Source of the DNA: an uncultured Chloroflexia bacterium
Lineage (GTDB): Bacteria > Chloroflexota > Limnocylindria > Limnocylindrales > CSP1-4
Assembly: GCA_963748625.1 (NCBI GenBank)
Contig: CAVVJT010000007.1
Span: 1-64,000 of the forward strand
Direction: 5' to 3'
DNA length: 64,000 nt
The first letter of the stretch is position 1. The number at the start of each line of letters is the position of its first letter. Made by a program: the position numbers and the translations under genes. Shown one piece after another: positions 1 to 64,000 of this stretch. The notes under the pieces were generated by a model. That model had not been told where the DNA came from. It did no database searches and saw only the letters and a list, made by a program, of their open reading frames with translations.

Positions 1-507
1 TAAAGTCCTGTCAGCGCAACATCCCTACTGGTAAGGTCTAGGACCGGGGCACCCGGAATCAGTGACGCCGTGTGCCCATCAGTCCCAAGACCGAGGTGAA
101 CAAGATCAATAACCGGCGGATACCCTGCTATCGCACATAACGTGTTTTCGTATTGAATGGCGGCAGAGAAAAGGTCTTGATCTTCAACCGGCATCGCGTG
201 AACATGCTCCGTGACTACTGGGACCTTATCCAGAATGGTTTCTCGCAGAAGCTCAATATTTCGGTCCGGATGTCCATGCGGGGCCACTCTCTCGTCTACC
301 TGGAAAAAATGCGTTTTATGCCACGGCACGTCTTCATTCACGAGCGAATTCAACATAGGCTTGGGTGTGCTTCCCCCGCTCACAGCCATAATGAAACGCC
401 CTCGTTCGGCGCCAGCCACCCTTGCCTCCGCAGCGATCATCCCGGCGGCGCTTACCGCCAGTGAATTGATATTGTCAAAAACCCTGATCTCCATACTTTA
501 TGTCCAT
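1..507 (-). CDS. pgl: 6-phosphogluconolactonase (3' end outside window)
   Basis: Manual minus-strand translation: MAVSGGSTP, FFQVDER, DLVHLGLGTDGHTASL; follows gnd. Confidence 0.9.
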
Positions 508-569
508 TCCGTCTAACGCATGCTCCATCAATGGTTACTCTTGACGAGAATCTCGTCCGGCGCCCTTTT

Positions 570-1589
570 TCATTTGGCATGTTTCTCTTGGTGTCCGCCA
601 AACTCGAATCGCATGGCCGATATCAACTTATCGGCGAACTCCGCTCCTGCACGAGAGTTGAACCTCTCGAACAGCGCCGCGGTGGAAACAGGGGCCGGGA
701 CGTCCTCGTCAATTGCAGCCTTGATTGTCCAGCGTCCTTCACCCGAATCTGAAACCCTGCCGCTAAACCCGACAAGATCCGGGTCATTTAGCAGTGCCTT
801 AGCTGTCAAATCGAGCAGCCAGGAAGAAATCACGCTGCCGCGCCTCCAGACTTCAGCTATGCCTACCAAGTCCAGTTCATATTGATATTCCTCTGGATTA
901 CGAAGTGGTGTTGTCTCTGCGTCTACCGCCCGTTCAAGCCTGCCCGCGTTTGCGTGTCGTAAAATGTTGAAACCCTCGGCATAGGCCTGCATGAGTCCGT
1001 ATTCAATGCCGTTGTGAACCATCTTCACAAAATGGCCCGCCCCATGAGAACCGCAATACAAATACCCGAGTTCCACGGTCCCGGCCATCTTCTCAACCCC
1101 AGGAAGACGGGGCGCAGCGTCTATACCAGGAGCGAGGGCGCTAAAAATGGGGTCGAGGCGTCCGACAGTAGCTTCCTCACCACCGATCATCAGGCAGTAA
1201 CCCCTTTCCAAACCCCATACCCCACCACTTGTGCCGCAATCGACGAAATGGATCCCCATCGGCTTCAGTTCTTTGGCTCTTCGAATATCATCAATATAAT
1301 ACGAATTGCCTCCGTCTACGATTATGTCTCCTTTTTCAAGATGGGCGCAAAGATTATGCAGTGTTTCATCTACTACCGCAGCAGGAATCATCAACCATAT
1401 CAAACGAGGCGGGAGCAGCTTGGAAACGAACTCTTCCAGTGATGAAGCCGCAACGGCGCCGGTCTCCTTCGCAAAAGCATCCCTCGTTTTTGAGGTGGTG
1501 GCGTATCCGATGACTTCATGACCAGCGTTTATCAAACGTCGGGCCATGTTTCCGCCCATCCTTCCCAGACCGATCATCCCCAATTGCAT
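570..1589 (-). CDS. gnd: 6-phosphogluconate dehydrogenase, decarboxylating (short type)
   Basis: GLGRMG, VDGGNS, GTSGG, GHFVKMVHNGIEYG, SDSGEGRW. Confidence 0.95.
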   Translation of the reverse strand: MQLGMIGLGRMGGNMARRLINAGHEVIGYATTSKTRDAFAKETGAVAASSLEEFVSKLLPPRLIWLMIPAAVVDETLHNLCAHLEKGDIIVDGGNSYYIDDIRRAKELKPMGIHFVDCGTSGGVWGLERGYCLMIGGEEATVGRLDPIFSALAPGIDAAPRLPGVEKMAGTVELGYLYCGSHGAGHFVKMVHNGIEYGLMQAYAEGFNILRHANAGRLERAVDAETTPLRNPEEYQYELDLVGIAEVWRRGSVISSWLLDLTAKALLNDPDLVGFSGRVSDSGEGRWTIKAAIDEDVPAPVSTAALFERFNSRAGAEFADKLISAMRFEFGGHQEKHAK

Positions 1590-1659
1590 GTTTAATTCCT
1601 TTCAGCCGATCATTGATGATCCAATGGCCCACCGATTAAAACTCAGTTCCTGAAAAAAG

Positions 1660-3305
1660 CTAGAAAAGTCTCTTGAATTTCCTGCAGCGCTCTATGAGGT
1701 TGTTTGTCGAGCTATCGTGATACAGGTCAGGCTCAAGATCGCTCTCAAGCTCAGGTATTATCTTCTGGGCAAGCGCTTTTCCAAGCTCAACGCCCCACTG
1801 ATCAAACGAGTCAATTTGCCAGAGGATACCCTGTGTAAAAACACTGTGCTCATACAGGGCGACAAGCTTGCCCAGAATCGCTGGAGTGAGCCGTTCGGCA
1901 AGGATCACGCTGGATGGCCTGTTCCCTTCAAAAACCTTGTGCGGGGCCAGCCAGTCAGAGACTCCATCCGCCTTTACTTCTTCGAGTGTTTTACCAAAAG
2001 CCAATGCCTCAGCCTGGGCTATGACATTTGCCAGCAGCATTTCGTGATGCCGCCCCAAGGGATTGAGTGACCGGGCGAACAATATGAAATCGCACGGGAT
2101 GCGCCTGGTCCCCTGGTGGATCAACTGGTAAAAGGAATGCTGTCCGTTGGTTCCGGGTTCGCCCCAGTATATTGGACTCGTCTGATAATCAATTCTCTCC
2201 CCATCAACAGTTACGCATTTACCGTTGCTCTCCATTGTTAACTGTTGCAGGTACGCAGGGAGACGCTTCAGATATTGATCGTACAGGCAGAAACGGCGAC
2301 GGTGTCGGCTCCGAAAAAATTATTGCGCCATATTGCCAAAAGACCCATTAGAATAGGGAGGTTCCGGTCGAACGGGGTTGTTCGGAAATGTTCGTCCATT
2401 TGGTGAAAACCATCCACAAGTTCGAGAAAGTTTTTCGGACCTATCGCAATCATTGTTGACAGCCCTATCGCTGAGTCCATTGAGTAACGTCCGCCAACCC
2501 AATCCCAAAACTCGAACATGTTGGTGGTGTCAATTCCAAAATCCGCTACTTCTTTCGAATTTGTCGAAACGGCCACGAAATGCCGCTCCACCGCTTTTTC
2601 ATCCCCGTCAAAAGCTTGAATCAACCAGGAACACGCGGTCTGTGCGTTTGTCATGGTTTCCAGAGTGGTGAAGGTCTTTGAAGACACGATGAAGAGCGTT
2701 TCCGAAGGGTCAAGACCCTGCGAGGCCTCGGCAAAGTCGGTTCCATCAATGTTGGAAACGAACCGGAATGTCATTGTGCGTTCGCTATAATGTTTCAAGG
2801 CTTCGTAGGCCATTACCGGCCCTAAATCTGATCCACCGATTCCGATGTTGATCACGTTGCGAATACGCTTGCCGGAATAGCCCTTCCATTGACCGCCTCT
2901 CACCCTGTTCGCAAAGTCGGCCATTTTATCGAGTACTGCATGGACCATGGGCACAACATCCACACCCTCGACCATTATCGATGAACCCCTGGGAGCGCGT
3001 AAAGCTACATGCAATACCGATCTATTCTCTGTTATATTGATCTTGTCCCCTCGAAACATTGCGTCGATCATGCTTCGCAACCCCGATTCCTCCGCCAGTT
3101 GCAACAAAAGAGCTATTGTCTCGTACGTAATGATATTTTTCGAATAATCGAGATAAATGCCGGCCGCCTCGGCTGTCATTCGCTCCCCCCGCTCGGGGTC
3201 GTCAGCAAACAGGTCACGCAGGCTTATTCCCCGCATTTTTTCATAATGGACCTTGAGATCCTTCCATGCGTTGAGTTCAGTAATTGATTTGACCTTTCCT
3301 TCCAT
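1660..3305 (-). CDS. pgi: Glucose-6-phosphate isomerase, frameshifted near 2285 (likely sequencing indel)
   Basis: [25 protein letters not shown] in ORF 2268-3305; [22 protein letters not shown] in ORF 1660-2235; the linker LPYDQYL..QQL reads in the shifted frame. Confidence 0.93.
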
Positions 3306-3494
3306 GTTCCCACTCCCTAATCATCTTGTTGGTTGTCAGTAGCATTACTTACAAATACCTCGCCGAAGCCGTTAAGCATTCATGGGGGTCTCAATCCTGA
3401 CCGCCTATCCTCAATGGCCTAAATTGTCGGGATAATGTATCATTGGCAGCGTCATGTCATACTCTTTCTGAATTAGCCTCATATAGGATATCCT

Positions 3495-6445
3495 ATGAAT
3501 GACATCCTCGAAAACAAAATAAGAGAGATCGGACGAGAAATATATTCGCTTATGGGACATGAAGTTCCCTCCATGTTTGACAGAAAAAGCTGGAATGGTC
3601 GGCTGACCGAGTGGGTTATGAAGGATGAGCCCCTCAAGGTCCGACTCTTCCGGTTTGTTGATGTCCTCCCCTGCCTTAAAACTAATTCCATGGTCACAAA
3701 AATGCTGAATGAATATTTCTCGGACCTTCCGGAAAATCCCTTCATTAAGGGAATAGGAGCTGTTTCTGGACTGGCTCCATTCCTCGCCGCAAAAGCGGTA
3801 CGTCACAGGCGTCCAATCCATGGCGGCGCAATTTGTAGCGGGACACGATGAATATGAGGCCATGAAAGTATTCCTGAAACTCCGGAAGCAGGGTATAGCG
3901 TTCAGCGCTGATCTTTTAGGTGAAGTCGTACTAAGTGACAAAGAAGCTTCAGAGTATACCGAACGATACGAAAAACTGATTTCTCGCTTGAGCGAAGAAA
4001 CGTCAAACTGGCCTGAGAACCCTACTCTGGATTTTGACACTCATGGTCCCATACCTATGTTTGATGTGTCGTTGAAGATTTCTTCTTTCTGTCCGCATAT
4101 TGATCCGATGGACTGGGAAGGTTCGATTGAAAATGCCATAGCCGGCCTTTCTTCGGTCGTCATTATGGCGACCAAACTCGGCGGATCCATTACGCTGGAC
4201 ATGGAACATTATTATTTCAAGGATCTCACAATAGAAATATTGGACAGGTTGCTAGGCAAATTTCCTGATATCAGGTTTCCCGGCATAGCCCTTCAGGCGT
4301 ACCTCCCCGAAACCAGGGGAGATCTATTTAGAGTAATCCAGATGGCGAAGAAATCTGGACGCAGAGTTTTGTTGCGGTTAGTAAAAGGCGCATACTGGGA
4401 CTATGAGACAGTTGTGAACAGACAGAAGGGATGGCCTGTCCCGGTATTCCTGAAAAAGGAAGAAACTGACTCCAATTATGAAGATTTGACAAGAATCGTG
4501 CTTGAGAACATTGAGTACGTACATTCCGGCCATCGCCAGTCATAACATAAGGAGTATCAGCCACGCCGTTGCCGTTGCCGACTCGATGAAGCTGCCATCA
4601 GGGGCGTTCGAATTCCAGATGATCTTCGGCATGGCTGAGCCAGTCAGATCAGCTCTGAAAAATATGAATTTCAGGGTCCGCTCCTATACTCCAGTCGGAG
4701 AATTAATCCCCGGCATGGCCTATCTTATAAGAAGACTCTTGGAAAACACCTCCAATCAATCGTTCCTCCGTAAATCCTTTTCCGATCAGCTCGGTTTGGA
4801 TGAACTTCTTAAGCCCCCTCAGCCAGTTTCGGAAGTCGTAGATTCGCCAATCTTGGCGCATGGATTCTCCAACGAACCTCTGACGGATTTTTCAAAGGCG
4901 GAAAATCGTAGGAATATGGAACAAGCGCTTGAACAGGTCAGGAAAGATTTCACCAAAAGGTATCCGCTGTCAATTGGCGGTCGGGATGTTTGGACGGATC
5001 ATAACATTGTTTCGGTTAATCCGGCAAAACCCGATGAAGTAGTCGGACTCGTCAGCTGTGGCTCAATTGAACAGGCCGAAAACGCCATTGACGTGGCTCG
5101 CCTGGCATGGGCCCAATGGAGAAACGCTCCTGTTGAAAAGAGAGCGGAATACATGTTTCAGGCGGCAGAGGAGATCAGGAAAAGACGCTTTGAGCTTATG
5201 GCGCTTGAGGTGTCCCACGAAGTCGGAAAGACTTGGTCAGAGGCTGATGGAGACTTGTCAGAGGCGATAGATCATCTCGAATATTACGCCAGAGAGATGA
5301 TCAGGCTCAGCCGGGTGGACCTACCCGGGCATTATCCCGGCGAGGACAACGAATATTACTATGAAGGACGAGGCGTTGCGGCTCTGATATCACCGTGGAA
5401 CTTTCCACTCGCAATACCGGCCGGCATGGTTTCTGCGGCCTTGGTGACAGGGAACTGCGTGATTTTCAAACCTTCCAGTCTGGCGCCTGTTTTGGGTTGG
5501 CGTCTCGTCGACATCTTCAGATCAGCGGGGCTTCCATCAGGAGTGCTTAGTCTCGTTCCTGGTTCAGGTCACGAAATAGGAGAACTTCTCGTGTCCCATC
5601 CTGGTGTAGATCTGGTTGCGTTTACAGGCTCCATGGAAGTTGGGCTTAGGATCGTCAACCTCTCCGGCCGTACGCCGCATCGGGGACAGTTCAATGTCAA
5701 ACGGGTAATAGCTGACATGGGCGGCAAAAACGCCATCATTGTAGACGAGACGGCAGACATGGATGAGGCGGTCAAAGGAGTGATTGAATCCGCTTTCGGT
5801 TTTCAGGGCCAAAAATGCTCGGCGTGTTCAAGAGCAATCGTGGTTGGCGAAGCGTATGAAGAATTCTGTGAGCGACTCAAACAAGCGGCGGAAGAGTATC
5901 GTAATTGGCCGACCCGAAAACCCCGGTGTCTTCATGGGGCCGGTTATAGATGAAGGCGCAGTTCAAAAGATCAGGGGCTACATCGAGTTGGGCAAAAAGA
6001 GGCCAAAACCTTGCTAGTAAGGAATGTTGACGTTGGTGATGGTCACTTCGTGGGCCCGGCGATATTTACAGATGTAAGCCCTGATTCGAGGCTTGCCCAA
6101 GAAGAGATATTTGGACCGGTCCTTGTCGTCATGGAAACACCGGACCTGGACGGTGCGCTCGGAATAGCTAACGGGACACCTTATGCGCTTACAGGCGGAA
6201 TGTTTTCAAGGAGTCCAGCGAACATTGAGAAGGCTAAGGATAATTTCAGGGTCGGCAATCTATACATAAATCGGAAGATAACAGGGGCGCTGGTAGGGCG
6301 GCAGCCTTTCGGCGGCTTCGGAATGTCCGGAATCGGTTACAAAGCAGGCGGTCCCGATTATCTGCCTCAATTCATGAATGCCAAAAGCGTCAGCGAAAAT
6401 ACTCTAAGGAGGGGCTTTGCCCCCAGTGGGCCTCAAGATAATTAA
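3495..6445 (+). CDS. putA: Bifunctional proline dehydrogenase / P5C dehydrogenase, several frameshifts
   Basis: LFRFVDVLP, DLLGE, LDME, RLVKGAYWD, ASHN, RRLLEN, SPWNFPLAI, FTGS, MGGKN, GQKCSACSR, EEIFGPV spread over five consecutive reading frames. Confidence 0.92.
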
Positions 6446-6481
6446 AGAACGACCGTAGAGGCAAATGGAGGATCAAATCAG

Positions 6482-7093
6482 ATGACCAACGAAAGAAAAA
6501 CAATCGCTCCAGAATGCGCTACATGCCCGAACCAGATGCCGGACATGGCCTGCATGCGTGAAGGCGGTTCGACTCATAAAGGCTGTCCTACCGTCAGCCG
6601 AAAGGGCTACTGGCAAAGGCCAACCGTCAGTATGCAGACCCTGAAATTGGTAAGTTTGCGCATAATGCATCTGTGCAGGAAGCCGAATGCTATGCGAACA
6701 GGCAGGAACGCCCCAGTATGTCATGCAACCCACCAAGACCCGGATAACCGAGATCTGCGAATTTGCCAAACGCATCAGATTCACCAATCGTATGTTTCCT
6801 GTGTCGGCCTGAAAAACGAGGCTGCCATTGTGGACCGGATATTGAGGAAAAATGATTTTGATGTGGTTTCAGTTTGTTGCAAAGCTGGCAGGAGCCTCAA
6901 AAGACCTTATCGGTATAGAGGACAAAGACAAGATCTTTCAGGGAACTGATGAAGCGATGTGCAACCCGGTTTTCCAGGCCATGGCGCTTAACGAGGAAAA
7001 GACCGATTTTAATGTTCTGCTTGGGCTTTGTGTTGGGCATGATTCCTTATTTTTCAAACATGCCGAGGCATACACCACTGTCCTGGCGGTTAA
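6482..7093 (+). CDS. DUF1847-family Cys-rich metal-binding protein, frameshifted and truncated at the junction
   Basis: SVCCKAG; MCNPVFQA..LN..TDFNVLLGLCVGHDSLF..TTVLAV; the expected C-terminus is absent. Confidence 0.8.
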
Positions 7094-7110
7094 TGCCGAT
7101 ATCGCCCTTC
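7085..7110. other. Abrupt composition break / probable chimeric junction
   Basis: GC content and codon style change from moderate to very high GC; the genes on both sides are cut here; no mobile-element end visible. Confidence 0.85.
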
Positions 7111-7924
7111 AGCTCGCTGAAGGTGTGGAACGACGGCCGGTCGTGGCCTGTCGGCCCACCAGCGAGGCTGTCGAGCAGGAGATCGATGTGCGTCGGATCG
7201 GGCGTTGGCCTACCGGTCGTGAACGCCCAGACTTCCGGGTTCCGCAGGTCCCGCTCGAAGGCGTCCCACTGCGCGGCGATCTCACGGGACCGGTCGCCAC
7301 GGACCGTCTCGCGCCGGCTCCGCGAGAGCAGCATCGCCTTGACCAGTTCGGCATCCGTCAACGGAATTCGCCCGATGTTGAGCCGCCTCGAAGAGGTCGT
7401 TCTCGTTGACGTCTTCTGGTGCCTCGGTACCAGATGACCTTCACATCCTCGAACAGCGCGCCCCGTAGAACCGGTTCGCGACGTACTGGCGCTTGTCTCG
7501 TGCGCGCCGACCACTGCTGGATGCAACGGTACGCGCCGAAGATGTGGAAGTAGTCGATGTTGTCCTCGCTCTTGGCCGCAGTGGGCTCCTCGAGGTACCC
7601 GGCGCTGCCCGGGCGCGTCTCGTACTCGATCGAGTACGTGGCCCCCGCGTTCTGCAGTCGCTCCAGCCACATGTACTGGAAGATCAGGTAGAGCGTGGTC
7701 AGGCGCTGCTGGCCATCGACCAGTTCAAGTGCACCGTCGGGACGCTTCTTCACCACGATCGGCTGGAGGTAGTACGGGCTGCCGCGGCCCTCCCAGATGT
7801 CGTCCAGCAGGCTGCGCACCTCGAGCTCGCCCCAACGGTAGCCCCGCTGGTACGCGGGCACGAAGAAGCGCTCGCTGATCTCGCCGACGAGCCGGGGCTC
7901 CAGGCGGACGTGCGGTTCAGCCAA
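7094..7924 (-). CDS. DUF262 (GmrSD N-terminal/ParB-like) protein, frameshifted and truncated
   Basis: VPAYQRGYRW, YYLQPIVV, LVDGQQRLTT; RLNIGRIPLTDAELVKA continues in another frame. Confidence 0.88.
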
Positions 7925-8119
7925 GGTCAGGACCTCTCCGTGCGCAGGCGTGATGGTGTGGGCGAGCGGTGGTCAACTGGTCGCGCCGAGGCCCCGGCCG
8001 CAGCGAGCGCAGAAGACGCCATCCTGCTGTGGGGCGTGCCGCACCCGTGATGCGAAGCCCGCGTGTTCCCCCATCGCATGCTCCCGCTACTAGACGATTG
8101 CCGGGACGCGACCAGAGAG

Positions 8120-8153
8120 ATGATGCAGGCCCGCGTGACAGGTTGCCGGTCAA
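8120..8153 (-). promoter_or_regulatory. Shared 34-bp promoter motif, copy 1 (upstream of DUF262)
   Basis: Sense strand TTGACC-GGCAACC-TGTCAC-N9-CATCAT. Confidence 0.55.
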
Positions 8154-8199
8154 TCTCGTGGGCAAGGCCAACTGCCCGTCGACCTGAACGCAACAGGAC

Positions 8200-8763
8200 T
8201 CACCAGCCGAGCGGTCGCCGCCGTCGCGCCGACAGCGTCACCCGGAGATGGGTCGGCAGCCGGCCCTGGAGGTTCAGGGGCGGGTCCATCCGGTCCAGGA
8301 TCGCGTGCTCCAGCGCCGGTAGCGAGGCCCGATCTGGCTCCGGCACCACGGCGACCGACAGGTGCTGGCGCATCCACGCGGACAGGCGCGCCTCACCGTC
8401 GCCCGAGAGCGCCCTCCCGCCTTCGTCGAGCAGGTGCAGTCGGCGTGCGAGGAGCGCCGCCAGCGTCATGCGGAACGTCGACCCGGTGATCGTCCCGCCC
8501 AGGTGGTTGCGGCGGATGCGGCTGCCCAGGCTGGCGCTGCTGGTGCCGGCGCCCGCCTGGCCCGCGTAGATCAGGCCGGGCAGGATGCGCTCGAGCGCGC
8601 CCTCGGACAGCTCCGTCGCCCCTTCGACATCGACGAACCAGGCGTAGACGCCGGGCTGGCGGGTGGCATCTGCCGCTGGCGTGAAGGCGGAAGCCGCGAT
8701 CCGGTTCGCCTCGTCGAGGAGGCTCGCAGCCACCTCATCGGCATCGCGGGGTCGGGCGGTCAC
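8200..8763 (-). CDS. GIY-YIG family nuclease
   Basis: PGVYAWF...LIYAGQA...RIRRNH..STFR..LE..PPLN. Confidence 0.8.
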   Translation of the reverse strand: MTARPRDADEVAASLLDEANRIAASAFTPAADATRQPGVYAWFVDVEGATELSEGALERILPGLIYAGQAGAGTSSASLGSRIRRNHLGGTITGSTFRMTLAALLARRLHLLDEGGRALSGDGEARLSAWMRQHLSVAVVPEPDRASLPALEHAILDRMDPPLNLQGRLPTHLRVTLSARRRRPLGW

Positions 8764-8770
8764 GTTCGTC

Positions 8771-9409
8771 CTAGTGCGCTGCCCAGTAGGCGTGGACGTC
8801 GGTCACGGCCCGCTCCCAGGCGGCCTCGAGGGACTCGCCGGGCTGCGCATAGCCCACCTCCTCCAGCGCGGGCAGGAAGCCCTCGGCGGGCATGCCGGTG
8901 GCCTTGCTCACCACCAGCGCGGTCAGGGGCGGACGGCCGGCGGTCGCCTCGTCTAGGGCGATCGTGTGCAGGAACCTGCCGACGTGGCCGCGATTGGTCT
9001 GCAGCTGCTCGTACGTGAGCGTCAGGCCTTCCCGGGCGGCGTCGATGATGCGCTGGTGCACCGCCTCGAGTGCCGCGGATCGCTCGGTCGGGAGCGGTCG
9101 ATCGGCGGACGCCCGCACTGCCCGCGGGGCGACCCGGCTGACGGCTGCGCGGGCGATCTCCCCCTCGGGCCGCCGCGCAAGGAGGCGCAGCGCCCGGACC
9201 GCCTCGTCGCGCGCGTCGGGCTGCGTCATCGCCAGGCGCTCGAGCCATGCCGAGACGGAGTCCAGCAGGTCCGGGCGCTTGCGGGCGGCGTCAACCAGGA
9301 CGGCGATGCAGGCGGAGCCGTGCTCGAGGAACGGATCGCGCAGGGTGATGCGATCGGCCGGCGCCGCATCGAGGAGCTCGCCGAGCAGATCGTCAAGTGA
9401 TCGCGTCAC
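8771..9409 (-). CDS. Hypothetical protein with C-terminal winged-helix-like domain
   Basis: GTG start after an AGGAG-like RBS; C-terminal LTYEQL..GRFL..GRPPLTALVVSKATGMP motif; co-oriented with GIY-YIG. Confidence 0.6.
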   Translation of the reverse strand: MTRSLDDLLGELLDAAPADRITLRDPFLEHGSACIAVLVDAARKRPDLLDSVSAWLERLAMTQPDARDEAVRALRLLARRPEGEIARAAVSRVAPRAVRASADRPLPTERSAALEAVHQRIIDAAREGLTLTYEQLQTNRGHVGRFLHTIALDEATAGRPPLTALVVSKATGMPAEGFLPALEEVGYAQPGESLEAAWERAVTDVHAYWAAH

Positions 9410-9546
9410 GGTGCGTTCTCCTGCGCTGGCTGGTTGACCGCGTTGGGCGGGCTGGGGGCGCGTTCCCGCCCGATCCCCCGCTGGCCACCCGATGGCTCCC
9501 ATCATGCACCGCAGCACACCGATACGGAGCCGCATCACGACGGGGC

Positions 9547-9580
9547 GTGCCACACAGCTGACACAGGACCGCGCGAATGT
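9547..9580 (+). promoter_or_regulatory. Shared 34-bp promoter motif, copy 2
   Basis: GTGCCA-CACAGC-TGACAC-N10-GAATGT. Confidence 0.5.
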
Positions 9581-9618
9581 GCGAGTGTTCGAGGGCGTCC
9601 AGGTATCGGGAGGGAATC

Positions 9619-10092
9619 GTGGATCGATCCAGCCAGCTGGCCAAGGCGAACGCGTCGCTGCAGGAGAGCTGGAACACGCTCGAGCGCACGCTGGCCGCCG
9701 CGAGCGCCGGAAGCACATATCTCGCCAGCCGGCGGGGCGAGGTCCTCGCCTGGCGTGAGCTCATGGCGCCGTGGCGCGAGGGTGCGACCGGCGCGAAACG
9801 CACCATTGCCCTGGCTTCCGAAATGGAGCGCCACCTGGCCGACTTGCAAGCAGGCTATGAGGCCGAGCGGGCCCAGGCCGCCGTCGAGGCCGCGGCCAAC
9901 CGGGCCGAGATCGAGCGCCAGGCTGAGGCCGCCAGGAGGGCTGTCGACGCCGTGGAGCACCGGCGCCTGATGGCCGGGTCTGCCGAGATCGTCCGCCGCC
10001 AGGCCGCCGACGACGCACGTGGACACCGATCCTCAGCAGCCGTGGCGTCGCTGTTCGCCCCGGGCGACCTCGTCGACGCCGGTCCCGGGTAG
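9619..10092 (+). CDS. Hypothetical coiled-coil protein
   Basis: GGGAGGG RBS before GTG; high GC3; Ala/Glu/Arg-rich helical sequence. Confidence 0.55.
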   Translation: MDRSSQLAKANASLQESWNTLERTLAAASAGSTYLASRRGEVLAWRELMAPWREGATGAKRTIALASEMERHLADLQAGYEAERAQAAVEAAANRAEIERQAEAARRAVDAVEHRRLMAGSAEIVRRQAADDARGHRSSAAVASLFAPGDLVDAGPG

Positions 10093-10250
10093 GCGAAGCT
10101 GGCGCTCTACCCCGACGACCAGCAGGTGGGCATGCTGCTTCCGCCTGCTTGCGCAGTGGAAGCACGTGGTCCGGCCCTGCGCCAGCGACATCGGCTGGAT
10201 CAACCATCGGCCTGCGAGGGCCTCTGCAGGCGGTTCGGATCAGCGTTCGG

Positions 10251-10575
10251 CTAGGGCGCGTGATTGCGGCTGCACGACCAGCGATCGTGGCGCCAGTAGC
10301 GACCGGGGTTCTGGCACGGCCTCCCGGCCCTCGTCAGGAACTGGCACGGTCCCTGGGCAGGGGGAGGCGGACCCGAACTGTGCACGTCGTCGTTCACCCC
10401 AGTCCGACGTTCGGAAGGCTCAGCCCTCGCCGCCGCGAATGCCTCGGCGAGAAGTTCATCGCGCGGATCAGACGGCACGGGCGTACACGGTGCGGCTCTC
10501 CGCGAGCGCTGCAGTCAGGATCGAGCGGGGAATGCTGCCGTACCGGAACGGCTCTCCGCTGTCCGGCGTGCTCAT
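10251..10575 (-). CDS. Small hypothetical protein with Cys/His-rich C-terminus, possibly frameshifted
   Basis: CQFLTRAGRPCQNPGRYWRHDRWSCSRNH; an ATG at 10575 lies in a different frame. Confidence 0.3.
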
Positions 10576-10616
10576 GGGTCGGTTTGTTCTCACACAGTGG
10601 CCCGCACGGCCTGCTC

Positions 10617-11786
10617 TCAACGCGCGTCAGCCTCAGCGCGTCGCATGTCGCCCATCAGGTCGACGAAGGCGGCTAGGAACCGATCGCGCGCCGATGAGGG
10701 CCGCAGCACGGCGAGCGGGAATGTCGGCATTGCGCTGTGCTTGTCGGGCGGGATGCCGATCCCCTCGATGGCGTTGAGCCTCGCGATGAACGCATCGCGC
10801 ACTCCCTCACTGGACAGGTACTCCCGACGCCGCCACGTGGAGAACTGGAGTTCGACCCGCTCGGCGCCACCGTCGCCGAACCGTTGGTAGAGACTGAACA
10901 GCGGGACGAAGACTCCGAACGCGTCAGCGTGAACGTGGAGCGCACCAACAGCGCCGCCCTTGCCCATCGACACCCGCCCGATGCCGGCGTCCAGGGCGCC
11001 GGTGACCAGCGCCCTTCCGACGGGCTCCACGTCACCGAGGCCGGCGAAGAACGCGTCCTCGTCCCACTGGCGCCCCGCGCCCCGCACGCCGCCCTTCTTG
11101 CGCTCGGCGTCCGCGGTGCGCCCGATGACGGTGGGCACCAGGGTCTTGAGGTCGTGGCCTTCGGCGTCCTTGCCCACGAACTGCGGGATGGCGATGGCGA
11201 TGACCTCGGCCGGGTCCATCTGGCCGTTGAGGAACTCCACGATGCGCTGGAGCTCGGGCGGGATCTCGTCCGCCACGAAGACGAGGCGGATCCTGCCCGC
11301 TTGGAGGTTGGTCTTGGCCGTCATCCAGAAGGCGTCAGGATCGATGTCGGGCCCAAGGGCCTCGGCCATGACGTCGGCCGGGTCGCGCTTGTCGCGCCGG
11401 CAGCGCTCGTCGAACCAGCCACGGATCTGCTCGATGGGCAGGTAGACGACGGCGTTCGCCGCGTAGTCCAGCATCTGGCCGACGACCTCGCGGCGGATCC
11501 GGGTGTCGGAGCTGCGCTTGACCTCCACCAGGGTGGGGATCGCGTCCTGGTCCAGGAACAGGTGGTCCAGCGACCAGCGCGCCCCGGCATCCTCGCGGTC
11601 CGCGAGCCCCGCCTCCTTCTTCACGAGAAGCCAGCGGCGCGGCGCCGTGGGGTTGACGCCGTCGCCCGCGAGGAGCGAGGGGTACTTCGCGAGCAGGTCC
11701 TGGAGGTGCGCCTCGAGGAGGTAGCCCTCCTGGCGCATCTCGACGAGGTCGTCGTCGCCCTTGAGCACGAAGATGGATCCGCTCAC
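10617..11786 (-). CDS. PD-(D/E)XK (NucS/EndoMS-like) nuclease domain protein
   Basis: LEAHLQ..LDHLFLD..LVEVKR..EVVGQMLDYA; AAGGAG RBS. Confidence 0.78.
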   Translation of the reverse strand: MSGSIFVLKGDDDLVEMRQEGYLLEAHLQDLLAKYPSLLAGDGVNPTAPRRWLLVKKEAGLADREDAGARWSLDHLFLDQDAIPTLVEVKRSSDTRIRREVVGQMLDYAANAVVYLPIEQIRGWFDERCRRDKRDPADVMAEALGPDIDPDAFWMTAKTNLQAGRIRLVFVADEIPPELQRIVEFLNGQMDPAEVIAIAIPQFVGKDAEGHDLKTLVPTVIGRTADAERKKGGVRGAGRQWDEDAFFAGLGDVEPVGRALVTGALDAGIGRVSMGKGGAVGALHVHADAFGVFVPLFSLYQRFGDGGAERVELQFSTWRRREYLSSEGVRDAFIARLNAIEGIGIPPDKHSAMPTFPLAVLRPSSARDRFLAAFVDLMGDMRRAEADAR

Positions 11787-11840
11787 TGGTTGCGCTCCTT
11801 GCTGGCGGCCGCGACCCGGTCGGTGTGCGCACCAGGACGA

Positions 11841-11874
11841 ATGATGGCGGGTCGTGCGTCAGGTTGTGTGGCAC
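11841..11874 (-). promoter_or_regulatory. Shared 34-bp promoter motif, copy 3
   Basis: Sense strand GTGCCA-CACAACC-TGACGC-N9-CATCAT. Confidence 0.6.
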
Positions 11875-11986
11875 CAGCCGGAGCGCCTCCGGGCACCCCC
11901 GCCGGACCCCGCGTCCACGCTCACGTTGGGCCCCGGGAGCCTCGCGAAGCTGCCGATGGACCAGGCCGAGCCCTGAGGAGTCGAGA

Positions 11987-12099
11987 CGCCCCACGTGGGG
12001 GCCGAAACGGACATCGCCGAGCACGCGCTGCGTTCGAAACTCGAGGTTTGGCGCGCACGGCGTGCGTGAACCAGTCGGAAATGCCCCACACGTGGGGCG
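11987..12099. repeat. 113-bp REPIN/MITE-like element, copy 1
   Basis: Ends CGCCCCACGTGGGGG...CCCCACACGTGGGGCG. Confidence 0.85.
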
Positions 12100-12148
12100 G
12101 AGGCGCACGTGACGCAGAGGCGCACATGGCGCAGGCGGACCCGCCGAG

Positions 12149-12176
12149 TGCCATCACCAGTGATAGCATGATGGCA
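12149..12176 (+). promoter_or_regulatory. vapBC operator and leaderless promoter
   Basis: Inverted repeat TGCCATCA-N12-TGATGGCA overlapping -10 TAGCAT, which lies 6 nt before the ATG. Confidence 0.65.
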
Positions 12177-12400
12177 TGAACCGCACCACCATCACGCTCG
12201 AGGTCGAGACCCAGGTCCAGCTGCGGAGGATCGCGGCAGACCAGGGCATCTCCATGGCGGAGCTGATCCGCCGGGCCATCGATGCCACGATCGAGCAGCA
12301 CGCTCCGCGCCCGCGAAGCCTGGGGGTGGGCGCGTCAGGCATCGCGGACACGGCCCGGCGCACTGCGGACGAGCGGCCGGAGCCGCGCTCGTGGCGCTGA
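12176..12400 (+). CDS. vapB: Ribbon-helix-helix (CopG-like) antitoxin
   Basis: MNRTTITL..LRRIA..ISMAELIRRAID; overlaps the PIN gene. Confidence 0.85.
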   Translation: MNRTTITLEVETQVQLRRIAADQGISMAELIRRAIDATIEQHAPRPRSLGVGASGIADTARRTADERPEPRSWR

Positions 12401-12810
12401 TCCTGGACACCGGGCCGCTGTACGCATCGCTGGACCGCTCGGACCAGGACCACGCCGCATGCCGAGCGCTCATCGAGCGGTGCACAGAGCCGCTCCTGGT
12501 CCCGGCGCCGGTCCTGGTCGAAGTCGACTACTGGATCAGCCAGCGCCTCGGTCCGGGTTCGCTCGTGGCGCTGCTGGCGGACATCGAGGCCGGGGCGTAT
12601 CGCGTGGTGGACCTGGTGACCGCCGACTACACCCGCGTGCGGGAGCTGTGCGACAGGTACGCGGACGCGGACATCGGGTTCGTGGACGCGGCGGTGCTCG
12701 CGATCACGGAGCGCCTCGGCGAACGGAAGCTCGCGACGCTGGACCGTCGCCACTTCGGCCTGCTCCGCCCCCGGCATTGCGACGCCTTGGAACTGCTGCC
12801 CTCCACGTAG
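12391..12810 (+). CDS. vapC: PIN-domain toxin
   Basis: ILDTG..E..GFVDA..LATLDRRHF. Confidence 0.9.
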   Translation: MALILDTGPLYASLDRSDQDHAACRALIERCTEPLLVPAPVLVEVDYWISQRLGPGSLVALLADIEAGAYRVVDLVTADYTRVRELCDRYADADIGFVDAAVLAITERLGERKLATLDRRHFGLLRPRHCDALELLPST

Positions 12811-12899
12811 CGCTTGGGCCGGGGATGCGGGCCTGACGGGTCACCGCCAAGGGGCGGATGGCCCCCGGCGCCCCGCCCCGCGCCGCCGGTATGTCGAAA

Positions 12900-13012
12900 T
12901 GCCCCACGTGGGGGCCGAATCGGGACTAGCTGAGCACGCTCCGCGTTCGAAACCCGAGGTTTGTCGCGCACGGCGTGCGTGAACCAGTCGGAAACGCCCC
13001 ACACGTGGGGCG
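12900..13012. repeat. 113-bp element, copy 2
   Basis: Same termini and length; interior similar to copy 1. Confidence 0.85.
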
Positions 13013-13073
13013 AGGTGCACGATGGGGCATAGGTCCGCGAACCGGCGCAGGCGCAGGGGCGCGCAGCGTCCGG

Positions 13074-16000
13074 CTATACGACCTTCGGGTCCGGCACGAT
13101 CTCCACGTACGACGCCGTCAGCGCCTCGTGCTGCGCCGTGACCACGTCGCGCCCCGCCAGCGCGGCCAGCCGCCGGTCCCGGTCCTCCCCCACCGAGGCC
13201 ACGTTGCGCTCCGCGACCTCCAGGTTCTTGCGCCAGACCGGGATGATCCGCTGGACCTCCGGGTCCTCGGACGCGGAGAGCCGCTCGAACGTGGTCCGCA
13301 CCGCGGCCAGCTTCTCGGTCGCCGCCACCTCGCGGTAGGCGTAGAAGCGCTCCACCTTCTCGCGCTCCGCCGCGGCCCGCTCGCGGTTGGACACCTCCAG
13401 CTCCGCCTGGCGCTCGAACAGGCGCGTCACCACGGCCTCGTTCGCGAGGTCCACCGCCCCCTCGAGGCCGTCGAGCGAGGCCAGCGGCCCGGGCATGACC
13501 CAGTCCTCGCGCTTCATGCGGCCGGACGACTCCTGGAGCCAGACGGCCAGCTCGTCGTCCCGGCGCCCGTCGGCGTGGACGAAGACCGGCACGACCTCCT
13601 TGGAACCCACGACGCCCTGGAACTCCAGCTCGAACGTGAAGTACCAGCCGCGGGCCGGGGCGCGATCGAGAGTCCGGATCTCGCGCCGGCTGGCCCGGCC
13701 GCCGTAGTCGCGGGCGGTGCAGCGTGCAAGGAGCGCATCCACCACCTCGTGGCCGATGGCGAAGAACTCCAGCTCCTCGTGGTCGCGCGCGATGGCGGGA
13801 TCGAAGGTGCCGGTACGCGACCGCGCGTCTCTCACAAGATGCGGGAACTCGTTCTCGAAGCCGCCCTTGAGCTTGATGAAGTAGGCGTTGTCGATCTCGT
13901 AGTGCTTCTCCACGCTGGCGCCGAGCTCGGTCAGCGCGGTGAGCGTGAAGCGGCGCAGCAGGTCGCTGTTGACGGTGCCGCGGGCGCCCAGGAGGCGCTC
14001 CACCTCGTCCTTGCGGTAGGACTTGGTGTCCATGATCAGGTCGGCCAGCCGCTTCTCGACGGAGCGGGCCTCGCGGACGCGGGCCTCCAGCTGCTTGTCG
14101 AGCGCGCGGAGGGCCCGCTTGCCTTCGGCATCGGCCATGAGGAAGACCTTGCCGATGTCGTTCTCGACCTCGCCAAGGATGGGGTCGAGCCCGCCGATGG
14201 TCTCCTCGAAGACCCGGATCCGGTTGGTGAGGACGTCGAGGACGCGCTCCTCGATGGTGCCCAGCATCGAGAAGTTGAAGATCTTGACCGGGTGCTTCTG
14301 GCCGATGCGGTCAAGCCGGCCGATGCGCTGCTCGATCTTCATCGGGTTCCAGGGCAGGTCGTAGTTGACCAGGTTGTGGCAGAACTGGAAGTTGCGGCCC
14401 TCGCCGCCGGCCTCGGTGGAGATGAGGATCCGCGGGCCCTTGCCCTCGCGGAACGCGGTCACCGCGTCGTCCTTCTCCCGCGGGTCCAGCTGGCCGTGGA
14501 AGGTGTGGACGGTCCAGGGGCCGGGGATCTCCTGCGCCAGGTACTCCTGGGTGTCGCGGGACTGCGTGAAGATGAGGACCTTGGGGTTGGGACCGTCGGT
14601 CTCGAAGGCGGCGAGGCGCTTGATGAGGACCTGGGCCTTGGTGTCGAGGCCGATCTTGTCGATCAGCTCCACGATCGCGCGCAGGTCGCGCACCTCGGCC
14701 TTGGAATCCTCGATCGCGCGCAGGGCCAGCCAGTCATCGAGGGCGTCCTCGGCCGGCTCCTCGTCCAAGTCGATCTCGTCGGGATCGAGGGTGCCCGTGG
14801 GCGCCGGCATGCCGGATTCGAGCTTCTCGATGCGCCGCAGCAGGGACTCCCGGAGCGCGAAGGAGCTGCTGGAGCTGAGCTTCTGGAAGACGGCCATGAG
14901 GAAGCCGAGGGCGTTGTTGCGGGTGGCTCTCGAGCGCGCGTAGCCGGTGCGGACATACTCGGTGATGGCCGCGTAGGCCGCCCACTCCTGGTCGCTCATC
15001 TCCACGGGCCACACGGTGGCGACGCGGGGCATGAAGCCCCCGACCGTGGCCTTGCGGTTGCGGATGAGGATCTCGCTCAGGCGGTGCTTGGCGAGGAGCT
15101 CGTCGCGGACCTGGTCGCGGCCCTCTCCCGACGCGAGGCGGGCGGCGGCGGTGGGGCGGTCCGCGTCCAGCCAGGTGCCCACCGAGTCGATGGTGGCCAG
15201 CTGCTCCTGTGTCGCGAGCGTCTCCCAGCGGCGCACAAGGTCGACGGTCTGGTTGAGGCCGGCCAGCTGGGATCGATGGTCCTCGAAGTCCCGCTCGTCG
15301 GCGAAGAGGGTGGGGTCCAGGAGCTCGATCAGGGAGTACAGCTCGAAGGGGTCCAGCTGCATGGGGGTGGCGGTGAGCATCAGGAAGCCCAGCGAGCGGC
15401 CCTGGTCGGGGTCGGCGAGGGATTCGGCGAGGCGGTACAGCTTGGTGGAGCGGTACCTGCCCTCACCCTCGCGGGTCCGTCGGGCGTGGTGCGCCTCGTC
15501 GATGATCACGAGATCCCAGCCGGCGAGCGCGATGTCGGCCTGGCGCTTCTCGTCCCAGGCGGCGTAGGTGGTCGACGCGATGACGTTGTCGCGCAGGGTC
15601 CAGACGTTGTCGCCGGGATGCTCGGCGGCCAGGAACGCGGTGGAGGCGCGGTTGAAGTGCGAGAAGACCTCGTTGAACTTGGTGCGCAGCTCGTACTGCC
15701 ACTGGCTGACGATCCCTGGCGGCGCCAGGATGAGCACCCGGCTGGCGACGCCGCGGGCCTTGAGCTCCTTGATGATGAGGCCTGCCTCGACGGTCTTGCC
15801 CAGGCCCACCTCGTCCGCGAGGATGAAGCGGTGGGGGTACGACGTGGCCGCGCGGTGGACCACGCTGACCTGGTGCTCCTTGATCTCCACGCGGGAGTTC
15901 GACAGCGACGAGAGGCCGTCGAACTGGTGGGCGAGCAGCAGGCGGGTGGCCGCGACGCGCAGGTTGGTGGAGCGGGCAAGGCCGAGGTCGCCGCGACCGC

Positions 16001-16350
16001 AGGAGCGAGACGGGGTCCGTCACGAGGGCCGGCCGGAGCCCGGTCTCGGCGACCGCCTTGAGGGCGCCGCCCGCGAGCGCCACCTGGTAGACCACGACGC
16101 CGGCGTTGATGCTCAGCGCGGTCACGACGCCCACCTGGCGGTCCGCGGTCGATTCGACCTGGCTGCCGGCGTGGAAGACGACGCGCTCCAGCGCGGATGA
16201 CGGCCACGCGAACACGAGCGTCTCGCCCGAGTCGAAGTGGACCCGCGCCTGGCGGCCATCCTCGAGCGCCTCGATGACGACGCCGATGTTGCCCGCCTGG
16301 CCGTTCCGCCAGCGGACGAGGTTCCCGCGATGGATCGGCGGGACCGCCAC
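13074..16350 (-). CDS. SNF2-family (RapA/DrmD-like) helicase, frameshift near 15990
   Basis: LADEVGLGKT, DEAHH, LTATP, STEAGGEGRN, NYDLPWNP..EQRIGRLDRIGQ; N-terminal part in ORF 15463-16350. Confidence 0.9.
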
Positions 16351-16365
16351 TACGACAGGCTCCGG

Positions 16366-16415
16366 TTGGTCACGAGCAATCCCCCTTGGTCACGAGCGCC
16401 CCCTTGGTCACGAGC
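16366..16415. repeat. Three direct repeats TTGGTCACGAGC upstream of the SNF2 gene
   Basis: Copies at 16366, 16386 and 16404. Confidence 0.8.
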
Positions 16416-16461
16416 GCTCCGATCTCGATGCCGTCAGCTCCCAGGATGCCGAGTAGCCGCA

Positions 16462-16495
16462 ATGATGGCGGGTCCGGTGCCAGGTTGCGTGGCGC
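16462..16495 (-). promoter_or_regulatory. Shared 34-bp promoter motif, copy 4
   Basis: Sense strand GCGCCA-CGCAACC-TGGCAC-N9-CATCAT. Confidence 0.6.
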
Positions 16496-16615
16496 AGCGG
16501 TGAGGCTCCCCGCACCTCTGGCCCGACAAGGTCAGCCCGACAAGGTCAGAGGGATCGCACGCGCTCGCGTACGCGTGAACGTGTGCCCCCGCGCCCGGGA
16601 TCGCGGGCAGCGAAG

Positions 16616-16649
16616 CTGCCACCCCCTTGACACGGTGCCCCTTAACAGT
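16616..16649 (+). promoter_or_regulatory. Shared 34-bp promoter motif, copy 5
   Basis: CTGCCA-CCCCCT-TGACAC-N10-AACAGT. Confidence 0.55.
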
Positions 16650-16715
16650 AAGAGCACATCGCGGTGAGACCTCGGGCGGACGCCCGGTGAAGCCGCGAGA
16701 CCATGGAGGAACAGC

Positions 16716-17408
16716 ATGGCCCACGACCGACGCAACCACCTCAGCCACGCCGACGCCCTCCGTGCGCTCTACATCGACTTCGAGGGCAACAAGGACGCGC
16801 CGCCCGTCCTGCTGGGCGTCCACCGGGTGGGTCGCGGCCTCCAGCCCCACGTGCAGCAGGACACGACGGACCCGCTGTTCGCAGGCCTGGTCCCGCGGTA
16901 CCTGCCGCTGCTCGACGCGGTCCGCAACGTCGTGGTCCGCGCGGAGGCGAACAACCGGCTGATTGTCGCCTGGACGCTGCACGAGCTCGAGGTGGTACGG
17001 CGTGACTGTGCCGCCGACGCGGACCTGGTCGCCCGGTTCGAGGCTCGGTACGTGAACGCCTACGCGGTCGCCAAGCGGTGGCGGAACCGCGTGCACGGCG
17101 GCGACAAGCCCGACGAGGGCACGCTCTACGCGTGGCTCGAGCTGATCGGGTGGCCGGTGTCCGAAGAGGCCGAGGCCGGACACGTGGGCGACACGCTCCG
17201 GTCGCTCCGCAGGACGCTCGAGGGCGGTCGGACGCTCAGCACTTCGCAGCTGGGCGCCTGGGATCGGCTCGTGGCCCACAACCACCTCGACTGCGTGGGC
17301 ATGCGCAGGCTGTGCCTCATGGCGTCAGCCGAGCTCGAGGACAGCGAGTCCGTGCCGGCCGCGGATCGTCGGTTCGCCCCACGTGGGGGCCGAATCGGGC
17401 ACAGCTGA
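16716..17408 (+). CDS. RNase H-like / DEDD 3'-5' exonuclease-fold protein
   Basis: LYIDFEG (ExoI-like) and HNHLDC (ExoIII-like); GGAGG RBS. Confidence 0.6.
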   Translation: MAHDRRNHLSHADALRALYIDFEGNKDAPPVLLGVHRVGRGLQPHVQQDTTDPLFAGLVPRYLPLLDAVRNVVVRAEANNRLIVAWTLHELEVVRRDCAADADLVARFEARYVNAYAVAKRWRNRVHGGDKPDEGTLYAWLELIGWPVSEEAEAGHVGDTLRSLRRTLEGGRTLSTSQLGAWDRLVAHNHLDCVGMRRLCLMASAELEDSESVPAADRRFAPRGGRIGHS

Positions 17409-17487
17409 GCACGCGCTGCGTCCCAAAGTCGGGGTTTGTCGCGCACGGCGTGCACGGACTCACCGGAAATGCCCCACACGTGGGGCG
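17375..17487. repeat. 113-bp element, copy 3 (supplies the stop codon of the upstream gene)
   Basis: Same termini and length. Confidence 0.85.
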
Positions 17488-17547
17488 GAGGCGCACGAGA
17501 GGCGGAGGCGCACGAGAGGCGGAGGCGCACGAGAGGCGGAGGCGCAC
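17484..17547. repeat. 17-bp tandem repeat GGCGGAGGCGCACGAGA, about 3.7 copies
   Basis: Directly visible. Confidence 0.85.
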
Positions 17548-17659
17548 TCGGGGCGGCTCCCGGCTCGACCTCTCGGACGGACCGGGCCGAGCGGCTCCCC
17601 GTCAACGGGCCTGGTTGGCCCTGACCGGTGGCGAGCATGCCCGGGCATGGTTCGCCGCA

Positions 17660-18772
17660 GTGCCCACCACTGCCATCAACGGCCCCGCCGCCCAAGGCCG
17701 GCCGACCCCGGGCAACCGTGTCGCCCGTGCCGCCCTTATCGCCCTCCTGGTGATGCTGAGCGCTGCGCTCGTGGCACCCGCGCTCCTGCACGCGACCGAT
17801 GCGCCCAAGGTGGTCGTGGTGGTGGGACCCGTCGGCGGTCTCAACAGGTACTACAAGGACGAGGCCCGGAGCCTGATCGAGGAGGCGCGGCGGCACACCC
17901 CCAACGTCGTCGTCCTGTTCACGCCCAAGGCGACATGGAAACGGGTCCGGGCGGCGGCGCAGGGTGCGTCGGTGTTCGTGTACTTCGGGCATGGCTGGGG
18001 CTATCCGTCGCGCTACACGCCCTTCGACCCCGAGCGGCAGAACGGGGTGGCGCTCGATCCGGCCCGGGGCGCCAACGGCACTCGCCGCGTGTACTTCGGG
18101 GAGGATCGGATCCGGGCATCGATCCGGCTCGCGCCCGGGGCCGCCGTGCTGCTCTACCGGCTGTGCTACGCCTCGGGGAACACGGAGCCCGGGCTCGCGG
18201 AGGGGACGCTCGCCCAGTCGAAGCGCCGTGTGGACGGGTTCGGGGCGGGGTTCCTCGCGGCGGGCGCCGGCATCGTGATCGCCGATGGGCACCCGTCGTC
18301 CACCCGCAACTACGTCCGCCAGCTGTTCCAGTCCAGCCGGACGATGCTCGAGGTGTTCCGCGCGGCGCCCAACCACCACCGCCACGAGCTGGGGCCGTAC
18401 GTGTCCGCCCGGACGCCCGATGCGCTGTACGTGCTGGACCCGGACCGTGGCGGCAGGGATCCGCGTGGGTTCTACCGTTCGATCGTGGGCGACCTGGAGC
18501 TGCGGACTGAGACGGTGACCGGCCGTCCGGTGCCGACGCCGTCGCCGTCCGACGAGCCGACGCCGTCGCCATCCGACGGGCCGACGCCGTCCGACGAGCC
18601 GACGCCGTCGCCCGAACCCACGGTCGATCCAACAGCCGGGCCGACGCCGTCGCCATCCGACGAACCGACGCCGTCGCCCGAACCCACGATCGAGCCGACG
18701 TCGGAGCCGACTGCCGAGCCGACGCCACCGGTGGCGCCATCTCCCGAGCCGACAGCCCCGACGGCGCCCTAG
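17660..18772 (+). CDS. Secreted protein with Pro/Thr/Ser-rich tail (start uncertain)
   Basis: Hydrophobic signal segment; VYFGHG and LCYASG motifs; PTPSPSDE repeats. Confidence 0.7.
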   Translation: MPTTAINGPAAQGRPTPGNRVARAALIALLVMLSAALVAPALLHATDAPKVVVVVGPVGGLNRYYKDEARSLIEEARRHTPNVVVLFTPKATWKRVRAAAQGASVFVYFGHGWGYPSRYTPFDPERQNGVALDPARGANGTRRVYFGEDRIRASIRLAPGAAVLLYRLCYASGNTEPGLAEGTLAQSKRRVDGFGAGFLAAGAGIVIADGHPSSTRNYVRQLFQSSRTMLEVFRAAPNHHRHELGPYVSARTPDALYVLDPDRGGRDPRGFYRSIVGDLELRTETVTGRPVPTPSPSDEPTPSPSDGPTPSDEPTPSPEPTVDPTAGPTPSPSDEPTPSPEPTIEPTSEPTAEPTPPVAPSPEPTAPTAP

Positions 18773-18881
18773 CGCCAGCTTGCCGCGCCGCCCCCGCCGT
18801 GGCGGTCGCCGACGTCTGCGTGTGCCAGGCGGGCGGCAGGGGCGGGCGACATGCGGCCGGCGACAGCACCGGCACGCCGGC

Positions 18882-19560
18882 CTACGGGACGATCGTCACC
18901 GTCATCGGCTCGGTGGAACAGCGCGCGAGCAGGTCTCCGAAGTGCCGTCCGCTCGGCGGTGTTGACCTTCAGGCGCCAGCGCACCTTCACCGCCACCCAC
19001 TGCCGTGCATAGGTGCACCGGAAGCCCGCCTTCGTCGGAAGCCAGTCAGCCGGATCCTGGTCGCTCTTGCTCCTGTTCGACCCCGCCGTGACCGCCCGCA
19101 GGCTGCGCTTGTCGCCGAGGTCATTCGCGAACGCCCGGCGGCGCGCCTTCGTCCAGTTCCAGGCACCTGAGTCCCACGCCTCCTTGAGCGCCACGACATG
19201 GTCGATGTCGAAGGTGCCCGGGTCCCGCGTGTACCGCCCGTCGTACGCGGAGTACCACCGGCCGCCGTAGATGGCGCACCCTCGCCCGACGCGGACGGCG
19301 ACCAGGGACTCCTTGATGAGCACCTCGTCGCGCGTGTCGCAGCCATCGCCGTCCGCATCCGTCCAGTGGATGAACTTGGCCCGGTCGTACCCGCGCGGAT
19401 GCTCCGACGCGGTGGCCAGGCGGCCCAGTAGTTGCAGGGGCGACCCGGAGACCCGGGTGGCGGCGTCGGCAGACGCGGGCGGGCCAGCCAGCCCGATGAC
19501 AAGCACGAGCGCCAGGGCGGTGACGAGTGGGCGGACGAGGCGGTCGAAGGCGGCGGTCAA
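18882..19560 (-). CDS. Secreted HNH endonuclease (DUF1524-like), frameshift near C-terminus
   Basis: Signal peptide; GCDTRDEVL, DIDHVVALKEAWDSGA, FANDL, NRSKSD; C-terminus DLLARC..VP* in another frame. Confidence 0.85.
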
Positions 19561-19624
19561 GGGCGGGCGGCTCCTGCAGGCGAGACGCCGGCGGCGGTCG
19601 GGGTCGTCAGCGGGTCGCACACGA

Positions 19625-19658
19625 ATTGGATCGCGAGACAGTGACAACTGTATGGCAC
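19625..19658 (-). promoter_or_regulatory. Shared 34-bp promoter motif, copy 6
   Basis: Sense strand GTGCCA-TACAGT-TGTCAC-N10-TCCAAT. Confidence 0.55.
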
Positions 19659-19728
19659 GGACCGTTCGCTGCCGCTGGGCGGGCCCTGCGTGCAGCCCTG
19701 CCTGCCGCCGGGCGGGCCTGCCGCTGGG

Positions 19729-19856
19729 CGGGCCCTGTGTGCAGGATCCCGCACGTTCGGCCCGCCTGGCGGTTGGAATGGGCCTCGCCGGGGCCGAATC
19801 ACGCCAGATCTGCCGCCCAGCGGCACACCTGCGCGGAACTCCCCACACAAGGCCCG
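19729..19856. repeat. 128-bp MITE-like element, copy A
   Basis: 13-bp imperfect terminal IR CGGGCCCTGTGTG/CACACAAGGCCCG; near-identical copies at 23353 and 30115. Confidence 0.9.
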
Positions 19857-20108
19857 CTGGGCGGCAGGGCTGGGCGGCCGGGGGTGGCCGGGGGTGGCCC
19901 GCTGGGCGGCAGGGCCGGGCCGGAGGCAGCAGGGCCGGGGGGCCGAGGCAGGGCCGGGCCGGGCCGAGGCAGGACACGAACGGCCGGGCCGGGGGTGGCC
20001 CGCTGGGCGGCAGGGCCGGGCCAGCCAACCCGCCCCTTGCCCGGGTTATGCCGCAGCCGTGCGCAACACGTCACAATGTCGGCCCATACCCCAGGTACCC
20101 GAACACCC

Positions 20109-22532
20109 ATGACCAATCAGCCGCCCGTGCCGTCTGCGCCGCCTCCTGAAGACCTCGCGTCCGCGGATCGGCGTGCCCCCGACCCGGGCGGAACGCCGGA
20201 GCGGGACCCGGGCGGAACGCAGGAGCGCGACCTGCTCGACGCCCTCGAGGCGATCGGTGATCCGGTCCTCGTGGCCACCGCCGTGCGCGACGCCACCGGC
20301 GCCCTGGTGGACGTGCGGATCCAGCACGCGAGCCGTCCGTGGAGGCGCGCGGCAGCGATCAGCATGGGCTACGCCGGCGACGACCTTCCCGACCCCACTG
20401 GAAGGAGCCTCTACGAGGTCTACCCGTCGGCCGAGGAACGCCGGGACCTGCATGCCCGGGTCATCGAGGAGGGGTACGCCGGGGAGGCTGTGATCCGTGT
20501 GGGCGACCGGTGGGAGGAGCTCCGCTTCTCACCCCACCGCGACGGCTTCGTCATGGTGGCTCGCGACATCACGGACCGGCTGCAGACCGAGGCCGCGTTC
20601 GCCGAGGCCAACGACCGGCTCGAGCGAGCGCAGCGGGCGGCGGACGTGGGCCTCTGGGACTGGACGATGGCCGACAACCGGCTGGCCTGGACGCCCGAGC
20701 TGTTCGAGCTCTTCGGGCTGGACCCGAGCCGCGATGTGGCCACGTTCGACACGTGGACCAGCGTGGTGCACCCGGACGACGCCTCGATCGCCGGCAACCG
20801 GATCGCCGCGGCCGTCGCGACCGGCACCCAGCTCGACAGCACCTACCGGATCGTCCGGCCCGGCGGCGAGGAACGCTGGATCCAGGCGATCGGCGACACC
20901 ACTTACGACGACGAGGGCCGGCCCCTGCGGATGGCCGGCATCTGCCTGGACGTGACGGATCGCAAGCGCGCGGAGCTTGCCCTCGAAGCCACCGCCAGCC
21001 TGCTGGTCGAGTCCCAGCGGGCGGCCGGGGTTGGCTCGTACCTCGCGGACTTCCCCGCCGACCGGTGGGTGTCGTCGAAGGTGCTCGACGAGATCTTCGG
21101 CATCGACGAGTCGTACGACCGCACCGTCCCCGGCTGGCTGGCGCTGATCCACCCCGACGACCAGGCCGTGTCCGCGCGGTACGTGGAGGAAGAGGTGATC
21201 GGCGGGGGCAAGCCGTTCGACCTCGAGTACCGGATCGTGCGCCCGGCCGATGGCGCCGTCCGCTGGGTCCACGGCCTGGGCGAGGTCGTCCTTGCGCCCG
21301 ACGGCACGGCGCTGACGCTCACCGGCACCATCCAGGACGTCACCGACCGGCGCCTGGCAACTGCCGAACGCGAGCGCCTCGCGGCACAGCTGCACGACGC
21401 GCAGCGGATGGAGGCGATCGGGCGCCTGGCAGGCGGCATCGCGCACGACTTCAACAACATGCTGGGCGCGATCCTGGGTTACACCGAGCTTGCCCTCGAC
21501 CAGACGGAGCCCGGTGGCGAGCTGCACGGCGAGCTGCTGGAGATCCACCAGGCGGCGGCGCGATCCGCGGACCTGACGCGCCAGCTGCTCGCCTACGCAC
21601 GCCGGGACACGACCGCACCACGCGTTGTGGACCTCAACACCACGGTTGCCGCCGATCTCAAGATGCTGCGCCGGCTGATGGGCGAGGACGTCGTCGTGGA
21701 GTGGCGGCCCGACCCGGCGGCGGGCAGCGTGCGCCTGGATCCGGCGCAGCTGGACCGGATCCTCGCGAACCTGTGTGTCAATGCGCGCGACGCCATCGAC
21801 CGCGAGGGGCGGATCGTCATTGCGACCGGCCACGAGGTCCTGGCCGAGGACGGATGCGGCGGACGGTCAGGCTGCGAACCCGGTGCGTACGCGACACTGG
21901 CGGTGACCGACACCGGCCACGGCATGACGCCCGAGGTGCTGGCCAGCGCCTTCGAGCCGTTCTTCACCACCAAGCACCTGGGCCAGGGCACCGGTCTCGG
22001 GCTGGCGACGGTCCACGGCATCGTGACGGGCGCGGGCGGATTCATCGATGTGGCCAGCCGACCGGGTTCGGGCAGCACATTCACCATTCACCTGCCGGCC
22101 CAGGCAGCCGAGCGGCCAGTGCCCGAGGCACCAGCCCCCGCCGAGCGCGCGCCTGGTGGCGCCACGATCCTGCTGGTGGAGGACGAGCCGTCACTCCTCA
22201 CCCTCACCGCGCGGCTCCTCCGCCGCCTGGGCTTCACCGTGGTGGCCGCCCCATCCCCGGCCGAGGCGGTGGAGCTGCTCGACCGCGACGAGGCAGGGTT
22301 CGACCTGCTCCTGACCGACGTCGTGATGCCAGCCATGAGCGGTCCGGAGCTGGCGGCCCGGGTGCGCGAACGGGTGCCGGACATCCGTTGCGTGTTCATG
22401 TCGGGCTATCCGGCCGACAGCATCTCCCGTTCCGGCGGGTTGCCGGCCGGCAGCGTGTTCATCGCGAAGCCGTTCACGGTGACGGCGCTGGCCGATGCGA
22501 TCCGGGAAGCGCTCGAGACGAGCGAGGGCTGA
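20109..22532 (+). CDS. PAS-domain hybrid sensor histidine kinase (CckA-like)
   Basis: PAS/PAC repeats, GGIAHDFNN, NARDA, PFFTTK..GTGLGL, receiver LLTDVVMP. Confidence 0.93.
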   Translation: MTNQPPVPSAPPPEDLASADRRAPDPGGTPERDPGGTQERDLLDALEAIGDPVLVATAVRDATGALVDVRIQHASRPWRRAAAISMGYAGDDLPDPTGRSLYEVYPSAEERRDLHARVIEEGYAGEAVIRVGDRWEELRFSPHRDGFVMVARDITDRLQTEAAFAEANDRLERAQRAADVGLWDWTMADNRLAWTPELFELFGLDPSRDVATFDTWTSVVHPDDASIAGNRIAAAVATGTQLDSTYRIVRPGGEERWIQAIGDTTYDDEGRPLRMAGICLDVTDRKRAELALEATASLLVESQRAAGVGSYLADFPADRWVSSKVLDEIFGIDESYDRTVPGWLALIHPDDQAVSARYVEEEVIGGGKPFDLEYRIVRPADGAVRWVHGLGEVVLAPDGTALTLTGTIQDVTDRRLATAERERLAAQLHDAQRMEAIGRLAGGIAHDFNNMLGAILGYTELALDQTEPGGELHGELLEIHQAAARSADLTRQLLAYARRDTTAPRVVDLNTTVAADLKMLRRLMGEDVVVEWRPDPAAGSVRLDPAQLDRILANLCVNARDAIDREGRIVIATGHEVLAEDGCGGRSGCEPGAYATLAVTDTGHGMTPEVLASAFEPFFTTKHLGQGTGLGLATVHGIVTGAGGFIDVASRPGSGSTFTIHLPAQAAERPVPEAPAPAERAPGGATILLVEDEPSLLTLTARLLRRLGFTVVAAPSPAEAVELLDRDEAGFDLLLTDVVMPAMSGPELAARVRERVPDIRCVFMSGYPADSISRSGGLPAGSVFIAKPFTVTALADAIREALETSEG

Positions 22533-22587
22533 ACGGGGCGCGGTGCCGGGGGCGCGGTGCCGGGGGCGCGGTGCCGGGGGCGCGGCG

Positions 22588-23172
22588 TCAGGGGGCCGGG
22601 GTGGCCGGGCCCCACAGGCCGAGGCCCTGGTCGCGGGCAGCCCGCTGGGCCTCGAGCAGGGCGTCCGTGTAGCGCACGTCCGGCGGATAGGTGACCACCT
22701 GGGCAACGCCGCGGGCAACGAGCTCCAGATTCACCATGCGGATGCTCCCGGGCCGGTCCTGGTCCTCCACCCAGGCATAGCGCAGGAGCCGGCCGAACCT
22801 GTCCGTGTCCGACACGTCCGTCTCCAGGAGCACCGTCCGCCCCTCGACGAGGCGCGCATTCTCCGCGGTCGCCTCCTTGGCCATGAACTCGACCGGGGTG
22901 TCCGGCTTGACGCTCTCGGGGGTGTCCACGCCGATGTACCGGACCCGCTCGTCGCCGCGCCCGCGGTCCACGATGATCGTGTCGCCATCGACCACGCGGA
23001 CGACGGTGGCCCGCTCGGTCTGGCCGATGGGGGTGGCGGCAGGCCCGCTCAGGGGTGGCGTGGGGGTCGCAAGGGCTGCGGGGGTCGTCGGGTTCGCGGG
23101 CGCCGCGCCGCCACACGCCGCAAACACCGCGACGGCCACGCCCAGGAGCAGGCAGACCAGCAGCTTCGGCAT
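22588..23172 (-). CDS. Thermonuclease (SNase) lipoprotein
   Basis: Lipobox FAAC; VVDGDT, RYIGVDTPE, DRFGRLLRY, GLW; leaderless start. Confidence 0.92.
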   Translation of the reverse strand: MPKLLVCLLLGVAVAVFAACGGAAPANPTTPAALATPTPPLSGPAATPIGQTERATVVRVVDGDTIIVDRGRGDERVRYIGVDTPESVKPDTPVEFMAKEATAENARLVEGRTVLLETDVSDTDRFGRLLRYAWVEDQDRPGSIRMVNLELVARGVAQVVTYPPDVRYTDALLEAQRAARDQGLGLWGPATPAP

Positions 23173-23352
23173 CCAGCGACGATACCCGCCCTCAGGGGAT
23201 CCGAGTCCCGCCGCCCTGCCTGCCGCCCGCGGGCGCCGTGCCTGCCGCCCGTCCACGCCGCCCTGCCTGCCGCTGGGCGCGCCCATGCCGCTGGGCCAGC
23301 CTGCCTGCCGCTGCGGCGGGCCTGCCTGCCGCTGGGCGGGCCTGCCGCTGGG

Positions 23353-23480
23353 CGGGCCCTGTGTGCAGGATCCCGCACGTTCGGCCCGCCTGGCGGTTGG
23401 AATGGGCCTCGCCGGGGCCGAATCACGCCAGATCTGCCGCCCAGCGGCACACCTGCGCGGAACTCCCCACACAAGGCCCG
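23353..23480. repeat. 128-bp element, copy B
   Basis: Matches copy A. Confidence 0.9.
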
Positions 23481-23633
23481 CTGGGCGGTTGGGGGCAGGC
23501 CGGTGGTGGCCGGGGGTGGCCCGCTGGGCGGCAGGGCCGGCGGTGGCCGGGGGTGGCAGGGCCGGGCCGGGGGCGGCTGGCCCGGCGCTTGCGGCAGGGC
23601 AGGGCCGGCCGACGGTCATCCCGGCCAGCGACG

Positions 23634-24807
23634 TCAGGGGCGCTCCCATGGCTGGTCGCCACCGAAGTGACCCTCGACCGCGAGCCGCTGCATCACCCCC
23701 GGCAGGTCACCAGGGTCCGCCGTCAGCGCCGCGCGCCACCGGTTCCCGCTGTCCCGCAGGGTGAGCGGGATTCTCGATGTGAACGGGGACGGGTCGAGCA
23801 GTGCGCCATCATCGGGGGCCAGCGACACCACCTGGGCCTCGCGATCGCCCGGCCGCCACAGCAGCTCCACGGTCGCCTCGCGCGCGGCCCCCGACCGCAC
23901 GACGGCCAGCGCGATCCGCCGGGCGATGACGCCGCCGGCCCGGTCCACCTTGAACCAGTCCTTCCCCGACCACGCCCCGCCCCCGATCGGCACGCGCGGC
24001 CCGTAGGCATCGGCGACGAGCTTCTTGCCCGACAGGCCGTTGTCGCCCATCGTGCCGCCACACTCGAAGTTGCCGGCCCCGTTGACCAGCACCCGTCCGG
24101 CGAGGTCGTCCGGGACCGTGAATACCGCTGGGGCCGCCGCGAGGGCCTCGGCCACCACCTCCACCACGGCCCGCCGGGTCAGGATCTCGTTCGCCCCCAC
24201 CGCCTGCTGCAGCGACACCGTCGATGCCCGGAGTGTCAACGAGGATGGGAAGGTCCACCCCGCGTCCCCGTTCAGGAGCCGCTCCTCGCACAGCACGGCG
24301 GCCTTCGCGTCGGGCCCCAGCCGCAGGTCCGGCCGGGCAGTCCTGAGCGCCTCCAGCCCCCGCACGATCCGGTGCGCCAGCCAGTGCTCGGCCGGCAGCC
24401 ACCCGGTCGATGGCGAGGCCACCGCATATCCCGTGCAGATCGCCTGGTCGTCGGACACCTCGCGGAAGTCATCCTCGCCGGGCAGCAGGGGCCCGGTGTC
24501 GAGGTCGCACACGATGCCGAGGCCCTCGGGGTCCGGCGGCCAGTCCGCGCCCAGCCCCAGGGATGCGTACCGGCGCTGGACGATCGCCTGGATGTCGCGC
24601 AGGCTGGAGCCCCGCTCCTGCCGCGCGCCCGGTGACGAAGACCATGCCCCGGTGCACGGCGACCTCCACCCCCACGAGGGCCCGGGGATTGCGCGCCATG
24701 GCAAGCCCCACGATGGCATCGGCGATCGCGTCGCAGATCTTGTCGGGATGGCCCGCGGCCACGGCTTCGGCAGCACGCAGACGGATGGACGGATCGAAGG
24801 TTCGCAT
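23634..24807 (-). CDS. Divergent S-adenosylmethionine synthetase (MetK-like), frameshift near 24610
   Basis: E.V..GHPDKICDAIAD; SDDQA in place of GAGDQG; PDAK; GDNGLSGKKLVADAYG; GGGAWSGKD..KVDR; GHFG...PWE. Confidence 0.85.
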
Positions 24808-24810
24808 CGG

Positions 24811-26154
24811 TCAGATCTCCAGGACGGCACTGCGCCGGACGAACCCCGCGAGGTCGGCCGGCACGTTGTGGCGGGTGTAGGCGGCGGCCAGGCGTATCCC
24901 GGCCAAGGTGTCGGCATCGGCCCCGACCGGCGTGCCGACGTAGCCGTCGGTGACGATCACAGCCCGCCGGATGTGGTTGGCCCGTGCGTGGGCGGCGACG
25001 CACTCGATGCTGGTGCCCCCGGTCGTCGCGAACCGCCCGGCCGCGAGATCGGCCATCGATGCCTCAGCGACCACCGTCGAGAACGCGTGGATCACCGGGT
25101 GGACGAGCTCCGAGCAGTCGCGCACGGCGGCCGCGAGCACGCCGACGAGCGGCGCCACGCTCCCCGACACGTCCAGGTACACATGGACGCGCTCACCGGC
25201 GCGAGTCCGCGCGGGCACCTCGACCTCCTGCTCGTGCAGCAGCAGCGGGCTCCCGAGCAGGCCGAGGACCACGTCGCGTCGCGCTCGCGACGGCAGCGGC
25301 CCAAGCTCCGCGTCCTCCACGGGCGCCCGCCGGAGACCGGTGCTGCCCCGGCTCGACATCCCGCCCGCCCAGCGCAGCAGGCTGCGCAGCCGGTCGCGGT
25401 TCCCCGGGACCCGCCGCGGCGGGACGCGGACCGCCCGGAGCGCGTACGAGAACGACCGGCCCTTGATCGGGCTGGGCGGCTGCGGCCACTGCTCCACGAT
25501 CTTGCGGACGACGTCGAGCAGCACCGGCGACCGGTGCTCGAGGTCGCCCTCGTGGAGCCCGCCCGCCTCGTGCCCGCCCAGCAGCGGGATCGCCTCCGCC
25601 CGCACCTCGGGGCAGACCTCCCGCAGGGCATCGCGCAGCTCCTCGTAGGAGACGCCGTCGCGCGAGTACAGCGCCCGGTGGACGTCGGCGAGGCGCCGGT
25701 ACCCCATGGCCACCAGCGCCCTGCTGGCAGATGGCTCCTCCTCCGGGCGCCACCCGGCGGCCGGCCGCAGCAGCGCCTCGGGCACCCGGTCTCCACGATA
25801 GAAGGAGGTGAGGAGCTCGATGCCCCGCGGGTCGGGAAAGAGACGGCAGAGCATCGCGTTGACGACCGCGTCGAACACCAGGTTGTCGAATGACGTCGTG
25901 ACCGGCAGCAGCCGCGTGTGACCGAGCACCACGTGATGGAGCTCGTGCATGACGAGCATCAGGAGGCGCTCGGGGGTGTACGCATGCTCGCGTGCGAACT
26001 GCGGGTTGATGAGCATCCGCGGGACCGGGCCACCTTCGACGGCGGCCGTGGGCACGTCGGTCGATTCGGTGATGTCCACGAGCCGGAACAGCGCCTGGAG
26101 GCCGTACGTGCCGGGCGGCACGCAGTCGAGGATGCGGGCCATGAGATCGCTCAT
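24811..26154 (-). CDS. HExxH metallopeptidase-like + vWA domain protein (DUF2201-type)
   Basis: VPTAAV..INPQF..MHELHHV; MIDAS DVSGS, GGT, VTDG. Confidence 0.85.
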   Translation of the reverse strand: MSDLMARILDCVPPGTYGLQALFRLVDITESTDVPTAAVEGGPVPRMLINPQFAREHAYTPERLLMLVMHELHHVVLGHTRLLPVTTSFDNLVFDAVVNAMLCRLFPDPRGIELLTSFYRGDRVPEALLRPAAGWRPEEEPSASRALVAMGYRRLADVHRALYSRDGVSYEELRDALREVCPEVRAEAIPLLGGHEAGGLHEGDLEHRSPVLLDVVRKIVEQWPQPPSPIKGRSFSYALRAVRVPPRRVPGNRDRLRSLLRWAGGMSSRGSTGLRRAPVEDAELGPLPSRARRDVVLGLLGSPLLLHEQEVEVPARTRAGERVHVYLDVSGSVAPLVGVLAAAVRDCSELVHPVIHAFSTVVAEASMADLAAGRFATTGGTSIECVAAHARANHIRRAVIVTDGYVGTPVGADADTLAGIRLAAAYTRHNVPADLAGFVRRSAVLEI

Positions 26155-26717
26155 TGCGAGGCCTCCTCGATGCTGCGGGCCCGCTCGAGGACGCGCGCGG
26201 GCCAGCCGGGTGCGTCGATCGCGGCGAGGATCCGATCCCGCAGGTCCGGGCCGACCAGCAGGGTCGCGGTGCTGTCAGCGGCGAGAGGGATCCCCACCGC
26301 ACACGGGCGCCGGCGCAGCCAGATGGGTCCGGACCGCTGGCTGAGCAACGTCCAGGCGAGCAGGGGTTCCACGCGCTCGGTGACAACCGGCAGGTTCCCG
26401 CGGCCGGCCAGCGGGAGCACCGAGGGCAGGTCGAGCAGCTCGGGGACCGCGCGGGTGATCGCCTCGAGCCGGCGGATCGCGTCGGCATCGCGCGCGTACA
26501 GCGCCCAGCGGGCCCCACCCAGCACGCGGAGCAGCTGGCGTCGGGAGCGGATGGTGCGGCCATCGCCAGCGCCGAGGCGGAGGCTGACGGCGGGGACAAG
26601 CTGGCGCGTGGGATCGTCCGAGGGGTGGACCACCGCGACCCTCGGGTTGCAGGACATGTTCCCCAGGCGGGGCGGCGGGATGTGGCCGGGCAGGGTGTCG
26701 ATGCCGGGAAGCACCAT
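26151..26717 (-). CDS. Hypothetical protein (188 aa) in the MoxR-vWA operon
   Basis: Start overlaps the upstream stop (TGATG); stop overlaps the vWA start (ATGA). Confidence 0.65.
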   Translation of the reverse strand: MVLPGIDTLPGHIPPPRLGNMSCNPRVAVVHPSDDPTRQLVPAVSLRLGAGDGRTIRSRRQLLRVLGGARWALYARDADAIRRLEAITRAVPELLDLPSVLPLAGRGNLPVVTERVEPLLAWTLLSQRSGPIWLRRRPCAVGIPLAADSTATLLVGPDLRDRILAAIDAPGWPARVLERARSIEEASQ

Positions 26718-26818
26718 CACGAGGCCGCCGCTGCCACTGCGGCCACCGTCGTCGCGTCGGCCACCGTCGTCGCGTCGGCCACAGTCGTCGCGTCGGCCAT
26801 CGTCGTCGCGTCGCCCAT
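26717..26818 (-). CDS. 33-aa repeat micro-ORF MGDATTMADATTVADATTVADATTVAAVAAAAS
   Basis: TGATG overlaps at both ends; four 18-bp repeats. Confidence 0.35.
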   Translation of the reverse strand: MGDATTMADATTVADATTVADATTVAAVAAAAS

Positions 26819-28329
26819 CACGCGGCCACCGCCAACACGCCGGCACGCTTCTTGAGCCGCAGACGCGTGGTCCTCCAGCCCGCGATCGCCTGGCGGACGT
26901 CCCTGGTGCTCCCGATGCGCTGCGCGCCCCACAGGCCAACGAGCAGGTTCTCGAGGTACGCGGACTCCGTGCTCGGCCGCCACCCGCTGACGCGCCTGGT
27001 GATCTCGAGCCATGCCTCGTGGCGGGGCGTCCTGGTCCCGAGCATCTCGTGGACGCCCTGCGGCGTGGACACCATCGCGTAGGCCTCGGCCAGCTGCGCG
27101 GCGACGGCGCCCAGCAGGCCGTCGGCGAGGCCCGCGTCGAAGGCGTACACCGCGACCGCCTCGCGCGTCCCGTTGGCAAGGTCGGCGTAGCCGTCGGCCA
27201 CGGCCGTCGAGCGGAGGACCTGCTCCAGGGCGGGGGTCTCGAGGGCCGTGAGCATGCGCTCGAACCGGTTCGGGATGGCGAGGAGGGCGTGGACCGGACT
27301 GTCGGGTGCGGCCCGGCTGGCCCCGAGCCCCTCGCAGTGCGCGGCGACCACCTTGTGCTCCTCGATCGTGCCGCCCGATGCGCGCTGGGGGAGGCCGTTG
27401 CGCACGGCGAGCAGGGCGGCGTCGTCGGGCGCCACCAGCCCGGTCGCACGGATGGCGAGGATCGAGCGGACGAGCGACGCGCCCCGGCGCGGCGAGCACT
27501 CGAGGCCGGCCTCGTCGAGACAGCGCAACACGGTGCGCACGTAGACCGCGACTGAGGTGTCCGGCACGGCCAGCGCGCCGACGTACCGGGCCCGGGCCCC
27601 CTCCACGGCCGACCGGAGGCGTGCCTCGGCCGCCGCGTCACGCGTGCCGAGGTCCGCGAGGAGCAGCCGCTCCTGGTCGGCCGCGGACAGGCCGCGCCAG
27701 TCGGGCACTGGGACGATGAACGGGAAGCGGTCCGCGAGTGCGGCATCGAGCGGCTCGGCACCGGTGTAGCCCGCGTCACCCCGCACGCCGCTGGCGCCCT
27801 GGGCGTCCGCTGAGCCTGCGATGCCCGGAGGGTCATCGTCGGCCGGCACCGGGTTCATCGCGCTCCAGCGGAAGCGCAGGTCCGGGAGGTCGAGCCCCTG
27901 CACCTTGCGCTCGTGGATGATCGGGAAGAGCTTGTTCTGGATCGAGGGCCTGCAGCGATTGATCTCGTCGAGGAAGACCGCCTCCGCCTTCCAGATGGTC
28001 GCGGGGGTCTGCGCGTACTCGAGGCCGCCGCGTCCGTCGAGGACCGGGTAGCCGACGAGATCGTCGTAGCTCAGCAGGCTCGCGTTGTAGTGGCGCCACG
28101 ACAGGCCGAGCGCCTCGGCCACGCGGGTCAGGAGCAGGCTCTTGCCGGTGCCGTGCGACCCGACCAGGAGCATCGGCAGCTCCGACGCCAGGGCCGCGAT
28201 CACGACCGCCTCGACCTCGCCGAAGCCGATGATGCCCAGGCCCTCGAGCAGGCCCGCGCCCCTGGTCATCGCCGCCGCGCGGCCCGTGGCGCCGGCCGCC
28301 CCGGCCTGCGGATGGTGCGTTGTTCCCAT
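26818..28329 (-). CDS. MoxR-family AAA+ ATPase with long C-terminal extension
   Basis: Walker A GSHGTGKS, Walker B FLDEINR, SAMNP, LDAALADRF, SPRR. Confidence 0.9.
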   Translation of the reverse strand: MGTTHHPQAGAAGATGRAAAMTRGAGLLEGLGIIGFGEVEAVVIAALASELPMLLVGSHGTGKSLLLTRVAEALGLSWRHYNASLLSYDDLVGYPVLDGRGGLEYAQTPATIWKAEAVFLDEINRCRPSIQNKLFPIIHERKVQGLDLPDLRFRWSAMNPVPADDDPPGIAGSADAQGASGVRGDAGYTGAEPLDAALADRFPFIVPVPDWRGLSAADQERLLLADLGTRDAAAEARLRSAVEGARARYVGALAVPDTSVAVYVRTVLRCLDEAGLECSPRRGASLVRSILAIRATGLVAPDDAALLAVRNGLPQRASGGTIEEHKVVAAHCEGLGASRAAPDSPVHALLAIPNRFERMLTALETPALEQVLRSTAVADGYADLANGTREAVAVYAFDAGLADGLLGAVAAQLAEAYAMVSTPQGVHEMLGTRTPRHEAWLEITRRVSGWRPSTESAYLENLLVGLWGAQRIGSTRDVRQAIAGWRTTRLRLKKRAGVLAVAA

Positions 28330-28360
28330 GTGCACGTCCTCCATCCGGCCTGGGTTTCGC

Positions 28361-28394
28361 ACCGTGTCCCCGGCGTGCGACCGGGTCCGGTTGC
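28361..28394 (-). promoter_or_regulatory. Shared 34-bp promoter motif, copy 7 (degenerate)
   Basis: Sense strand GCAACC-GGACCC-GGTCGC-N10-CACGGT. Confidence 0.4.
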
Positions 28395-28460
28395 GGCGCC
28401 TTCGCTGGGCCAGGCCCCTCCGGCGCTCTCGATGGATCCGCTGTGGTGCAGCGGCAGGTG

Positions 28461-29396
28461 TCAGCGATGGGCGGCAGCGGCCTCCAGGGTCAGGCGGTGG
28501 AGCTTGACGAGCTCGTCCTGGTCCAGGCGGCCGCCGGTGTAGCCGCCGGCGAGGACGAAGGCGATGGGCAGGTTCCGCTCCCTGGCCCAGCCGAAGACGG
28601 CGGCCTCACGTTGGGCGAGGAGCGCATGGGTGATGCCGTCGAGACCGCCGGTGCTGCACCGTTCGAAGGGGTCCATGCCGGCGTTGTAGATGACGAGGGG
28701 CCGGCGGTCCGTGTCCACGGCGGCGAGGCGCCTGCGCAACGTCGGGAGGTAGTCGGCCGAGTCGACGATGAGGTCGAGCGTCCAGGCCGCCGGCTGGGCA
28801 TAGGCATCGAAGTAGCTGGTGGCGATGTCCACCGTGGTCACGCGCGGGTCGTCTCCGAGCAGCTCGGCCGTTCCGCCGCCGCAGTGGGCGTCCAGGTCGA
28901 CGATCACCACGCGCTCCACGCCCTGCTCGATGGCCGCGTCCGCGGCGACCGCGAGGCCGTTGAAGGTGCAGAAGCCGGCGCCCCGGCTGCGGCGCGCGTG
29001 GTGCAGGCCCGATGAGAGCGATCCCCCCGTCCCGGTGTCCATCGCCGCGAGGGCTGCGGCGACGGCGCCGCCGGTGCTCGCGCTGGTGGTGGTCCAGAGC
29101 CCCAGGTCCCAGGGGAACCCGCCGTCGTCCGAGCGCTCCGGTGGCTCGCCGGTGCGGATCGCCTCCACGTACGCCCGCTCGTGGACCCTGGTCAGGCGGT
29201 CCGCGGTGGCGGGGGCCGGCTCCCGGAGCTCGATTCCCTCGATGGGCCGGTCCTGCAGCGAGGCGACGATCCAGGCCGCCTTGCGGGTCGTGTCGAACGC
29301 GGGCCCGCCCGTCACATAGGCCTCGGAATAGAAGACGGGGACAGTTCGCCCCGGACTCTCGCCCGGTCGTCCACGCCGGCCACCGCCGTCAGACAT
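28461..29396 (-). CDS. Histone deacetylase-family (Zn-dependent) hydrolase
   Basis: VHERAYV, GLHHA, GFCTFN, DLDAHCGGGT, YNAGMD, LAGGY. Confidence 0.9.
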   Translation of the reverse strand: MSDGGGRRGRPGESPGRTVPVFYSEAYVTGGPAFDTTRKAAWIVASLQDRPIEGIELREPAPATADRLTRVHERAYVEAIRTGEPPERSDDGGFPWDLGLWTTTSASTGGAVAAALAAMDTGTGGSLSSGLHHARRSRGAGFCTFNGLAVAADAAIEQGVERVVIVDLDAHCGGGTAELLGDDPRVTTVDIATSYFDAYAQPAAWTLDLIVDSADYLPTLRRRLAAVDTDRRPLVIYNAGMDPFERCSTGGLDGITHALLAQREAAVFGWARERNLPIAFVLAGGYTGGRLDQDELVKLHRLTLEAAAAHR

Positions 29397-29527
29397 GCGC
29401 ACACCTCCATCGAACCCGGCATTAGCACCGTGCTGCTCTCGCGGCCGGTTGCTGCGTCGTCAACGAGCCGGGGCTCTCAGACGCTCGTGATGGGGTGCCG
29501 CGCTCGTGACGCGGCCTCGTTGTCCCA

Positions 29528-29561
29528 AGTGTCGGGTGGACTTGTGACAGCTGTATGGCAC
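29528..29561 (-). promoter_or_regulatory. Shared 34-bp promoter motif, copy 8
   Basis: Sense strand GTGCCA-TACAGC-TGTCAC-N10-GACACT. Confidence 0.6.
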
Positions 29562-29859
29562 AGGGGCCGACGCCGGCTGCGGCCTGTGGTCTTCGGTCCC
29601 GCCGCATCGCTACAGCCTTGGCACCGTGCCGGTCCCGGGTGGACCGGTGGTTGCCCGCGTCGTCGTGGGGCTGTATCCCTCGGACGCTGTCTGGATGCGG
29701 ATCGCGTGTCTCGCGACCCGTGAATCCTATGCCGTGCCATAGGCGCCTGTCCAGCGGTCCGGCGTTGCGAGTGGCGTTGCGGGCCGCCCGGTGGCGTCGG
29801 CCCACCCTGCTCGCCGTCGGCTCACCGTGCCAGCTCGCCGTCGGCCGCCCGCCGCCCTG

Positions 29860-30030
29860 CCTGCCGCCCGCCCACGCCGCCCTGCCTGCCGCTGGGCGCG
29901 CCCATGGCTCACCATGCCTGCCGCCCGCCCACGCCGCCCTGCCTGCCGCTGGGCGCGCCCATGGCTCACCATGCCTGCCGCCCGCCCACGCCGCCCTGCC
30001 TGCCGCTGGGCGGGCCCATGGCTCACCATG
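29860..30030. repeat. 57-bp tandem repeat x3
   Basis: Unit CCTGCCGCCCGCCCACGCC...CCCATGGCTCACCATG at 29860, 29917 and 29974. Confidence 0.85.
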
Positions 30031-30114
30031 CCTGCCGCCCGCAGCCCTGCCTGCCGCTGCTGCGGGCCTGCCTGCCGCTGGGCGGGCCTGCCGCTGGGCG
30101 GGCCTGCCGCTGGG

Positions 30115-30242
30115 CGGGCCCTGTGTGCAGGATCCCGCACGTTCGGCCCGCCTGGCGGTTGGAATGGGCCTCGCCGGGGCCGAATCACGCCAGATCTGCC
30201 GCCCAGCGGCACACCTGCGCAGAACTCCCCACACAAGGCCCG
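30115..30242. repeat. 128-bp element, copy C
   Basis: One substitution seen versus copies A and B. Confidence 0.9.
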
Positions 30243-30539
30243 CTGGGCGGTTGGGGGCAGGCCGGTGGTGGCCGGGGGTGGCCCGCTGGGCGGCAGGGCC
30301 GGGCCGGGCCGAGGCAGGACACGAACGGCCGGGCCGGGGCAGCAGGGCCGGGCCGGGCCGAGGCAGGACACGAACGGCAGGGCCGGGCCGGGCCGACGCA
30401 GGACACGAACGGCCGGGCCGGGGGTGGCCCGCTGGGCGGCAGGGCCGGGCCGGGCCGAGGCAGGACACGAACGGCCGGGCCGGCCGCGGCACGACACCCC
30501 CGGCCGGGCGGTAGCATCGGCCGCGGAGGACGCCCACCC

Positions 30540-31532
30540 ATGACCGAACCCACCCCGCCCATCACCGAGCCCACCCCGCCCATCACCGAGCCCACCCAGC
30601 GCACCCGGGTCACCCTGCCCCAGCTCCAGGCCAAGGCCGCCCGTGGCGAGCCGATCACCTGGCTGACCTGCTACGACTACCCCACCGCCGTCATGCAGGA
30701 CGCGGCCGGCATCGACATGATTCTCGTTGGCGACAGCTTGGGCATGACCATGCTCGGCTTCGACTCCACCCTGCCGGTCACCATGGACGACATGGTCCGC
30801 CACACGGCGGCGGTCCGGCGAGGCGCCAGGAACGCCTGGCTCATCGGCGACATGCCCTACATGAGCTACCAGCCCAGCGTCGAGACGGCGATCCGCAACG
30901 CAGGCCGCCTGATGGCCGAGACCGGCTGCGACGCGGTCAAGCTCGAAGGCGGCATGGAGATGGCGGACCGCGTGGAGGGGATTGCGGCCGCCGGCATCCC
31001 GGTCATGGGCCACCTGGGCCTCACCCCGCAGAGCGCAGGGGCCCTCGGCGGGTTCAAGGTCCAGGGCCGTGACGCCGCCCGCGCGCGCCGCATCGTCGAT
31101 GACGCACGCGTGCTGGAGGAGGCCGGCGCCTTCTCGATCATCCTCGAGCTCGTGCCGGACCGCCTCGCGCGCGTCATCACCGAACGCAGCCAGGGCGCGA
31201 TCATCATGGGTCTCGGCTCGGGGCCGCACGTCCACGGCCAGCTCCTGATCCACCACGACATGTTCGGCCTGTACCCGCGCTTCAAGCCGCGCATGGCCAA
31301 GGTCTACGCCGACGCGGGGGCCGTGATCCGTGAGGGCCTGGCCGCCTACGTGGCCGAGGTCTCGAACCGGACGTTCCCGCAGCCCGAGCACTGGTTCGGT
31401 ATGCCGGACACCGACTTCGACGCGCTGGTCGCGGGCCTGGCCGAGGACGATGCGCTCGAGGCCGCCTGGGACGAGCCGGACGAGGTCGACGGCGACGCCG
31501 ATGCCGGCGCCCGACCTTGGGCGAGCCGATGA
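30540..31532 (+). CDS. panB: 3-methyl-2-oxobutanoate hydroxymethyltransferase
   Basis: LTCYD, LVGDSLGM, GDMP, VKLEGG, GHLGLTPQ. Confidence 0.93.
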   Translation: MTEPTPPITEPTPPITEPTQRTRVTLPQLQAKAARGEPITWLTCYDYPTAVMQDAAGIDMILVGDSLGMTMLGFDSTLPVTMDDMVRHTAAVRRGARNAWLIGDMPYMSYQPSVETAIRNAGRLMAETGCDAVKLEGGMEMADRVEGIAAAGIPVMGHLGLTPQSAGALGGFKVQGRDAARARRIVDDARVLEEAGAFSIILELVPDRLARVITERSQGAIIMGLGSGPHVHGQLLIHHDMFGLYPRFKPRMAKVYADAGAVIREGLAAYVAEVSNRTFPQPEHWFGMPDTDFDALVAGLAEDDALEAAWDEPDEVDGDADAGARPWASR

Positions 31533-32722
31533 CGATCCGCTACGCGCGCCGGATGGACGTCGTCCGGCCGTCCGCCATCCGCGAGCTCCTCAAGCACGGC
31601 TCGGACCCGTCGATCATCTCGTTCGGCGGCGGCTACCCCGCGCCCGATCTCTTCCCCGTCGATCAGCTGCGCGCGATCTACGCCGACCTGCTCTCGGGCG
31701 ATGACCGGAGCGTCATGCAGTACGCGGTCACCGAGGGGCTGCCCTCGCTGCGGGCCCGGATCGCCGAGCGCATGGCCGCCGACGGCGTCGCGTGCGCCCT
31801 CGACGAGATCCTCGTCCTCCAGGGCGCCCAGCAGGGCCTCGACCTCACCGCCAAGCTGGTCCTGGACCTGGGCGACGTCGTGGTGACCGAGAACCCCACC
31901 TTCCTCGGCGCGATGATCGCCTTCAATCCCTGCGAGCCCGCCTATGCCCCGGTCCGCACGGACGAGCACGGGATCGACCCCGACGACCTCGAGCGCGTGC
32001 TGGACGCGACCCCCCGCGCGCGGCTCCTGTACCTGATGCCCGACTTCCACAACCCGATGGGCGTCACGCTCACGCTTGATCGACGACACCGGGTGCTGGA
32101 GCTCGCGAACCGCTTCAACCTGCTCGTGGTCGAGGACTCGCCCTACCGCTCGCTCCGCTTCGACGGCGAGACGCTGCCCAGCCTCAAGAGCCTCGACACC
32201 GAGGGCCGCGTCGTCTTCCTCGGCAGCTTCTCCAAGACCCTGGTCCCGGGGATGCGCCTGGGCTGGGCGGTCGGCGACGCGGACGTCATCGCGAAGCTCG
32301 GGCTGCTCAAGCTCGCCGCGGACACGCAGACGAGCACGCTCAACATGGCGGCCGCGGCCGCGTTCCTCGAGCGCTTCGACCTCGACGCCCACATCGCCGT
32401 CGTCAACAACGCCTACCGGCGCAAGCGCGACCTGATGCTGGGCCTGCTCGAGGAGCACCTCCCGCCGGCAGTCACGTTCACCCGACCCGAGGGCGGCCTG
32501 TTCACCTGGCTGACATTCCCCGACGGGTTCGACGCCACCGCCTTCATGCGCGACGAGATGCTGCCGAAGGCGAAGGTCGCATTCGTGCCGGGGGCGACGT
32601 TCTTCCCGGTGGTCCAGGAAGCGAACCACGCCCGGGTCAACTTCTCGGGCGTGTCCGAAGAGCAGATCGTGGAGGGCATCGGGCGGCTGACCGCACTCCT
32701 GCGGCAGGCGCTGCCCGGGTAG
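31529..32722 (+). CDS. PLP-dependent aminotransferase class I/II (LysN/ARO8-like)
   Basis: SAIRELLK, ISFGGGYP, GAQQGLDL, PDFHNPMG, EDSPY, GSFSK..PGMRLGW. Confidence 0.92.
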   Translation: MTIRYARRMDVVRPSAIRELLKHGSDPSIISFGGGYPAPDLFPVDQLRAIYADLLSGDDRSVMQYAVTEGLPSLRARIAERMAADGVACALDEILVLQGAQQGLDLTAKLVLDLGDVVVTENPTFLGAMIAFNPCEPAYAPVRTDEHGIDPDDLERVLDATPRARLLYLMPDFHNPMGVTLTLDRRHRVLELANRFNLLVVEDSPYRSLRFDGETLPSLKSLDTEGRVVFLGSFSKTLVPGMRLGWAVGDADVIAKLGLLKLAADTQTSTLNMAAAAAFLERFDLDAHIAVVNNAYRRKRDLMLGLLEEHLPPAVTFTRPEGGLFTWLTFPDGFDATAFMRDEMLPKAKVAFVPGATFFPVVQEANHARVNFSGVSEEQIVEGIGRLTALLRQALPG

Positions 32723-32810
32723 GGCCGGCCTGCGCGAGGCGCTGCCCGGGTAGGGCCGGGCCCGCGCCACGACGCCTCCCCGGCAGCCCCGTTCCGGCGA
32801 CAATCCCCGC

Positions 32811-33980
32811 ATGCCGAACCTGAACCAGGACCGCTACCGCACGCCCAACCCGCTGATCAGCCGGACCTCCACGGTCCTGTTCGACAACGTCGCGCACCTC
32901 CGCCTCGCGCTCGAGGGCATGCGCACGGGCGACCCGGCAACGACGACGTACGGCACGTTCCGCACCCCGACGACCGCCGCCCTCGAGGAGCTGCTGCTCG
33001 ACGGTGAGGGCGGCGCGGGCGTGGCCCTGTCGCCTTCGGGTCTCGCGGCCATCGCCATAGGCCTGTTCGCCATGGTCAGGGCGGGCGGCCACCTCCTGGT
33101 CACCGATTCGGCCTACGGCCCCACGCGCGAGCTCTGCGACAACCTGCTCACCGGGCTCGGCGTGGACATCGAGTACTACGACCCGCTCATCGGCGCCGGG
33201 ATCGCGGACCTGGTCCGGCCGGCCACCACCGGGATCTGGCTCGAGAGCCCGGGCACCCACACCTTCGAGATCCAGGACATCCCGGCGATCGCGGCGGCCG
33301 CCCGCGGCGCGGACCACCCCGTCCTCACCGGCATCGACAACACCTGGGCGTCGCCGGGCTTCCTGCGCCCGTTCGAGCTGGGGATGGACATCTCGGCGGT
33401 GGCGCTGACCAAGTACTGGGGCGGCCACGCAGACCTGGTTGCGGGCGCGACGTTCGCCAACGAGGCCACGATGCCGGCGGTCAGGGCCGCCGCACGGAAC
33501 CTCGGGATGTGCCTCAACGGCGAGGACGCGTTCCTCGTGGCGCGCGGGGCGCGGACGGCGGGGATGCGGATCCGCGCCTGCGGCGAGGCCGCGCTCGACA
33601 TCGCGCGACGGCTGGCGGAGCACCCACGGGTGGGCCGGATCCTGCACCCGGCACTCCCCGGTGACCCGGGCCACGAGCTGTGGGCACGGGACTTCACGGG
33701 GGCCTCGGGGCTGTTCTCGTTCGAGCTCCTGGCATCCGACGGCTCGGCGGCGAGTGCGACCGACGTGGACACCTTCACGGACCGCCTGGTGGCGGGTGGG
33801 CATGTCGGACTCGGCTACTCCTGGGGTGGCTTCGAGTCATTGGTGATGCCGGCGCGCTACTCGGGTGTCAAGCGGTCGGTGCGACCGTGGACCGGCGGCG
33901 AGCTGATCCGGCTGCACATCGGGCTTGAGCCGGTGGACGAGCTGTGGGCTGACCTGGTGGCGGCGCTCGAGGCTTCCTGA
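32811..33980 (+). CDS. metC: Cystathionine beta-lyase
   Basis: YG..TPT, SGLAAI, LESPG, DNTWA, LTKYWGGHAD, SWGGFESL, RLHIGLE. Confidence 0.85.
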   Translation: MPNLNQDRYRTPNPLISRTSTVLFDNVAHLRLALEGMRTGDPATTTYGTFRTPTTAALEELLLDGEGGAGVALSPSGLAAIAIGLFAMVRAGGHLLVTDSAYGPTRELCDNLLTGLGVDIEYYDPLIGAGIADLVRPATTGIWLESPGTHTFEIQDIPAIAAAARGADHPVLTGIDNTWASPGFLRPFELGMDISAVALTKYWGGHADLVAGATFANEATMPAVRAAARNLGMCLNGEDAFLVARGARTAGMRIRACGEAALDIARRLAEHPRVGRILHPALPGDPGHELWARDFTGASGLFSFELLASDGSAASATDVDTFTDRLVAGGHVGLGYSWGGFESLVMPARYSGVKRSVRPWTGGELIRLHIGLEPVDELWADLVAALEAS

Positions 33981-34205
33981 CCGACGACCCGATGGGCGGC
34001 GTGGCCTCCCGCGCGGGCAATCCACGCTCGAATCGCCGCAACCTTGCCGCGGTGCGGTACCCTTCAGGCCTGCGCCGCTCCGCCCTGGAGCCGGCCAGCA
34101 CCTCCTGCCGGGAGGTGCGCACACGGCAGTCGGTGCGCCGGTAACGACGCGACCAGGTCGATGCGATCGGCGCTTGAGCACGTCCGGCAGCACAGGAGAT
34201 GTGTA

Positions 34206-34592
34206 TTGGCCCGCAAGCGCAAAGTGTTCTACCCGCCGTCCAAGAGCTCCAAGGGTGCTCCGCCCCCGGTGGCTCGCGTGCCGATCACCCCGCCCACCGT
34301 GGCCGTGATCAACCGCGACGCGATCCTTGGCCGGGCCAGCATCGCGGCCGGGATCTGGGCGACGATCGTGGGCACGGGCGCGAACGCCGGCGAGAGCGGG
34401 CGGGTCGAGAAGGTGGTGCCGGGGGTGATCCCCGCGGCCATCGTGCGCCTCGAGAGTGGCAAGACGCGGCGCGTGCGGACGGTCGACCTGATGCCGTCGT
34501 CGCAGCCGCAGCCCGCGACGCAGTCCACGCCCGCGACGCAGTCCACGCCCGCGACGCAGCCCACGTCGCAGTCCACGCCTGACGCGGGGTAG
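34206..34592 (+). CDS. Small hypothetical protein (KOW/SH3-like), TQSTPA repeat tail
   Basis: AGGAG RBS before TTG; high GC3. Confidence 0.55.
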   Translation: MARKRKVFYPPSKSSKGAPPPVARVPITPPTVAVINRDAILGRASIAAGIWATIVGTGANAGESGRVEKVVPGVIPAAIVRLESGKTRRVRTVDLMPSSQPQPATQSTPATQSTPATQPTSQSTPDAG

Positions 34593-34640
34593 CCCGACGG
34601 GCTTCCGGTTGCCGCGGCCGGTCCCGGCCCAGGCCGGGCG

Positions 34641-36131
34641 TCAGCCCTCCCGGTCGAGCGCCTGTCCGAACGCGAGCACGGCGTCCACCAGCCCGTCCAC
34701 CTCGGCCTCGGTCGTGCGCGGGTTGATGAAGCAGGGCCGGATCGCCAGGCGGCCATCGACCACTGTTGACGACGGCACAAGGCCTGTCTCGCCACGGAGG
34801 CGCTCGAGGATCCGCCGGTTCCGGGCGTCCACCTCGTCGGAGCGGATGCCGGGCGCCGCGCCGTCGGGCAGGTACCGGAAGCAGGCCACGGACAGCTGCG
34901 GTTCCATCAGGAGCTCCAGCCTCGGCTCCTCGAGTGCCCGGTCGGCGACGTGGCGGGCGAACCCGACATGGCGCCGGATGCGGTCAACCACCCCACCCCG
35001 CCCGATCTCGCGCAGGGTCGCCCACACGATGACGCCCCGAGTGGGCGACGAGAGTTCGACACCCTGGTCCGCCCAGCGGCCCCCGAACCCGTCGAACTGG
35101 GACACGGCGGTCTCGTGCGCCCCGGAGAGCGAGCCCTCAAGGTAGGCCGCATCGCCCTCCGCGAATGCGCGCGTGAGGACGTCGGCATCCCGCACGAAGG
35201 TGGCCCCGATGCCCACGCCGGTCGCGAGCCACTTGTGCGGATCGACGATCCAGGAGTCTGCCTCCTGGACGCCCGCGAACAGGCCGGCCAGGTGCGGGTC
35301 CGCGTTCGCGATGAGGCCGTAGGCGCCGTCCACGTGGAGCCACGTGCCGAACCTGCGGGCGATGGCGGCGGCCTCGTCGATCCGGTCCACGGACCCCGTG
35401 TCCGTGGTGCCGCCGAGCGCGACGACCGCGATCGGGGTGATCCCGTCGCGACCGTCCGCGACGAGCGCGGCCTCCAGCTCGTCGAGGCGCACCCGGCCGT
35501 CGGCGTCCACGGGGATCATGGTCACGGCCTGCCGCCCCAGGCCCAGCACGGCCGCGGCGCGGTGCACGGTCCGGTGGGCCAGCGCCGACGCGTAGATGCG
35601 GCCGCGGAACCCGGCCGGGTGACCGTCCTCCCCGGCGTCGACGCCCAACCGCTCCAGCGCCGCCTGGCGGGCCGCGCCCAGGGCGACAAGGTTCGCGGTG
35701 GAGCCGCCCGACGAGTACACGCCGGCGACGCCGTCCGGGAGGCCGCAGACGTCGGCGAGCCAGCGCAGCGACGCGTGCTCGAGCGCGTTGAACGAGTGGA
35801 GCATGTAGCGCTGGCCGCCCACCACGGCCACGGCCCCTGCGGCGGCGGCGGGCACGGTCGCGGCGCCGGTGGTGATGAACCCGGTGAACCCAGGCGCGCT
35901 GATGCGGTTCGCGTCGGCCATCATGGCCGCCAGCTCGTCGAGCGTGGCCTCCAGCCCCGCGCCCGCCTCGGGCAGCGACAGGCCGGGCGCCCAGTCCGGC
36001 GGCGGCGTGAAGGCGCGGAATGGCGGGTTGGCGTGGCCCTCCGTGAAGGCATCGAACGCGGGAGCGAGACGGGCGAAGGCCTCGGCCATGCGCTCGATCT
36101 CGGCGGGCTCGGGCGGCAACGATGACGGCAT
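34641..36131 (-). CDS. Group II PLP-dependent amino acid decarboxylase
   Basis: SGGSTAN, GTTDTGSVD, LHVDGAYG, DPHKWL. Confidence 0.92.
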   Translation of the reverse strand: MPSSLPPEPAEIERMAEAFARLAPAFDAFTEGHANPPFRAFTPPPDWAPGLSLPEAGAGLEATLDELAAMMADANRISAPGFTGFITTGAATVPAAAAGAVAVVGGQRYMLHSFNALEHASLRWLADVCGLPDGVAGVYSSGGSTANLVALGAARQAALERLGVDAGEDGHPAGFRGRIYASALAHRTVHRAAAVLGLGRQAVTMIPVDADGRVRLDELEAALVADGRDGITPIAVVALGGTTDTGSVDRIDEAAAIARRFGTWLHVDGAYGLIANADPHLAGLFAGVQEADSWIVDPHKWLATGVGIGATFVRDADVLTRAFAEGDAAYLEGSLSGAHETAVSQFDGFGGRWADQGVELSSPTRGVIVWATLREIGRGGVVDRIRRHVGFARHVADRALEEPRLELLMEPQLSVACFRYLPDGAAPGIRSDEVDARNRRILERLRGETGLVPSSTVVDGRLAIRPCFINPRTTEAEVDGLVDAVLAFGQALDREG

Positions 36132-36283
36132 GGGCGGCAGTGTGCCCGATCAGCCCGTCGAGGGCGAGTGATGTCACATGTCTGCAATGCGACACGGGTC
36201 GCCCATTGCGGATGACACCTCGCGGCGCCGTCCGGTCTACGATGCGCAACGACATCGGAATGACGTACGGAGGGAGAACCCCA

Positions 36284-36748
36284 GTGACACTTGGACCGCT
36301 CGAGTACATCGTTGTCGGCTTTGCCGGCAACAACTTCGACGGCAGCATCGCTGACGAGATCGGCCGGGCCGTCGAGAGCGGCACCATCCGCCTGGTCGAC
36401 CTGGTCTTCATCGGCAAGGATGAGGCGGGCAACGCCACCATCCTCGAGGTGGACCTGAAGGCCGACCCGCGCTTCAGGGGCTTCGCGAGCCTGCTCGAGG
36501 GCACCGCCGGCCTGTTCACCGAGGAGGACGTCGTCGCGATCGCGGAGACCATCCCGAGCAACATGGCTGCGCTGGCACTGCTGTTCGAGCACAAGTGGGC
36601 CGTCCACATCAAGGCGGCCATGCAGCGCGCGAACGGCTTCCTCATCTCCCGGACGGTCATCGCCCCGGAGATCATCGAGGAGATCGACGCGGAGCTCGAG
36701 GCCGCGCAGGCCGACGTCGCCGCCAAGGCCCTCGGCACCGGCGCCTGA
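36284..36748 (+). CDS. DUF6325/DUF1269-family protein
   Basis: GPLEYIVVGF.GNNFDG.I..E..GTIRLVDLVF; LLFEHKWA. Confidence 0.8.
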   Translation: MTLGPLEYIVVGFAGNNFDGSIADEIGRAVESGTIRLVDLVFIGKDEAGNATILEVDLKADPRFRGFASLLEGTAGLFTEEDVVAIAETIPSNMAALALLFEHKWAVHIKAAMQRANGFLISRTVIAPEIIEEIDAELEAAQADVAAKALGTGA

Positions 36749-36805
36749 GCGCAACCTCGGCACCAGACCTGATCACCGCCTGACCACTCGCAAGGAGTCA
36801 TCACG

Positions 36806-37134
36806 ATGATGATGCGCCGCCGCGGTGCCCCGCTCATGCGGGCCGCCGCCACCACCGCCGTCGTCGCCGGGACCGCCGGTGCCGTCCACCACCACCAGGA
36901 GCAGAAGTACGCCAACCAGGCTGCCCAGCAGCAGGCCGAGCCAGCAGGCGTACGAGGCCGGCGTCGCTGCGCCCAGCAGCAGGCTGCCGCGAGCCGGCTC
37001 CCGTGGCCGTCGAGGCCCCGGCCGCCGGCGGCATCGACATGGAGCAGCTCAAGCAGCTGGGCGAGCTCCACACCGCCGGTGTCCTGTCCGACGAGGAGTT
37101 CGCGGCCGCCAAGGCGAAGCTCCTGGGCATCTAG
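36806..37134 (+). CDS. SHOCT-domain protein, frameshifted
   Basis: RAAATTAVVAGTA N-terminus; LKQLGELHTAGVLSDEEFAAAKAKLLGI in another frame. Confidence 0.8.
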
Positions 37135-37273
37135 CCCTCCGCTTCCCCGCACCGCACAGAGCCCCCGGCCCAGCCGGGGGCTCGTCGATTCCCGGTCAGC
37201 GTCGTGCGGCCCTGTCGACGGCGTCGTGCGCCCCGGGTACCCGGGACCGGCGCACAGCCCTGTCTGCGAGTTG

Positions 37274-37386
37274 CGCCCCACGTGGGGGCCAGATCCGAAC
37301 GTCGCACGCACGAGCCGGGCTCGAAACCCGCCCTTTGGCACGCAGACCACGCTCAGCGGGCCTCGAAACGGCCCACACGTGGGGCG
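37274..37386. repeat. 113-bp element, copy 4 (divergent interior)
   Basis: Same termini and length. Confidence 0.8.
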
Positions 37387-37542
37387 AGTGCAGGAATGAC
37401 CCCGGCCGGCGGGCACGCGGGGCGGGGCTCCGGCAGGGCGGCCCGCCACGCACCCGGCGGGCGCTGCGCGGCCCGCAGCGGCCCGTCGCCGGACCCGGCC
37501 GCACCACGCGGCCGCGCCACGCCCCGGTCAACGGCGCGCGGC

Positions 37543-39711
37543 CTACGTCCTGTCGTCGCGCCCGAACAGCATCCGGAACAGCACCACGAAGCTGACCACC
37601 AGCACCACCGCGAACGCCATCATCGCGGCGTACGCGAAGCCCACGTACTGGTCCTGACCCGGCTGCAGCAGGATCGCCATCACGATCGCCGTGCCGATCA
37701 ACTGGCCCACCACCACGATGCCCGCCGTCGCCTGGCGGGCCAGGCCGCTCACCCGGTCAACGGACCGGTTCAGCTCGGTCGTGTCCAGCTCCACCGTCAC
37801 CTTGCCGCGGTTGAACATGTCGAACCACTTGAGGGCGGCCGTCTCCACGTTCGGGACGCGCCTGGCCATCTCCTTGCCGATGCGCACGGCAGACGACTGC
37901 ACCTGGGCGATGACCCGGTCCGGCTCCAGCATCTCGATCATGGCGGCCTGCGCCTCCACCATCGCCGCCTCACCCATGTCGATCGAGGGCGACAGCGCGG
38001 TCGCGGTCTCCTCGGCCTGGATGACAGCCTTGATCGCGAGCGTCAGCGAGGAGTCCAGCCGGAGCCCGTTGTTGAACACCGCACCCATGAAGCCCGACAG
38101 CGCCCCGCCGATGGACGTCACCCCGCCGTAGACCAGGTACTGCCGGCCGAGCCGGTCGATGTCGGTCCGGAACTGCTTCTCGTCGAACTCCGGCGTGGGC
38201 TTGCCCAGGCCGATCAGGCCGTCCGCGATGCCCGGGATGTCCTTGGACTTGACGGCGTAGACGAGGCCCAGCAGGTCCACCCGCTGCTGTCCCTCGAGCT
38301 GGCCGATCAGCCCCAGGTCGAGGAAGACCAGCCGCTTGCTGGCAGGGTCGGCGAAGACGTTGCCCGGGTGCGGATCGCCATGGAAGAACCCGTCGATCAT
38401 GATCTGCTTGATGACCGAGCGGATGAACACCGCGCCGAGCAGGTCCGTGTCGAAACCGGCCTCGCGCAGCGTGTCGGCCTTGCTGATCTTGATGCCATGG
38501 ATGAACTCCATGGTCAGGACGCGGACGCCGGAGTAGGCGTCGTAGATCTCCGGGACGTGGACCTCGGGGAAGCGACGCATGTTGTCGGCCAGGCGCTTCG
38601 CGTGGTAGGCCTCGTTGGTGTAGTCGAGCTCCTTGAGGACGCCGCCCGCGAACTCGACCACCATGGCCTTGACGCCCACCTTGCGCGCCAGCCCGATCCG
38701 CCGCTCCGCGATCCCGGCGAGCTCGGTGATGACGCCGAGATCCGCCTTGGTCTTGGCCAGGATCTGGGGGCGCTGGACCTTGACCGCCACCTCGGTGCCG
38801 TCGTGGAGCGTGGCCCGGTGCACCTGCGCGGTGGATGCCGCCGCGAACGGCTCAGGATCGAAGCTCGCGAACAACTCCTCGGGGTATCGGCCGAGCTCGG
38901 CCTTCACGACCTCGCGCGCTTCCTCCGCCGGGAACGGCGCCGCCTCGCTCTGGAGCTTCGAGAGCTCAGCGAGCAGGTCCGGCGGCAACGCATCGCCCCG
39001 GCTGGCGATCATCTGGCCGATCTTCACGTAGGTGGGACCGAGCTGCTGGAGGATCAGCCGGAGGCGCTCGCCCGAGCTGACGTCCTGGAGGATGTCGTCC
39101 TCCTTGAGCACGACCTCGGAGAACTTGCGGCGGAACCCGGCCAGCGGCGTCCTGGCGAGGGCGGAGTCGACCGCGACCGCGAAGACGATGTCGTAGACCT
39201 GCTGCAGGCGCAGGTTCTCGATCACCATGTTGCGGCGCGGTGTGGGGATCGACTCCAGGGCCTTCCACATGGAAAGGGTCATCCTGCCCGTGTGCAGGTG
39301 CGGGCGGTTGAGGCCCAGGACCGCCGAGGCAGCGCCCTTGAGCAGGCTGTAGAGGGCCGCGAAGACGATGAGCCAGAGTACTTGGGGCTGGGCCGCGATC
39401 ACGATCTCGGGAGCCAGGAAGGTCGCGGCCCAGATCACGAGCGCGTTCACGATCACGATGAACAGGCCCATCGTGGACAGCAGCAGCCGGCCGGTGAAGG
39501 CGACCACGACCGGCCGGACGATGTGCTCCGACAGCACGAGGAAGACGCCCGTGACGATCAGCGCGGGGATCCCCTTGCCCGCCGTCTGGAACATGGGCAT
39601 CCAGTCCGGCCCGAAGGGGAAGGGCTGGGGAACGGTGATCAGGCTCAGCGTGAACAGCGTGAGGACGACGACGATGGACTGGACAACGACCTCGACCAGG
39701 AAACGGCGCAT
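37543..39711 (-). CDS. AarF/UbiB (ABC1) atypical kinase fused to an N-terminal 4-TM (holin-family-like) domain
   Basis: LGPTYVKIGQ, AAASTAQVHRA, VAVKVQRP, ELDY..EA, FFHGDPHPGN, LDLG; N-terminal VRPVV..TMGLFIVIVNALVIW. Confidence 0.88.
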   Translation of the reverse strand: MRRFLVEVVVQSIVVVLTLFTLSLITVPQPFPFGPDWMPMFQTAGKGIPALIVTGVFLVLSEHIVRPVVVAFTGRLLLSTMGLFIVIVNALVIWAATFLAPEIVIAAQPQVLWLIVFAALYSLLKGAASAVLGLNRPHLHTGRMTLSMWKALESIPTPRRNMVIENLRLQQVYDIVFAVAVDSALARTPLAGFRRKFSEVVLKEDDILQDVSSGERLRLILQQLGPTYVKIGQMIASRGDALPPDLLAELSKLQSEAAPFPAEEAREVVKAELGRYPEELFASFDPEPFAAASTAQVHRATLHDGTEVAVKVQRPQILAKTKADLGVITELAGIAERRIGLARKVGVKAMVVEFAGGVLKELDYTNEAYHAKRLADNMRRFPEVHVPEIYDAYSGVRVLTMEFIHGIKISKADTLREAGFDTDLLGAVFIRSVIKQIMIDGFFHGDPHPGNVFADPASKRLVFLDLGLIGQLEGQQRVDLLGLVYAVKSKDIPGIADGLIGLGKPTPEFDEKQFRTDIDRLGRQYLVYGGVTSIGGALSGFMGAVFNNGLRLDSSLTLAIKAVIQAEETATALSPSIDMGEAAMVEAQAAMIEMLEPDRVIAQVQSSAVRIGKEMARRVPNVETAALKWFDMFNRGKVTVELDTTELNRSVDRVSGLARQATAGIVVVGQLIGTAIVMAILLQPGQDQYVGFAYAAMMAFAVVLVVSFVVLFRMLFGRDDRT

Positions 39712-39957
39712 CAGCGGTCAACCTCCGATTGAGAGCGCACGGCCCCATCGGCCCGCGGCGCCTTCGTCCACGTGGGCACTCGACGTCTCCCCATGCGGGA
39801 CTCGTGGCGATCGTGATCCATCATGCCGGATCGCTCATCACCGGTGATCGTCCTCCCGCGCGACGGGCCTGCCATCCTGCGATCCGGGTGACGCGCGCGT
39901 GACGCGGGTGCGGCACACTCCCGGTGCGACCCCGAGTTGGTGAGCGAGAGGACGACG

Positions 39958-40878
39958 ATGACCGACGAGACGCAGGTGGACGTGCCGACAGCCGACGTGC
40001 CGGAGGTGCCCACGCCCCCGGCGGAAGCGGGGCCTGCCGCGGCATCCGCAACGCCCGAGGCGCCTGCTCCGGCATCCGTCACGGCAGCCGCAGCGACCAC
40101 GGCACCCAAGCGCCGCCGGAGGCTGGGCGGGGTCGGCCAGGTCGTCGGCGTCATCGGCTTCGTGCTGAGCCTGGTGCTGGCGTTCGGCGCGCTCGCCGGG
40201 TCGGCGTGGCTCACGGGGCAGATCGAAGCTGTCGCGGTAACCGTGGACGCGCGCATCGCCGACGGCCAGCCCAAGCTCGACACGCTGTCCGCCAAGGTCG
40301 CCGAGATCAAGGTGACCGTGGACGACGTGGTCGCCCTCGCCGACGGTGCCGCACAGGCGACCGCGCCCGCGGACGGCCTCATCGCCGGCCTGCGCGACCG
40401 CCTCGACGGGCTCGCGAACCGCTACACCGAGCTGCGCACCGCCTACACCGACCTGCGTGAGAAGGTGACCGGCGCCCTGAGCAGCCTGCAGCTGCTGGAG
40501 CGGGTGATCCCTGGCTTCACCGTTCCCCAGGGGCCGATGGAGGCGCTCGCCGCGCTCGACGCCCGGGTGCAGGAGCTCGACACCGCGATCACCGGCGTCC
40601 TGGACACCAAGTTCGACGGGACACCCCTGCGCGACGCGGCTGCGCTCGTGTCCGAGAAGGTCGGCATGGTCTCGACCGGCCTCGGGACGGTGGTGGGCGT
40701 CATCGATGACACCAGCGCCAAGCTCACCCAGGCGCGCGCCGACATCACGGCGGCAGTCTCGCAACTGACCTCGTACATCATGATCGGCGGGGTGCTGGTC
40801 ATGCTGCTCTTCCTCTACATGGCCTTCCTCCACTGGGTCCTGTTCCGGACGTCGCGCGCGGTCGGCCGCAGCGGCTGA
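39958..40878 (+). CDS. Membrane-anchored coiled-coil protein
   Basis: Two hydrophobic segments flanking a helical region. Confidence 0.7.
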   Translation: MTDETQVDVPTADVPEVPTPPAEAGPAAASATPEAPAPASVTAAAATTAPKRRRRLGGVGQVVGVIGFVLSLVLAFGALAGSAWLTGQIEAVAVTVDARIADGQPKLDTLSAKVAEIKVTVDDVVALADGAAQATAPADGLIAGLRDRLDGLANRYTELRTAYTDLREKVTGALSSLQLLERVIPGFTVPQGPMEALAALDARVQELDTAITGVLDTKFDGTPLRDAAALVSEKVGMVSTGLGTVVGVIDDTSAKLTQARADITAAVSQLTSYIMIGGVLVMLLFLYMAFLHWVLFRTSRAVGRSG

Positions 40879-40891
40879 TGACCGCTCCGGC

Positions 40892-41842
40892 ATGAGCGAC
40901 CGCGCGACGCTCATCGTCAGCCCGCTCGCCTCGCGCATCCGTGACGAGGACGCGCGCCGGCGGGTCGTCGACGGTGTCCGGGCCGCGGTCGCGCGTCGAG
41001 GCATCGACGACCTCGGGGTCGTGGAGACGGGCGTGCCCGCCGAGATCCGGACTGCCGCGGCGACCGCGGTGGCCGATGGGACGGCGCTGGTCGTGATCGC
41101 GGGCGGCGACGGCACCGTCCGCGACGCCTCGGCGCCGTTGACCGCGAGCGGCGTCCCCGTCGGCATCGTCCCCTGCGGCACGGGCAACCTGTTCGCCACC
41201 GCCGTCCGCCTGCCCCGCGACATCGGCAAAGCGATCGCCGCTCTGGAGACCGGCACGCCGACGCCGTTCGACGCGGCGCAGGTCCGGCTGCTCGGGGCAC
41301 TCGGGCCGGAGGCCGAGGACACCGACGTCGGTCCGGTGCCGTTCGTGGTTGCCTGCGGCACGGGGTTCGACGCCCGGATGATCGCCGGCACCAGCCGCGA
41401 GATGAAGCGGCGGTACGGCGTCGCCGCGTACTTCCTCACCGCGAGCAAGCTGCTGGGGAGCCTGGCCCCGGCGCCCACGCGGATCACCGTGGACGGTGAG
41501 ACGCTCGAGCTGACCTCCGTGGTGGCGCTGATCGCCAACTGCGGCGAGGTGGTCCCCGGCGTGCTCCGGCCCCGCCTGCCCGTCGAGGCCGACGACGGCC
41601 TGCTCCACGTGTTCGTGCTGCCCATGGGGGGCATCGTGGGCGGGGCGCGCGGGGTGCTCGAGCTCCTCATGGCTGAGAGCGGCGGAATCTCCCCGTCGGG
41701 TGCGGCGGCGAGGCTCGCGGGCACCCACGTCCGGATCGAGGTGGACCCGGTCGCTCCGACACAGGTGGACGGGGATGCATTTCCGGCGGCCGGCCTGGAG
41801 GCCACGATCACGCCGGGCGGACTCCTGGTGGTGCGGGCGTAG
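40892..41842 (+). CDS. Diacylglycerol kinase-family lipid kinase
   Basis: GGDGT, PCGTGN, GFDA, QVDGD. Confidence 0.9.
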   Translation: MSDRATLIVSPLASRIRDEDARRRVVDGVRAAVARRGIDDLGVVETGVPAEIRTAAATAVADGTALVVIAGGDGTVRDASAPLTASGVPVGIVPCGTGNLFATAVRLPRDIGKAIAALETGTPTPFDAAQVRLLGALGPEAEDTDVGPVPFVVACGTGFDARMIAGTSREMKRRYGVAAYFLTASKLLGSLAPAPTRITVDGETLELTSVVALIANCGEVVPGVLRPRLPVEADDGLLHVFVLPMGGIVGGARGVLELLMAESGGISPSGAAARLAGTHVRIEVDPVAPTQVDGDAFPAAGLEATITPGGLLVVRA

Positions 41843-41949
41843 CCGACCGCCGGGCCCGGGTGCCGCGGGTGGACCCGGCCCGGGGGCCGGGGCCGGGTGG
41901 ACCCGCGACGCGGGTGCCGCAGGGGCCGCAGGGGCCGCACCTCCCCGGT

Positions 41950-42062
41950 TGCCCCACCTGGGGGCCGAATCCCGGGGTTTCGTGCGGGCCATGCGCGAGG
42001 AAGTCGACCTTTCCAGCGCAGTCCGTGCGTGGCCGGCCGCGAAACGGCCCCCACGTGGGGCG
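41950..42062. repeat. 113-bp element, copy 5 (divergent interior)
   Basis: Same termini (TGCCCCACCTGGGGG...CCCCCACGTGGGGCG) and length. Confidence 0.8.
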
Positions 42063-42133
42063 AAACCACGTCTCAGGGCCACGTGGGCCGATCCCCATCT
42101 CCGGGGGGCCAGCTGGAAGGCCCGTTCGGCGAC

Positions 42134-44040
42134 TCAGGCCTCCGCCAGCACCACCACCTTGTCGGCCGTGCCGAAGCGTGATCCGCGCGTCGCGACCCGG
42201 GTTGAGGACCACGCCGTACGATGCGGCGGCGTCCGTGGCTCCGGCCGCCAGCCGGTAGCCAAGGGCGACCTCGCCGCGACCCTGCGCCGCAGCCTGGAGC
42301 GTCGCGAAGGACACCTCCCGCCCGGCCTGCACGTAGGCCGACGCGTCCCGCATGTACACCTCGGCGCCGTCCGCGTCGAAGAGGTCGCGGAACACGTCGG
42401 CGAGCTCGGGGGTCTCGGCGATCTGCGCCAGCAGCAGCGACAGCACACGCGCAGCTGACGATGAAGTCGTCGGCCTGGGCGACCTCGGCCAGCTCGCGGT
42501 TCCGCTCGTCGAGCATCTCGGACACGATGGAGAAGCTGCGTCCGCACTGCGAGCCGATGTCGCGCAGGTGGAGCAGCGTGAGCAGGATCCGGGCGTCGGC
42601 GATGTCGGGATCGCGGTCGTCGGCCTCGCACAGCACGATGACGTGGTTGAACGACTGGATGTCGAGCGCGTCGAGGACGGCGCGGTTGGTCGTGTTCGCC
42701 ATGCGACCGGTGAGCGCTGATGTTGCGCGAGGCCCGTGACCTCGCCCGCCTCGGGCAGGACCCGGTCGAGGCCGGAGACGGCGAGGACCTCGGAGCCGGG
42801 CGCCACGTAGGCATCGAGCTCGCGGATCACGGCTGCGGCGTGCCGGTTCCAGCCGATGCACCAGGGTGCGCTCCGGGAGCCGGCGTGACGGACACGGGCG
42901 CGACGATGGCGTCGGCCTCCACGGCTCCTGCGGCAGCGGCCACGCGCTCGGAACCATGGTCCTCCGCCAGCAGCACGAGCGCGTCCTCGGGACCGATCAC
43001 CCGGTCGGGCGGCGGACACAGCGTGCGCCTCCCCGTCACGGACGATCCCGGCCGGGATGGCGCCCGTGACCCGCTCGACCGCCTCGCCGAAGGTCCGCCC
43101 GGCCAGCTCCGGGATCCGTGCCACGTGGAGCTCGTGGCCGCTGAAGTCGAGCAGCTCGAGGTACACCGCGGACAGGCCGGACTGGCGGCAGGTCTGGGCG
43201 ACGATGCGGGACACCAGCTCGTCGGCGAGCAGCAGGTGGACCTCTGCGCCGGCGATGAGCTTGGCGATGCCCGCGCTCGCCTGGTCCTTCACCTCGGCCA
43301 CGATCCGGTACGGCTCGGGTCGCCGGTCGACGCGACCGGTGAGCGCGAGGATCGTCTTGAGCACGTTCACGTCGGGATCGTCGCCGTCGCGACTGGAGCA
43401 CGACGATCGCACGTGCCTCGTCGGGGTTGCCGATCCGCAGATCGGACAGCGAGGTGGGCCGGCCCGAGCGGCAGACGATGCGCACACGGCGCGGGATCGG
43501 TCACCCGCTCGCGGATCGCCTCCTCCATCTCGATCCGGTCCTGGTCGGCCAGCACCACGATCGTCGTGCGCCGCCGGCTCACGCCCGCCTCGATCAGCTC
43601 CGCGATGACCGGGAAGATCTGCTGGCTCCAGCCGAGGATCAGCACGTGGTCACGCTCCAGCACCCGGGAGCGACCCTTGCGCAGCTCGGCCAGCTTGTCG
43701 CTGATGCCGTTGCTCAGGATGCCGATGAGGGTGCTGATGATGAAGATGCCGGTGAGGGTGACCGCGAGCATGCCGAACCGGAACTGCGGCGCGCCCGTCG
43801 TCGCCGCCCATGGTCCCGGGATCCAGGGTGCGCATCAGCGACATCCAGAGCAGCTGCGGGATCGACGTTGCCCTCGTCGCCGCGCACGATCACCAGGACG
43901 ACTGACGATCGCGACGATCAGCAGCACCGAGATGACGGCCAGCCCCAGGATCAGCGCGAACGGTGCCGCGCTCCATGAAGCGGTCGAAGCGGTAGCTCAG
44001 GCGCTCGCGCGAGCCCGGGGGCGGAAGCGTGTCGATCCAT
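42134..44040 (-). CDS. CASTOR/POLLUX-like ion channel with RCK domains, many frameshifts
   Basis: MSLMRTLDPGTMGGD, LRKGRSRVLE.DHVLILGW, AQTCRQSGLSAVYLELLDF, ILLTLLHLRDI, IVSEM, ADDFIVS. Confidence 0.82.
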
Positions 44041-44134
44041 GGCGCGGAGTATTGCCTCAGCCGGTCGTGGCCGCGAGCGGCCGAATGGGCAGGTCAGGCC
44101 GTCCGGACGCGCACCAGCGGCGGCGAGCCGGGCG

Positions 44135-44640
44135 TCAGCACGTCGGAGCGGGCGCAGCGGCGGCGCGCGTCCGCCAGCCCCAGGTCACAGTCCAGAAGAC
44201 GAACCCGAGGCCGAGGCCGTCGTCGCATCCAGCGGGGAGGTCTGCGGACGAGAGGCCGACGGGGTCCGGCACCCGAGGCTGCGCCGATCGGGCCGCGGGC
44301 CGATGCCGCGCAGCAGGTCCGCGAGGCCGATGCCGCGCCGCACGATCCGCCACAGGCAGACGTGGAGCGGCGCCTCGACCAGGACGACCACGTCGGCGCG
44401 GGCCAGGCGCCCGGCCCAGCCCGCCCGGGAGAGGTAGCCGCCGTCGAGCACCCAGGCGTCGCCAGCGATCGCGGCGGCGTGGCGGGCATCGAAGTCGGCG
44501 GCCGGCACCGGCCTCCAGCCGGACGCCCATGCGAGCGGGTCGAGGTGCACCACCGGCAGCCCGAGCGCCGCGCCGAGCGCCAGCGCGACCGTCGTCTTGC
44601 CCGCCCCCGCTCGTCCGATGACAGCGATCCGGCGTGGCAT
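44135..44640 (-). CDS. Adenylate kinase-like P-loop protein (FlaR/topology-modulation type); 3' end uncertain
   Basis: RIAVIGRAGAGKTT, HLD..W, WVLDGGY. Confidence 0.75.
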
Positions 44641-44854
44641 GCACGAGGCGCCGCGGCTGCCCTCGTCCATACCGTCGTGCGCGTCGGGCAATAGCTCAAC
44701 CCTGGCCGGTCGCGCGGATGCTCCGCACGCACCACGACGGCCTCCTGGTCGCGCCTCAAGGCCTGATTCGCGTCGCGCAGGTGCTCCAGCGGCAACGCGG
44801 CGACACGCCGTGACCCATCTATTGCTCCGTGCGCACGCGCCGCCAACTGCCACC

Positions 44855-44902
44855 TTGACAACCTTAGATGCGTCATGCATAACTGCAGCATACATCTAAG
44901 GT
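44855..44902 (+). promoter_or_regulatory. nrtR promoter with overlapping operator inverted repeat
   Basis: TTGACA-N17-CATAAC; perfect IR ACCTTAGATG (44861-44870) / CATCTAAGGT (44893-44902). Confidence 0.65.
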
Positions 44903-44938
44903 CGACCGGCGACCTGGACGCCCGGGAAGGACCCACAC

Positions 44939-45661
44939 GTGGACATCGACGAGCAGGCCTACCTCGCATCCTATGACGCCAGCCGCTACGCACGGCCATC
45001 GGTCACCGTGGACGTCGTGCTCCTGACGGTCGAGGACGGCGATGTCCGCGTCCTGCTGACCCGCCGCGCGGACCAGCCGTACAAGCACCACTGGTCGCTG
45101 GTGGGCACCTTCCTCGACGTGGATGAGACGCTCGATGCGACTGCCGCCCGTGCCCTCCACGCGAAGGCCGGCCTCGAGGACGTCTTCGTCGAGCAGCTCT
45201 ACACCTTCGGCGACCTGGGCCGGGACCCGCGCACCCGGGTGCTGAGCGTCGCGTACTACGCCCTCGTGGAGCCCGCACGCCTGCAGGCCGCCGTCCAGGC
45301 GCGCGGCGGGACCCACCTGCGCCTCGCAACGGTCGCCGGCGAGGTCGCCGTGGACGTGGACGGCACGCCCCTGGCCCTCCCCTTCGACCACGCGGAGATC
45401 CTCGCGGCGGCCATCCGCCGGATTCGCGGCAAGCTCGGCTACTCCAACATCGGCTTCGAGCTGCTGGGCGAGGCATTCACCCTGCGTGACCTGCGCCTGG
45501 TCTACGAGGCACTCCTGGGCCACGCCCTCAACAAGGACTCGTTCCGCAGGACCGTGCTGGCACGCGACGTCGTCGAGCCCACCGGCGAGGTCCTCACGGG
45601 TGTGGGCCATCGCCCCCCGGCGCTCTACCGCTTCCGCCCGCGCCAGACCCGGGAGGTGTGA
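44939..45661 (+). CDS. nrtR: Nudix-related transcriptional regulator
   Basis: PSVTVDVV, degenerate Nudix box, EQLYTFG..RDPR, LPFDH..I, FTL..L..YE, FRR, RPPALY. Confidence 0.9.
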   Translation: MDIDEQAYLASYDASRYARPSVTVDVVLLTVEDGDVRVLLTRRADQPYKHHWSLVGTFLDVDETLDATAARALHAKAGLEDVFVEQLYTFGDLGRDPRTRVLSVAYYALVEPARLQAAVQARGGTHLRLATVAGEVAVDVDGTPLALPFDHAEILAAAIRRIRGKLGYSNIGFELLGEAFTLRDLRLVYEALLGHALNKDSFRRTVLARDVVEPTGEVLTGVGHRPPALYRFRPRQTREV

Positions 45662-45662
45662 C

Positions 45663-46304
45663 GTGACCTCGATCGACCTCTCCTTCCTCCTTCCCTGGCT
45701 GGAGCCGGCAGCCGTCCTGACCGGGATCGCCTGCGTGGCGCTCACCGTGCGCCAGCGCATCGCGAACTGGCCCGTCGGCATCGTGTCGTCCGCGCTGTTC
45801 GCCACGCTGTTCCTGGGCGTCGGGCTCTACGCCGACTCGCTGCTGCAGCTGGTCTACATCGGCCTGGGCCTCTATGGCTGGTGGTACTGGCTGCACGGGG
45901 GCCTGAAGGGCGACGAGCTGCCGGTGACCTTCGCCTCGACGCGGCTGCGCGTGGGCATGGCGGTGGTGGTGCTGGGGGCGATCGCCGGCGTGGGCACGTT
46001 CCTCGCCACGGTGACGGACTCGACGCTCCCCTACCCGGACGCCGCCACGATGGTGCTCAGCCTGGCCGCCCAGGTCCTGCTCACGCGCAAGCACATCGAG
46101 ACCTGGCCTGTCTGGATCTTCGGGGTGAACCTGCCGTACATCGCGATCTACCTCTACAAGGGGCTCGCGCTGACGGCCGGCCTGCAGCTGGTCTTCATCG
46201 CCCTCTCCGTGGCGGGCTGGATCGCCTGGCGGCGGTCGATGCGCACGACGGCGGCTCCAGCCGCTACCCGGGCGCCGACCGCGGTGCTGCCGGAGGTGGC
46301 GTGA
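45663..46304 (+). CDS. pnuC: Nicotinamide riboside transporter
   Basis: NWPVGI, LYADSLLQ, YGWWYW, PYPDA, AQVLLTRKHIETW. Confidence 0.9.
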   Translation: MTSIDLSFLLPWLEPAAVLTGIACVALTVRQRIANWPVGIVSSALFATLFLGVGLYADSLLQLVYIGLGLYGWWYWLHGGLKGDELPVTFASTRLRVGMAVVVLGAIAGVGTFLATVTDSTLPYPDAATMVLSLAAQVLLTRKHIETWPVWIFGVNLPYIAIYLYKGLALTAGLQLVFIALSVAGWIAWRRSMRTTAAPAATRAPTAVLPEVA

Positions 46305-47308
46305 TGACCACCGCGCTCGTCCTGGGCAAGTTCCTGCCGCCCCACGCGGGACACGCCCACCTGGCCGAACAGGCCCGCGGGATGGCCGACGAGGTGGTCG
46401 TGGCGCTCCTGGCCAACTCGCACGAGCCCATCCCGGTGGAGATGCGCCATCGCTGGCTCACGGAGATGCTGCCCTGGGCAGACGTCCGGTCCGGCGTGGC
46501 CGACCACCGCGTGGACTACGCCGATCCGGCCGCGTACGACACCTGGGCGGCGACCATCCGCGAGGTGACCGGGCGCGACCGCTTCGACCTCCTGCTGACC
46601 TCGGAGCCGGCCTACGGCGACGAGACGGCGGCCCGCCTTGGCGCGCGCCATGTCCTGGTGGACCCGGCGCGGGCGGCCGTGCCCGTGTCGGCGACGGCCA
46701 TCCGCAAGGACCCGTACGCGAACTGGCAGTTCCTGGTGCCGGGCGTCCGCGCCTACTACGCCAGGCGCGTCTGCCTGCTGGGCGCGGAGTCCACGGGCAC
46801 CACGACGATGACCCGGCTCCTGGCCGAGGTCTACGGGACCACCTGGGTGCCCGAGTTCGGGCGCGAGTACAGCCTGCCCAAGGACCTCGCGGGCGACACC
46901 TGGACCACGGCCGACTTCGAGCACATCGCCCGCGAGCAGCAACGCCTCGAAGACGAGGCTGCCCGCACCTGCGACCGAATCCTCTTCTGCGACACCGACG
47001 CGCTGGCCACCGCCATCTGGCACGAGCAGTACCTGGGCGAGCCCGCGCCGTCGGTGATGGAGATCGCCCGCGCCCGTACCTACGACCTGACCTTCCTGAC
47101 AGCCGCGGACGTCCCATGGGTACAGGACGGGACCCGCAACTCCGACGCCGCCCGCCAGTGGATGCAGCGCCGGTTCGAGGCGGAGCTGGCCCTTCGACCC
47201 GAGCCGGTGGTGGAGCTCAAGGGGTCGATCGACCAACGGCTCGGGACCGCGCTCGAGGCCATCGAGCACCACCTGGGGCTCCGGCCCCACGCCAGTCAGA
47301 GGGGGTAG
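46304..47308 (+). CDS. nadR: NadR-like NMN adenylyltransferase / ribosylnicotinamide kinase (no HTH)
   Basis: GKFLPPHAGH, VSATAIR, GAESTGTTT, VPEFGREY, FCDTD, WVQDGTR. Confidence 0.88.
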   Translation: MTTALVLGKFLPPHAGHAHLAEQARGMADEVVVALLANSHEPIPVEMRHRWLTEMLPWADVRSGVADHRVDYADPAAYDTWAATIREVTGRDRFDLLLTSEPAYGDETAARLGARHVLVDPARAAVPVSATAIRKDPYANWQFLVPGVRAYYARRVCLLGAESTGTTTMTRLLAEVYGTTWVPEFGREYSLPKDLAGDTWTTADFEHIAREQQRLEDEAARTCDRILFCDTDALATAIWHEQYLGEPAPSVMEIARARTYDLTFLTAADVPWVQDGTRNSDAARQWMQRRFEAELALRPEPVVELKGSIDQRLGTALEAIEHHLGLRPHASQRG

Positions 47309-47312
47309 CACC

Positions 47313-48812
47313 ATGCGGAACGAGAAGACCGACCGGGAGATCCTGGCGGGCAGACTCGCCGGCGCCGTCTGGGGCCATCTCGTGGGGGACGCCACCGGCG
47401 TGCCGTACGAGTTCGGGCCCGCCATCGCACCCGAAGCCGTCGAGTTCCGCGGCCACGGGACGTACGACAAGCCCGCCGGGACGTGGAGTGACGACGGGGC
47501 GCTGATGCTGGCGCTGCTCGACGTGCTCCTGCCCCAGGGCGACGCGCCGGGCGAGGTCGGCCGACCCACATTCGACCTGGACCGCCAAGCGGCGAACGCA
47601 CTGGCCTGGATCGACACGGGCGCCTTCACGCCCGACGGGATCGTGTTCGACATCGGCGGCACCACCTCGGCGGCGCTGTCGAACCTGCGCCGGGGTGTCC
47701 CGCCCGCCGAGGCCGGGCCTGCCGGTGACCGTGCCGGCGGCAACGGGTCGCTGATGCGGATCCTGCCGCTGGGCCTCGTGTTCCACGATGCGTCGCCCGC
47801 TGCGCTCATCGGGATGGCCACGCTGGCGTCGCGGGTGACCCACGGGCATCCGCGCTGCCAGGTCGCGTGCGCCGTCTACACCCTGGTGGTCGCGGACCTC
47901 CTTCGGGGCATCGATCCCGCAGAAGCCCTTCCGTCCGCGTTCGCCCACTGCGAGCGCGAGTTCCACGAGGAGGGCGAGCACGATCTCCTCGTCGCCCTCG
48001 AGGAGCTGCAGGCCTACCCGAAGCGCACCGGGAGCGGCTACGTCCTCGACGCGTTCTGGTCGGCGTGGAAGGCGTTCTCCACGTCCGCGTCGTACGAGGA
48101 GTCCATTCGCAAGGCCATCGCCTACGGCAAGGACACGGACACGACTGCCGCGATCGCCGGCGGGCTTGCGGGCGCCTGCTGGGGCTGGGACGCCATCCCT
48201 AGACCGTGGCTGCGTGGCATGCGCGGCCACAAGGTGGCACAGCCACTCGTGGACCGCCTGGTCCGGTCGGCGACCGGGGCGAAGACTTCGTCGTCCAACC
48301 CGCTCCGCGTGGACTCGATGGGCGAGCCGTGGCCCAACCTTGGGATCACCTTCCTGCCGGGCAAGAAGCTCGACGGCTACACCGGCCTCCACCACCGCGA
48401 CCTGCCCGCCGACATCGCGCGGCTGGAGGCCCTCGGGGTCGACATCCTCGTCGAGCACGTCGAGGCCTTCGAGCTGGTGCGCTCTGGCGTCCCGGACTTC
48501 GAGGAGGCGTTGGCGGCCAGCACGGTTGTGCTCGTGCGCTACCCCATCGTCGACCTCAAGGCCCCGCCGGACCTGCCGTCCTACCGGGCGCTCGTCCGCG
48601 AGATCGCAGGCTGGGTGCGGGAGGGGCGCTCGGTCGCCGTGGCGTGTCGGGGCGGCCTGGACCGCTCGGGCATGACGACGGCCTGCGTCCTGGTCGACCT
48701 TGGCATGGATCCCGAGGCCGCCATCGACCGTGTCCACGCCGGGCGGCACCAGTCCCTCAGTATGCGTGAGGAGCAGGACGTGGTCCGCAGCTGGACGCGC
48801 ACCACGGTCTAG
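47313..48812 (+). CDS. ADP-ribosylglycohydrolase fused to a dual-specificity/tyrosine phosphatase domain
   Basis: GDATGVPYEF, WSDD, DIGGTT, GNGSLMR, THGHP, DTDTTAAIAGGLAG; C-terminal CRGGLDR (CX5R). Confidence 0.9.
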   Translation: MRNEKTDREILAGRLAGAVWGHLVGDATGVPYEFGPAIAPEAVEFRGHGTYDKPAGTWSDDGALMLALLDVLLPQGDAPGEVGRPTFDLDRQAANALAWIDTGAFTPDGIVFDIGGTTSAALSNLRRGVPPAEAGPAGDRAGGNGSLMRILPLGLVFHDASPAALIGMATLASRVTHGHPRCQVACAVYTLVVADLLRGIDPAEALPSAFAHCEREFHEEGEHDLLVALEELQAYPKRTGSGYVLDAFWSAWKAFSTSASYEESIRKAIAYGKDTDTTAAIAGGLAGACWGWDAIPRPWLRGMRGHKVAQPLVDRLVRSATGAKTSSSNPLRVDSMGEPWPNLGITFLPGKKLDGYTGLHHRDLPADIARLEALGVDILVEHVEAFELVRSGVPDFEEALAASTVVLVRYPIVDLKAPPDLPSYRALVREIAGWVREGRSVAVACRGGLDRSGMTTACVLVDLGMDPEAAIDRVHAGRHQSLSMREEQDVVRSWTRTTV

Positions 48813-49202
48813 TGTCTCGTGCCGCCAATGGCTGGCGGATACCCCTGCGTGCCCGTGCCGCTGGTCGGAAGCGGCATCACCGGGCGTCTCCCACGACGGC
48901 TGCTGCCGTGCGCACCCGGCGCGCACACGGAGCGGTGACGTCGCGGGATGTGCGCCCCGTGCTCCGCCCGTGCGCTCCGCCAGGGTCCCGATGGCACGAC
49001 CTGCGCACCAGCCGCGCATCGAGCGCTGCCGCCGCACCGTGTGATCGTCTGGCGCACAGCCGGAGGGCGCTCACCGTGCGTTGCCACAAGCATGCAGGCC
49101 GTCCGGCACCGGTCTGCATGCTCCGGCGATGGGATCCGAGACTCTGCCGGGGGACCATGGGACCTGCGAGCGACCCAGTCGTCGCCGCGCCCCGAGGTTC
49201 CC

Positions 49203-49787
49203 ATGACGCTCCCGCTCCCGACCACCCGCACCGTGGCCCCGCCGTTCCCCGAGGCCCCGGTCATCGACCGGATGACCGGGGATGGCCGCGCCGCGCTGCT
49301 GGGCCTGGCCTGGGCCGCGTGGTACAGCTCCCGCTCCGATGCCGCCCGGCACGCCCTGGCCGATATCGACGCCAACGACCCCCTGCTCGTCGCCCGTGCG
49401 GCCGGTGTGACCACAGAGGCCATCCTCAAGCTGCTGCGTCTCCGCCGTGTGACCGCGGGCGATCCCGAGACCAGGGCGCTGGTTGACGGGCTCCTCGGTG
49501 GTGCACCCGTCCTCCACCCGCCCGTGCCCCTGCGCGAGGTGATGGAGGCCACGGACGATGACCGGCGTCGCATGCTCGCCCGCGCACGCTCGGAGCTCGC
49601 GCTGCTGCCGCGGGAGGACGTCGACGTGATCGCTGGGGTGGTCGCCTACCTCGTCGGCACGGAGGTGGACTATGCGAAGGCAAGCGTCCGCGAGGCGCCC
49701 GGCGCCCGCGGCTACACGCGATCGGTGCTCCAGGCGCTCGGCCTCCCGATCCATTCCTACATGCCGCGGCTGAGGAGCTGGCTCTAG
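49203..49787 (+). CDS. Hypothetical protein
   Basis: GAGG RBS before ATG; high GC3. Confidence 0.6.
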   Translation: MTLPLPTTRTVAPPFPEAPVIDRMTGDGRAALLGLAWAAWYSSRSDAARHALADIDANDPLLVARAAGVTTEAILKLLRLRRVTAGDPETRALVDGLLGGAPVLHPPVPLREVMEATDDDRRRMLARARSELALLPREDVDVIAGVVAYLVGTEVDYAKASVREAPGARGYTRSVLQALGLPIHSYMPRLRSWL

Positions 49788-50065
49788 GGGCCACGCCGGC
49801 AGCCACGGCCAACGGCGGCACGTCCCTCCGCCGCCGACGCACCTCCGCTCCACCGCCCCGCTGTCACGTCCCGACGGCGGGGCGGTTCACCGTGGGGGTC
49901 CAGCAGGCGATGTCGGGGTCCAACTGCGCGACATCCGGGGCCAGCGGCCTGGCATTCGGGGCCAACAGCGCGACGGCCGACACGGCATGATGGCGGCAAC
50001 CACCGTGGCCGGGAACGGGCAGGGAGCCGTTGCCGTTGCCACCGTGGTGCAACGAGGGGCACTCG

Positions 50066-51463
50066 ATGACACTTCCCGGGACGGACTGGCGCGCGGCGGT
50101 CGGTCGTGTGATCGGCGATCACGACGCGTTCGCCGCGGAGCTCGCAGCTCACCTCGAGGAACCGCTCGATGACCTGCGCGCCACGGTCCGGCTCTGGCTC
50201 CTGCTGCACAGCCTGCCGGCCACCATCCCGGAGGTCGAGGCCGCCACGGATCGCCTGCGCCGCCGCGCGTCGGAGCCGCAGCGCATCCGCCCGGAGCTGC
50301 TGGCGGCCAGCACCCTCGACGAGCTGTACGCACGGACGCTGGCCGAGCTGGAGGACCGGCCGTTCGACCCGGAGCTCGTGGTGGCGGTCCAGCAGACTGC
50401 CGGCGCGATCGCTGCCCGGACCGGACCCCGCCTGGTGCTGTTCCTCATCCGGCTCGCGTACGGGCGCCGGGCCATCTGGGAACGCTGCGTTGCGGAAGTG
50501 GAGGCGGGCAGGCTCGACCAGGCCATCCTCCACGAGCTCGGCCACTGGCTCCTGGTGTGGACCGAGATGACCTCGCTGGCGGTCACCGAGGGCTTCCGCG
50601 CCGCCGAGCGTGACATCCTCGCGCGTGACGCGGAGGCCCGCCGGGCCGCCCTCGACGAGCTGCTCGGGGTCATCACCGCAGACCCGCTGGGCTTCGCACG
50701 GACCCGCCGGGTGGCATCGCGCTTCGGGCTGGACCCGGACCGCACGTACCGCCTCGCGGTGGTGGCGCCCGGCCCCGACGCGGACCCCACGCCCCGGACG
50801 CCGGGCCTCGACCCCGCCGATCTCGAGCTCCTCGCGGGCCGCTTGGGCCACCTGCTCGGTGCGACGTCGTCGGCGGCGGAAGGGGCGGGATCTGGAATCC
50901 GGCTGCCCACCGTGCTGGCGATGCGCGGCCGGATCGTCGTGCTTGCAGCGGACGACGGCGCCGCGCTGCGCCGCCTGCCCGAGAGCATCGGGCAGGTGCT
51001 GGGCGCCGATGCCGGTGGTCGGGCCGCGCCATCGTGGCTGGCCATCGGATCCGCGCCAGTGGACGGGGTGGGTCCGCTCGCGGGCGTGCTGCTCGACCTG
51101 CTCGACGCCATCCGCACGGCCGACCTCATCGGCCGGCGGGGCTGGATCGCGGATCCCGAGGCGCTGGCCGTGGAGCGCCTGCTGCTCGCCAGCCGGGAGC
51201 TGGGCGCGGCGGCGGTGGAGCACGAGCTGGGCCCGCTGCTCGCCGACGAGCGCCTGGGCGAGGAGCTGGTGGAGACGCTCCAGGTCTACTTCGACTCCGG
51301 CGAGAACATGCGCGAGACCGCGCGGCGCCTGCACCTGGCCAACCGCACGGTCGCGTACCGGCTCGAGCGAATCGAATCGCTGCTCGGCGGGCCGTTCGAC
51401 GATGACCTGCGGCGTCGCCTCTCGGTCGCGCTCCTGGTGCGCAGGCTCGGCCCGACGAGGTAG
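50066..51463 (+). CDS. PucR/CdaR-family transcriptional regulator
   Basis: LVETLQVYF..N..ETARRLHLANRTVAYRLERI. Confidence 0.88.
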   Translation: MTLPGTDWRAAVGRVIGDHDAFAAELAAHLEEPLDDLRATVRLWLLLHSLPATIPEVEAATDRLRRRASEPQRIRPELLAASTLDELYARTLAELEDRPFDPELVVAVQQTAGAIAARTGPRLVLFLIRLAYGRRAIWERCVAEVEAGRLDQAILHELGHWLLVWTEMTSLAVTEGFRAAERDILARDAEARRAALDELLGVITADPLGFARTRRVASRFGLDPDRTYRLAVVAPGPDADPTPRTPGLDPADLELLAGRLGHLLGATSSAAEGAGSGIRLPTVLAMRGRIVVLAADDGAALRRLPESIGQVLGADAGGRAAPSWLAIGSAPVDGVGPLAGVLLDLLDAIRTADLIGRRGWIADPEALAVERLLLASRELGAAAVEHELGPLLADERLGEELVETLQVYFDSGENMRETARRLHLANRTVAYRLERIESLLGGPFDDDLRRRLSVALLVRRLGPTR

Positions 51464-51539
51464 GTGCGCGTCCCTGGTGCGCGCGGACGGCACGGGTTCG
51501 CTACCGTTCCACGATCGCGCGTCGGAGTTGGAGGGATCG

Positions 51540-52373
51540 ATGGACGGAACACCCGGGGGACCCCCGCCCGCCGCGGGCGGATGGCCCACGCCGCCGGGAA
51601 CGTCGCTGCCGCCGCCCGCGCCGGGTCCGCGTCCGCCCGCGCCGGCGCCTGCGTCGCCCGCCGCGCCGGCCCCCGTCGCCGTCGGGATCATGCCGCCGCC
51701 GGCCTCGACGCCCGCACCGGCATCGGATGACGGGGGTAGCCACCGCGGGATCGCGCTGCTCCTCGCCGCTGCCGCGGTCGTGGCAGCCATCGTGGCGGCC
51801 ATGTCGTCTGGACTCTCCAGCCAGGCGGGCGACGCGTGGCAGTCCGCCCTGCGCCTTGATGCCAAGCGGGCCGCCGCGGCCACCAACGACATCCAGTTCA
51901 TCTACCAGACCGAGATCCCCCAGGCCATGGCCGTCCTGAGCGCGCGACTCCAGGAGGCACGGCTGCGCGAGGCCGCTGCGGGCGCGACGGGTGACGTCGC
52001 CGCCGCGCTCCTGGTGGAGGCCGACGCCCAGAAGGGGGTCGCCGACACCATTGCCGCCACGATCCCCCTCGTCGCCGACGACACCTATCTGCTGCCGGGC
52101 GGAGCGCGCAATCTCTCGGCCCGCCTCGCGGACAAGCGGATGGAGTACCCGGACCTGGTTGCGATCGACCCCGAGGCGCAGCAGGCCGAGGGCGACGCCC
52201 TCGCGGCCCAGGCTTCGTCGCTGACCCTGGCCCTCTGGCCGCTCGCGTTCGCGGCCATGTTCGGGGCGCTCGCGGAGCCGTTCCGGCGCCAGCGCCGCCT
52301 GCTGCTCGCCCTGGGCACGGCGAGCTTCGGCGCCGGCGTGGTCGTGGCGCTCATGACGGGGGTGCTCGGATGA
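51540..52373 (+). CDS. Membrane protein with Pro-rich N-terminus
   Basis: One N-terminal and two C-terminal TM segments; GGAGG RBS. Confidence 0.7.
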   Translation: MDGTPGGPPPAAGGWPTPPGTSLPPPAPGPRPPAPAPASPAAPAPVAVGIMPPPASTPAPASDDGGSHRGIALLLAAAAVVAAIVAAMSSGLSSQAGDAWQSALRLDAKRAAAATNDIQFIYQTEIPQAMAVLSARLQEARLREAAAGATGDVAAALLVEADAQKGVADTIAATIPLVADDTYLLPGGARNLSARLADKRMEYPDLVAIDPEAQQAEGDALAAQASSLTLALWPLAFAAMFGALAEPFRRQRRLLLALGTASFGAGVVVALMTGVLG

Positions 52374-53032
52374 TCGAGATCGAGAACGCCAGCCGCTGGA
52401 GCGGTGGCGTGGCCTACGACAAGGTCGCCACGCTGCTGATCGGCATGGTCGCGATCATGGCGGCGACCTTCGCGATCCAGCAGGCGCACTTCGGGCTGGC
52501 CGGGCAGCACGCCCAGGTCTCGGCCGCCCGCCTCTCCGCGGACGCGGCCACCAAGATCGCCACCTCGTCCACGGTCATGGGCGCCCTCCTCGGGGCGCAG
52601 CAGCAGGCGCTGCTGGTGGGCATGGAGGGCGTGTCACGGCAGATCTCCGGCACGGGCTCCGGCGACGAGGCCTTCGTCGCGATCGGCGGAGCCCAGCAGG
52701 CCGCATCCGACGACCTGCGGGCACTCCTCGACGCGTCCGGCGCCACGTCCGGCAAGGCGCCGCTCGATGCCTACACCGCGGGCCTCGTGACCGCGAACAA
52801 CGCGGGCCTCGCAGTCGAGGTGCAGGAGCAGAACCGGCAGGTGGACATCGCGGAGGACATGGGAGGCCGCGAGCAGCTGGCGGTGCTGGGGTTGTCGCTC
52901 GTGACGCTGGCCGGCGTGCTAGCCGGCGTCGCGGCGGTGCTCCGGCGCGGGCGCGCCGGCTGGGCGATGCTGATCACGGGCTGGTCCGTCGTCGGCGTGG
53001 CGGCCCTCGTCGCGATCGCGGCGCTCATCTAG
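52370..53032 (+). CDS. Membrane protein with the same 1+2 TM layout as the upstream gene
   Basis: ATGA overlap; hydrophobic segments. Confidence 0.7.
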   Translation: MIEIENASRWSGGVAYDKVATLLIGMVAIMAATFAIQQAHFGLAGQHAQVSAARLSADAATKIATSSTVMGALLGAQQQALLVGMEGVSRQISGTGSGDEAFVAIGGAQQAASDDLRALLDASGATSGKAPLDAYTAGLVTANNAGLAVEVQEQNRQVDIAEDMGGREQLAVLGLSLVTLAGVLAGVAAVLRRGRAGWAMLITGWSVVGVAALVAIAALI

Positions 53033-53034
53033 TC

Positions 53035-54066
53035 ATGCGCACCATCGACTGGGTTGACGGCTCCATCCATCTCATCGACCAGACCCGCCTGCCCCACGAG
53101 GTTGTCGTTCTCGAGATCCGGGACGTGGACACCCTGATCGACGCGATCACGCGCCTAGCGGTGCGCGGGGCTCCGGCCCTGGGCGTTGCCGGCGGTTTCG
53201 GGGTCGCGCTGCTGGCGGCCGGCGGGGCGGCCGGCGGGGCGGATCGCGCGGGGGTCAGGGAGGGTGCCGCCCGCCTTCGCGCCGCCCGGCCGACGGCGGT
53301 GAACCTCGCCTGGGGCGTCGATCGCGCCCTCGCCCGTCTCGACGACGGGCCGGCCGCGGTGCTCGCGGAGGCGTGTGCCATCCGGGACGAGGACATCGCC
53401 GCCTGTGCCGCGATGGCTGCCCGTGGCGCCGACCTCGTCCAGGAGCTCGTCCGCGAGCGATCGGGGCGCGAGCGGGTCCGCGTCATGACCATCTGCAACA
53501 CGGGGGCGCTCGCCGCCGTTGAACGGGGCACGGCGCTGGGTGTCGTCGGCGAGCTGCACGCCCGTGGGGTCCTCGATGAGGTCCTGCCGCTCGAGACGCG
53601 ACCACTGCTGCAGGGGGCCCGCCTCACCGCCTGGGAGCTGGCGCAGATGGGGGCGCCCTTCCGCCTCCTGCCCGACGGCGCCGCGGCGTCGGTCCTCGCC
53701 CGGGGGCTCGCGGATGTCGTCCTCATCGGGGCCGACCGGATCGCGGCCAACGGTGACACCGCCAACAAGATCGGGTCGTTCGCCCTGTGCCTGGGCGCCC
53801 GATATGCCGGCGTGCCTGCGCTTGCGATCGCGCCTGAGACCACGATCGACCTGGCCACGCCCGATGGGAGCGCGATCGAGATCGAGGAGCGGAGCGCCGC
53901 CGAGGTCACGACGTTCGCGGGCGTCCGCACCGCGCCCGAGGGGACCCGCACGCTGAACCCGGCCTTCGACGTGACGCCGGCAGAGCTGCTGGTCGCGGTG
54001 GTGACCGACCGGCGCGTGATCCGGCTCGACCGCGGCGAGCGCCCGAGCGACCCGCTCTCCGGCTGA
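53035..54066 (+). CDS. mtnA: S-methyl-5-thioribose-1-phosphate isomerase
   Basis: DQTRLP, VRGAPA, RPTAVNL, CNTGALA, ETRPLLQGARLT, GADRI..NGDTANKIG, NPAFDVTP. Confidence 0.95.
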   Translation: MRTIDWVDGSIHLIDQTRLPHEVVVLEIRDVDTLIDAITRLAVRGAPALGVAGGFGVALLAAGGAAGGADRAGVREGAARLRAARPTAVNLAWGVDRALARLDDGPAAVLAEACAIRDEDIAACAAMAARGADLVQELVRERSGRERVRVMTICNTGALAAVERGTALGVVGELHARGVLDEVLPLETRPLLQGARLTAWELAQMGAPFRLLPDGAAASVLARGLADVVLIGADRIAANGDTANKIGSFALCLGARYAGVPALAIAPETTIDLATPDGSAIEIEERSAAEVTTFAGVRTAPEGTRTLNPAFDVTPAELLVAVVTDRRVIRLDRGERPSDPLSG

Positions 54067-54316
54067 GGTCTGGCCGATCAGCCCACAGGGCGCCCGTGGG
54101 GTGCACTCCCGCGAGCCCGGCTCCGGCGGGCCCGGCTCCCGCCCGGGGCCGGCTCCCGCCCGGGGCCCGGCTCTCGCCGGGCCGCGCCCTGGCCGCGCAT
54201 GGGGCCCGGCTCCCGCGGGCCCTCGCCGCGCATGGGTCGCGCATGGGGCCCGGCTCTCGCCCGGGCCGCGCCCTGGCCGCGCATGGGTCGCGCATGGCCG
54301 GGGTGTTGCCCGCCAG

Positions 54317-54444
54317 GCAGCGAAACCCCGCATCCAGGGCTCGCCGGCGGCCAGTTGCGGGTCAGTGTTGCGTACCAGGCCGCGCAAGCCCGCAAACGGG
54401 CGATCCCGGGTGGGTCAAGGGGCGCGGATGCGGGGTTCCGTTGC
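54317..54444. repeat. Solo inverted-repeat element flanked by GC-rich tandem repeats
   Basis: GCAGCGAAACCCCGCATCC ... GGATGCGGGGTTCCGTTGC. Confidence 0.55.
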
Positions 54445-54719
54445 GTTGGAGTCCGAGGGCCGGGCCGACGGAGGGTGCGGACCGTGGCAACGCCGCGCCC
54501 GTCATCTCCCGGCGTCATGGCAACGCAGGTGAGGGTTGACAGCAACGCGCGTTGCTCGTTGCAACGTCCGTCGCCCTTTGACACCACCAGCGTTGGGAAT
54601 CTTGGGCACCACCGCTGGTCTGCAAGGGTGCCGATGCGATCTACCGGGTGACCCTCAAACCCTCGACCATCACCCCATCGACTGCAAGTGGCGGCCGATG
54701 GATGGCGGGAGTGGTGGAG

Positions 54720-55055
54720 ATGCGTATCAACGACCTGGCGGAGAACATGGCAATGATCGTGCCGATGTTGCTCCTCCTCGAGGCGGTCGTCGCCATCATC
54801 GTATGGTTTGCTTACGGCTCCAAAGGCGGCCGTGCCGCCCGGGTCGCCGCCTGGCTGGGCCTCACGACCCTCACCTTCTGGGTGGGCAGCGGGATCGCGT
54901 TCGTCGGTCTGAACCTCGTCTACTTCTCGCTCGGCTCCACGGCCACGATCATCGCGGCGATCATCGTCACGGTCTTCATGGTGGCGATGCCGTTCGGATG
55001 GGCCTACGTCGTGCGCCACCACGGGCGCGACGAGACCAGCGCCCAGCAGCACTGA
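54720..55055 (+). CDS. Small 3-TM membrane protein
   Basis: Hydrophobic segments; high GC3. Confidence 0.7.
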   Translation: MRINDLAENMAMIVPMLLLLEAVVAIIVWFAYGSKGGRAARVAAWLGLTTLTFWVGSGIAFVGLNLVYFSLGSTATIIAAIIVTVFMVAMPFGWAYVVRHHGRDETSAQQH

Positions 55056-55069
55056 GCCACGACGCCCGC

Positions 55070-55786
55070 ATGACCACCGTCCGCGAGCCCAAGGCCGAGG
55101 GTTCCCAGCGTGGGACCCCGCTGGGCGTGATGCTCGCCATCGTCGACTTCCCGATGCTCAGCACCGCGCTCCGCAGCGTCATCGACCAGGAGCAGGACAT
55201 GCGCATCGTCGGCCAGGTGACCGACCGCGAGACCCTCACCGACCAGCTCCGCACCGCCAGCCCCGACGTCGTCGTCCTCGAGTGCGAGAGCGTCGGCAGC
55301 TACGGGTGCGGGACGTACGAGGCGATCGAGGCGATCCGGGCCGTGTGCCCGAACACCAAGATCATCGCGCTCGACTGCCGCTGCGCCGACGAGCAGTTCT
55401 CCGTGGCCCTCAAGGCCGGCGCCAACGGGTTCCTCACCCGCGAGGCGCAGCAGGCCGACGTGGTGGCCGCCGTCCGCGGTGTCGCCGCAGGCCACACGTA
55501 CGTGAGCCCCGCGATCGTCACCCGCATGGTGGACACCTACGTCCGCAAGAGCCCCGACGCCGCCCTTGACGACCCCTATGAGGGCCTGTCCGAGCGCGAG
55601 CGCCAGATCCTGCTGCTGGCCGCCATGGGCCACACCAACAAGGACATCGCCCGGACCCTCCACCTGTCCGAGCAGACCGTCCACAACAATCGCGCGAACG
55701 TGATGGAGAAGCTCGGCCTGCACGACAGGGTCGAGCTCCTCCGCTACACGGTCCGGCGCGGCCTGCTGAACCCCTCGACCCTATGA
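55070..55786 (+). CDS. NarL/LuxR-family response regulator (atypical receiver)
   Basis: AGANGFL, YVSP, LSERERQIL..GHTNKDIA..LSEQTV..KLGL. Confidence 0.9.
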   Translation: MTTVREPKAEGSQRGTPLGVMLAIVDFPMLSTALRSVIDQEQDMRIVGQVTDRETLTDQLRTASPDVVVLECESVGSYGCGTYEAIEAIRAVCPNTKIIALDCRCADEQFSVALKAGANGFLTREAQQADVVAAVRGVAAGHTYVSPAIVTRMVDTYVRKSPDAALDDPYEGLSERERQILLLAAMGHTNKDIARTLHLSEQTVHNNRANVMEKLGLHDRVELLRYTVRRGLLNPSTL

Positions 55787-56493
55787 AGACCCCGAAGACC
55801 CTGGGCGCCGCCTGGAACCGCATCCGGCCGCGCACACGCAAGGCCCGCGTCCTGTTCGCCCTCGGCTCGCTCGTCGGGCTGGTCATCCTCTCGGGTGCCC
55901 TGTTCGTCGGCGGCGCGATGGCGTGGGATCCGTACCTCCAGTTCAGCGTCGACCACAGCGTCAACGAGCGCGAGTGGGCCGGCCTTGAGATCGCCTACAC
56001 GGATGTCGCCACGTGCGCCGAGTGCCACGAGCCCGAGCACGCGAAGCTGGTCTCCGCCACCCACGCGAAGATCGGCTGCGAGAGCTGCCACAGCGCGCTG
56101 GCCGAGCACGTCGCGCAGGGGACCGACGCGAGCTCCGACACGGTCGCCGAGAAGAAGCCGACCGAGGAGACCTGCCACCGCTGCCACACGGCAGCCGTCG
56201 GCCGGCCCGAAGGCTTCCGCGACATCACGCCGTCCGAGCACTACACCAGCGACTGCCTCGCCTGCCATGACCCGCACACGGGCATCTCGCAGCGGCCACC
56301 GGTCGTCATGCACCCGCTCGACGACCTGCCCCTGTGCATCACGTGCCACGGCCCCGAGGGGTTCAAGGCCCGCAATCAGCGCCACCCCGAGGCCAGCGAG
56401 GACGACCAGGGCTGTCTCGAGTGCCATGCCGCAGGCCGGGGCAAGGGCGACGCCGAGGACGGCACCGACAGCAACCAGGACGCAGACGAATGA
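55783..56493 (+). CDS. Membrane-anchored hexaheme cytochrome c
   Basis: N-terminal TM; CAECH, CESCH, CHRCH, CLACH, CITCH, CLECH. Confidence 0.9.
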   Translation: MKTPKTLGAAWNRIRPRTRKARVLFALGSLVGLVILSGALFVGGAMAWDPYLQFSVDHSVNEREWAGLEIAYTDVATCAECHEPEHAKLVSATHAKIGCESCHSALAEHVAQGTDASSDTVAEKKPTEETCHRCHTAAVGRPEGFRDITPSEHYTSDCLACHDPHTGISQRPPVVMHPLDDLPLCITCHGPEGFKARNQRHPEASEDDQGCLECHAAGRGKGDAEDGTDSNQDADE

Positions 56494-57377
56494 ACGACCC
56501 GCAGGTCCCGGTCGATGCAGACCTCGTCCCGCTCGAGCAGCTCGCCCCCGCCATCTCCACGATCTCCACGAGCCGCCGACGGTTCCTCGGCTTCGGGCTG
56601 ACCATTGGCATCGCCGCCGCCTGCACCGCGGCGGCCGCGAAGTTCTTCCCGGTCTTCGCCGAGGAGACACCCGACACCACGCCGATCGTGCCCACCTACG
56701 ACGCGGCCAGCGCCAGCTGGACGTTCGTGGTCGACACCTCCCTCTGCATCGGCTGCGGCCTCTGCGCCGTGGCGTGCAAGGAGGAGAACCACGTCCCCGA
56801 GGAGCCGATCTACAACCGGACCTGGATCGAGCGCCACGTCATCACCACCGACGGCGAGCTCTTCATCGACTCCCCCGACGGCGGCATCGACGGCTTCCCG
56901 CCCGAGTCCACGGCCCCCGGCGCCGCCGGCAAGCAGGTCGAGGAGTCCTACTTCGTCCCGCGCCTGTGCATGCAGTGCGCGGACTCCCCGTGCACGAAGG
57001 TGTGCCCGGTGAGCGCGACCTACCACACCCCCGAGGGCGTGATCCTGGTGGACGCCCGCCGGTGCATCGGCTGCGGCTACTGCCTCATCGCGTGCCCGTA
57101 CGGTGCGCGGTACATCACGCCGGCCGGCGAGACGGTCCCCAACGACATGCCCGGCGTGGCCGACAAGTGCACCTGGTGCTACCACCGCACGAGCGAGGGC
57201 AAGAAGCCCGCCTGCGTCGAGGTCTGCCCGGTCGGCTCGCGCCAGTGGGGTGATGCCAGCAACCCCGATGATCCGATCACCGCCATCGTCAAGGAGGGCG
57301 CGGGCAAGCAGCTCTGGCCCGAGTACGGCACACAGCCCCGCGTCCTCTACCTCGGCCCCGTGAACGATGAGGCCTGA
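56490..57377 (+). CDS. Tat-exported 4x[4Fe-4S] protein (NrfC/DmsB family)
   Basis: SRRRFL; CIGCGLC..C, CMQC..PC..VCP, CIGCGYC..ACP, KCTWC..PACVEVCP. Confidence 0.92.
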   Translation: MNDPQVPVDADLVPLEQLAPAISTISTSRRRFLGFGLTIGIAAACTAAAAKFFPVFAEETPDTTPIVPTYDAASASWTFVVDTSLCIGCGLCAVACKEENHVPEEPIYNRTWIERHVITTDGELFIDSPDGGIDGFPPESTAPGAAGKQVEESYFVPRLCMQCADSPCTKVCPVSATYHTPEGVILVDARRCIGCGYCLIACPYGARYITPAGETVPNDMPGVADKCTWCYHRTSEGKKPACVEVCPVGSRQWGDASNPDDPITAIVKEGAGKQLWPEYGTQPRVLYLGPVNDEA

Positions 57378-57380
57378 GCG

Positions 57381-58891
57381 ATGACCGTCACCACCAAGCC
57401 CCTGACGCTCGGCCTGCTGGGCTACCAGATCCCGCTCAGCCCGCGCGCCCTGGCCCGTGCCCTCGTCATCGAGGTCCGCTCCATGCCCGTGGCCCTGCAG
57501 GCCTGGTTCGGGCTCCTCTTCGCCATCCTGGCCGTGTTCGCCCTGGCCGCCGTGGTCGCAATCCCGCCCGGTTGGGAGGTCTTCGGGACCAGCCCCAGCT
57601 TCGAGTGGGGCATGATGATCATCGGGTACGTGTTCTTCGCGATCATGACGAGCGGCCTGTGCCTCTCGGCGTCGCTGGGCACGGTGTTCGGAATCCAGCG
57701 CTTCCGCCCGTTCGAGAAGCGCCATGCGATCCTCGCGCTCCTCTCGCTGACGACCGCGTTCCTGATCATCGCGCTGGACCTGCACTACCCGGTCCGGATG
57801 ATCTTCGGAGCGGTCTTCGTGCCGTCACCCGAGTCCCCCATGTGGTGGATGGGCGTCTTCTACGGCCTGTACCTCGTGGTCCTCATCATCGAGGTGTGGA
57901 CGCTGTTCACGCCCCATCCGAAGATCCACCTCATCGCCTGCACCGCGTGCGCCATCACGGCGGTCGCCGCGCCGTCGACCCTCGGCCTGGTGTTCGGCTA
58001 CGTCGGCGCCAAGGCCTTCTGGGCCGGCATCTGGACGCCGATCCAGATGATCGCCACGGCCGTCCTGCTGGGCACCGCGGTCCTGGGCATCGTCTTCTAC
58101 CTGGTCCACCGGCTCAAGCTGGCGGACTGGAAGACCGCGGCGCCCGTCGCCCTCCCGTCGGTGCGGCTCCTGATGCTCATCGCCATCGCGGTCGCCGGCG
58201 CCCTGCTGGTCCGCCAGGCCGCGGTCGGTCTCGAGGGCGACGTGCGCGGCCTCCGCGAGGCGACCCTGGCCTGGATCACGGGACCGCTGGCGCTCGGCTT
58301 CTGGGCGCGCGTGATGATCGGCCTGGTCATCCCGGCGATCCTGATCATCCTGCCGATCTCGAAGAAGCCCGAGATGACGCTGGCCATCGCCATCATGATC
58401 CTGCTCGGCGTCTTCCTCGACCGGTACCTGTTCGTGATCGCCGGCCAGATCTACCCGATGACGTCCCAGTCGGGCATCGTCTCGCAGCCCTACGCCGAGT
58501 ACTCCCCGACGGTCGTCGAGATGGTGATCATCGCTGGCGGGTTCGCCTTCATGGCGCTGATGTACACGCTCGCTGAGCGGTACCTGGACATGGGCCACGG
58601 CGGCGAGCACATCTTCTGGCCCTGGCCCTGGATCAAGGACCAGGACATCCACGATCCCGAGGACCACGAGGTCCACCACTCGCGCCACGGGCACGACGTG
58701 CACGAGGCCGACCAGGAGCCGGTGGTCGAGCCGAGCACGAGGCCGACCAGGAGCCGGTGCTCGAGCCGGCCGCCGCCGTCGCTCTTCCCGCCACCGTCGC
58801 CGTGCCGGCCGCCGTCGCTCTTCCCGCCGCCGTCGCCGTGCCGGCCGCCGTCGTCCATCCCGCCACCGCAGCGGCTGGAGCCGACCGGTGA
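57381..58891 (+). CDS. NrfD/PsrC-family membrane quinol oxidoreductase subunit; tail frameshift near 58735
   Basis: WGMMIIGYVFF, LDL..P.R, SPMWW, many TMs; the alternate-frame stop overlaps the next GTG. Confidence 0.9.
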
Positions 58892-59595
58892 TCGCCAGGT
58901 ACGCCTTCCGGATTGCCGTGGCGCTCCTGACGGTCGGGATCCTCGTCCTGGGGTCGTTCCTTGTGGTGGTCGCCATCCCGGACATCGCCGGCCAGACGGC
59001 GGTGGTCGAGTCGCCCTCACCCGAACCTACCGCGTCGGGCAAGTCCGCGATGGGCCTGTCGCCGGTGGGCATTGAGATGCCGACCGACACGGACTGCGAC
59101 GCCTGCCACGTGACGACTACCGGCCTCGTTGGCACCAAGCCGATCCCGCCGATGGCGCACCCGCTCCTCGGCTGGCGCAACTGCACCGCGTGCCACTCGC
59201 TGGGGAGCCTGGTCACCACCGCTCCGGGCCACTCGAGCCTGCACAAGGACGAGTGCCTGATCTGCCACCAGACCGCGGTCGCCGCCGGTGCCGCGACCAA
59301 GGCGCCGATGCGACCAGAGCACATGGCCGAAGGCGGCGAGCAGTGCACCTCATGCCACGGCGTCGATGAGCACGCGCCGATGCCCGATTCGATGAAGGAC
59401 CGTGGCGGCAACTGCTGGATCTGCCACAACGGCGAGGAGTTCACGTACCTGTTCGAGGAGTCGTCACCGGCGGTCGAGGAGTCCTCACCGGCGGTCGAGG
59501 CAGAGGGCTCCTCCACGCCGGCCCCGTCCGCGGGGACCGGCTCCACGGTCGGCGACGGCCCGCTCTACGCCCTGGACGTTCGCCGGGTCCCCTGA
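58888..59595 (+). CDS. Membrane-anchored pentaheme cytochrome c
   Basis: CDACH, CTACH, CLICH, CTSCH, CWICH. Confidence 0.9.
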   Translation: MIARYAFRIAVALLTVGILVLGSFLVVVAIPDIAGQTAVVESPSPEPTASGKSAMGLSPVGIEMPTDTDCDACHVTTTGLVGTKPIPPMAHPLLGWRNCTACHSLGSLVTTAPGHSSLHKDECLICHQTAVAAGAATKAPMRPEHMAEGGEQCTSCHGVDEHAPMPDSMKDRGGNCWICHNGEEFTYLFEESSPAVEESSPAVEAEGSSTPAPSAGTGSTVGDGPLYALDVRRVP

Positions 59596-59604
59596 CCGCT
59601 GAGG

Positions 59605-59736
59605 TACCGGCGCGTCGTCGGCACCGGGCGGCGTGCGTGGGCACCGGCGCGTCGTCGGCACCGGGCGGCGTGCGTCGCGCACCGGGCGGCGTGCGCGCGA
59701 CCGGGCGGCGTCGTCGGCACCGGGCGGCGTGCGCGC
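59605..59736. repeat. GC-rich degenerate tandem repeat (GCACCGGGCGGCGTGCG units)
   Basis: Directly visible between convergent genes. Confidence 0.7.
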
Positions 59737-59926
59737 GAAGCAATACCCTCGGGCCTGAGTGTCGTCGCGTTGCGTGCGGAGCACCGTCACGGTGGCCTCC
59801 GGGGCTCCTGCCGGTCTCGGGGCGTTGTTGCTGTGCACCGGCGGCAACGGCGCGTCAGAAGCGGTCGGATCTATTGCCTGCGGTGCACGGCCCGATGGCC
59901 GGCGCGGATCCGGGTCAGGCCCGGCG

Positions 59927-61169
59927 TCAGGCCCGGCCCTTCACCATGTCGATCAGGCGGCCCACGACCCGCTCGCCATCGGCGCGCAGCCCGTTGTGGG
60001 CGTACTCGTTGGTGATCCAGGGCTGCAGCCCGCGGACCAGCGAGCGCCGTCTCCTCGGCGAAGGCCCGCTCCACGTACACGTCGTCCACGTAGATCGTGG
60101 CCGCCACCGGGACCTCGTTGCGGGCGAGCCGCTCCGCGTCGAAGAGGCGCGGCCACGGATGCTCGGCGAGCAGGTGGGCGGCCTCGCGATGCGGCCGCAG
60201 GCCCCCGAAGTCCTCCCACATCGACGGGAACACGTGCTCCGCCACGAACAGGTCGCCGTCCACCAGCTCGTCTGGGAGGAGGCGGGCGGCGGACCACCTG
60301 GTGGGAACGCCGTCCGCGTACGAGGACTCGTGCAGGGTCGCGTAGATCGGGTTGCGCTCCCAGCCCGAACCGCGCTCCACGTCGAACAGGAACGCGTTCG
60401 ACCCGAACGGCAGCTCCAGCACGTGGTGCAGGTGCTCGAACCCGGCGGAGTCGCCCAGCCACATGCCCAGGCCCCGGAACCGCGTCTCCGTCAGGCGGTC
60501 GCCGCCGGGCAGCCGGACGTCCTCGTCGCGGAGCCGCCGGAAGATCTCCCGGACCCGCGCCCGGTCGTCCGGGTAGCGGGCGAAGTAGCGCCGGTTCGCC
60601 TCGATGACCCGCACGTAGGTTGCGGCGTAGATGTCGTCCACCGGCCGCCCCACCGGGGAGAGTCCCCCGGTGATCAGCGCCGCCGCCAGCCCCTCGGGCG
60701 CGAACGAGAGGTACGTCAGCGACGTGAACCCGCCGAACGACTGGCCCAGCACCGTCCACGGTCCCGACCCCAGCTCCGCGCGGATCGCCTCGCAGTCGCG
60801 CACGATGGCATCGGCCCGGAACAGGGCCAGGTATGCCGCCTGATCGGCTGCGGTCGCGCCGGGGATGGAGGCGCCCACCGGCGTCGACCTGCCCGTCCCG
60901 CGCTGGTCCAGGAGCAGCACCCGGTACTCGGCGAGGGCCCGCTTCATCCAGCCCGACGGCGGGGAGGTTGGGCGCGTCGCCTCGAACCCCGGGCCGCCCT
61001 GGAGGAAGACGAGGTATGGCCGGTCGAGCCCGTCGGGAGCCGCCACCTCACGGGTGAAGACCGTGATGGTGGCGCCGTCGGGGGCGGCGTAGTCCAGGGG
61101 GACGGTGTGCTCGCGCTCGGTGAGGACGGCACCGGGCACCCGGTACGTGACGGCTGCAGACGTGGACAC
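59927..61169 (-). CDS. Proline iminopeptidase (alpha/beta hydrolase, S33), frameshift near 60045
   Basis: FLQGGPG, DQRGTGRS, GQSFGG, DDVYV; NEYAHNGLR in the shifted frame. Confidence 0.9.
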
Positions 61170-61182
61170 GGAACGGAACCTC

Positions 61183-62166
61183 CTACCAGCGCTGGTGGAC
61201 GAGCGGCTTGATGCGGCCTTCATACAGCTCCCACACCCGCTCCAGCGTCGCCGGGGGAAGCGGTGCCAGCGAGGCGGCGGCGGCGTTCGCGCGCGCCTGC
61301 TCGGGGGACTTGGCGCCGGGGATCGCCGTCGTCACCCCCTCGTGCATGAGGATCCAGCGCAGGGCCATCTGCGCCATCGTGGCGCCCTCGGGCACCAGCG
61401 CCCGCAGCTCCTCGACGACCTCCAGGCCCGTCTCGAAGTCCACGCCCGCGAACGTCTCACCGCGGTCGAAGGCGGCGCCGTCGCGGTTGTAGAGCCGGTG
61501 GTCGGACGAGGCGAACGACGTGCCCGACGACATCTTCCCGGTCAGCAGCCCCGACGCCAGCGGCACCCGGGCCAGCACGCCGACGTCGCGCCGCAGCGCC
61601 TCCGCGAGGAAGTGGTCCGCCGGCCGCTGGCGGAACATGTTGAAGATGATCTGGACCGAGGCGACACCCGGGAACTCGATCGCCTTGAGCGCCTCCTCCA
61701 CCTTCTCGACGGAGACCCCGTACGCGGCGATCACGCGGGCTGCGACCAGGTCGTCGAGCGCCGCGAAGATCTCGGGCATGTAGTAGGTCTGCGTGGGCGG
61801 GCAGTGGAGCTGGACGAGGTCGATGGTCTCCACGCCCAGGTTCTCCCGCGAGCGGTCGAGCCAGGCGCGGAACTGCTCCGGCGTGTACAGCGATGGATCC
61901 AGGGGCGCCCGGCGGATCATCTTGGTGGCCACGAAGAACGACTCGCCGGCGCGCTCGCGCAGGAACCGCCCGATCACCCGCTCCGAGCGCCCGTCGCCGT
62001 AGACATCGGCCGTATCGATGAGCGTCACCCCGGCGTCGGCGGCGGCATGCAGGGCCGCCAGGCTCGCGTCGTCGTCGACATCGCCCCAGTCGGCCCCGAT
62101 CGCCCATGCGCCAAAGCCGATGACGCTGACGTCGCGCCCGGTCTTGCCGAGCCTGCGGTACTCCAT
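61183..62166 (-). CDS. Aldo/keto reductase
   Basis: IDTADVYGDGRSE, IDLVQLH, PLASGLL, IPGAK. Confidence 0.93.
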   Translation of the reverse strand: MEYRRLGKTGRDVSVIGFGAWAIGADWGDVDDDASLAALHAAADAGVTLIDTADVYGDGRSERVIGRFLRERAGESFFVATKMIRRAPLDPSLYTPEQFRAWLDRSRENLGVETIDLVQLHCPPTQTYYMPEIFAALDDLVAARVIAAYGVSVEKVEEALKAIEFPGVASVQIIFNMFRQRPADHFLAEALRRDVGVLARVPLASGLLTGKMSSGTSFASSDHRLYNRDGAAFDRGETFAGVDFETGLEVVEELRALVPEGATMAQMALRWILMHEGVTTAIPGAKSPEQARANAAAASLAPLPPATLERVWELYEGRIKPLVHQRW

Positions 62167-62304
62167 GGGAACCTCCTCGTGTGTCAGGCTCCAGCCTACG
62201 CTGCGCTGATGTGACGAAGGGCCCTATCCCGACCGGCACCGGGGCAGGGACCATGCGCCCTTCACGCGCGACCGCGTCCCAGCGTGCACAGGAGGATCAC
62301 CCGG

Positions 62305-63435
62305 GTGGCTGACCTGACGACGGAGTTCACCGGCATCGCCTTCGAGAACCCGTTCCTGCTCGCCTCCGCCCCGCCCACCGAGTCGGAGGGCAACATCCAG
62401 CGGGCCTTCGAGGCCGGCTGGGGCGGGGTGGTCACCAAGACCATCGGGCTCCACCCGGTGGTCAACGTGCCCGGCCCCAAGACCAAGTTCCTCCGGCTCG
62501 ACAACGACAGCGCGCGCCTCTCGATGAGCAAGCGGCCGGACTCCACCCTGATGGCGTCCTGGAACTGGGAGCTCATCAGCGACAAGCCGATGGACTGGTG
62601 GCTGCCCAAGCTGCGGGCCATCAAGGCCAACTGGCCGAATCGCGTCCTCGTGGCCTCGATCATGGCGGGCTCCGGGAACGACCGGGAGCTCCACGCCTGG
62701 CAGACGCTGGTCGAAGGCGTGCAGGACGCGGGCGCCGATGCGATCGAGCTCAACTTCTCCTGCCCGCACATGGACCGCGTTGACATGGGCGCCAACGTGG
62801 GCAAGGACGCGGTGCTGTGCTCCGTCTCCACCCAGGCCGTGAAGGCCGTCGCCAAGGTGCCCGTGTGGGTCAAGCTCACGCCGGCCACGGCAGACATCGT
62901 GGAGGAGGCGCGCGCCACCTTCCTCGGCGGCGCCGACGCGATCGTGTCGTCCAACACCTGGCCCAGCGTGCCCACCGTGGACCCGCTCACCGGCGAGTTC
63001 GAGGTGAACGTGGACGGCATGGTGTCCGCGGGCGGCATGGGCGGCCCCGCGATCCTGCCGCTGTCGCTGGCGAAGATGGCGCAGATGGCGCAGGCGTTCC
63101 CCGACAACGCCTTCAGCGGGATCGGCGGCATCAGCACCTTCGCCGACGCGCTCAACTACTTCATGCTGGGCTGCGGGACGGTCCAGGTGGCCACCGCGGC
63201 GATGCTCGACCACGCCATTGGGCCCAACGTCATCCGCAACCTCAACGACGGGCTCGCCGCGTTCCTGGACCACAATGCGGGGCGCGGCTGGAACCGCCTG
63301 GAGGACTTCCGCGGGTACAACCGCAACCGGGTCGTCGCGCAGGGCGAGATCCGCCGGCCGGACGGCGCGGGCTACACGGGCGGCTACGAGGAGGACGCCG
63401 GCGAGGGCTACAGCCGCGGCGTCGTGCCCGGCTGA
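62305..63435 (+). CDS. preA: Dihydropyrimidine dehydrogenase FMN subunit (no C-terminal ferredoxin domain)
   Basis: NPFLLASAPPT, WNWELISD, ELNFSCPH, KLTP, SGIGGI, VQVAT. Confidence 0.88.
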   Translation: MADLTTEFTGIAFENPFLLASAPPTESEGNIQRAFEAGWGGVVTKTIGLHPVVNVPGPKTKFLRLDNDSARLSMSKRPDSTLMASWNWELISDKPMDWWLPKLRAIKANWPNRVLVASIMAGSGNDRELHAWQTLVEGVQDAGADAIELNFSCPHMDRVDMGANVGKDAVLCSVSTQAVKAVAKVPVWVKLTPATADIVEEARATFLGGADAIVSSNTWPSVPTVDPLTGEFEVNVDGMVSAGGMGGPAILPLSLAKMAQMAQAFPDNAFSGIGGISTFADALNYFMLGCGTVQVATAAMLDHAIGPNVIRNLNDGLAAFLDHNAGRGWNRLEDFRGYNRNRVVAQGEIRRPDGAGYTGGYEEDAGEGYSRGVVPG

Positions 63436-63722
63436 CCTCGGAACGGCGGGCACCTGACCCTGTGAGCGGGGCGACTGGGGTGTCCGACGGCCCGATTTCG
63501 CTGGGCCATTGGACTCTCCGTGACCGTGGCGCCGCGCAGGCAACGTCTCGGCAGGGTTGGAAGCCCACGAAACCACCCGGCAGACGACTGCGCGGATGTT
63601 CACAATGTCGCGCAACGTCTCCCGGACACCCGAGGCGCATGGAGGGGCGCAGGGTGGAAGGGGGCGCAATCGTGGCCATAGGCCGGTGAAGGAACCGGCC
63701 GCAGCGGACCTGGAGGGAGCGC

Positions 63723-64000
63723 ATGGCAATGGCCCTGGAGCAGACCGTCCTACCGGATGGACGGGTCGAGCTCGCACCCGAGGTTGACGCAGGTCTCGGG
63801 ACGTCCGGCCTTCACAACGAGGACCTGGCCCCGGTCCCCATTGCGAAGCGCACCTGGACGACCTACAACTACCTGGCCCTGTGGGTCGGCATGGCGATCA
63901 ACGTGCCGACGCTGGGCGCTGGCCTCGGGCCTGATCGGCCCTCGGCATGGCCTGGTACCAGGCGATCTTCACGATCTTCTTGGGCAACCTGATCGTCCTG
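63723..64000 (+). CDS. NCS1 nucleobase:cation symporter, partial, frameshifted
   Basis: NEDLAPVP..RTWTTYNYLALWVGMAINVPT; follows preA. Confidence 0.85.

Follow-up and report, generated by a model that had tools for sequence, protein, structure and literature searches.

Do the nuclease and helicase genes of this 64-kb stretch of DNA (the window, taken at its full length) answer to one common promoter element, and what kind of protein would read it? The question comes from an earlier note, which wrote out eight 34-bp strings as promoters with PafBC-like geometry and assigned them to a regulon run by a WYL protein encoded elsewhere. All eight strings are present in the window exactly as written, and every one faces a gene whose start lies 31-196 nt downstream, as the note had said of their orientation. 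The claim of one motif shared by eight promoters survives in part: five sites are strong and two are degenerate but supported, while the one before the MoxR gene belongs to the background.

The box at the window promoters

Five sites, beginning at 9547, 11841, 16462, 19625 and 29528, share an imperfect inverted repeat of 18-19 nt, GTGCCA-YACARY(C)-TGNCAC, and their similarity far exceeds what the hexamer notation had conveyed and lies far beyond chance. The box measures 18 nt, or 19 nt in the three 7-gap sites (11841, 16462 and 8120), five of its six outer pairs are symmetric, and its upstream part, GTGCCAYACA, is the best-conserved portion. Each half contains a G-n-C triplet (GNC) that is invariant across the seven supported window sites. 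From TGNCAC to the hexamer NANNNT, the spacer is N10 at five sites and N9 at the three 7-gap sites; the hexamer itself is present at seven of the eight, the exception being the site before the HNH gene (19625).

On the plus strand, the strong box at 9547..9580 (GTGCCACACAGCTGACAC, N10, -10 GAATGT) precedes a gene for a 157-aa coiled-coil-like protein (GTG 9619-10092). The remaining strong boxes lie on the minus strand. Those at 11841..11874 (GTGCCACACAACCTGACGC) and 16462..16495 (GCGCCACGCAACCTGGCAC), both 7-gap boxes with N9 and CATCAT, stand before a NucS-like / PD-(D/E)XK candidate gene (10617-11786; PDC-S11 match, 1.3e-10) and an SNF2 helicase gene (minus strand, start ~16350, frameshift near 15990, end 13074), respectively; 28 of their 34 positions are identical, and the two may be copies of one promoter, not independent evidence. 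The box at 19625..19658 (GTGCCATACAGTTGTCAC, N10), before a secreted GmrSD_C/DUF1524 nuclease gene (TTG 19560 to 18769, minus strand), has a poor -10, TCCAAT, with C at position 2. At 29528..29561 (GTGCCATACAGCTGTCAC, N10, GACACT), the box precedes an HDAC-family gene (29402-28461), the first of a minus-strand run that appears to form an HDAC-MoxR-x-VWA-MetK-like operon (23634..29402), in which HDAC is followed by a MoxR AAA gene (28329-26818), an unnamed gene (~26810-26151), a VWA gene (26154-24811) and a SAM-synthetase-like (MetK-like) gene (24917-23634).

The two degenerate sites each carry four mismatches to the box consensus and keep the -10. One (16616..16649, plus strand; CTGCCACCCCCTTGACAC, N10, AACAGT) is divergent from the SNF2 promoter at 16462 and precedes an exonuclease-like gene (16716-17408), whose 230-aa product has, by eye, a DxE motif near the N-terminus and matches no family. 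The other (8120..8153, minus strand; TTGACCGGCAACCTGTCAC, 7-gap, N9, CATCAT) stands upstream, by 196 nt, of a GmrSD_N (DUF262) gene that is truncated and carries a frameshift (7924 to ~7080, minus strand). An extra, low-confidence candidate at 10284..10317 (minus strand; GTGCCAGAACCCCGGTCGC, N9, CACGAT) is without a clear gene behind it. The proposed MoxR promoter (28361..28394, minus strand), in the 131-nt gap between the HDAC and MoxR genes, has about 11 of 18 box positions wrong, is recovered by none of the window scans and counts as chance, as it cannot be told from background. The link to a MoxR-MetK module that had been drawn loses this promoter and is retained through the strong HDAC box and the apparent operon behind it.

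Within the window, the HDAC-site 18-mer recurs with at most two mismatches at 9547 and 19641, against 0.03 expected (100 shuffles). A weight matrix built from the five strong sites scores them at 22.6-31.1 bits, and no other position of the 64-kb scan reaches 12 bits, the maximum in 40 shuffles being 14.0 on average and 19.0 at the highest; the test is circular for the five training sites, but not for the absence of further matches. The same scan found no box before metabolic genes, in agreement with the earlier note. When at most four mismatches were allowed and a -10 rule was added, six sites were observed against 0.03 expected (maximum 1 in 40 shuffles), with a 7-gap consensus partly derived from the exonuclease-gene and DUF262 sites themselves. 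Of the five strong sites, which the box sequence by itself identifies, four have NANNNT at the fixed place (background 0.0189 per position, P=6e-7). A search for sigma-70-like -35/-10 pairs in 7900-27800 found none. A sigma-54 promoter, TGGCAC-N5-TTGC, was rejected, with 0 matches in the window; on the opposite strand, this motif occurs in 14 of the 117 listed loci from other genomes described below, 12 of which are Eremiobacterota ssb loci.

Recurrence of the box in other genomes

A scan of reference genomes that specified only the exact 18-mer, and not the -10, returned at least 117 loci, 90 of them non-redundant. Taxon shares among the matches listed are those of a sample of unknown bias, and the flanks of 37 of the 117 listed loci extend for only ~300 nt. 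NANNNT follows the box at offset 10 in 28 of the 90 non-redundant listed matches, compared with 5.6% on average over 39 other offsets (P=5e-14), and TANNNT does so in 10 of the 90, versus 0-4 elsewhere. The PafBC-like geometry proposed for the window holds, with 10 nt between TGNCAC and NANNNT, or 9 nt at the three 7-gap sites, and the other genomes confirm its fixed spacing in an unbiased way. Sorted by title, the offset-10 NANNNT is found among the matches listed in 16/20 from Chloroflexota, 18/20 from Eremiobacterota, 4/26 from Planctomycetota, 4/10 from Actinomycetota and 4/41 from others. By eye, no TG extended -10 lies ahead of the offset-10 hexamers in the loci listed. In seven of these loci, start codons (ORFs of at least 100 aa) are found 5-8 nt after the hexamer; four of the seven belong to copies of a 421-aa protein, and the others to an HNH gene, a 145-aa gene and RuvB. 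Such distances fit leaderless mRNAs and would therefore fix the transcription start.

Among the matches listed, SSB lies behind the box in 12 of 60 ORFs scanned (11 Eremiobacterota, 1 Rhodothermales), and RuvB, an N6/N4 DNA methylase, HNH, an AAA_11 helicase, Cas3 HD, RepSA (twice), an integrase and the nuclease-like 421-aa protein followed by Ku are also found there, which supports the suggested repair and defence regulon acting in trans. For the most part, the SSB cases amount to a single orthologous promoter, and the number of independent gene families behind the association with repair genes is small. At least five genomes contain two separate exact boxes each. A relaxed scan of the 117 listed loci for second sites gave 20, versus 0-7 in 5 shuffles; 18 of the 20 are reversed anchors, and beyond these the scan yielded chance-level matches only. 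Searched by tblastn against the loci listed, 35 window proteins gave a single match (L055), and PDB and NCBIfam searches with the exonuclease-like, NucS-like and 421-aa proteins gave none. By blastn, the 34-mer matched no plasmid; its phage matches, two records of one Pseudomonas phage inside the PhoH gene, are irrelevant. Literature searches in the text of openly accessible papers, as distinct from logos in figures, turned up none with this box.

No WYL match is present in the called ORFs of the window, over the 57 kb of host sequence covered, among nine unnamed window proteins under lenient Pfam settings, or among 180 (126 + 54) of the 321 neighbouring ORFs at the listed loci. The statement that the regulator is not encoded beside the boxes thus holds over these ORFs, and the absence fits a global regulator.

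Promoter reading and rival explanations

Because a phased -10 and repair and nuclease genes follow the box in other genomes, it is a genuine promoter module, composed of a pseudo-palindrome (about -40 to -23) and a housekeeping-type -10, with no -35. What the data show directly is the box itself, with its orientation and its constant phase to a -10, and the fact that in Chloroflexota and Eremiobacterota it recurs ahead of genes for repair and mobile elements. That the regulator activates and does not repress, the family to which it belongs and the signal that induces it are what we infer. The reading that we prefer, at about even chances, is that the box is the predicted site of a trans-acting dimeric activator in -35-less promoters, most likely a WYL-domain wHTH protein.

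Rather unlikely, in our estimate, is an activator of another family (another winged-helix protein, a MerR/CRP-like dimer or a phage-type appropriator) serving the same promoter module. Such a protein would suit the lack of a WYL gene linked to the box in the window or in the 180 neighbouring ORFs, as well as a box sequence and spacing unlike those given for the PafBC, SiwR, DdaA, DriD, BrxR and CapW sites compared. However, GNC triplets are common to the box and WYL sites, and a -26-type position, spaced by N10 from the -10 in promoters that lack a -35, has in the accounts available so far been described for WYL activators. Moreover, the site centre at about -31.5 fits neither the CRP class II nor the MerR arrangement; the latter has a 19-20-nt spacer, and the CRP class II position is not ~-31.5. 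It is also unlikely that the box is a repressor operator (LexA-like, XRE-like or of the BrxR/CapW type of WYL protein) laid over the upstream half of the promoter, with de-repression after damage or infection. An operator would agree with an imperfect palindrome that overlaps the promoter, with the presence of the classic SOS genes ssb and ruvB among the regulon members, and with the statement of a 2012 paper that some of its clades, including Chloroflexi, lacked a well-defined LexA motif (PMC3323433). Against it, the spacing to the -10 does not vary, and neither a usable -35 nor an extended -10 is present for a repressor to block. The ORFs scanned behind the boxes at the listed loci include no LexA-type gene, and LexA of Dehalococcoides uses a site of the GAAC-N4-GTTC type. 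The box matches none of the LexA motifs given in the 2012 paper (CTGT-N8-ACAG, GAAC-N4-GTTC, GTTC-N7-GTTC and TTAC-N3-GTAA, which may not include that of the host; PMC3323433), nor does it share the variable position of LexA sites relative to the promoter. BrxR and CapW sites, as described, lie at or after the -10 beside their own genes, whereas no regulator gene adjoins the box here.

A reading of the sites as true PafBC (RecA-NDp) promoters from an actinobacterium is highly improbable. The geometry is identical, and four sites (HNH, HDAC, DUF262 and MoxR) read TGTC or GGTC with N9-N10 to NANNNT, as in PafBC promoters (PMC8635444). However, the GTC triplet, described in the same source as strictly conserved, is missing from the other four (GAC, GAC, GGC and GAC), which include three of the five strong ones, and GTGCCAYACA is conserved upstream, where that source describes no further consensus; the identification of the box as a PafBC box accordingly fails. 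In addition, the best named relatives of PanB are from Chloroflexota, and the module is typical of Chloroflexota and Eremiobacterota among the matches listed. Scarcely credible as a general account is an origin in chance, from reading hexamers in 72% G+C DNA, or in a dispersed repeat element. The union of hexamers in the earlier note is indeed loose (13 matches versus 2.8 expected), the MoxR site is of this kind, and interspersed repeats lie near some sites; yet the five strong sites fall far outside the shuffles, and copies of the box with a phased -10 turn up in different phyla. Chance is refuted for the five strong sites and stands for the MoxR site, and the repeat element is rejected because the flanks of the sites share nothing and the repeat families do not include the box.

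In the preferred reading, a WYL-domain activator would bind the imperfect inverted repeat, 18 nt long or, at three sites, 19 nt, with GTGCCA and TGNCAC as its halves and the asymmetric 6-7-nt YACARY(C) as its core. If transcription starts ~7 nt past NANNNT, the box would span about -40 to -23, and its proximal half would therefore sit at the position of the PafBC '-26 element'. The -10 would be read by the housekeeping sigma, and the activator would substitute for the contribution of the missing -35. Most likely of the DriD, SiwR, DdaA or PafBC kind and encoded elsewhere in the genome, such a WYL-domain wHTH regulator would become active in response to a nucleic-acid signal that marks damaged DNA or an invader. 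Co-induction in the window would then be predicted for the GmrSD fragment, the NucS-like nuclease, the SNF2 helicase and the exonuclease-like gene, and likewise for the secreted DUF1524 nuclease, the small coiled-coil protein and the HDAC-MoxR-VWA-MetK-like operon.

With a little less than even confidence, we tentatively propose an SOS-independent global stress regulon of Chloroflexota and Eremiobacterota, and perhaps of more phyla, under an ssDNA-sensing activator that replaces the -35 contact and most likely represents a new WYL clade. It would place the core repair genes ssb, ruvB and Ku/NHEJ under one control with nuclease/helicase defence clusters, with the genes by which integrative elements replicate, and with the HDAC-MoxR-VWA-MetK-like module. 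Only in a few phyla have responses to damage and invaders been worked out at the molecular level, and the common design of box plus promoter in little-studied ones is suggestive, pointing to a shared stress switch. The rule box-N10-TANNNT picks candidate regulon members in uncultured Chloroflexota and Eremiobacterota, and co-induction with nucleases is predicted for several poorly understood genes, namely the HDAC-MoxR-VWA-MetK-like module, the secreted DUF1524 nuclease and the 421-aa nuclease-like protein adjoining Ku.

Comparison with known regulators

PafBC promoters are described by the consensus tGTCgg(N10)tA(N3)T, whose element spans -28 to -23, and lack a -35 (PMC8635444), and the regulon includes repair and nuclease genes (PMC8635444, PMC6789036). 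The window sites are like these mycobacterial promoters in having a hexamer 10 nt upstream of a housekeeping -10, no -35, and repair and nuclease genes downstream. Unlike the PafBC motif, which the same accounts describe as non-palindromic, the window site is pseudo-palindromic, with a second half-site and core conserved upstream and a GTC that is not conserved, and its host is probably a member of Chloroflexota. SiwR, a homodimeric WYL activator of M. smegmatis, is reported to bind between -35 and -10, at an imperfect palindrome of 19 bp, where the -26 region is essential (PMC10693628). The window box resembles it in its imperfect palindrome, its length and its place in the -35 to -10 region; however, SiwR, as described, serves a single neighbouring operon, and the triplet at -26 is GGA, whereas the window box occurs at many unlinked promoters, with another sequence and no adjacent regulator.

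The DriD site of Caulobacter, given as ATACGAC(N7)GTCGTAT, spans 21 bp, overlaps the -35 position and keeps a constant distance from the -10 (PMC13004042). The features of DriD- and SiwR-type sites, a pseudo-palindrome of ~19-21 bp over the -35/-26 region, constant spacing to the -10 and absence of a recognisable -35, are all found in the window. DriD is described as acting in trans on several damage-response genes, and trans action is likewise proposed for the window box, but the half-sites differ in sequence and spacing. In Moraxellaceae, DdaA is associated with CGWCA-N5-TGWCG before recA, ssb, ruvAB and cas genes (PMC12392091), a palindrome that, like the window box, lies upstream of repair and anti-phage genes within one regulon; its core is GWC, and the window box, by comparison, abuts the -10 region. 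Points against a regulator of this type are the left half of the box, which reads GCC and not GWC, and the half-site spacing, the GNC triplets lying 8-9 nt apart, 1-2 nt wider than in DriD/DdaA (7). The poor -10 of the HNH site, and the 7-nt core and 9-nt spacer that three window sites require, also weigh against the preferred reading. As was done for DdaA, the box may be used as bait of known sequence for fishing out its regulator.

BrxR and CapW are dimeric wHTH-WYL repressors with ~20-bp inverted repeats beside defence genes (PMC9122601, PMC9122588). In these descriptions they adjoin their targets, with sites at or after the -10, whereas the window box lies upstream of the -10 and a layout of their type, with an adjacent WYL gene, was not found in the window or in the 180 neighbouring ORFs. 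In our own comparison with the published sites, a GNC triplet is common to the cores of the PafBC, DriD and DdaA sites and the window box. Judged from the promoter sequences, the geometry of the module matches that of PafBC, SiwR and DriD promoters, and -35-less activation, first seen with these three, is suggested to be widespread.

The box and its -10 element in the window

All eight 34-bp strings that the earlier note proposed as promoters lie where it placed them, every one facing a gene, but the motif said to unite them holds for part of the set. Five sites are strong, those of the exonuclease-like and DUF262 genes are degenerate but keep the -10 despite four mismatches to the box, and the MoxR site, missed by every scan, is taken as chance. 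On alignment, the five strong sites are alike well beyond the three hexamers: GTGCCACACAGC-TGACAC (9547), GTGCCATACAGT-TGTCAC (19658) and GTGCCATACAGC-TGTCAC (29561) have 6 nt between the half-sites (6-gap), GTGCCACACAACCTGACGC (11874) and GCGCCACGCAACCTGGCAC (16495) have 7 nt (7-gap). At up to two mismatches, the HDAC 18-mer recovers both other 6-gap sites, with 0.03 matches expected, and no further position in the 64 kb scores 12 bits or more with a weight matrix built on the five sites. When the five sites are delimited from the box alone, four have a NANNNT hexamer at a fixed place (P = 6e-7); when up to four box mismatches are allowed and the -10 rule is applied, six sites are observed in the window versus 0.03 expected. 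The flanks of the sites share no relationship, and the box is absent from the nearby interspersed repeats.

All three 7-gap sites end in CATCAT and still total 34 nt. With 28 of 34 positions identical, the NucS-like and SNF2 promoters may be copies of one promoter. Invariant across the seven supported sites are G3, C5, T13, G14, C16 and C18, each box half carrying a G-n-C triplet. Separately, GTGCCA occurs twice within 30 nt at 10284-10345, where there is no clear gene; the second copy opens a site that weakly resembles the box and has CACGAT at the correct distance; this may be a decayed promoter.

The box in other genomes

The exact 6-gap box, GTGCCAYACARYTGWCAC, was sought in one genome per species of a collection of 185,579 species, giving at least 117 loci; for the 117 listed, flanks spanned 3 kb in 80 cases and ~300 nt in 37. 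Because the scan specified the 18-mer alone, these flanks are an unbiased test. Among the 90 non-redundant matches listed, NANNNT starts exactly 10 nt past the box (offset 10) in 28, against a range of 1-10 and a mean of 5.6% at 39 other offsets (P = 5e-14), and TANNNT does so in 10 versus 0-4 elsewhere. When all 117 listed loci are assigned to taxa by title, the offset-10 hexamer is found in 16/20 Chloroflexota and 18/20 Eremiobacterota/Vulcanimicrobiota matches, in 4/26 Planctomycetota, 4/10 Actinomycetota (three matches from this phylum seemingly lie within one conserved coding region) and 4/41 others. This phasing by phylum argues that, in Chloroflexota and Eremiobacterota, the box, an N10 spacer and a housekeeping-type -10 together make up a promoter module, a prediction from sequence with which the window sites fit. 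Seven of the listed loci have an ORF of 100 aa or more whose start codon follows the hexamer by 5-8 nt, a leaderless-mRNA layout that would locate +1 there, in agreement with the place predicted earlier. Six Planctomycetota loci (L003, L026, L040, L043, L044 and L107; L numbers denote loci with an exact box) have a TTGACA-like hexamer 15-17 nt past the box, replacing the offset-10 -10; the box of this phylum may belong to a different promoter architecture or be unrelated.

Genes behind these boxes were named by Pfam. Of 60 first ORFs scanned among the matches listed, 12 encode SSB; one is from Rhodothermales and 11 are from Eremiobacterota, where they largely represent a single orthologous promoter. 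Other boxes precede RuvB (L079), an N6/N4 DNA methylase adjoining ribonucleotide reductase (L014), HNH (L025), an AAA_11 helicase (L019), Cas3 HD (L083, hexamer at offset 11), the pSAM2-type replication initiator RepSA (L045, L063), an integrase (L074), MerR (L065) and a small ORF beside ada/MGMT (L053, L071). Directly after the box, L011, L018, L041 and L046 encode a conserved protein of 421 aa, with Ku next in three of them (L011, L041 and L046). This protein is apparently leaderless and displays, by eye, a nuclease-like D...ExK motif; Pfam, NCBIfam and PDB searches gave no match. Its atlas clusters come mostly from Chloroflexota and Actinomycetota and point weakly to DUF2130 and Mrr_cat. 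In a Chloroflexia genome (L055:3001-5073), the box and GAGTGT at offset 10 accompany an ADP-ribosylglycohydrolase/phosphatase homologue of window gene 47100-48812, which itself lacks a box and belongs to an NrtR/NadR-like NAD cluster. Five genomes among the matches listed carry two exact boxes at different genes, chance expectation being estimated at ~0.002 exact matches per 5-Mb genome. The gene set and the double boxes have the pattern of a putative DNA repair, nuclease and mobile-DNA regulon.

On the opposite strand just upstream of the box, 12 Eremiobacterota ssb loci (L007, L012, L013, L023, L024, L036, L038, L064, L069, L089, L102 and L117) carry TGGCAC-N5-TTGC, a textbook sigma-54 promoter whose -24 element is shared with the left half of the box. 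This motif occurs in 14 of the 117 loci listed and nowhere in the window.

Gene content of the window

Genes were called by third-position G+C and named via Pfam, NCBIfam and PADLOC. The 7.3-29.4 kb cluster contains a frameshifted GmrSD_N (DUF262) fragment, a GIY-YIG gene, a 244-aa gene without family name, a coiled-coil-like gene of 157 aa (9619-10092), a NucS-like candidate nuclease (PADLOC PDC-S11, 1.3e-10), an SNF2 helicase (closest to BrxHI, 6.8e-107, also DrmD and RapA), a gene of 230 aa bearing a DxE motif and without family match, two genes for secreted proteins (one a GmrSD_C/DUF1524 nuclease), a PAS hybrid histidine kinase and SNase. HDAC, MoxR, an unnamed gene, VWA and a SAM-synthetase (MetK)-like gene follow in one tightly packed run on the minus strand. 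The proposed link between the nuclease genes and MoxR-MetK survives through the strong HDAC box and this run, but not through a MoxR promoter. The cluster has no tRNA, integrase or G+C shift, so that "island" denotes a gene cluster rather than a demonstrated mobile island.

Between the NucS-like and SNF2 genes lies a VapBC-type pair recognized by eye (12176-12810), a small RHH-like ORF overlapping a PIN-like one; it has no box, and NCBIfam and PADLOC gave no family match. In the stretch 15985-16420, the SNF2 gene passes between two frames, with a frameshift near 15990, and its 5' leader holds a 17-nt unit three times in tandem (~16370-16420). The unnamed ~220-aa gene between MoxR and VWA (26151-26817), revealed by third-position G+C, has no family match, and its 5' end consists of four tandem 18-nt repeats (26723-26817). 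Two families of interspersed G+C-rich intergenic repeats, of 254 nt (78-93% identity) and 146 nt (81-84%), lie at 19694-19947, 23318-23571 and 30080-30333, at 29855-30042, and at 11980-12125, 12893-13038 and 17368-17513; both contain short tandem sub-repeats (57-nt and 17-nt units) and inflate several ORF calls, the PAS kinase and panB for instance at their 5' ends.

G+C is 68-76% from ~7.1 kb to the window end and ~50% in the first 7 kb. The junction of ~50% and 72% G+C DNA is abrupt (~7060-7100) and falls within the truncated, frameshifted GmrSD gene; positions 1-7100 appear to be either foreign DNA or the result of a chimeric join, in an assembly that contains indel errors. This segment carries genes for 6PGD and, each split over two ORFs, for PGI and a PutA-like protein. 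Among 120 PanB relatives listed, one is 93% identical, and the two with an organism name come from MAGs of Chloroflexota (83%) and Myxococcaceae (81%). Taken with alternative-complex-III-like genes at 55.5-59 kb, these relatives make Chloroflexota the probable host phylum.

Promoter architecture and known WYL systems

No sigma-70-like -35/-10 pair was found in window 7900-27800, and TG was not found before the offset-10 hexamers of the listed loci. Ending 10 nt before the -10, the box covers ~-40 to -23. A -10 without a -35, combined with a protein site in fixed phase, characterizes an activator-dependent promoter. The box would be the site of an activator that acts in fixed phase to the -10 at promoters lacking a -35; its asymmetric core YACA occupies the place of a -35 hexamer, 17-18 nt away from the -10, and may persist as a remnant of the sigma region 4 contact. 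An operator of LexA or another repressor is a less likely reading, which agrees poorly with the fixed phase of box to -10 and the missing -35, and the box is unlike every LexA motif given in PMC3323433. No regulator gene adjoins the box in the window or among 180 neighbouring ORFs elsewhere, which speaks for a global, trans-acting factor and counts against local repressors such as BrxR/CapW, whose sites lie at or past the -10, adjoining their own genes (PMC9122601, PMC9122588), whereas the box lies upstream of the -10.

The cited promoters that match this activator geometry all belong to WYL-domain regulators (PMC8635444, PMC10693628, PMC13004042). The box promoters have the architecture of WYL activators, and, by analogy, we infer a box regulator of this family. 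A search of the readable text of accessible papers found no published description of the box, which, like its host range and its regulator, appears undescribed so far.

PafBC promoters read tGTCgg(N10)tA(N3)T, the element spanning -28 to -23 with no -35; the GTC triplet is reported to be strictly conserved across actinobacterial promoters, which are reported as non-palindromic and otherwise without upstream consensus (PMC8635444). The PafBC-type geometry suggested earlier is borne out in the N10 spacing and the missing -35, but GTC is absent from four of the eight sites and the upstream half is the best-conserved part of the box. With these differences, and a host that is probably not an actinobacterium, PafBC itself is very unlikely. 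SiwR binds a 19-bp imperfect palindrome in the -35 to -10 interval, its -26 region being essential (PMC10693628), and DriD recognizes a 21-bp pseudo-palindrome that overlies the -35 position and keeps a constant distance to the -10, while sigma region 4 docks on the opposite DNA face (PMC13004042). In DdaA, CGWCA-N5-TGWCG unites repair and cas genes (PMC12392091). The G-n-C of each box half corresponds to the core triplet of the PafBC (GTC), DriD (GAC/GTC) and DdaA (GWC) sites.

Follow-up and report, generated by a model that had tools for sequence, protein, structure and literature searches.

A conserved MoxR/small protein/HExxH-vWA/MetK-like cassette with SAM-I riboswitch aptamers in an uncultured Chloroflexota bacterium

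The analyzed window comprises the first 64,000 nt of contig CAVVJT010000007.1 (assembly GCA_963748625.1) of an uncultured Chloroflexia bacterium. Five co-oriented genes on its minus strand, all with a coding-type GC3, encode a histone deacetylase (HDAC)-like protein, a MoxR-type AAA+ ATPase, a small protein (S), a HExxH-vWA protein (V) and a MetK-like paralogue (K; Table 1). The deacetylase stop lies 131 nt ahead of the MoxR ATG. TGATG overlaps connect the MoxR stop to the ATG of a micro-ORF and the micro-ORF stop to ATG 26717, the stop of the small-protein gene and the start of the V gene overlap in ATGA, and the K gene begins 3 nt past the V stop. The tightly joined arrangement described in the initial annotation, with the deacetylase at this distance upstream, was thus borne out by coordinates, GC3 and stop/start overlaps. 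The micro-ORF is a doubtful gene, since it consists entirely of 18-nt tandem repeats, five in number, and has no counterpart in related loci, where the S gene follows 11–104 nt after the MoxR stop in 38 of 39 cases and after 206 nt in one.

Table 1. Features of the cassette locus in the window.
Feature	Position	Strand	Remarks
254-nt repeat copy, downstream of the block	23318-23571	+	93% identical to upstream copy
MetK-like paralogue K	23634-24807	-	Pfam S-AdoMet_synt_C 67.4 bits; two frames in the window
Protein V, HExxH-vWA	24811-26154	-	447 aa; weak Pfam VWA_CoxE match, 18.1 bits
Small protein S	26151-26717	-	188 aa, or 168 aa from ATG 26657
Five 18-nt tandem repeats	26717-26818	-	Readable as a 33-codon micro-ORF; repeat family D4
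MoxR-type AAA+ ATPase	26818-28329	-	503 aa; Pfam AAA_5 50.6 bits, bpMoxR 27.0 bits
SAM-I aptamer directly before MoxR	28338-28438	-	RF00162 46.1 bits
HDAC-like zinc deacylase	28461-29396	-	311 aa from ATG 29396; Pfam PF00850 Hist_deacetyl 123.6 bits
SAM-I aptamer directly before the deacetylase start	29404-29496	-	RF00162 50.2 bits
First SAM-I-like aptamer in the tandem pair ahead of the deacetylase gene	29601-29701	-	RF00162 42.2 bits, sub-threshold
Sigma-70-like -35/-10 pair TGGACA-18-TAGGAT	29724-29753	-	Just upstream of the first aptamer; consensus match only
254-nt repeat copy, upstream of the block	about 30080-30338	+	93% identical to downstream copy

The conservation of the gene order was analyzed in 80 related loci from at least eight phyla, which were kept from 347 genome matches. 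V adjoins K in 75 of the 80 loci and a MoxR homologue heads the cassette in 56. Wherever all three genes are held (56/56), they occur on one strand in the order MoxR, V, K, and 44 of the 50 ORFs between the MoxR and vWA genes belong to the S family. Consequently, this cross-phylum search established that MoxR, the small protein, the HExxH-vWA protein and the MetK-like protein are a true unit kept across phyla, as had been supposed for the window. Truncated cassettes were found at three loci (L038, L052 and L096). V was detected in none of 300 other sampled genomes of the same phylum, including 15 of the same family and the single genome of the same genus.

The deacetylase, which the initial annotation counted as part of the system, was found in 0 of the 80 related loci and is therefore a local, lineage-specific, co-regulated add-on outside the conserved cassette. 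Its translation shows the HH, DxH, D and GGY motifs and its nearest solved chain is 9gkv_B (E 1.6e-33); no support could be found for the proposal that it reverses acetylation by an attacker. In other lineages, a DUF3293 gene or an N-formylglutamate-amidohydrolase-like (FGase-like) gene may stand in its place. DUF3293 lies about 100–2,000 nt from the cassette in 11 of the 80 loci, in six of these between the aptamer and MoxR (a second copy at L015 is 5.6 kb off), and the FGase-like gene lies 22–160 nt past K in five loci.

An element of about 100 nt shared by the 5′ regions of the deacetylase and MoxR genes had been taken for a common promoter motif. This was rejected, as the element matches RF00162 and is a SAM-I riboswitch aptamer (gathering cut-off 44.4 bits). 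The first aptamer of the tandem pair is a full-length match to the model with E 7.7e-8 in a 1.5-kb search. The 4.6-Mb genome contains no RF00162 match besides these three, and no riboswitch was found at its canonical metK at E ≤ 0.1. P4 is very short and nearly absent in all three aptamers. In the two directly preceding a gene, the 3′ strand of P1 is GAUGGAGG, located 7–8 nt before the ATG, and it ends in a GGAGG ribosome-binding site 7 nt before ATG 29396 and 8 nt before ATG 28329, respectively. Upstream SAM-I or SAM-I/IV aptamers could be identified in 34 of 40 related loci scanned (44 aptamers, with two in 10 loci), so that the cassette is headed by this type of aptamer in the majority of the other phyla as well; all 44 precede MoxR on its coding strand, and the remainder of the 561 kb scanned gave no match. 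The other six loci hold no above-threshold aptamer: L009 and L036 gave only sub-threshold SAM-II-like matches (26–28 bits, gathering 36), and the scan of L033, L051, L055 and L060 yielded no aptamer match at all. In two genomes (G303 and G304) the cassette aptamer is the sole SAM-I-clan match.

The sigma-70-like pair is the only promoter-like site between 22400 and 30600 (mean of 0.2 in shuffled sequences) and is a possible promoter of the whole unit. The repeats noted initially do bracket the block, with a length of 254 nt and 93% identity instead of the 128 bp stated. Besides a third copy at 19697-19939, the genome contains about 40 scattered, degenerate ones.

K shows the three-domain MetK fold with a full-length match to solved SAM synthetases (E 7.5e-56), about 32% identity to canonical MetK and a TIGR01034 score of 153 bits (cut-off 309.4). 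The MetK tree and the search for a separate canonical metK that had been proposed initially placed K in a paralogue clade of its own, split from canonical MetK with 100/100 support on joining branches of 4.0 and 3.5 changes per site, and located a canonical metK elsewhere on the same contig. K was always an extra copy wherever genome completeness allowed a judgement; the canonical metK lies directly downstream of K at L012, L035, L062 and, by clustering, L052, and in Planctomycetota the housekeeping metK is within the same operon as the cassette. The motifs GHPDK, PD.K, GD.GL.GKK and GGGA.SGKD..KVDR are invariant in K, and the ATP, magnesium and potassium ligands are retained. An invariant Arg replaces the Glu of ..GE.., and the loop holding the canonical Gln is replaced as well; in canonical enzymes, this Glu binds the methionine amino group and the Gln binds methionine. 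The Lys and Asp that touch the carboxylate and amino group of methionine in canonical MetK are kept. Judged by these residues, K is not an ordinary MetK, and due to the two altered methionine-binding positions the synthesis of SAM from free L-methionine may not be its reaction.

In the window, the K gene is split into two frames, with 60-odd N-terminal codons (ATG 24807) separated from the rest (23634-24629) by a shift near 24602. This might reflect a real frameshift in a decaying remnant and thus a cassette that is non-functional in this genome, in line with the truncated cassettes mentioned above and with a contig of run X1 that stops exactly at 24602 without bridging it. We consider this improbable. 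Near-identical contigs from two public runs of two studies (X2 and X6), with 0 and 3 mismatches in 151 nt, are one base shorter at 24602, and removing this base yields a single frame of 390 codons. The GC3 of both frames is of the coding type, and their similarity to intact homologues is undiminished up to the junction; the remaining genes and the three aptamers are all intact, and two genes at the start of the contig, PGI and PutA, are likewise split, which resembles an indel-prone assembly. The frameshift is therefore probably an assembly error, and K is probably not the decayed pseudogene that the initial annotation had named as evidence against its proposal.

MoxR carries Walker A (GTGKS) and Walker B (DEIN) motifs and a long C-terminal part, about half of the protein, to which no family was assigned. 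Among solved chains, it is nearest to the AAA domains of midasin, to NorQ and to RavA, and the bpMoxR model matches weakly, right at the cut-off. V combines an N-terminal, DUF2201_N-like putative metallopeptidase domain (HExxHxxxGH) with a C-terminal vWA domain with a complete MIDAS; H70, E71, H74, H79, D328, S330, S332, T381 and D403 are invariant in 36 sequences. By comparison of structure models, its vWA part matches NorD of the NorQD complex (E 5.8e-4, probability 1.0). V of the window has no PF13203 match at E ≤ 0.01; PF13203 or PF05762 is present in part of its homologues, and an NCBI record bears the title 'DUF2201 family putative metallopeptidase'.

S has no Pfam match, no assigned family and no solved relative, and by its sequence it is a new family, with 387 cluster representatives, the best 150 of which are all 100–251 aa long. 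The predicted model (pLDDT 82.5; residues 1–40 below 60) consists of a disordered N-terminal tail, in which an LLHNMSxPP-type motif is conserved, and a confidently predicted alpha/beta domain after it, for which the best match in a fold search against the PDB had an E of only 1.1. Asn-Met is nearly invariant in this tail, and synonymous codon variation ahead of the conserved Met indicates that the tail is translated. Since gene calls begin at this Met in some family members, it could be the initiator there.

Taken together, we favour, with modest confidence, a mobile, self-contained module that has spread horizontally, is induced by SAM shortage and in which a MoxR-vWA machine serves a MetK-type enzyme. 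With SAM bound, P1 would close, hide the GGAGG and turn translation off; at low SAM, P1 would open and translation would be turned on. The cassette would then provide K, which should still carry out adenosyl transfer because all ATP-, magnesium- and potassium-binding residues are kept. A dedicated machine of a MoxR AAA+ hexamer, V as vWA/MIDAS adaptor with a metallopeptidase-like domain, and S may accompany it; motor and adaptor would most likely assemble, activate or unblock the MetK-type enzyme, by analogy to CbbQ-CbbO with Rubisco and NorQ-NorD with NO reductase. K itself would be one possible target and the housekeeping MetK perhaps another, S could be a docking or regulatory piece, and the net output would be extra SAM or a SAM precursor. 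The housekeeping MetK is not known to require a chaperone, and the step from chaperone to client is therefore an analogy only. The HExxH motif is invariant and hints at proteolysis, for which the activase model offers no explanation. A module answering SAM depletion, as suggested in the initial annotation, fits well with the riboswitch control, whatever drains the SAM.

The changes at the methionine site also allow for a rather unlikely alternative, in which K adenosylates another sulfur nucleophile than free L-methionine. Candidates are a modified or N-blocked methionine and a methionine residue within a protein or peptide, for example in the S tail; MoxR/V would present or process the protein substrate, and variable hydrolases (HDAC; elsewhere FGase-like, DUF3293, Macro or ADP-ribosylglycohydrolase) would finish or reverse the product, resulting in SAM salvage or a new adenosylated molecule, the latter being close to the non-standard adenosylated product considered in the initial annotation. 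Both partner-subunit methionine positions (the Glu-to-Arg change and the replaced Gln loop) are affected next to an intact ATP site, a hydrolase gene recurs in or beside the riboswitch-controlled unit, in the window with aptamers of its own, and the translated, disordered S tail offers its nearly invariant Asn-Met. However, the hydrolase family is inconstant (HDAC in none and DUF3293 in 11 of the 80 loci), the Lys and Asp that contact the methionine carboxylate and amino group in canonical MetK are kept, and the conserved Met of S could be an initiator in some members. Moreover, SAM synthesis is the simplest fit to negative feedback by the riboswitch.

A defence role, as proposed in the initial annotation, found little support and is considered quite improbable. 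In this reading, phage SAM lyases or other attackers would drain SAM, the riboswitch would sense this, and the cassette would restore SAM with an enzyme insensitive to the phage inhibitor or trigger protection. Such a sensor would need exactly the induction at low SAM, and the very patchy spread (V in 0/300 same-phylum genomes), the own riboswitch brought along across phyla and the varying context, in which integrases, C5 methylases, WYL, Mza and Mokosh genes turn up occasionally, would agree with it. In contrast, PADLOC assigned no family to HDAC, S, V and K and gave only weak generic AAA matches for MoxR, and a toxin-like effector is missing from the cassette. Among 130 ORFs of the upstream flanks, two matched defence families, both as DNA methylases of one kind; among 116 downstream ORFs, each defence family was matched by three at most. 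No matches occurred in 50,697 phage records, the plasmid search matched canonical metK only, and the IMG/VR match is one contig of 2.9 million.

A published description of this cassette was not found in a literature search, in agreement with the initial statement that no system of such composition is described. Cassette and SAM-sensing control together point to an undescribed way of sustaining the main methyl donor of the cell.

With the S-box regulon (metK of Bacillus and relatives), the cassette shares the RF00162 aptamer in the coding-strand 5′ leader, the predicted off switch and a regulated MetK-family gene, whereas here this gene is a deep paralogue instead of metK, P4 is nearly absent and control is predicted to be translational, via the Shine-Dalgarno sequence in P1. 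MoxR, S and V are not known to be members of that regulon, and the literature search gave no such listing. K shares the full-length three-domain fold and the invariant ATP, magnesium and potassium ligands of canonical MetK (TIGR01034), from which it differs by the Glu-to-Arg change and the new loop at the methionine site. DUF2201/DUF2201_N proteins beside MoxR-like ATPases have, like V, an N-terminal HExxH domain followed by a vWA domain; the defining traits of the V family are a constant association with S and K and the control by riboswitches.

The vWA-MoxR ternary conflict systems (Kaur, Burroughs, Iyer and Aravind, 2020; PMC7159879) have in common with the cassette a MoxR and vWA regulatory core, a patchy distribution and the weak bpMoxR match; the cassette differs from them in lacking a beta-propeller, domains of the effector-associated or death-like type and a toxin effector. 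None of the terms MetK, SAM synthetase, DUF2201, HExxH and deacetylase occurred in the text passages searched.

The cassette also resembles CbbQ-CbbO (Rubisco activase) and NorQ-NorD (iron insertion into NO reductase), in which a MoxR AAA_5 gene is likewise linked to a protein ending in a MIDAS-vWA domain in an operon with one enzyme. The vWA model of V is closest to NorD, and the AAA domain matches NorQ. In comparison to both systems, the candidate client of the cassette is a MetK-type adenosyltransferase, the adaptor V also bears the invariant HExxH..GH domain, a conserved small protein of new fold joins as fourth component, MoxR has 503 aa with a C-terminal half of no assigned family, and the unit is under SAM riboswitch control.

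On the minus strand of the window, five genes with a coding-type third-position G + C content are located between positions 23634 and 29402. The HDAC-like deacetylase gene is followed by a cassette consisting of a MoxR gene, the gene of a small protein (S), the gene of an HExxH-vWA protein (V) and that of a MetK-like paralogue (K). The gene junctions are as described in the initial annotation: the HDAC stop codon lies 131 nt before the MoxR ATG, a 33-codon micro-ORF is flanked by TGATG overlaps, S and V overlap in ATGA, and 3 nt separate the V stop from the K start. The micro-ORF is made up of five 18-nt tandem repeats and has no counterpart in the related loci of other genomes. The HDAC translation shows the HH, DxH, D and GGY motifs and has 9gkv_B as its nearest solved chain (E 1.6e-33), while the MoxR translation contains Walker A (GTGKS) and Walker B (DEIN) motifs, with midasin, NorQ and RavA as nearest solved relatives. 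A hybrid histidine kinase gene and a staphylococcal-nuclease-like (SNase-like) gene adjoin the block on one side, the latter directly downstream of the cassette and present in 0 of 80 related loci. On the other side, panB, an aminotransferase gene and a gene for a Cys/Met-metabolism PLP enzyme are found. Genes for a GIY-YIG nuclease-domain protein and a SNF2/RapA-like helicase are located upstream of the region. The block was found in 14 public sequencing runs, all with small shares (0.06-0.13), and no RNA run was among those listed.

The 5′ regions of HDAC and MoxR align to each other over about 130 nt. The sequence that had been taken for a shared promoter motif was identified by Rfam as the aptamer of the SAM-I riboswitch. 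Two aptamers exceed the gathering threshold, and a third one, scoring just below it, forms a tandem pair with the aptamer before HDAC. These are the only three RF00162 matches in a search of the whole 4.6-Mb assembly, and for the leader of the canonical metK no riboswitch was detected at E ≤ 0.1. P1, P2 and P3 as well as the core strings AUC.AGAG, GGUGC.AA and GAU align to RF00162, whereas P4 is nearly absent (3 nt versus 19 nt in the model); judged by this sequence feature, the window aptamers tend toward the SAM-I/IV type of the related loci. The aptamers sit in the 5′ leader on the coding strand and end 7-8 nt plus the Shine-Dalgarno sequence before the HDAC and MoxR ATGs. Since the 3′ strand of P1 reads GAUGGAGG in both above-threshold aptamers, the ribosome-binding site lies within P1, 7-8 nt before the ATG. 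The element is predicted to be an off switch, in which binding of SAM would block translation, and the operon behind it ends in the MetK paralogue.

Features of the window and of related loci (L-numbers), with positions and database matches
Feature	Sequence	Position	Strand	Match or remark
HDAC-family deacylase	window	28461-29396	-	PF00850, 123.6 bits (cut-off 27.9)
MoxR-type AAA+ ATPase	window	26818-28329	-	AAA_5 (PF07728), 50.6 bits (cut-off 22)
Small protein S	window	26151-26717	-	no Pfam family
HExxH + vWA protein V	window	24811-26154	-	VWA_CoxE, only 18.1 bits (cut-off 26.4)
MetK-like gene K	window	23634-24807	-	S-AdoMet_synt_C, 67.4 bits
SAM-I aptamer before HDAC	window	29404-29496	-	RF00162, 50.2 bits (gathering 44.4)
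SAM-I aptamer before MoxR	window	28338-28438	-	RF00162, 46.1 bits (gathering 44.4)
Sub-threshold SAM-I aptamer	window	29601-29701	-	RF00162, 42.2 bits (gathering 44.4)
SNase-like gene	window	22588-23199	-	PF00565, 67.5 bits; NucI-like, 111.6 bits
GIY-YIG nuclease-domain protein	window	8203-8802	-	
SNF2/RapA-like helicase	window	13077-16019	-	981 aa
254-nt element, three copies	window	19697-19939, 23318-23571, 30080-30338		93-94% identical
Three 57-nt tandem repeats	window	29855-30042		97-100% identical
Sub-threshold SAM-II	L009	4404-4485		RF00521, 26-28 bits (threshold 36)
Sub-threshold SAM-II	L036	4257-4330		RF00521, 26-28 bits (threshold 36)
DUF3293 between SAM aptamer and MoxR	L025	367-795		
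DUF3293 between SAM aptamer and MoxR	L028	3636-4091		
DUF3293 between SAM aptamer and MoxR	L029	3538-3966		
DUF3293 between SAM aptamer and MoxR	L039	3862-4287		
DUF3293 between SAM aptamer and MoxR	L042	3537-3965		
DUF3293 between SAM aptamer and MoxR	L049	3351-3935		
Canonical metK after K	L012	3345-4979		Planctomycetota
Canonical metK after K	L035	8989-9951		Planctomycetota
Canonical metK after K	L062	9008-10180		Planctomycetota
Large ADP-ribosylglycohydrolase + CDKN3-like phosphatase	L003	3381-4886		same strand as K
Large ADP-ribosylglycohydrolase + CDKN3-like phosphatase	L004	3472-5646		same strand as K
MoxR, S and truncated V	L096	1322-4316		IMG/VR contig
Phage tail assembly chaperone gene	L096	5399-6055		other strand, after truncated V

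For 45 of the related loci, at least 150 nt are available before MoxR, and 40 of these were scanned with Rfam at gathering thresholds. SAM-I or SAM-I/IV aptamers were detected in 34 of the 40 loci. In total, 44 aptamers were found, all of them on the coding strand upstream of MoxR, and none elsewhere in the 561 kb scanned. Ten loci carry two aptamers. In 26 of these 34, no more than about 285 nt separate the end of the last aptamer from the estimated start of MoxR; in the other eight it ends 557-959 nt upstream, with one or two small ORFs on the same strand in between, including DUF3293 in five of the eight. A sixth locus with DUF3293 behind an aptamer (L028) has a second aptamer after this gene and is counted among the 26. 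The layout of the window, aptamer, accessory gene, aptamer and MoxR, is repeated in L028 and L050. No gathering-level aptamer was found in six of the 40 loci. Two of them (L009 and L036) show sub-threshold SAM-II matches immediately before MoxR, a weak hint from the sequence that these cassettes may carry a second riboswitch class. The remaining four (L033, L051, L055, and L060) gave no riboswitch match at all, with only 323 nt upstream in L055. In a Burkholderiaceae chromosome (G303) and an Arcobacter MAG (G304), as in the window genome, the cassette aptamer is the sole SAM-I-clan match, which means that the sensor moves together with the cassette.

Among 8,000 sequences scored, 1,130 relatives of K were found at E ≤ 0.001, which are typically about 360-390 aa long and contain all three MetK domains. 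Scanning of one genome per species resulted in 347 loci with a K relative, of which 80 were kept. The MAGs and isolates in which they lie carry the labels Chloroflexota, Acidobacteriota, Planctomycetota, Nitrospirota/Nitrospinota, Verrucomicrobiota, Alpha-, Beta- and Gammaproteobacteria, Arcobacter and Bacteroidaceae; the closest homologues of K and V are from MAGs labelled Chloroflexota. Records of Solibacter usitatus and Limnohabitans represent cultured carriers. V is located directly upstream of K in 75 of the 80 loci. Of the other five, four have a contig end within 530 nt, so that only L044 is a true exception. In 56 loci, MoxR is present. Among the 19 loci with V and without MoxR, the contig ends first in 17, and L038 and L052 are truncated cassettes. 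The conservation of the MoxR / S / V / K block in other genomes is borne out by the gene order, as MoxR, V and K follow each other on one strand in 56 of 56 loci, and the ORF in the gap between MoxR and V belongs to the S family in 44 of 50 loci. The S family comprises 387 cluster representatives in a library of 1.84 billion proteins; because the best 150 of these are all 100-251 aa long, it was seen without fusions. For V, at least 858 relatives exist. Hundreds of species from at least eight phyla carry the cassette. The deacetylase, which the initial annotation had counted as a component of the system, was found in 0 of the 80 related loci and is thereby ruled out as a core component.

A canonical metK of 392 aa is located elsewhere in the genome, on the same contig at about 383-385 kb. 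Both copies are likewise present in four of five further carriers, the remaining one being a partial genome of 1.6 Mb. As had been proposed, K falls outside the housekeeping MetK proteins: a maximum-likelihood tree separates 32 MetK-like from 6 canonical sequences with 100/100 support, and the branches between the two groups amount to 4.0 and 3.5 changes per site. An intact K homologue (P0006) reaches 153 bits against the equivalog TIGR01034, under the cut-off of 309.4. The K family profile matches solved SAM synthetases over the full length (E 7.5e-56), and the homologues carry PF00438, PF02772 and PF02773. The residues that bind ATP, Mg and K do not vary (GHPDK, the Glu of ..VE.., PD.K, F, GD, KK, GGGA.SGKD and K.DR). 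In canonical MetK, methionine is bound by a Glu of the partner subunit, which contacts the amino group, and by a Gln. In the paralogue, an invariant Arg replaces this Glu, and the loop of the methionine-binding Gln is replaced. In three Planctomycetota loci a canonical metK follows directly after K in the same orientation at a distance of about 84 nt, and clustering indicates the same arrangement in a fourth (L052).

In the window sequence, the first 60-odd codons of K are in another frame than the rest. The contig records of two public sequencing runs from different studies, X2 (151 nt, 0 mismatches) and X6 (151 nt, 3 mismatches), have one base fewer at position 24602, and a contig of a third run (X1) ends at this position without bridging it; the depths of the covering contigs, 2-3, make this suggestive and not a proof. 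Without that base, a single frame of 390 codons extends from the ATG at 24807 to the stop at 23634. Because the X2 and X6 contigs lack the base and the genes of PGI and PutA are split as well, the frameshift is read as a probable assembly error, as in an indel-prone assembly. The split genes belong to the first 8,000 nt of the window, which have a G + C content of about 50% versus about 72-75% for the rest and encode a 6-phosphogluconate dehydrogenase-like protein, PGI (two ORFs) and PutA (three ORFs). This part is possibly the chimeric start of the contig or DNA of foreign origin, affected by indel errors or by decay.

Among 36 sequences, the HExxHxxxGH motif of V (H70, E71, H74, and H79) and its complete MIDAS (D328, S330, S332, T381, and D403) show no variation. 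The AlphaFold2 model of V (pLDDT 79.5, pTM 0.48) has two domains joined by a disordered linker (residues 223-248). The C-terminal domain matches NorD, LapA-vWA, Ro60 and Rea1-MIDAS, the closest being NorD of the NorQD complex (E 5.8e-4). For the N-terminal HExxH domain no informative fold match was obtained, as the matches were dominated by the vWA domain. The window protein does not match PF13203 (DUF2201_N) at E ≤ 0.01, the L096 homologue reaches 19.7 bits, under 23.2, and a precomputed match exists for a minority of V homologues. S was modelled with a pLDDT of 82.5 and a pTM of 0.74, confidently from about residue 43 onward (residues 1-40 score 55-59), and a fold search against solved structures gave no match (best E 1.1). 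The family is most strongly conserved within the disordered tail of S, at LLHNMSxPPKSV, where Asn, Met and Pro occur in 90% or more of the sequences. The tail is translated, since synonymous variation is seen in the codons ahead of the Met and these codons follow the MoxR stop; with this stop 11-206 nt upstream, an overlapping MoxR end or an untranslated start is ruled out as the source of LLHN. A kinship of S to CHAT/separase proteins (Protein Atlas, 0.83-0.85) was taken as chance, the best score (0.89) belonging to unnamed clusters. PDB sequence searches with S, V and DUF3293 gave nothing meaningful.

Several families recur next to the cassette: DUF3293 in 11 loci, a second VWA protein in nine (with a MerR-like gene in four of them), Macro in six, an FGase-like amidohydrolase in five (22-160 nt after K), and ADP-ribosylglycohydrolase and WYL in four each. 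DUF3293 is located between aptamer and MoxR in six of its loci and just downstream of the cassette in five further ones; its Protein Atlas search returned its own family only. The two Chloroflexota loci closest to the window (L003 and L004) are among those with an ADP-ribosylglycohydrolase, which here forms one large protein with a CDKN3-like phosphatase, 0.9-1.5 kb after K. An ARPP-1 domain was observed among the downstream ORFs.

The distribution of the cassette is patchy. V was detected in none of 300 further genomes from the phylum of the window; this sample included 15 genomes of the same family and the one genome of the same genus (97% complete). A plasmid search revealed canonical metK only and no members, and phage records gave no match. 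In IMG/VR a single contig (L096) was found, carrying MoxR, S and a V truncated at about residue 324, behind which the gene of a phage tail assembly chaperone follows; this cassette may have been the insertion site of a prophage. The bracketing repeats described in the initial annotation are present at both ends of the block, their length being 254 nt at 93% identity and not 128 bp. A core of about 150 nt occurs in about 40 degenerate copies in the genome (about 70% identity), some of which match both strands. The third local copy and these copies make ends of a mobile element less likely, and for the same reason the repeats look like a dispersed, partly palindromic intergenic family. The 57-nt tandem repeats are located between the riboswitch leader and panB, by a 254-nt repeat. 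The window genome assembly has a size of 4.6 Mb and 7.7% contamination, and the 15 genomes of the same family have 2.6-3.8 Mb. Contigs from several organisms may be mixed in the bin, which makes the taxonomic assignment of the window contig uncertain.

Genes under an off switch that senses a ligand usually act to increase the amount of this ligand. Because the genes regulated here include one for a MetK-type enzyme and, in a single phylum, also metK, the cassette probably serves SAM supply under SAM shortage. The changed methionine site of K, the invariant HExxH of V and the recurring co-regulated hydrolases would also fit a different, rather unlikely reading, in which K carries out a new adenosyl transfer and not ordinary SAM synthesis. 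A blocked or protein-borne methionine, such as that in the Asn-Met tail of S, would act as nucleophile; MoxR and V would feed or process the substrate, and the product would be set free by interchangeable hydrolases (HDAC, FGase-like, DUF3293, Macro or ARH). If true, this would be without precedent, either as a riboswitch-governed SAM salvage route or as a protein-bound sulfonium cofactor.

Induction at low SAM and the patchy spread would be expected of a defence module as well, as the initial annotation had proposed, but contextual support is lacking and we regard this as improbable. Defence families were detected in only 2 of 130 ORFs of the upstream flanks, both of them DNA methylases. In the downstream flanks, 116 of 211 ORFs were scanned (from loci L003-L043), and no defence family occurred in more than three of them; the Mza, Mokosh, WYL and Cas4-like nuclease models had matches in single ORFs. 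PADLOC-DB 2.0.0 gave no family for HDAC, S, V or K, and MoxR matched only weakly an RtcR-type AAA (E 0.001-0.006).

In agreement with the view that no system of this composition has been described, the literature search found no paper joining these elements, none combining MoxR, vWA and S-adenosylmethionine synthetase, and none pairing a SAM riboswitch with MoxR or with von Willebrand. No paper was found for DUF3293, and those found for DUF2201 look unrelated from the portions available. The available part of PMC7159879 mentions no MetK, SAM synthetase, DUF2201, HExxH or deacetylase. The main text of PMC2864571 on SAM-I/SAM-IV variants, in the part available, gives no gene context, and its Additional Files 1 and 6 may list downstream genes.

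SAM is the main methyl donor in cells. To our knowledge, its synthesis is taken to need only MetK. In the cassette, a deep MetK paralogue is combined with an AAA+ motor, a MIDAS/metallopeptidase adaptor, a protein with a new fold and a SAM riboswitch of its own, a context hidden by the present annotation of the K family as S-adenosylmethionine synthetase or hypothetical protein. It provides a gene context for many SAM-I/IV riboswitches of environmental bacteria and raises the possibility of a SAM-synthetase "activase" or of a new adenosylation chemistry. As the riboswitch gives the physiological cue, low SAM, the function can be tested directly. For the role in SAM supply, CbbQO and NorQD offer an analogy for a tentative mechanism, to which we give somewhat less than an even chance: a MoxR hexamer together with the MIDAS adaptor would act on the MetK-type enzyme, with S as a docking or regulatory piece, and this enzyme would be a new candidate client for the MoxR-vWA remodelling systems.
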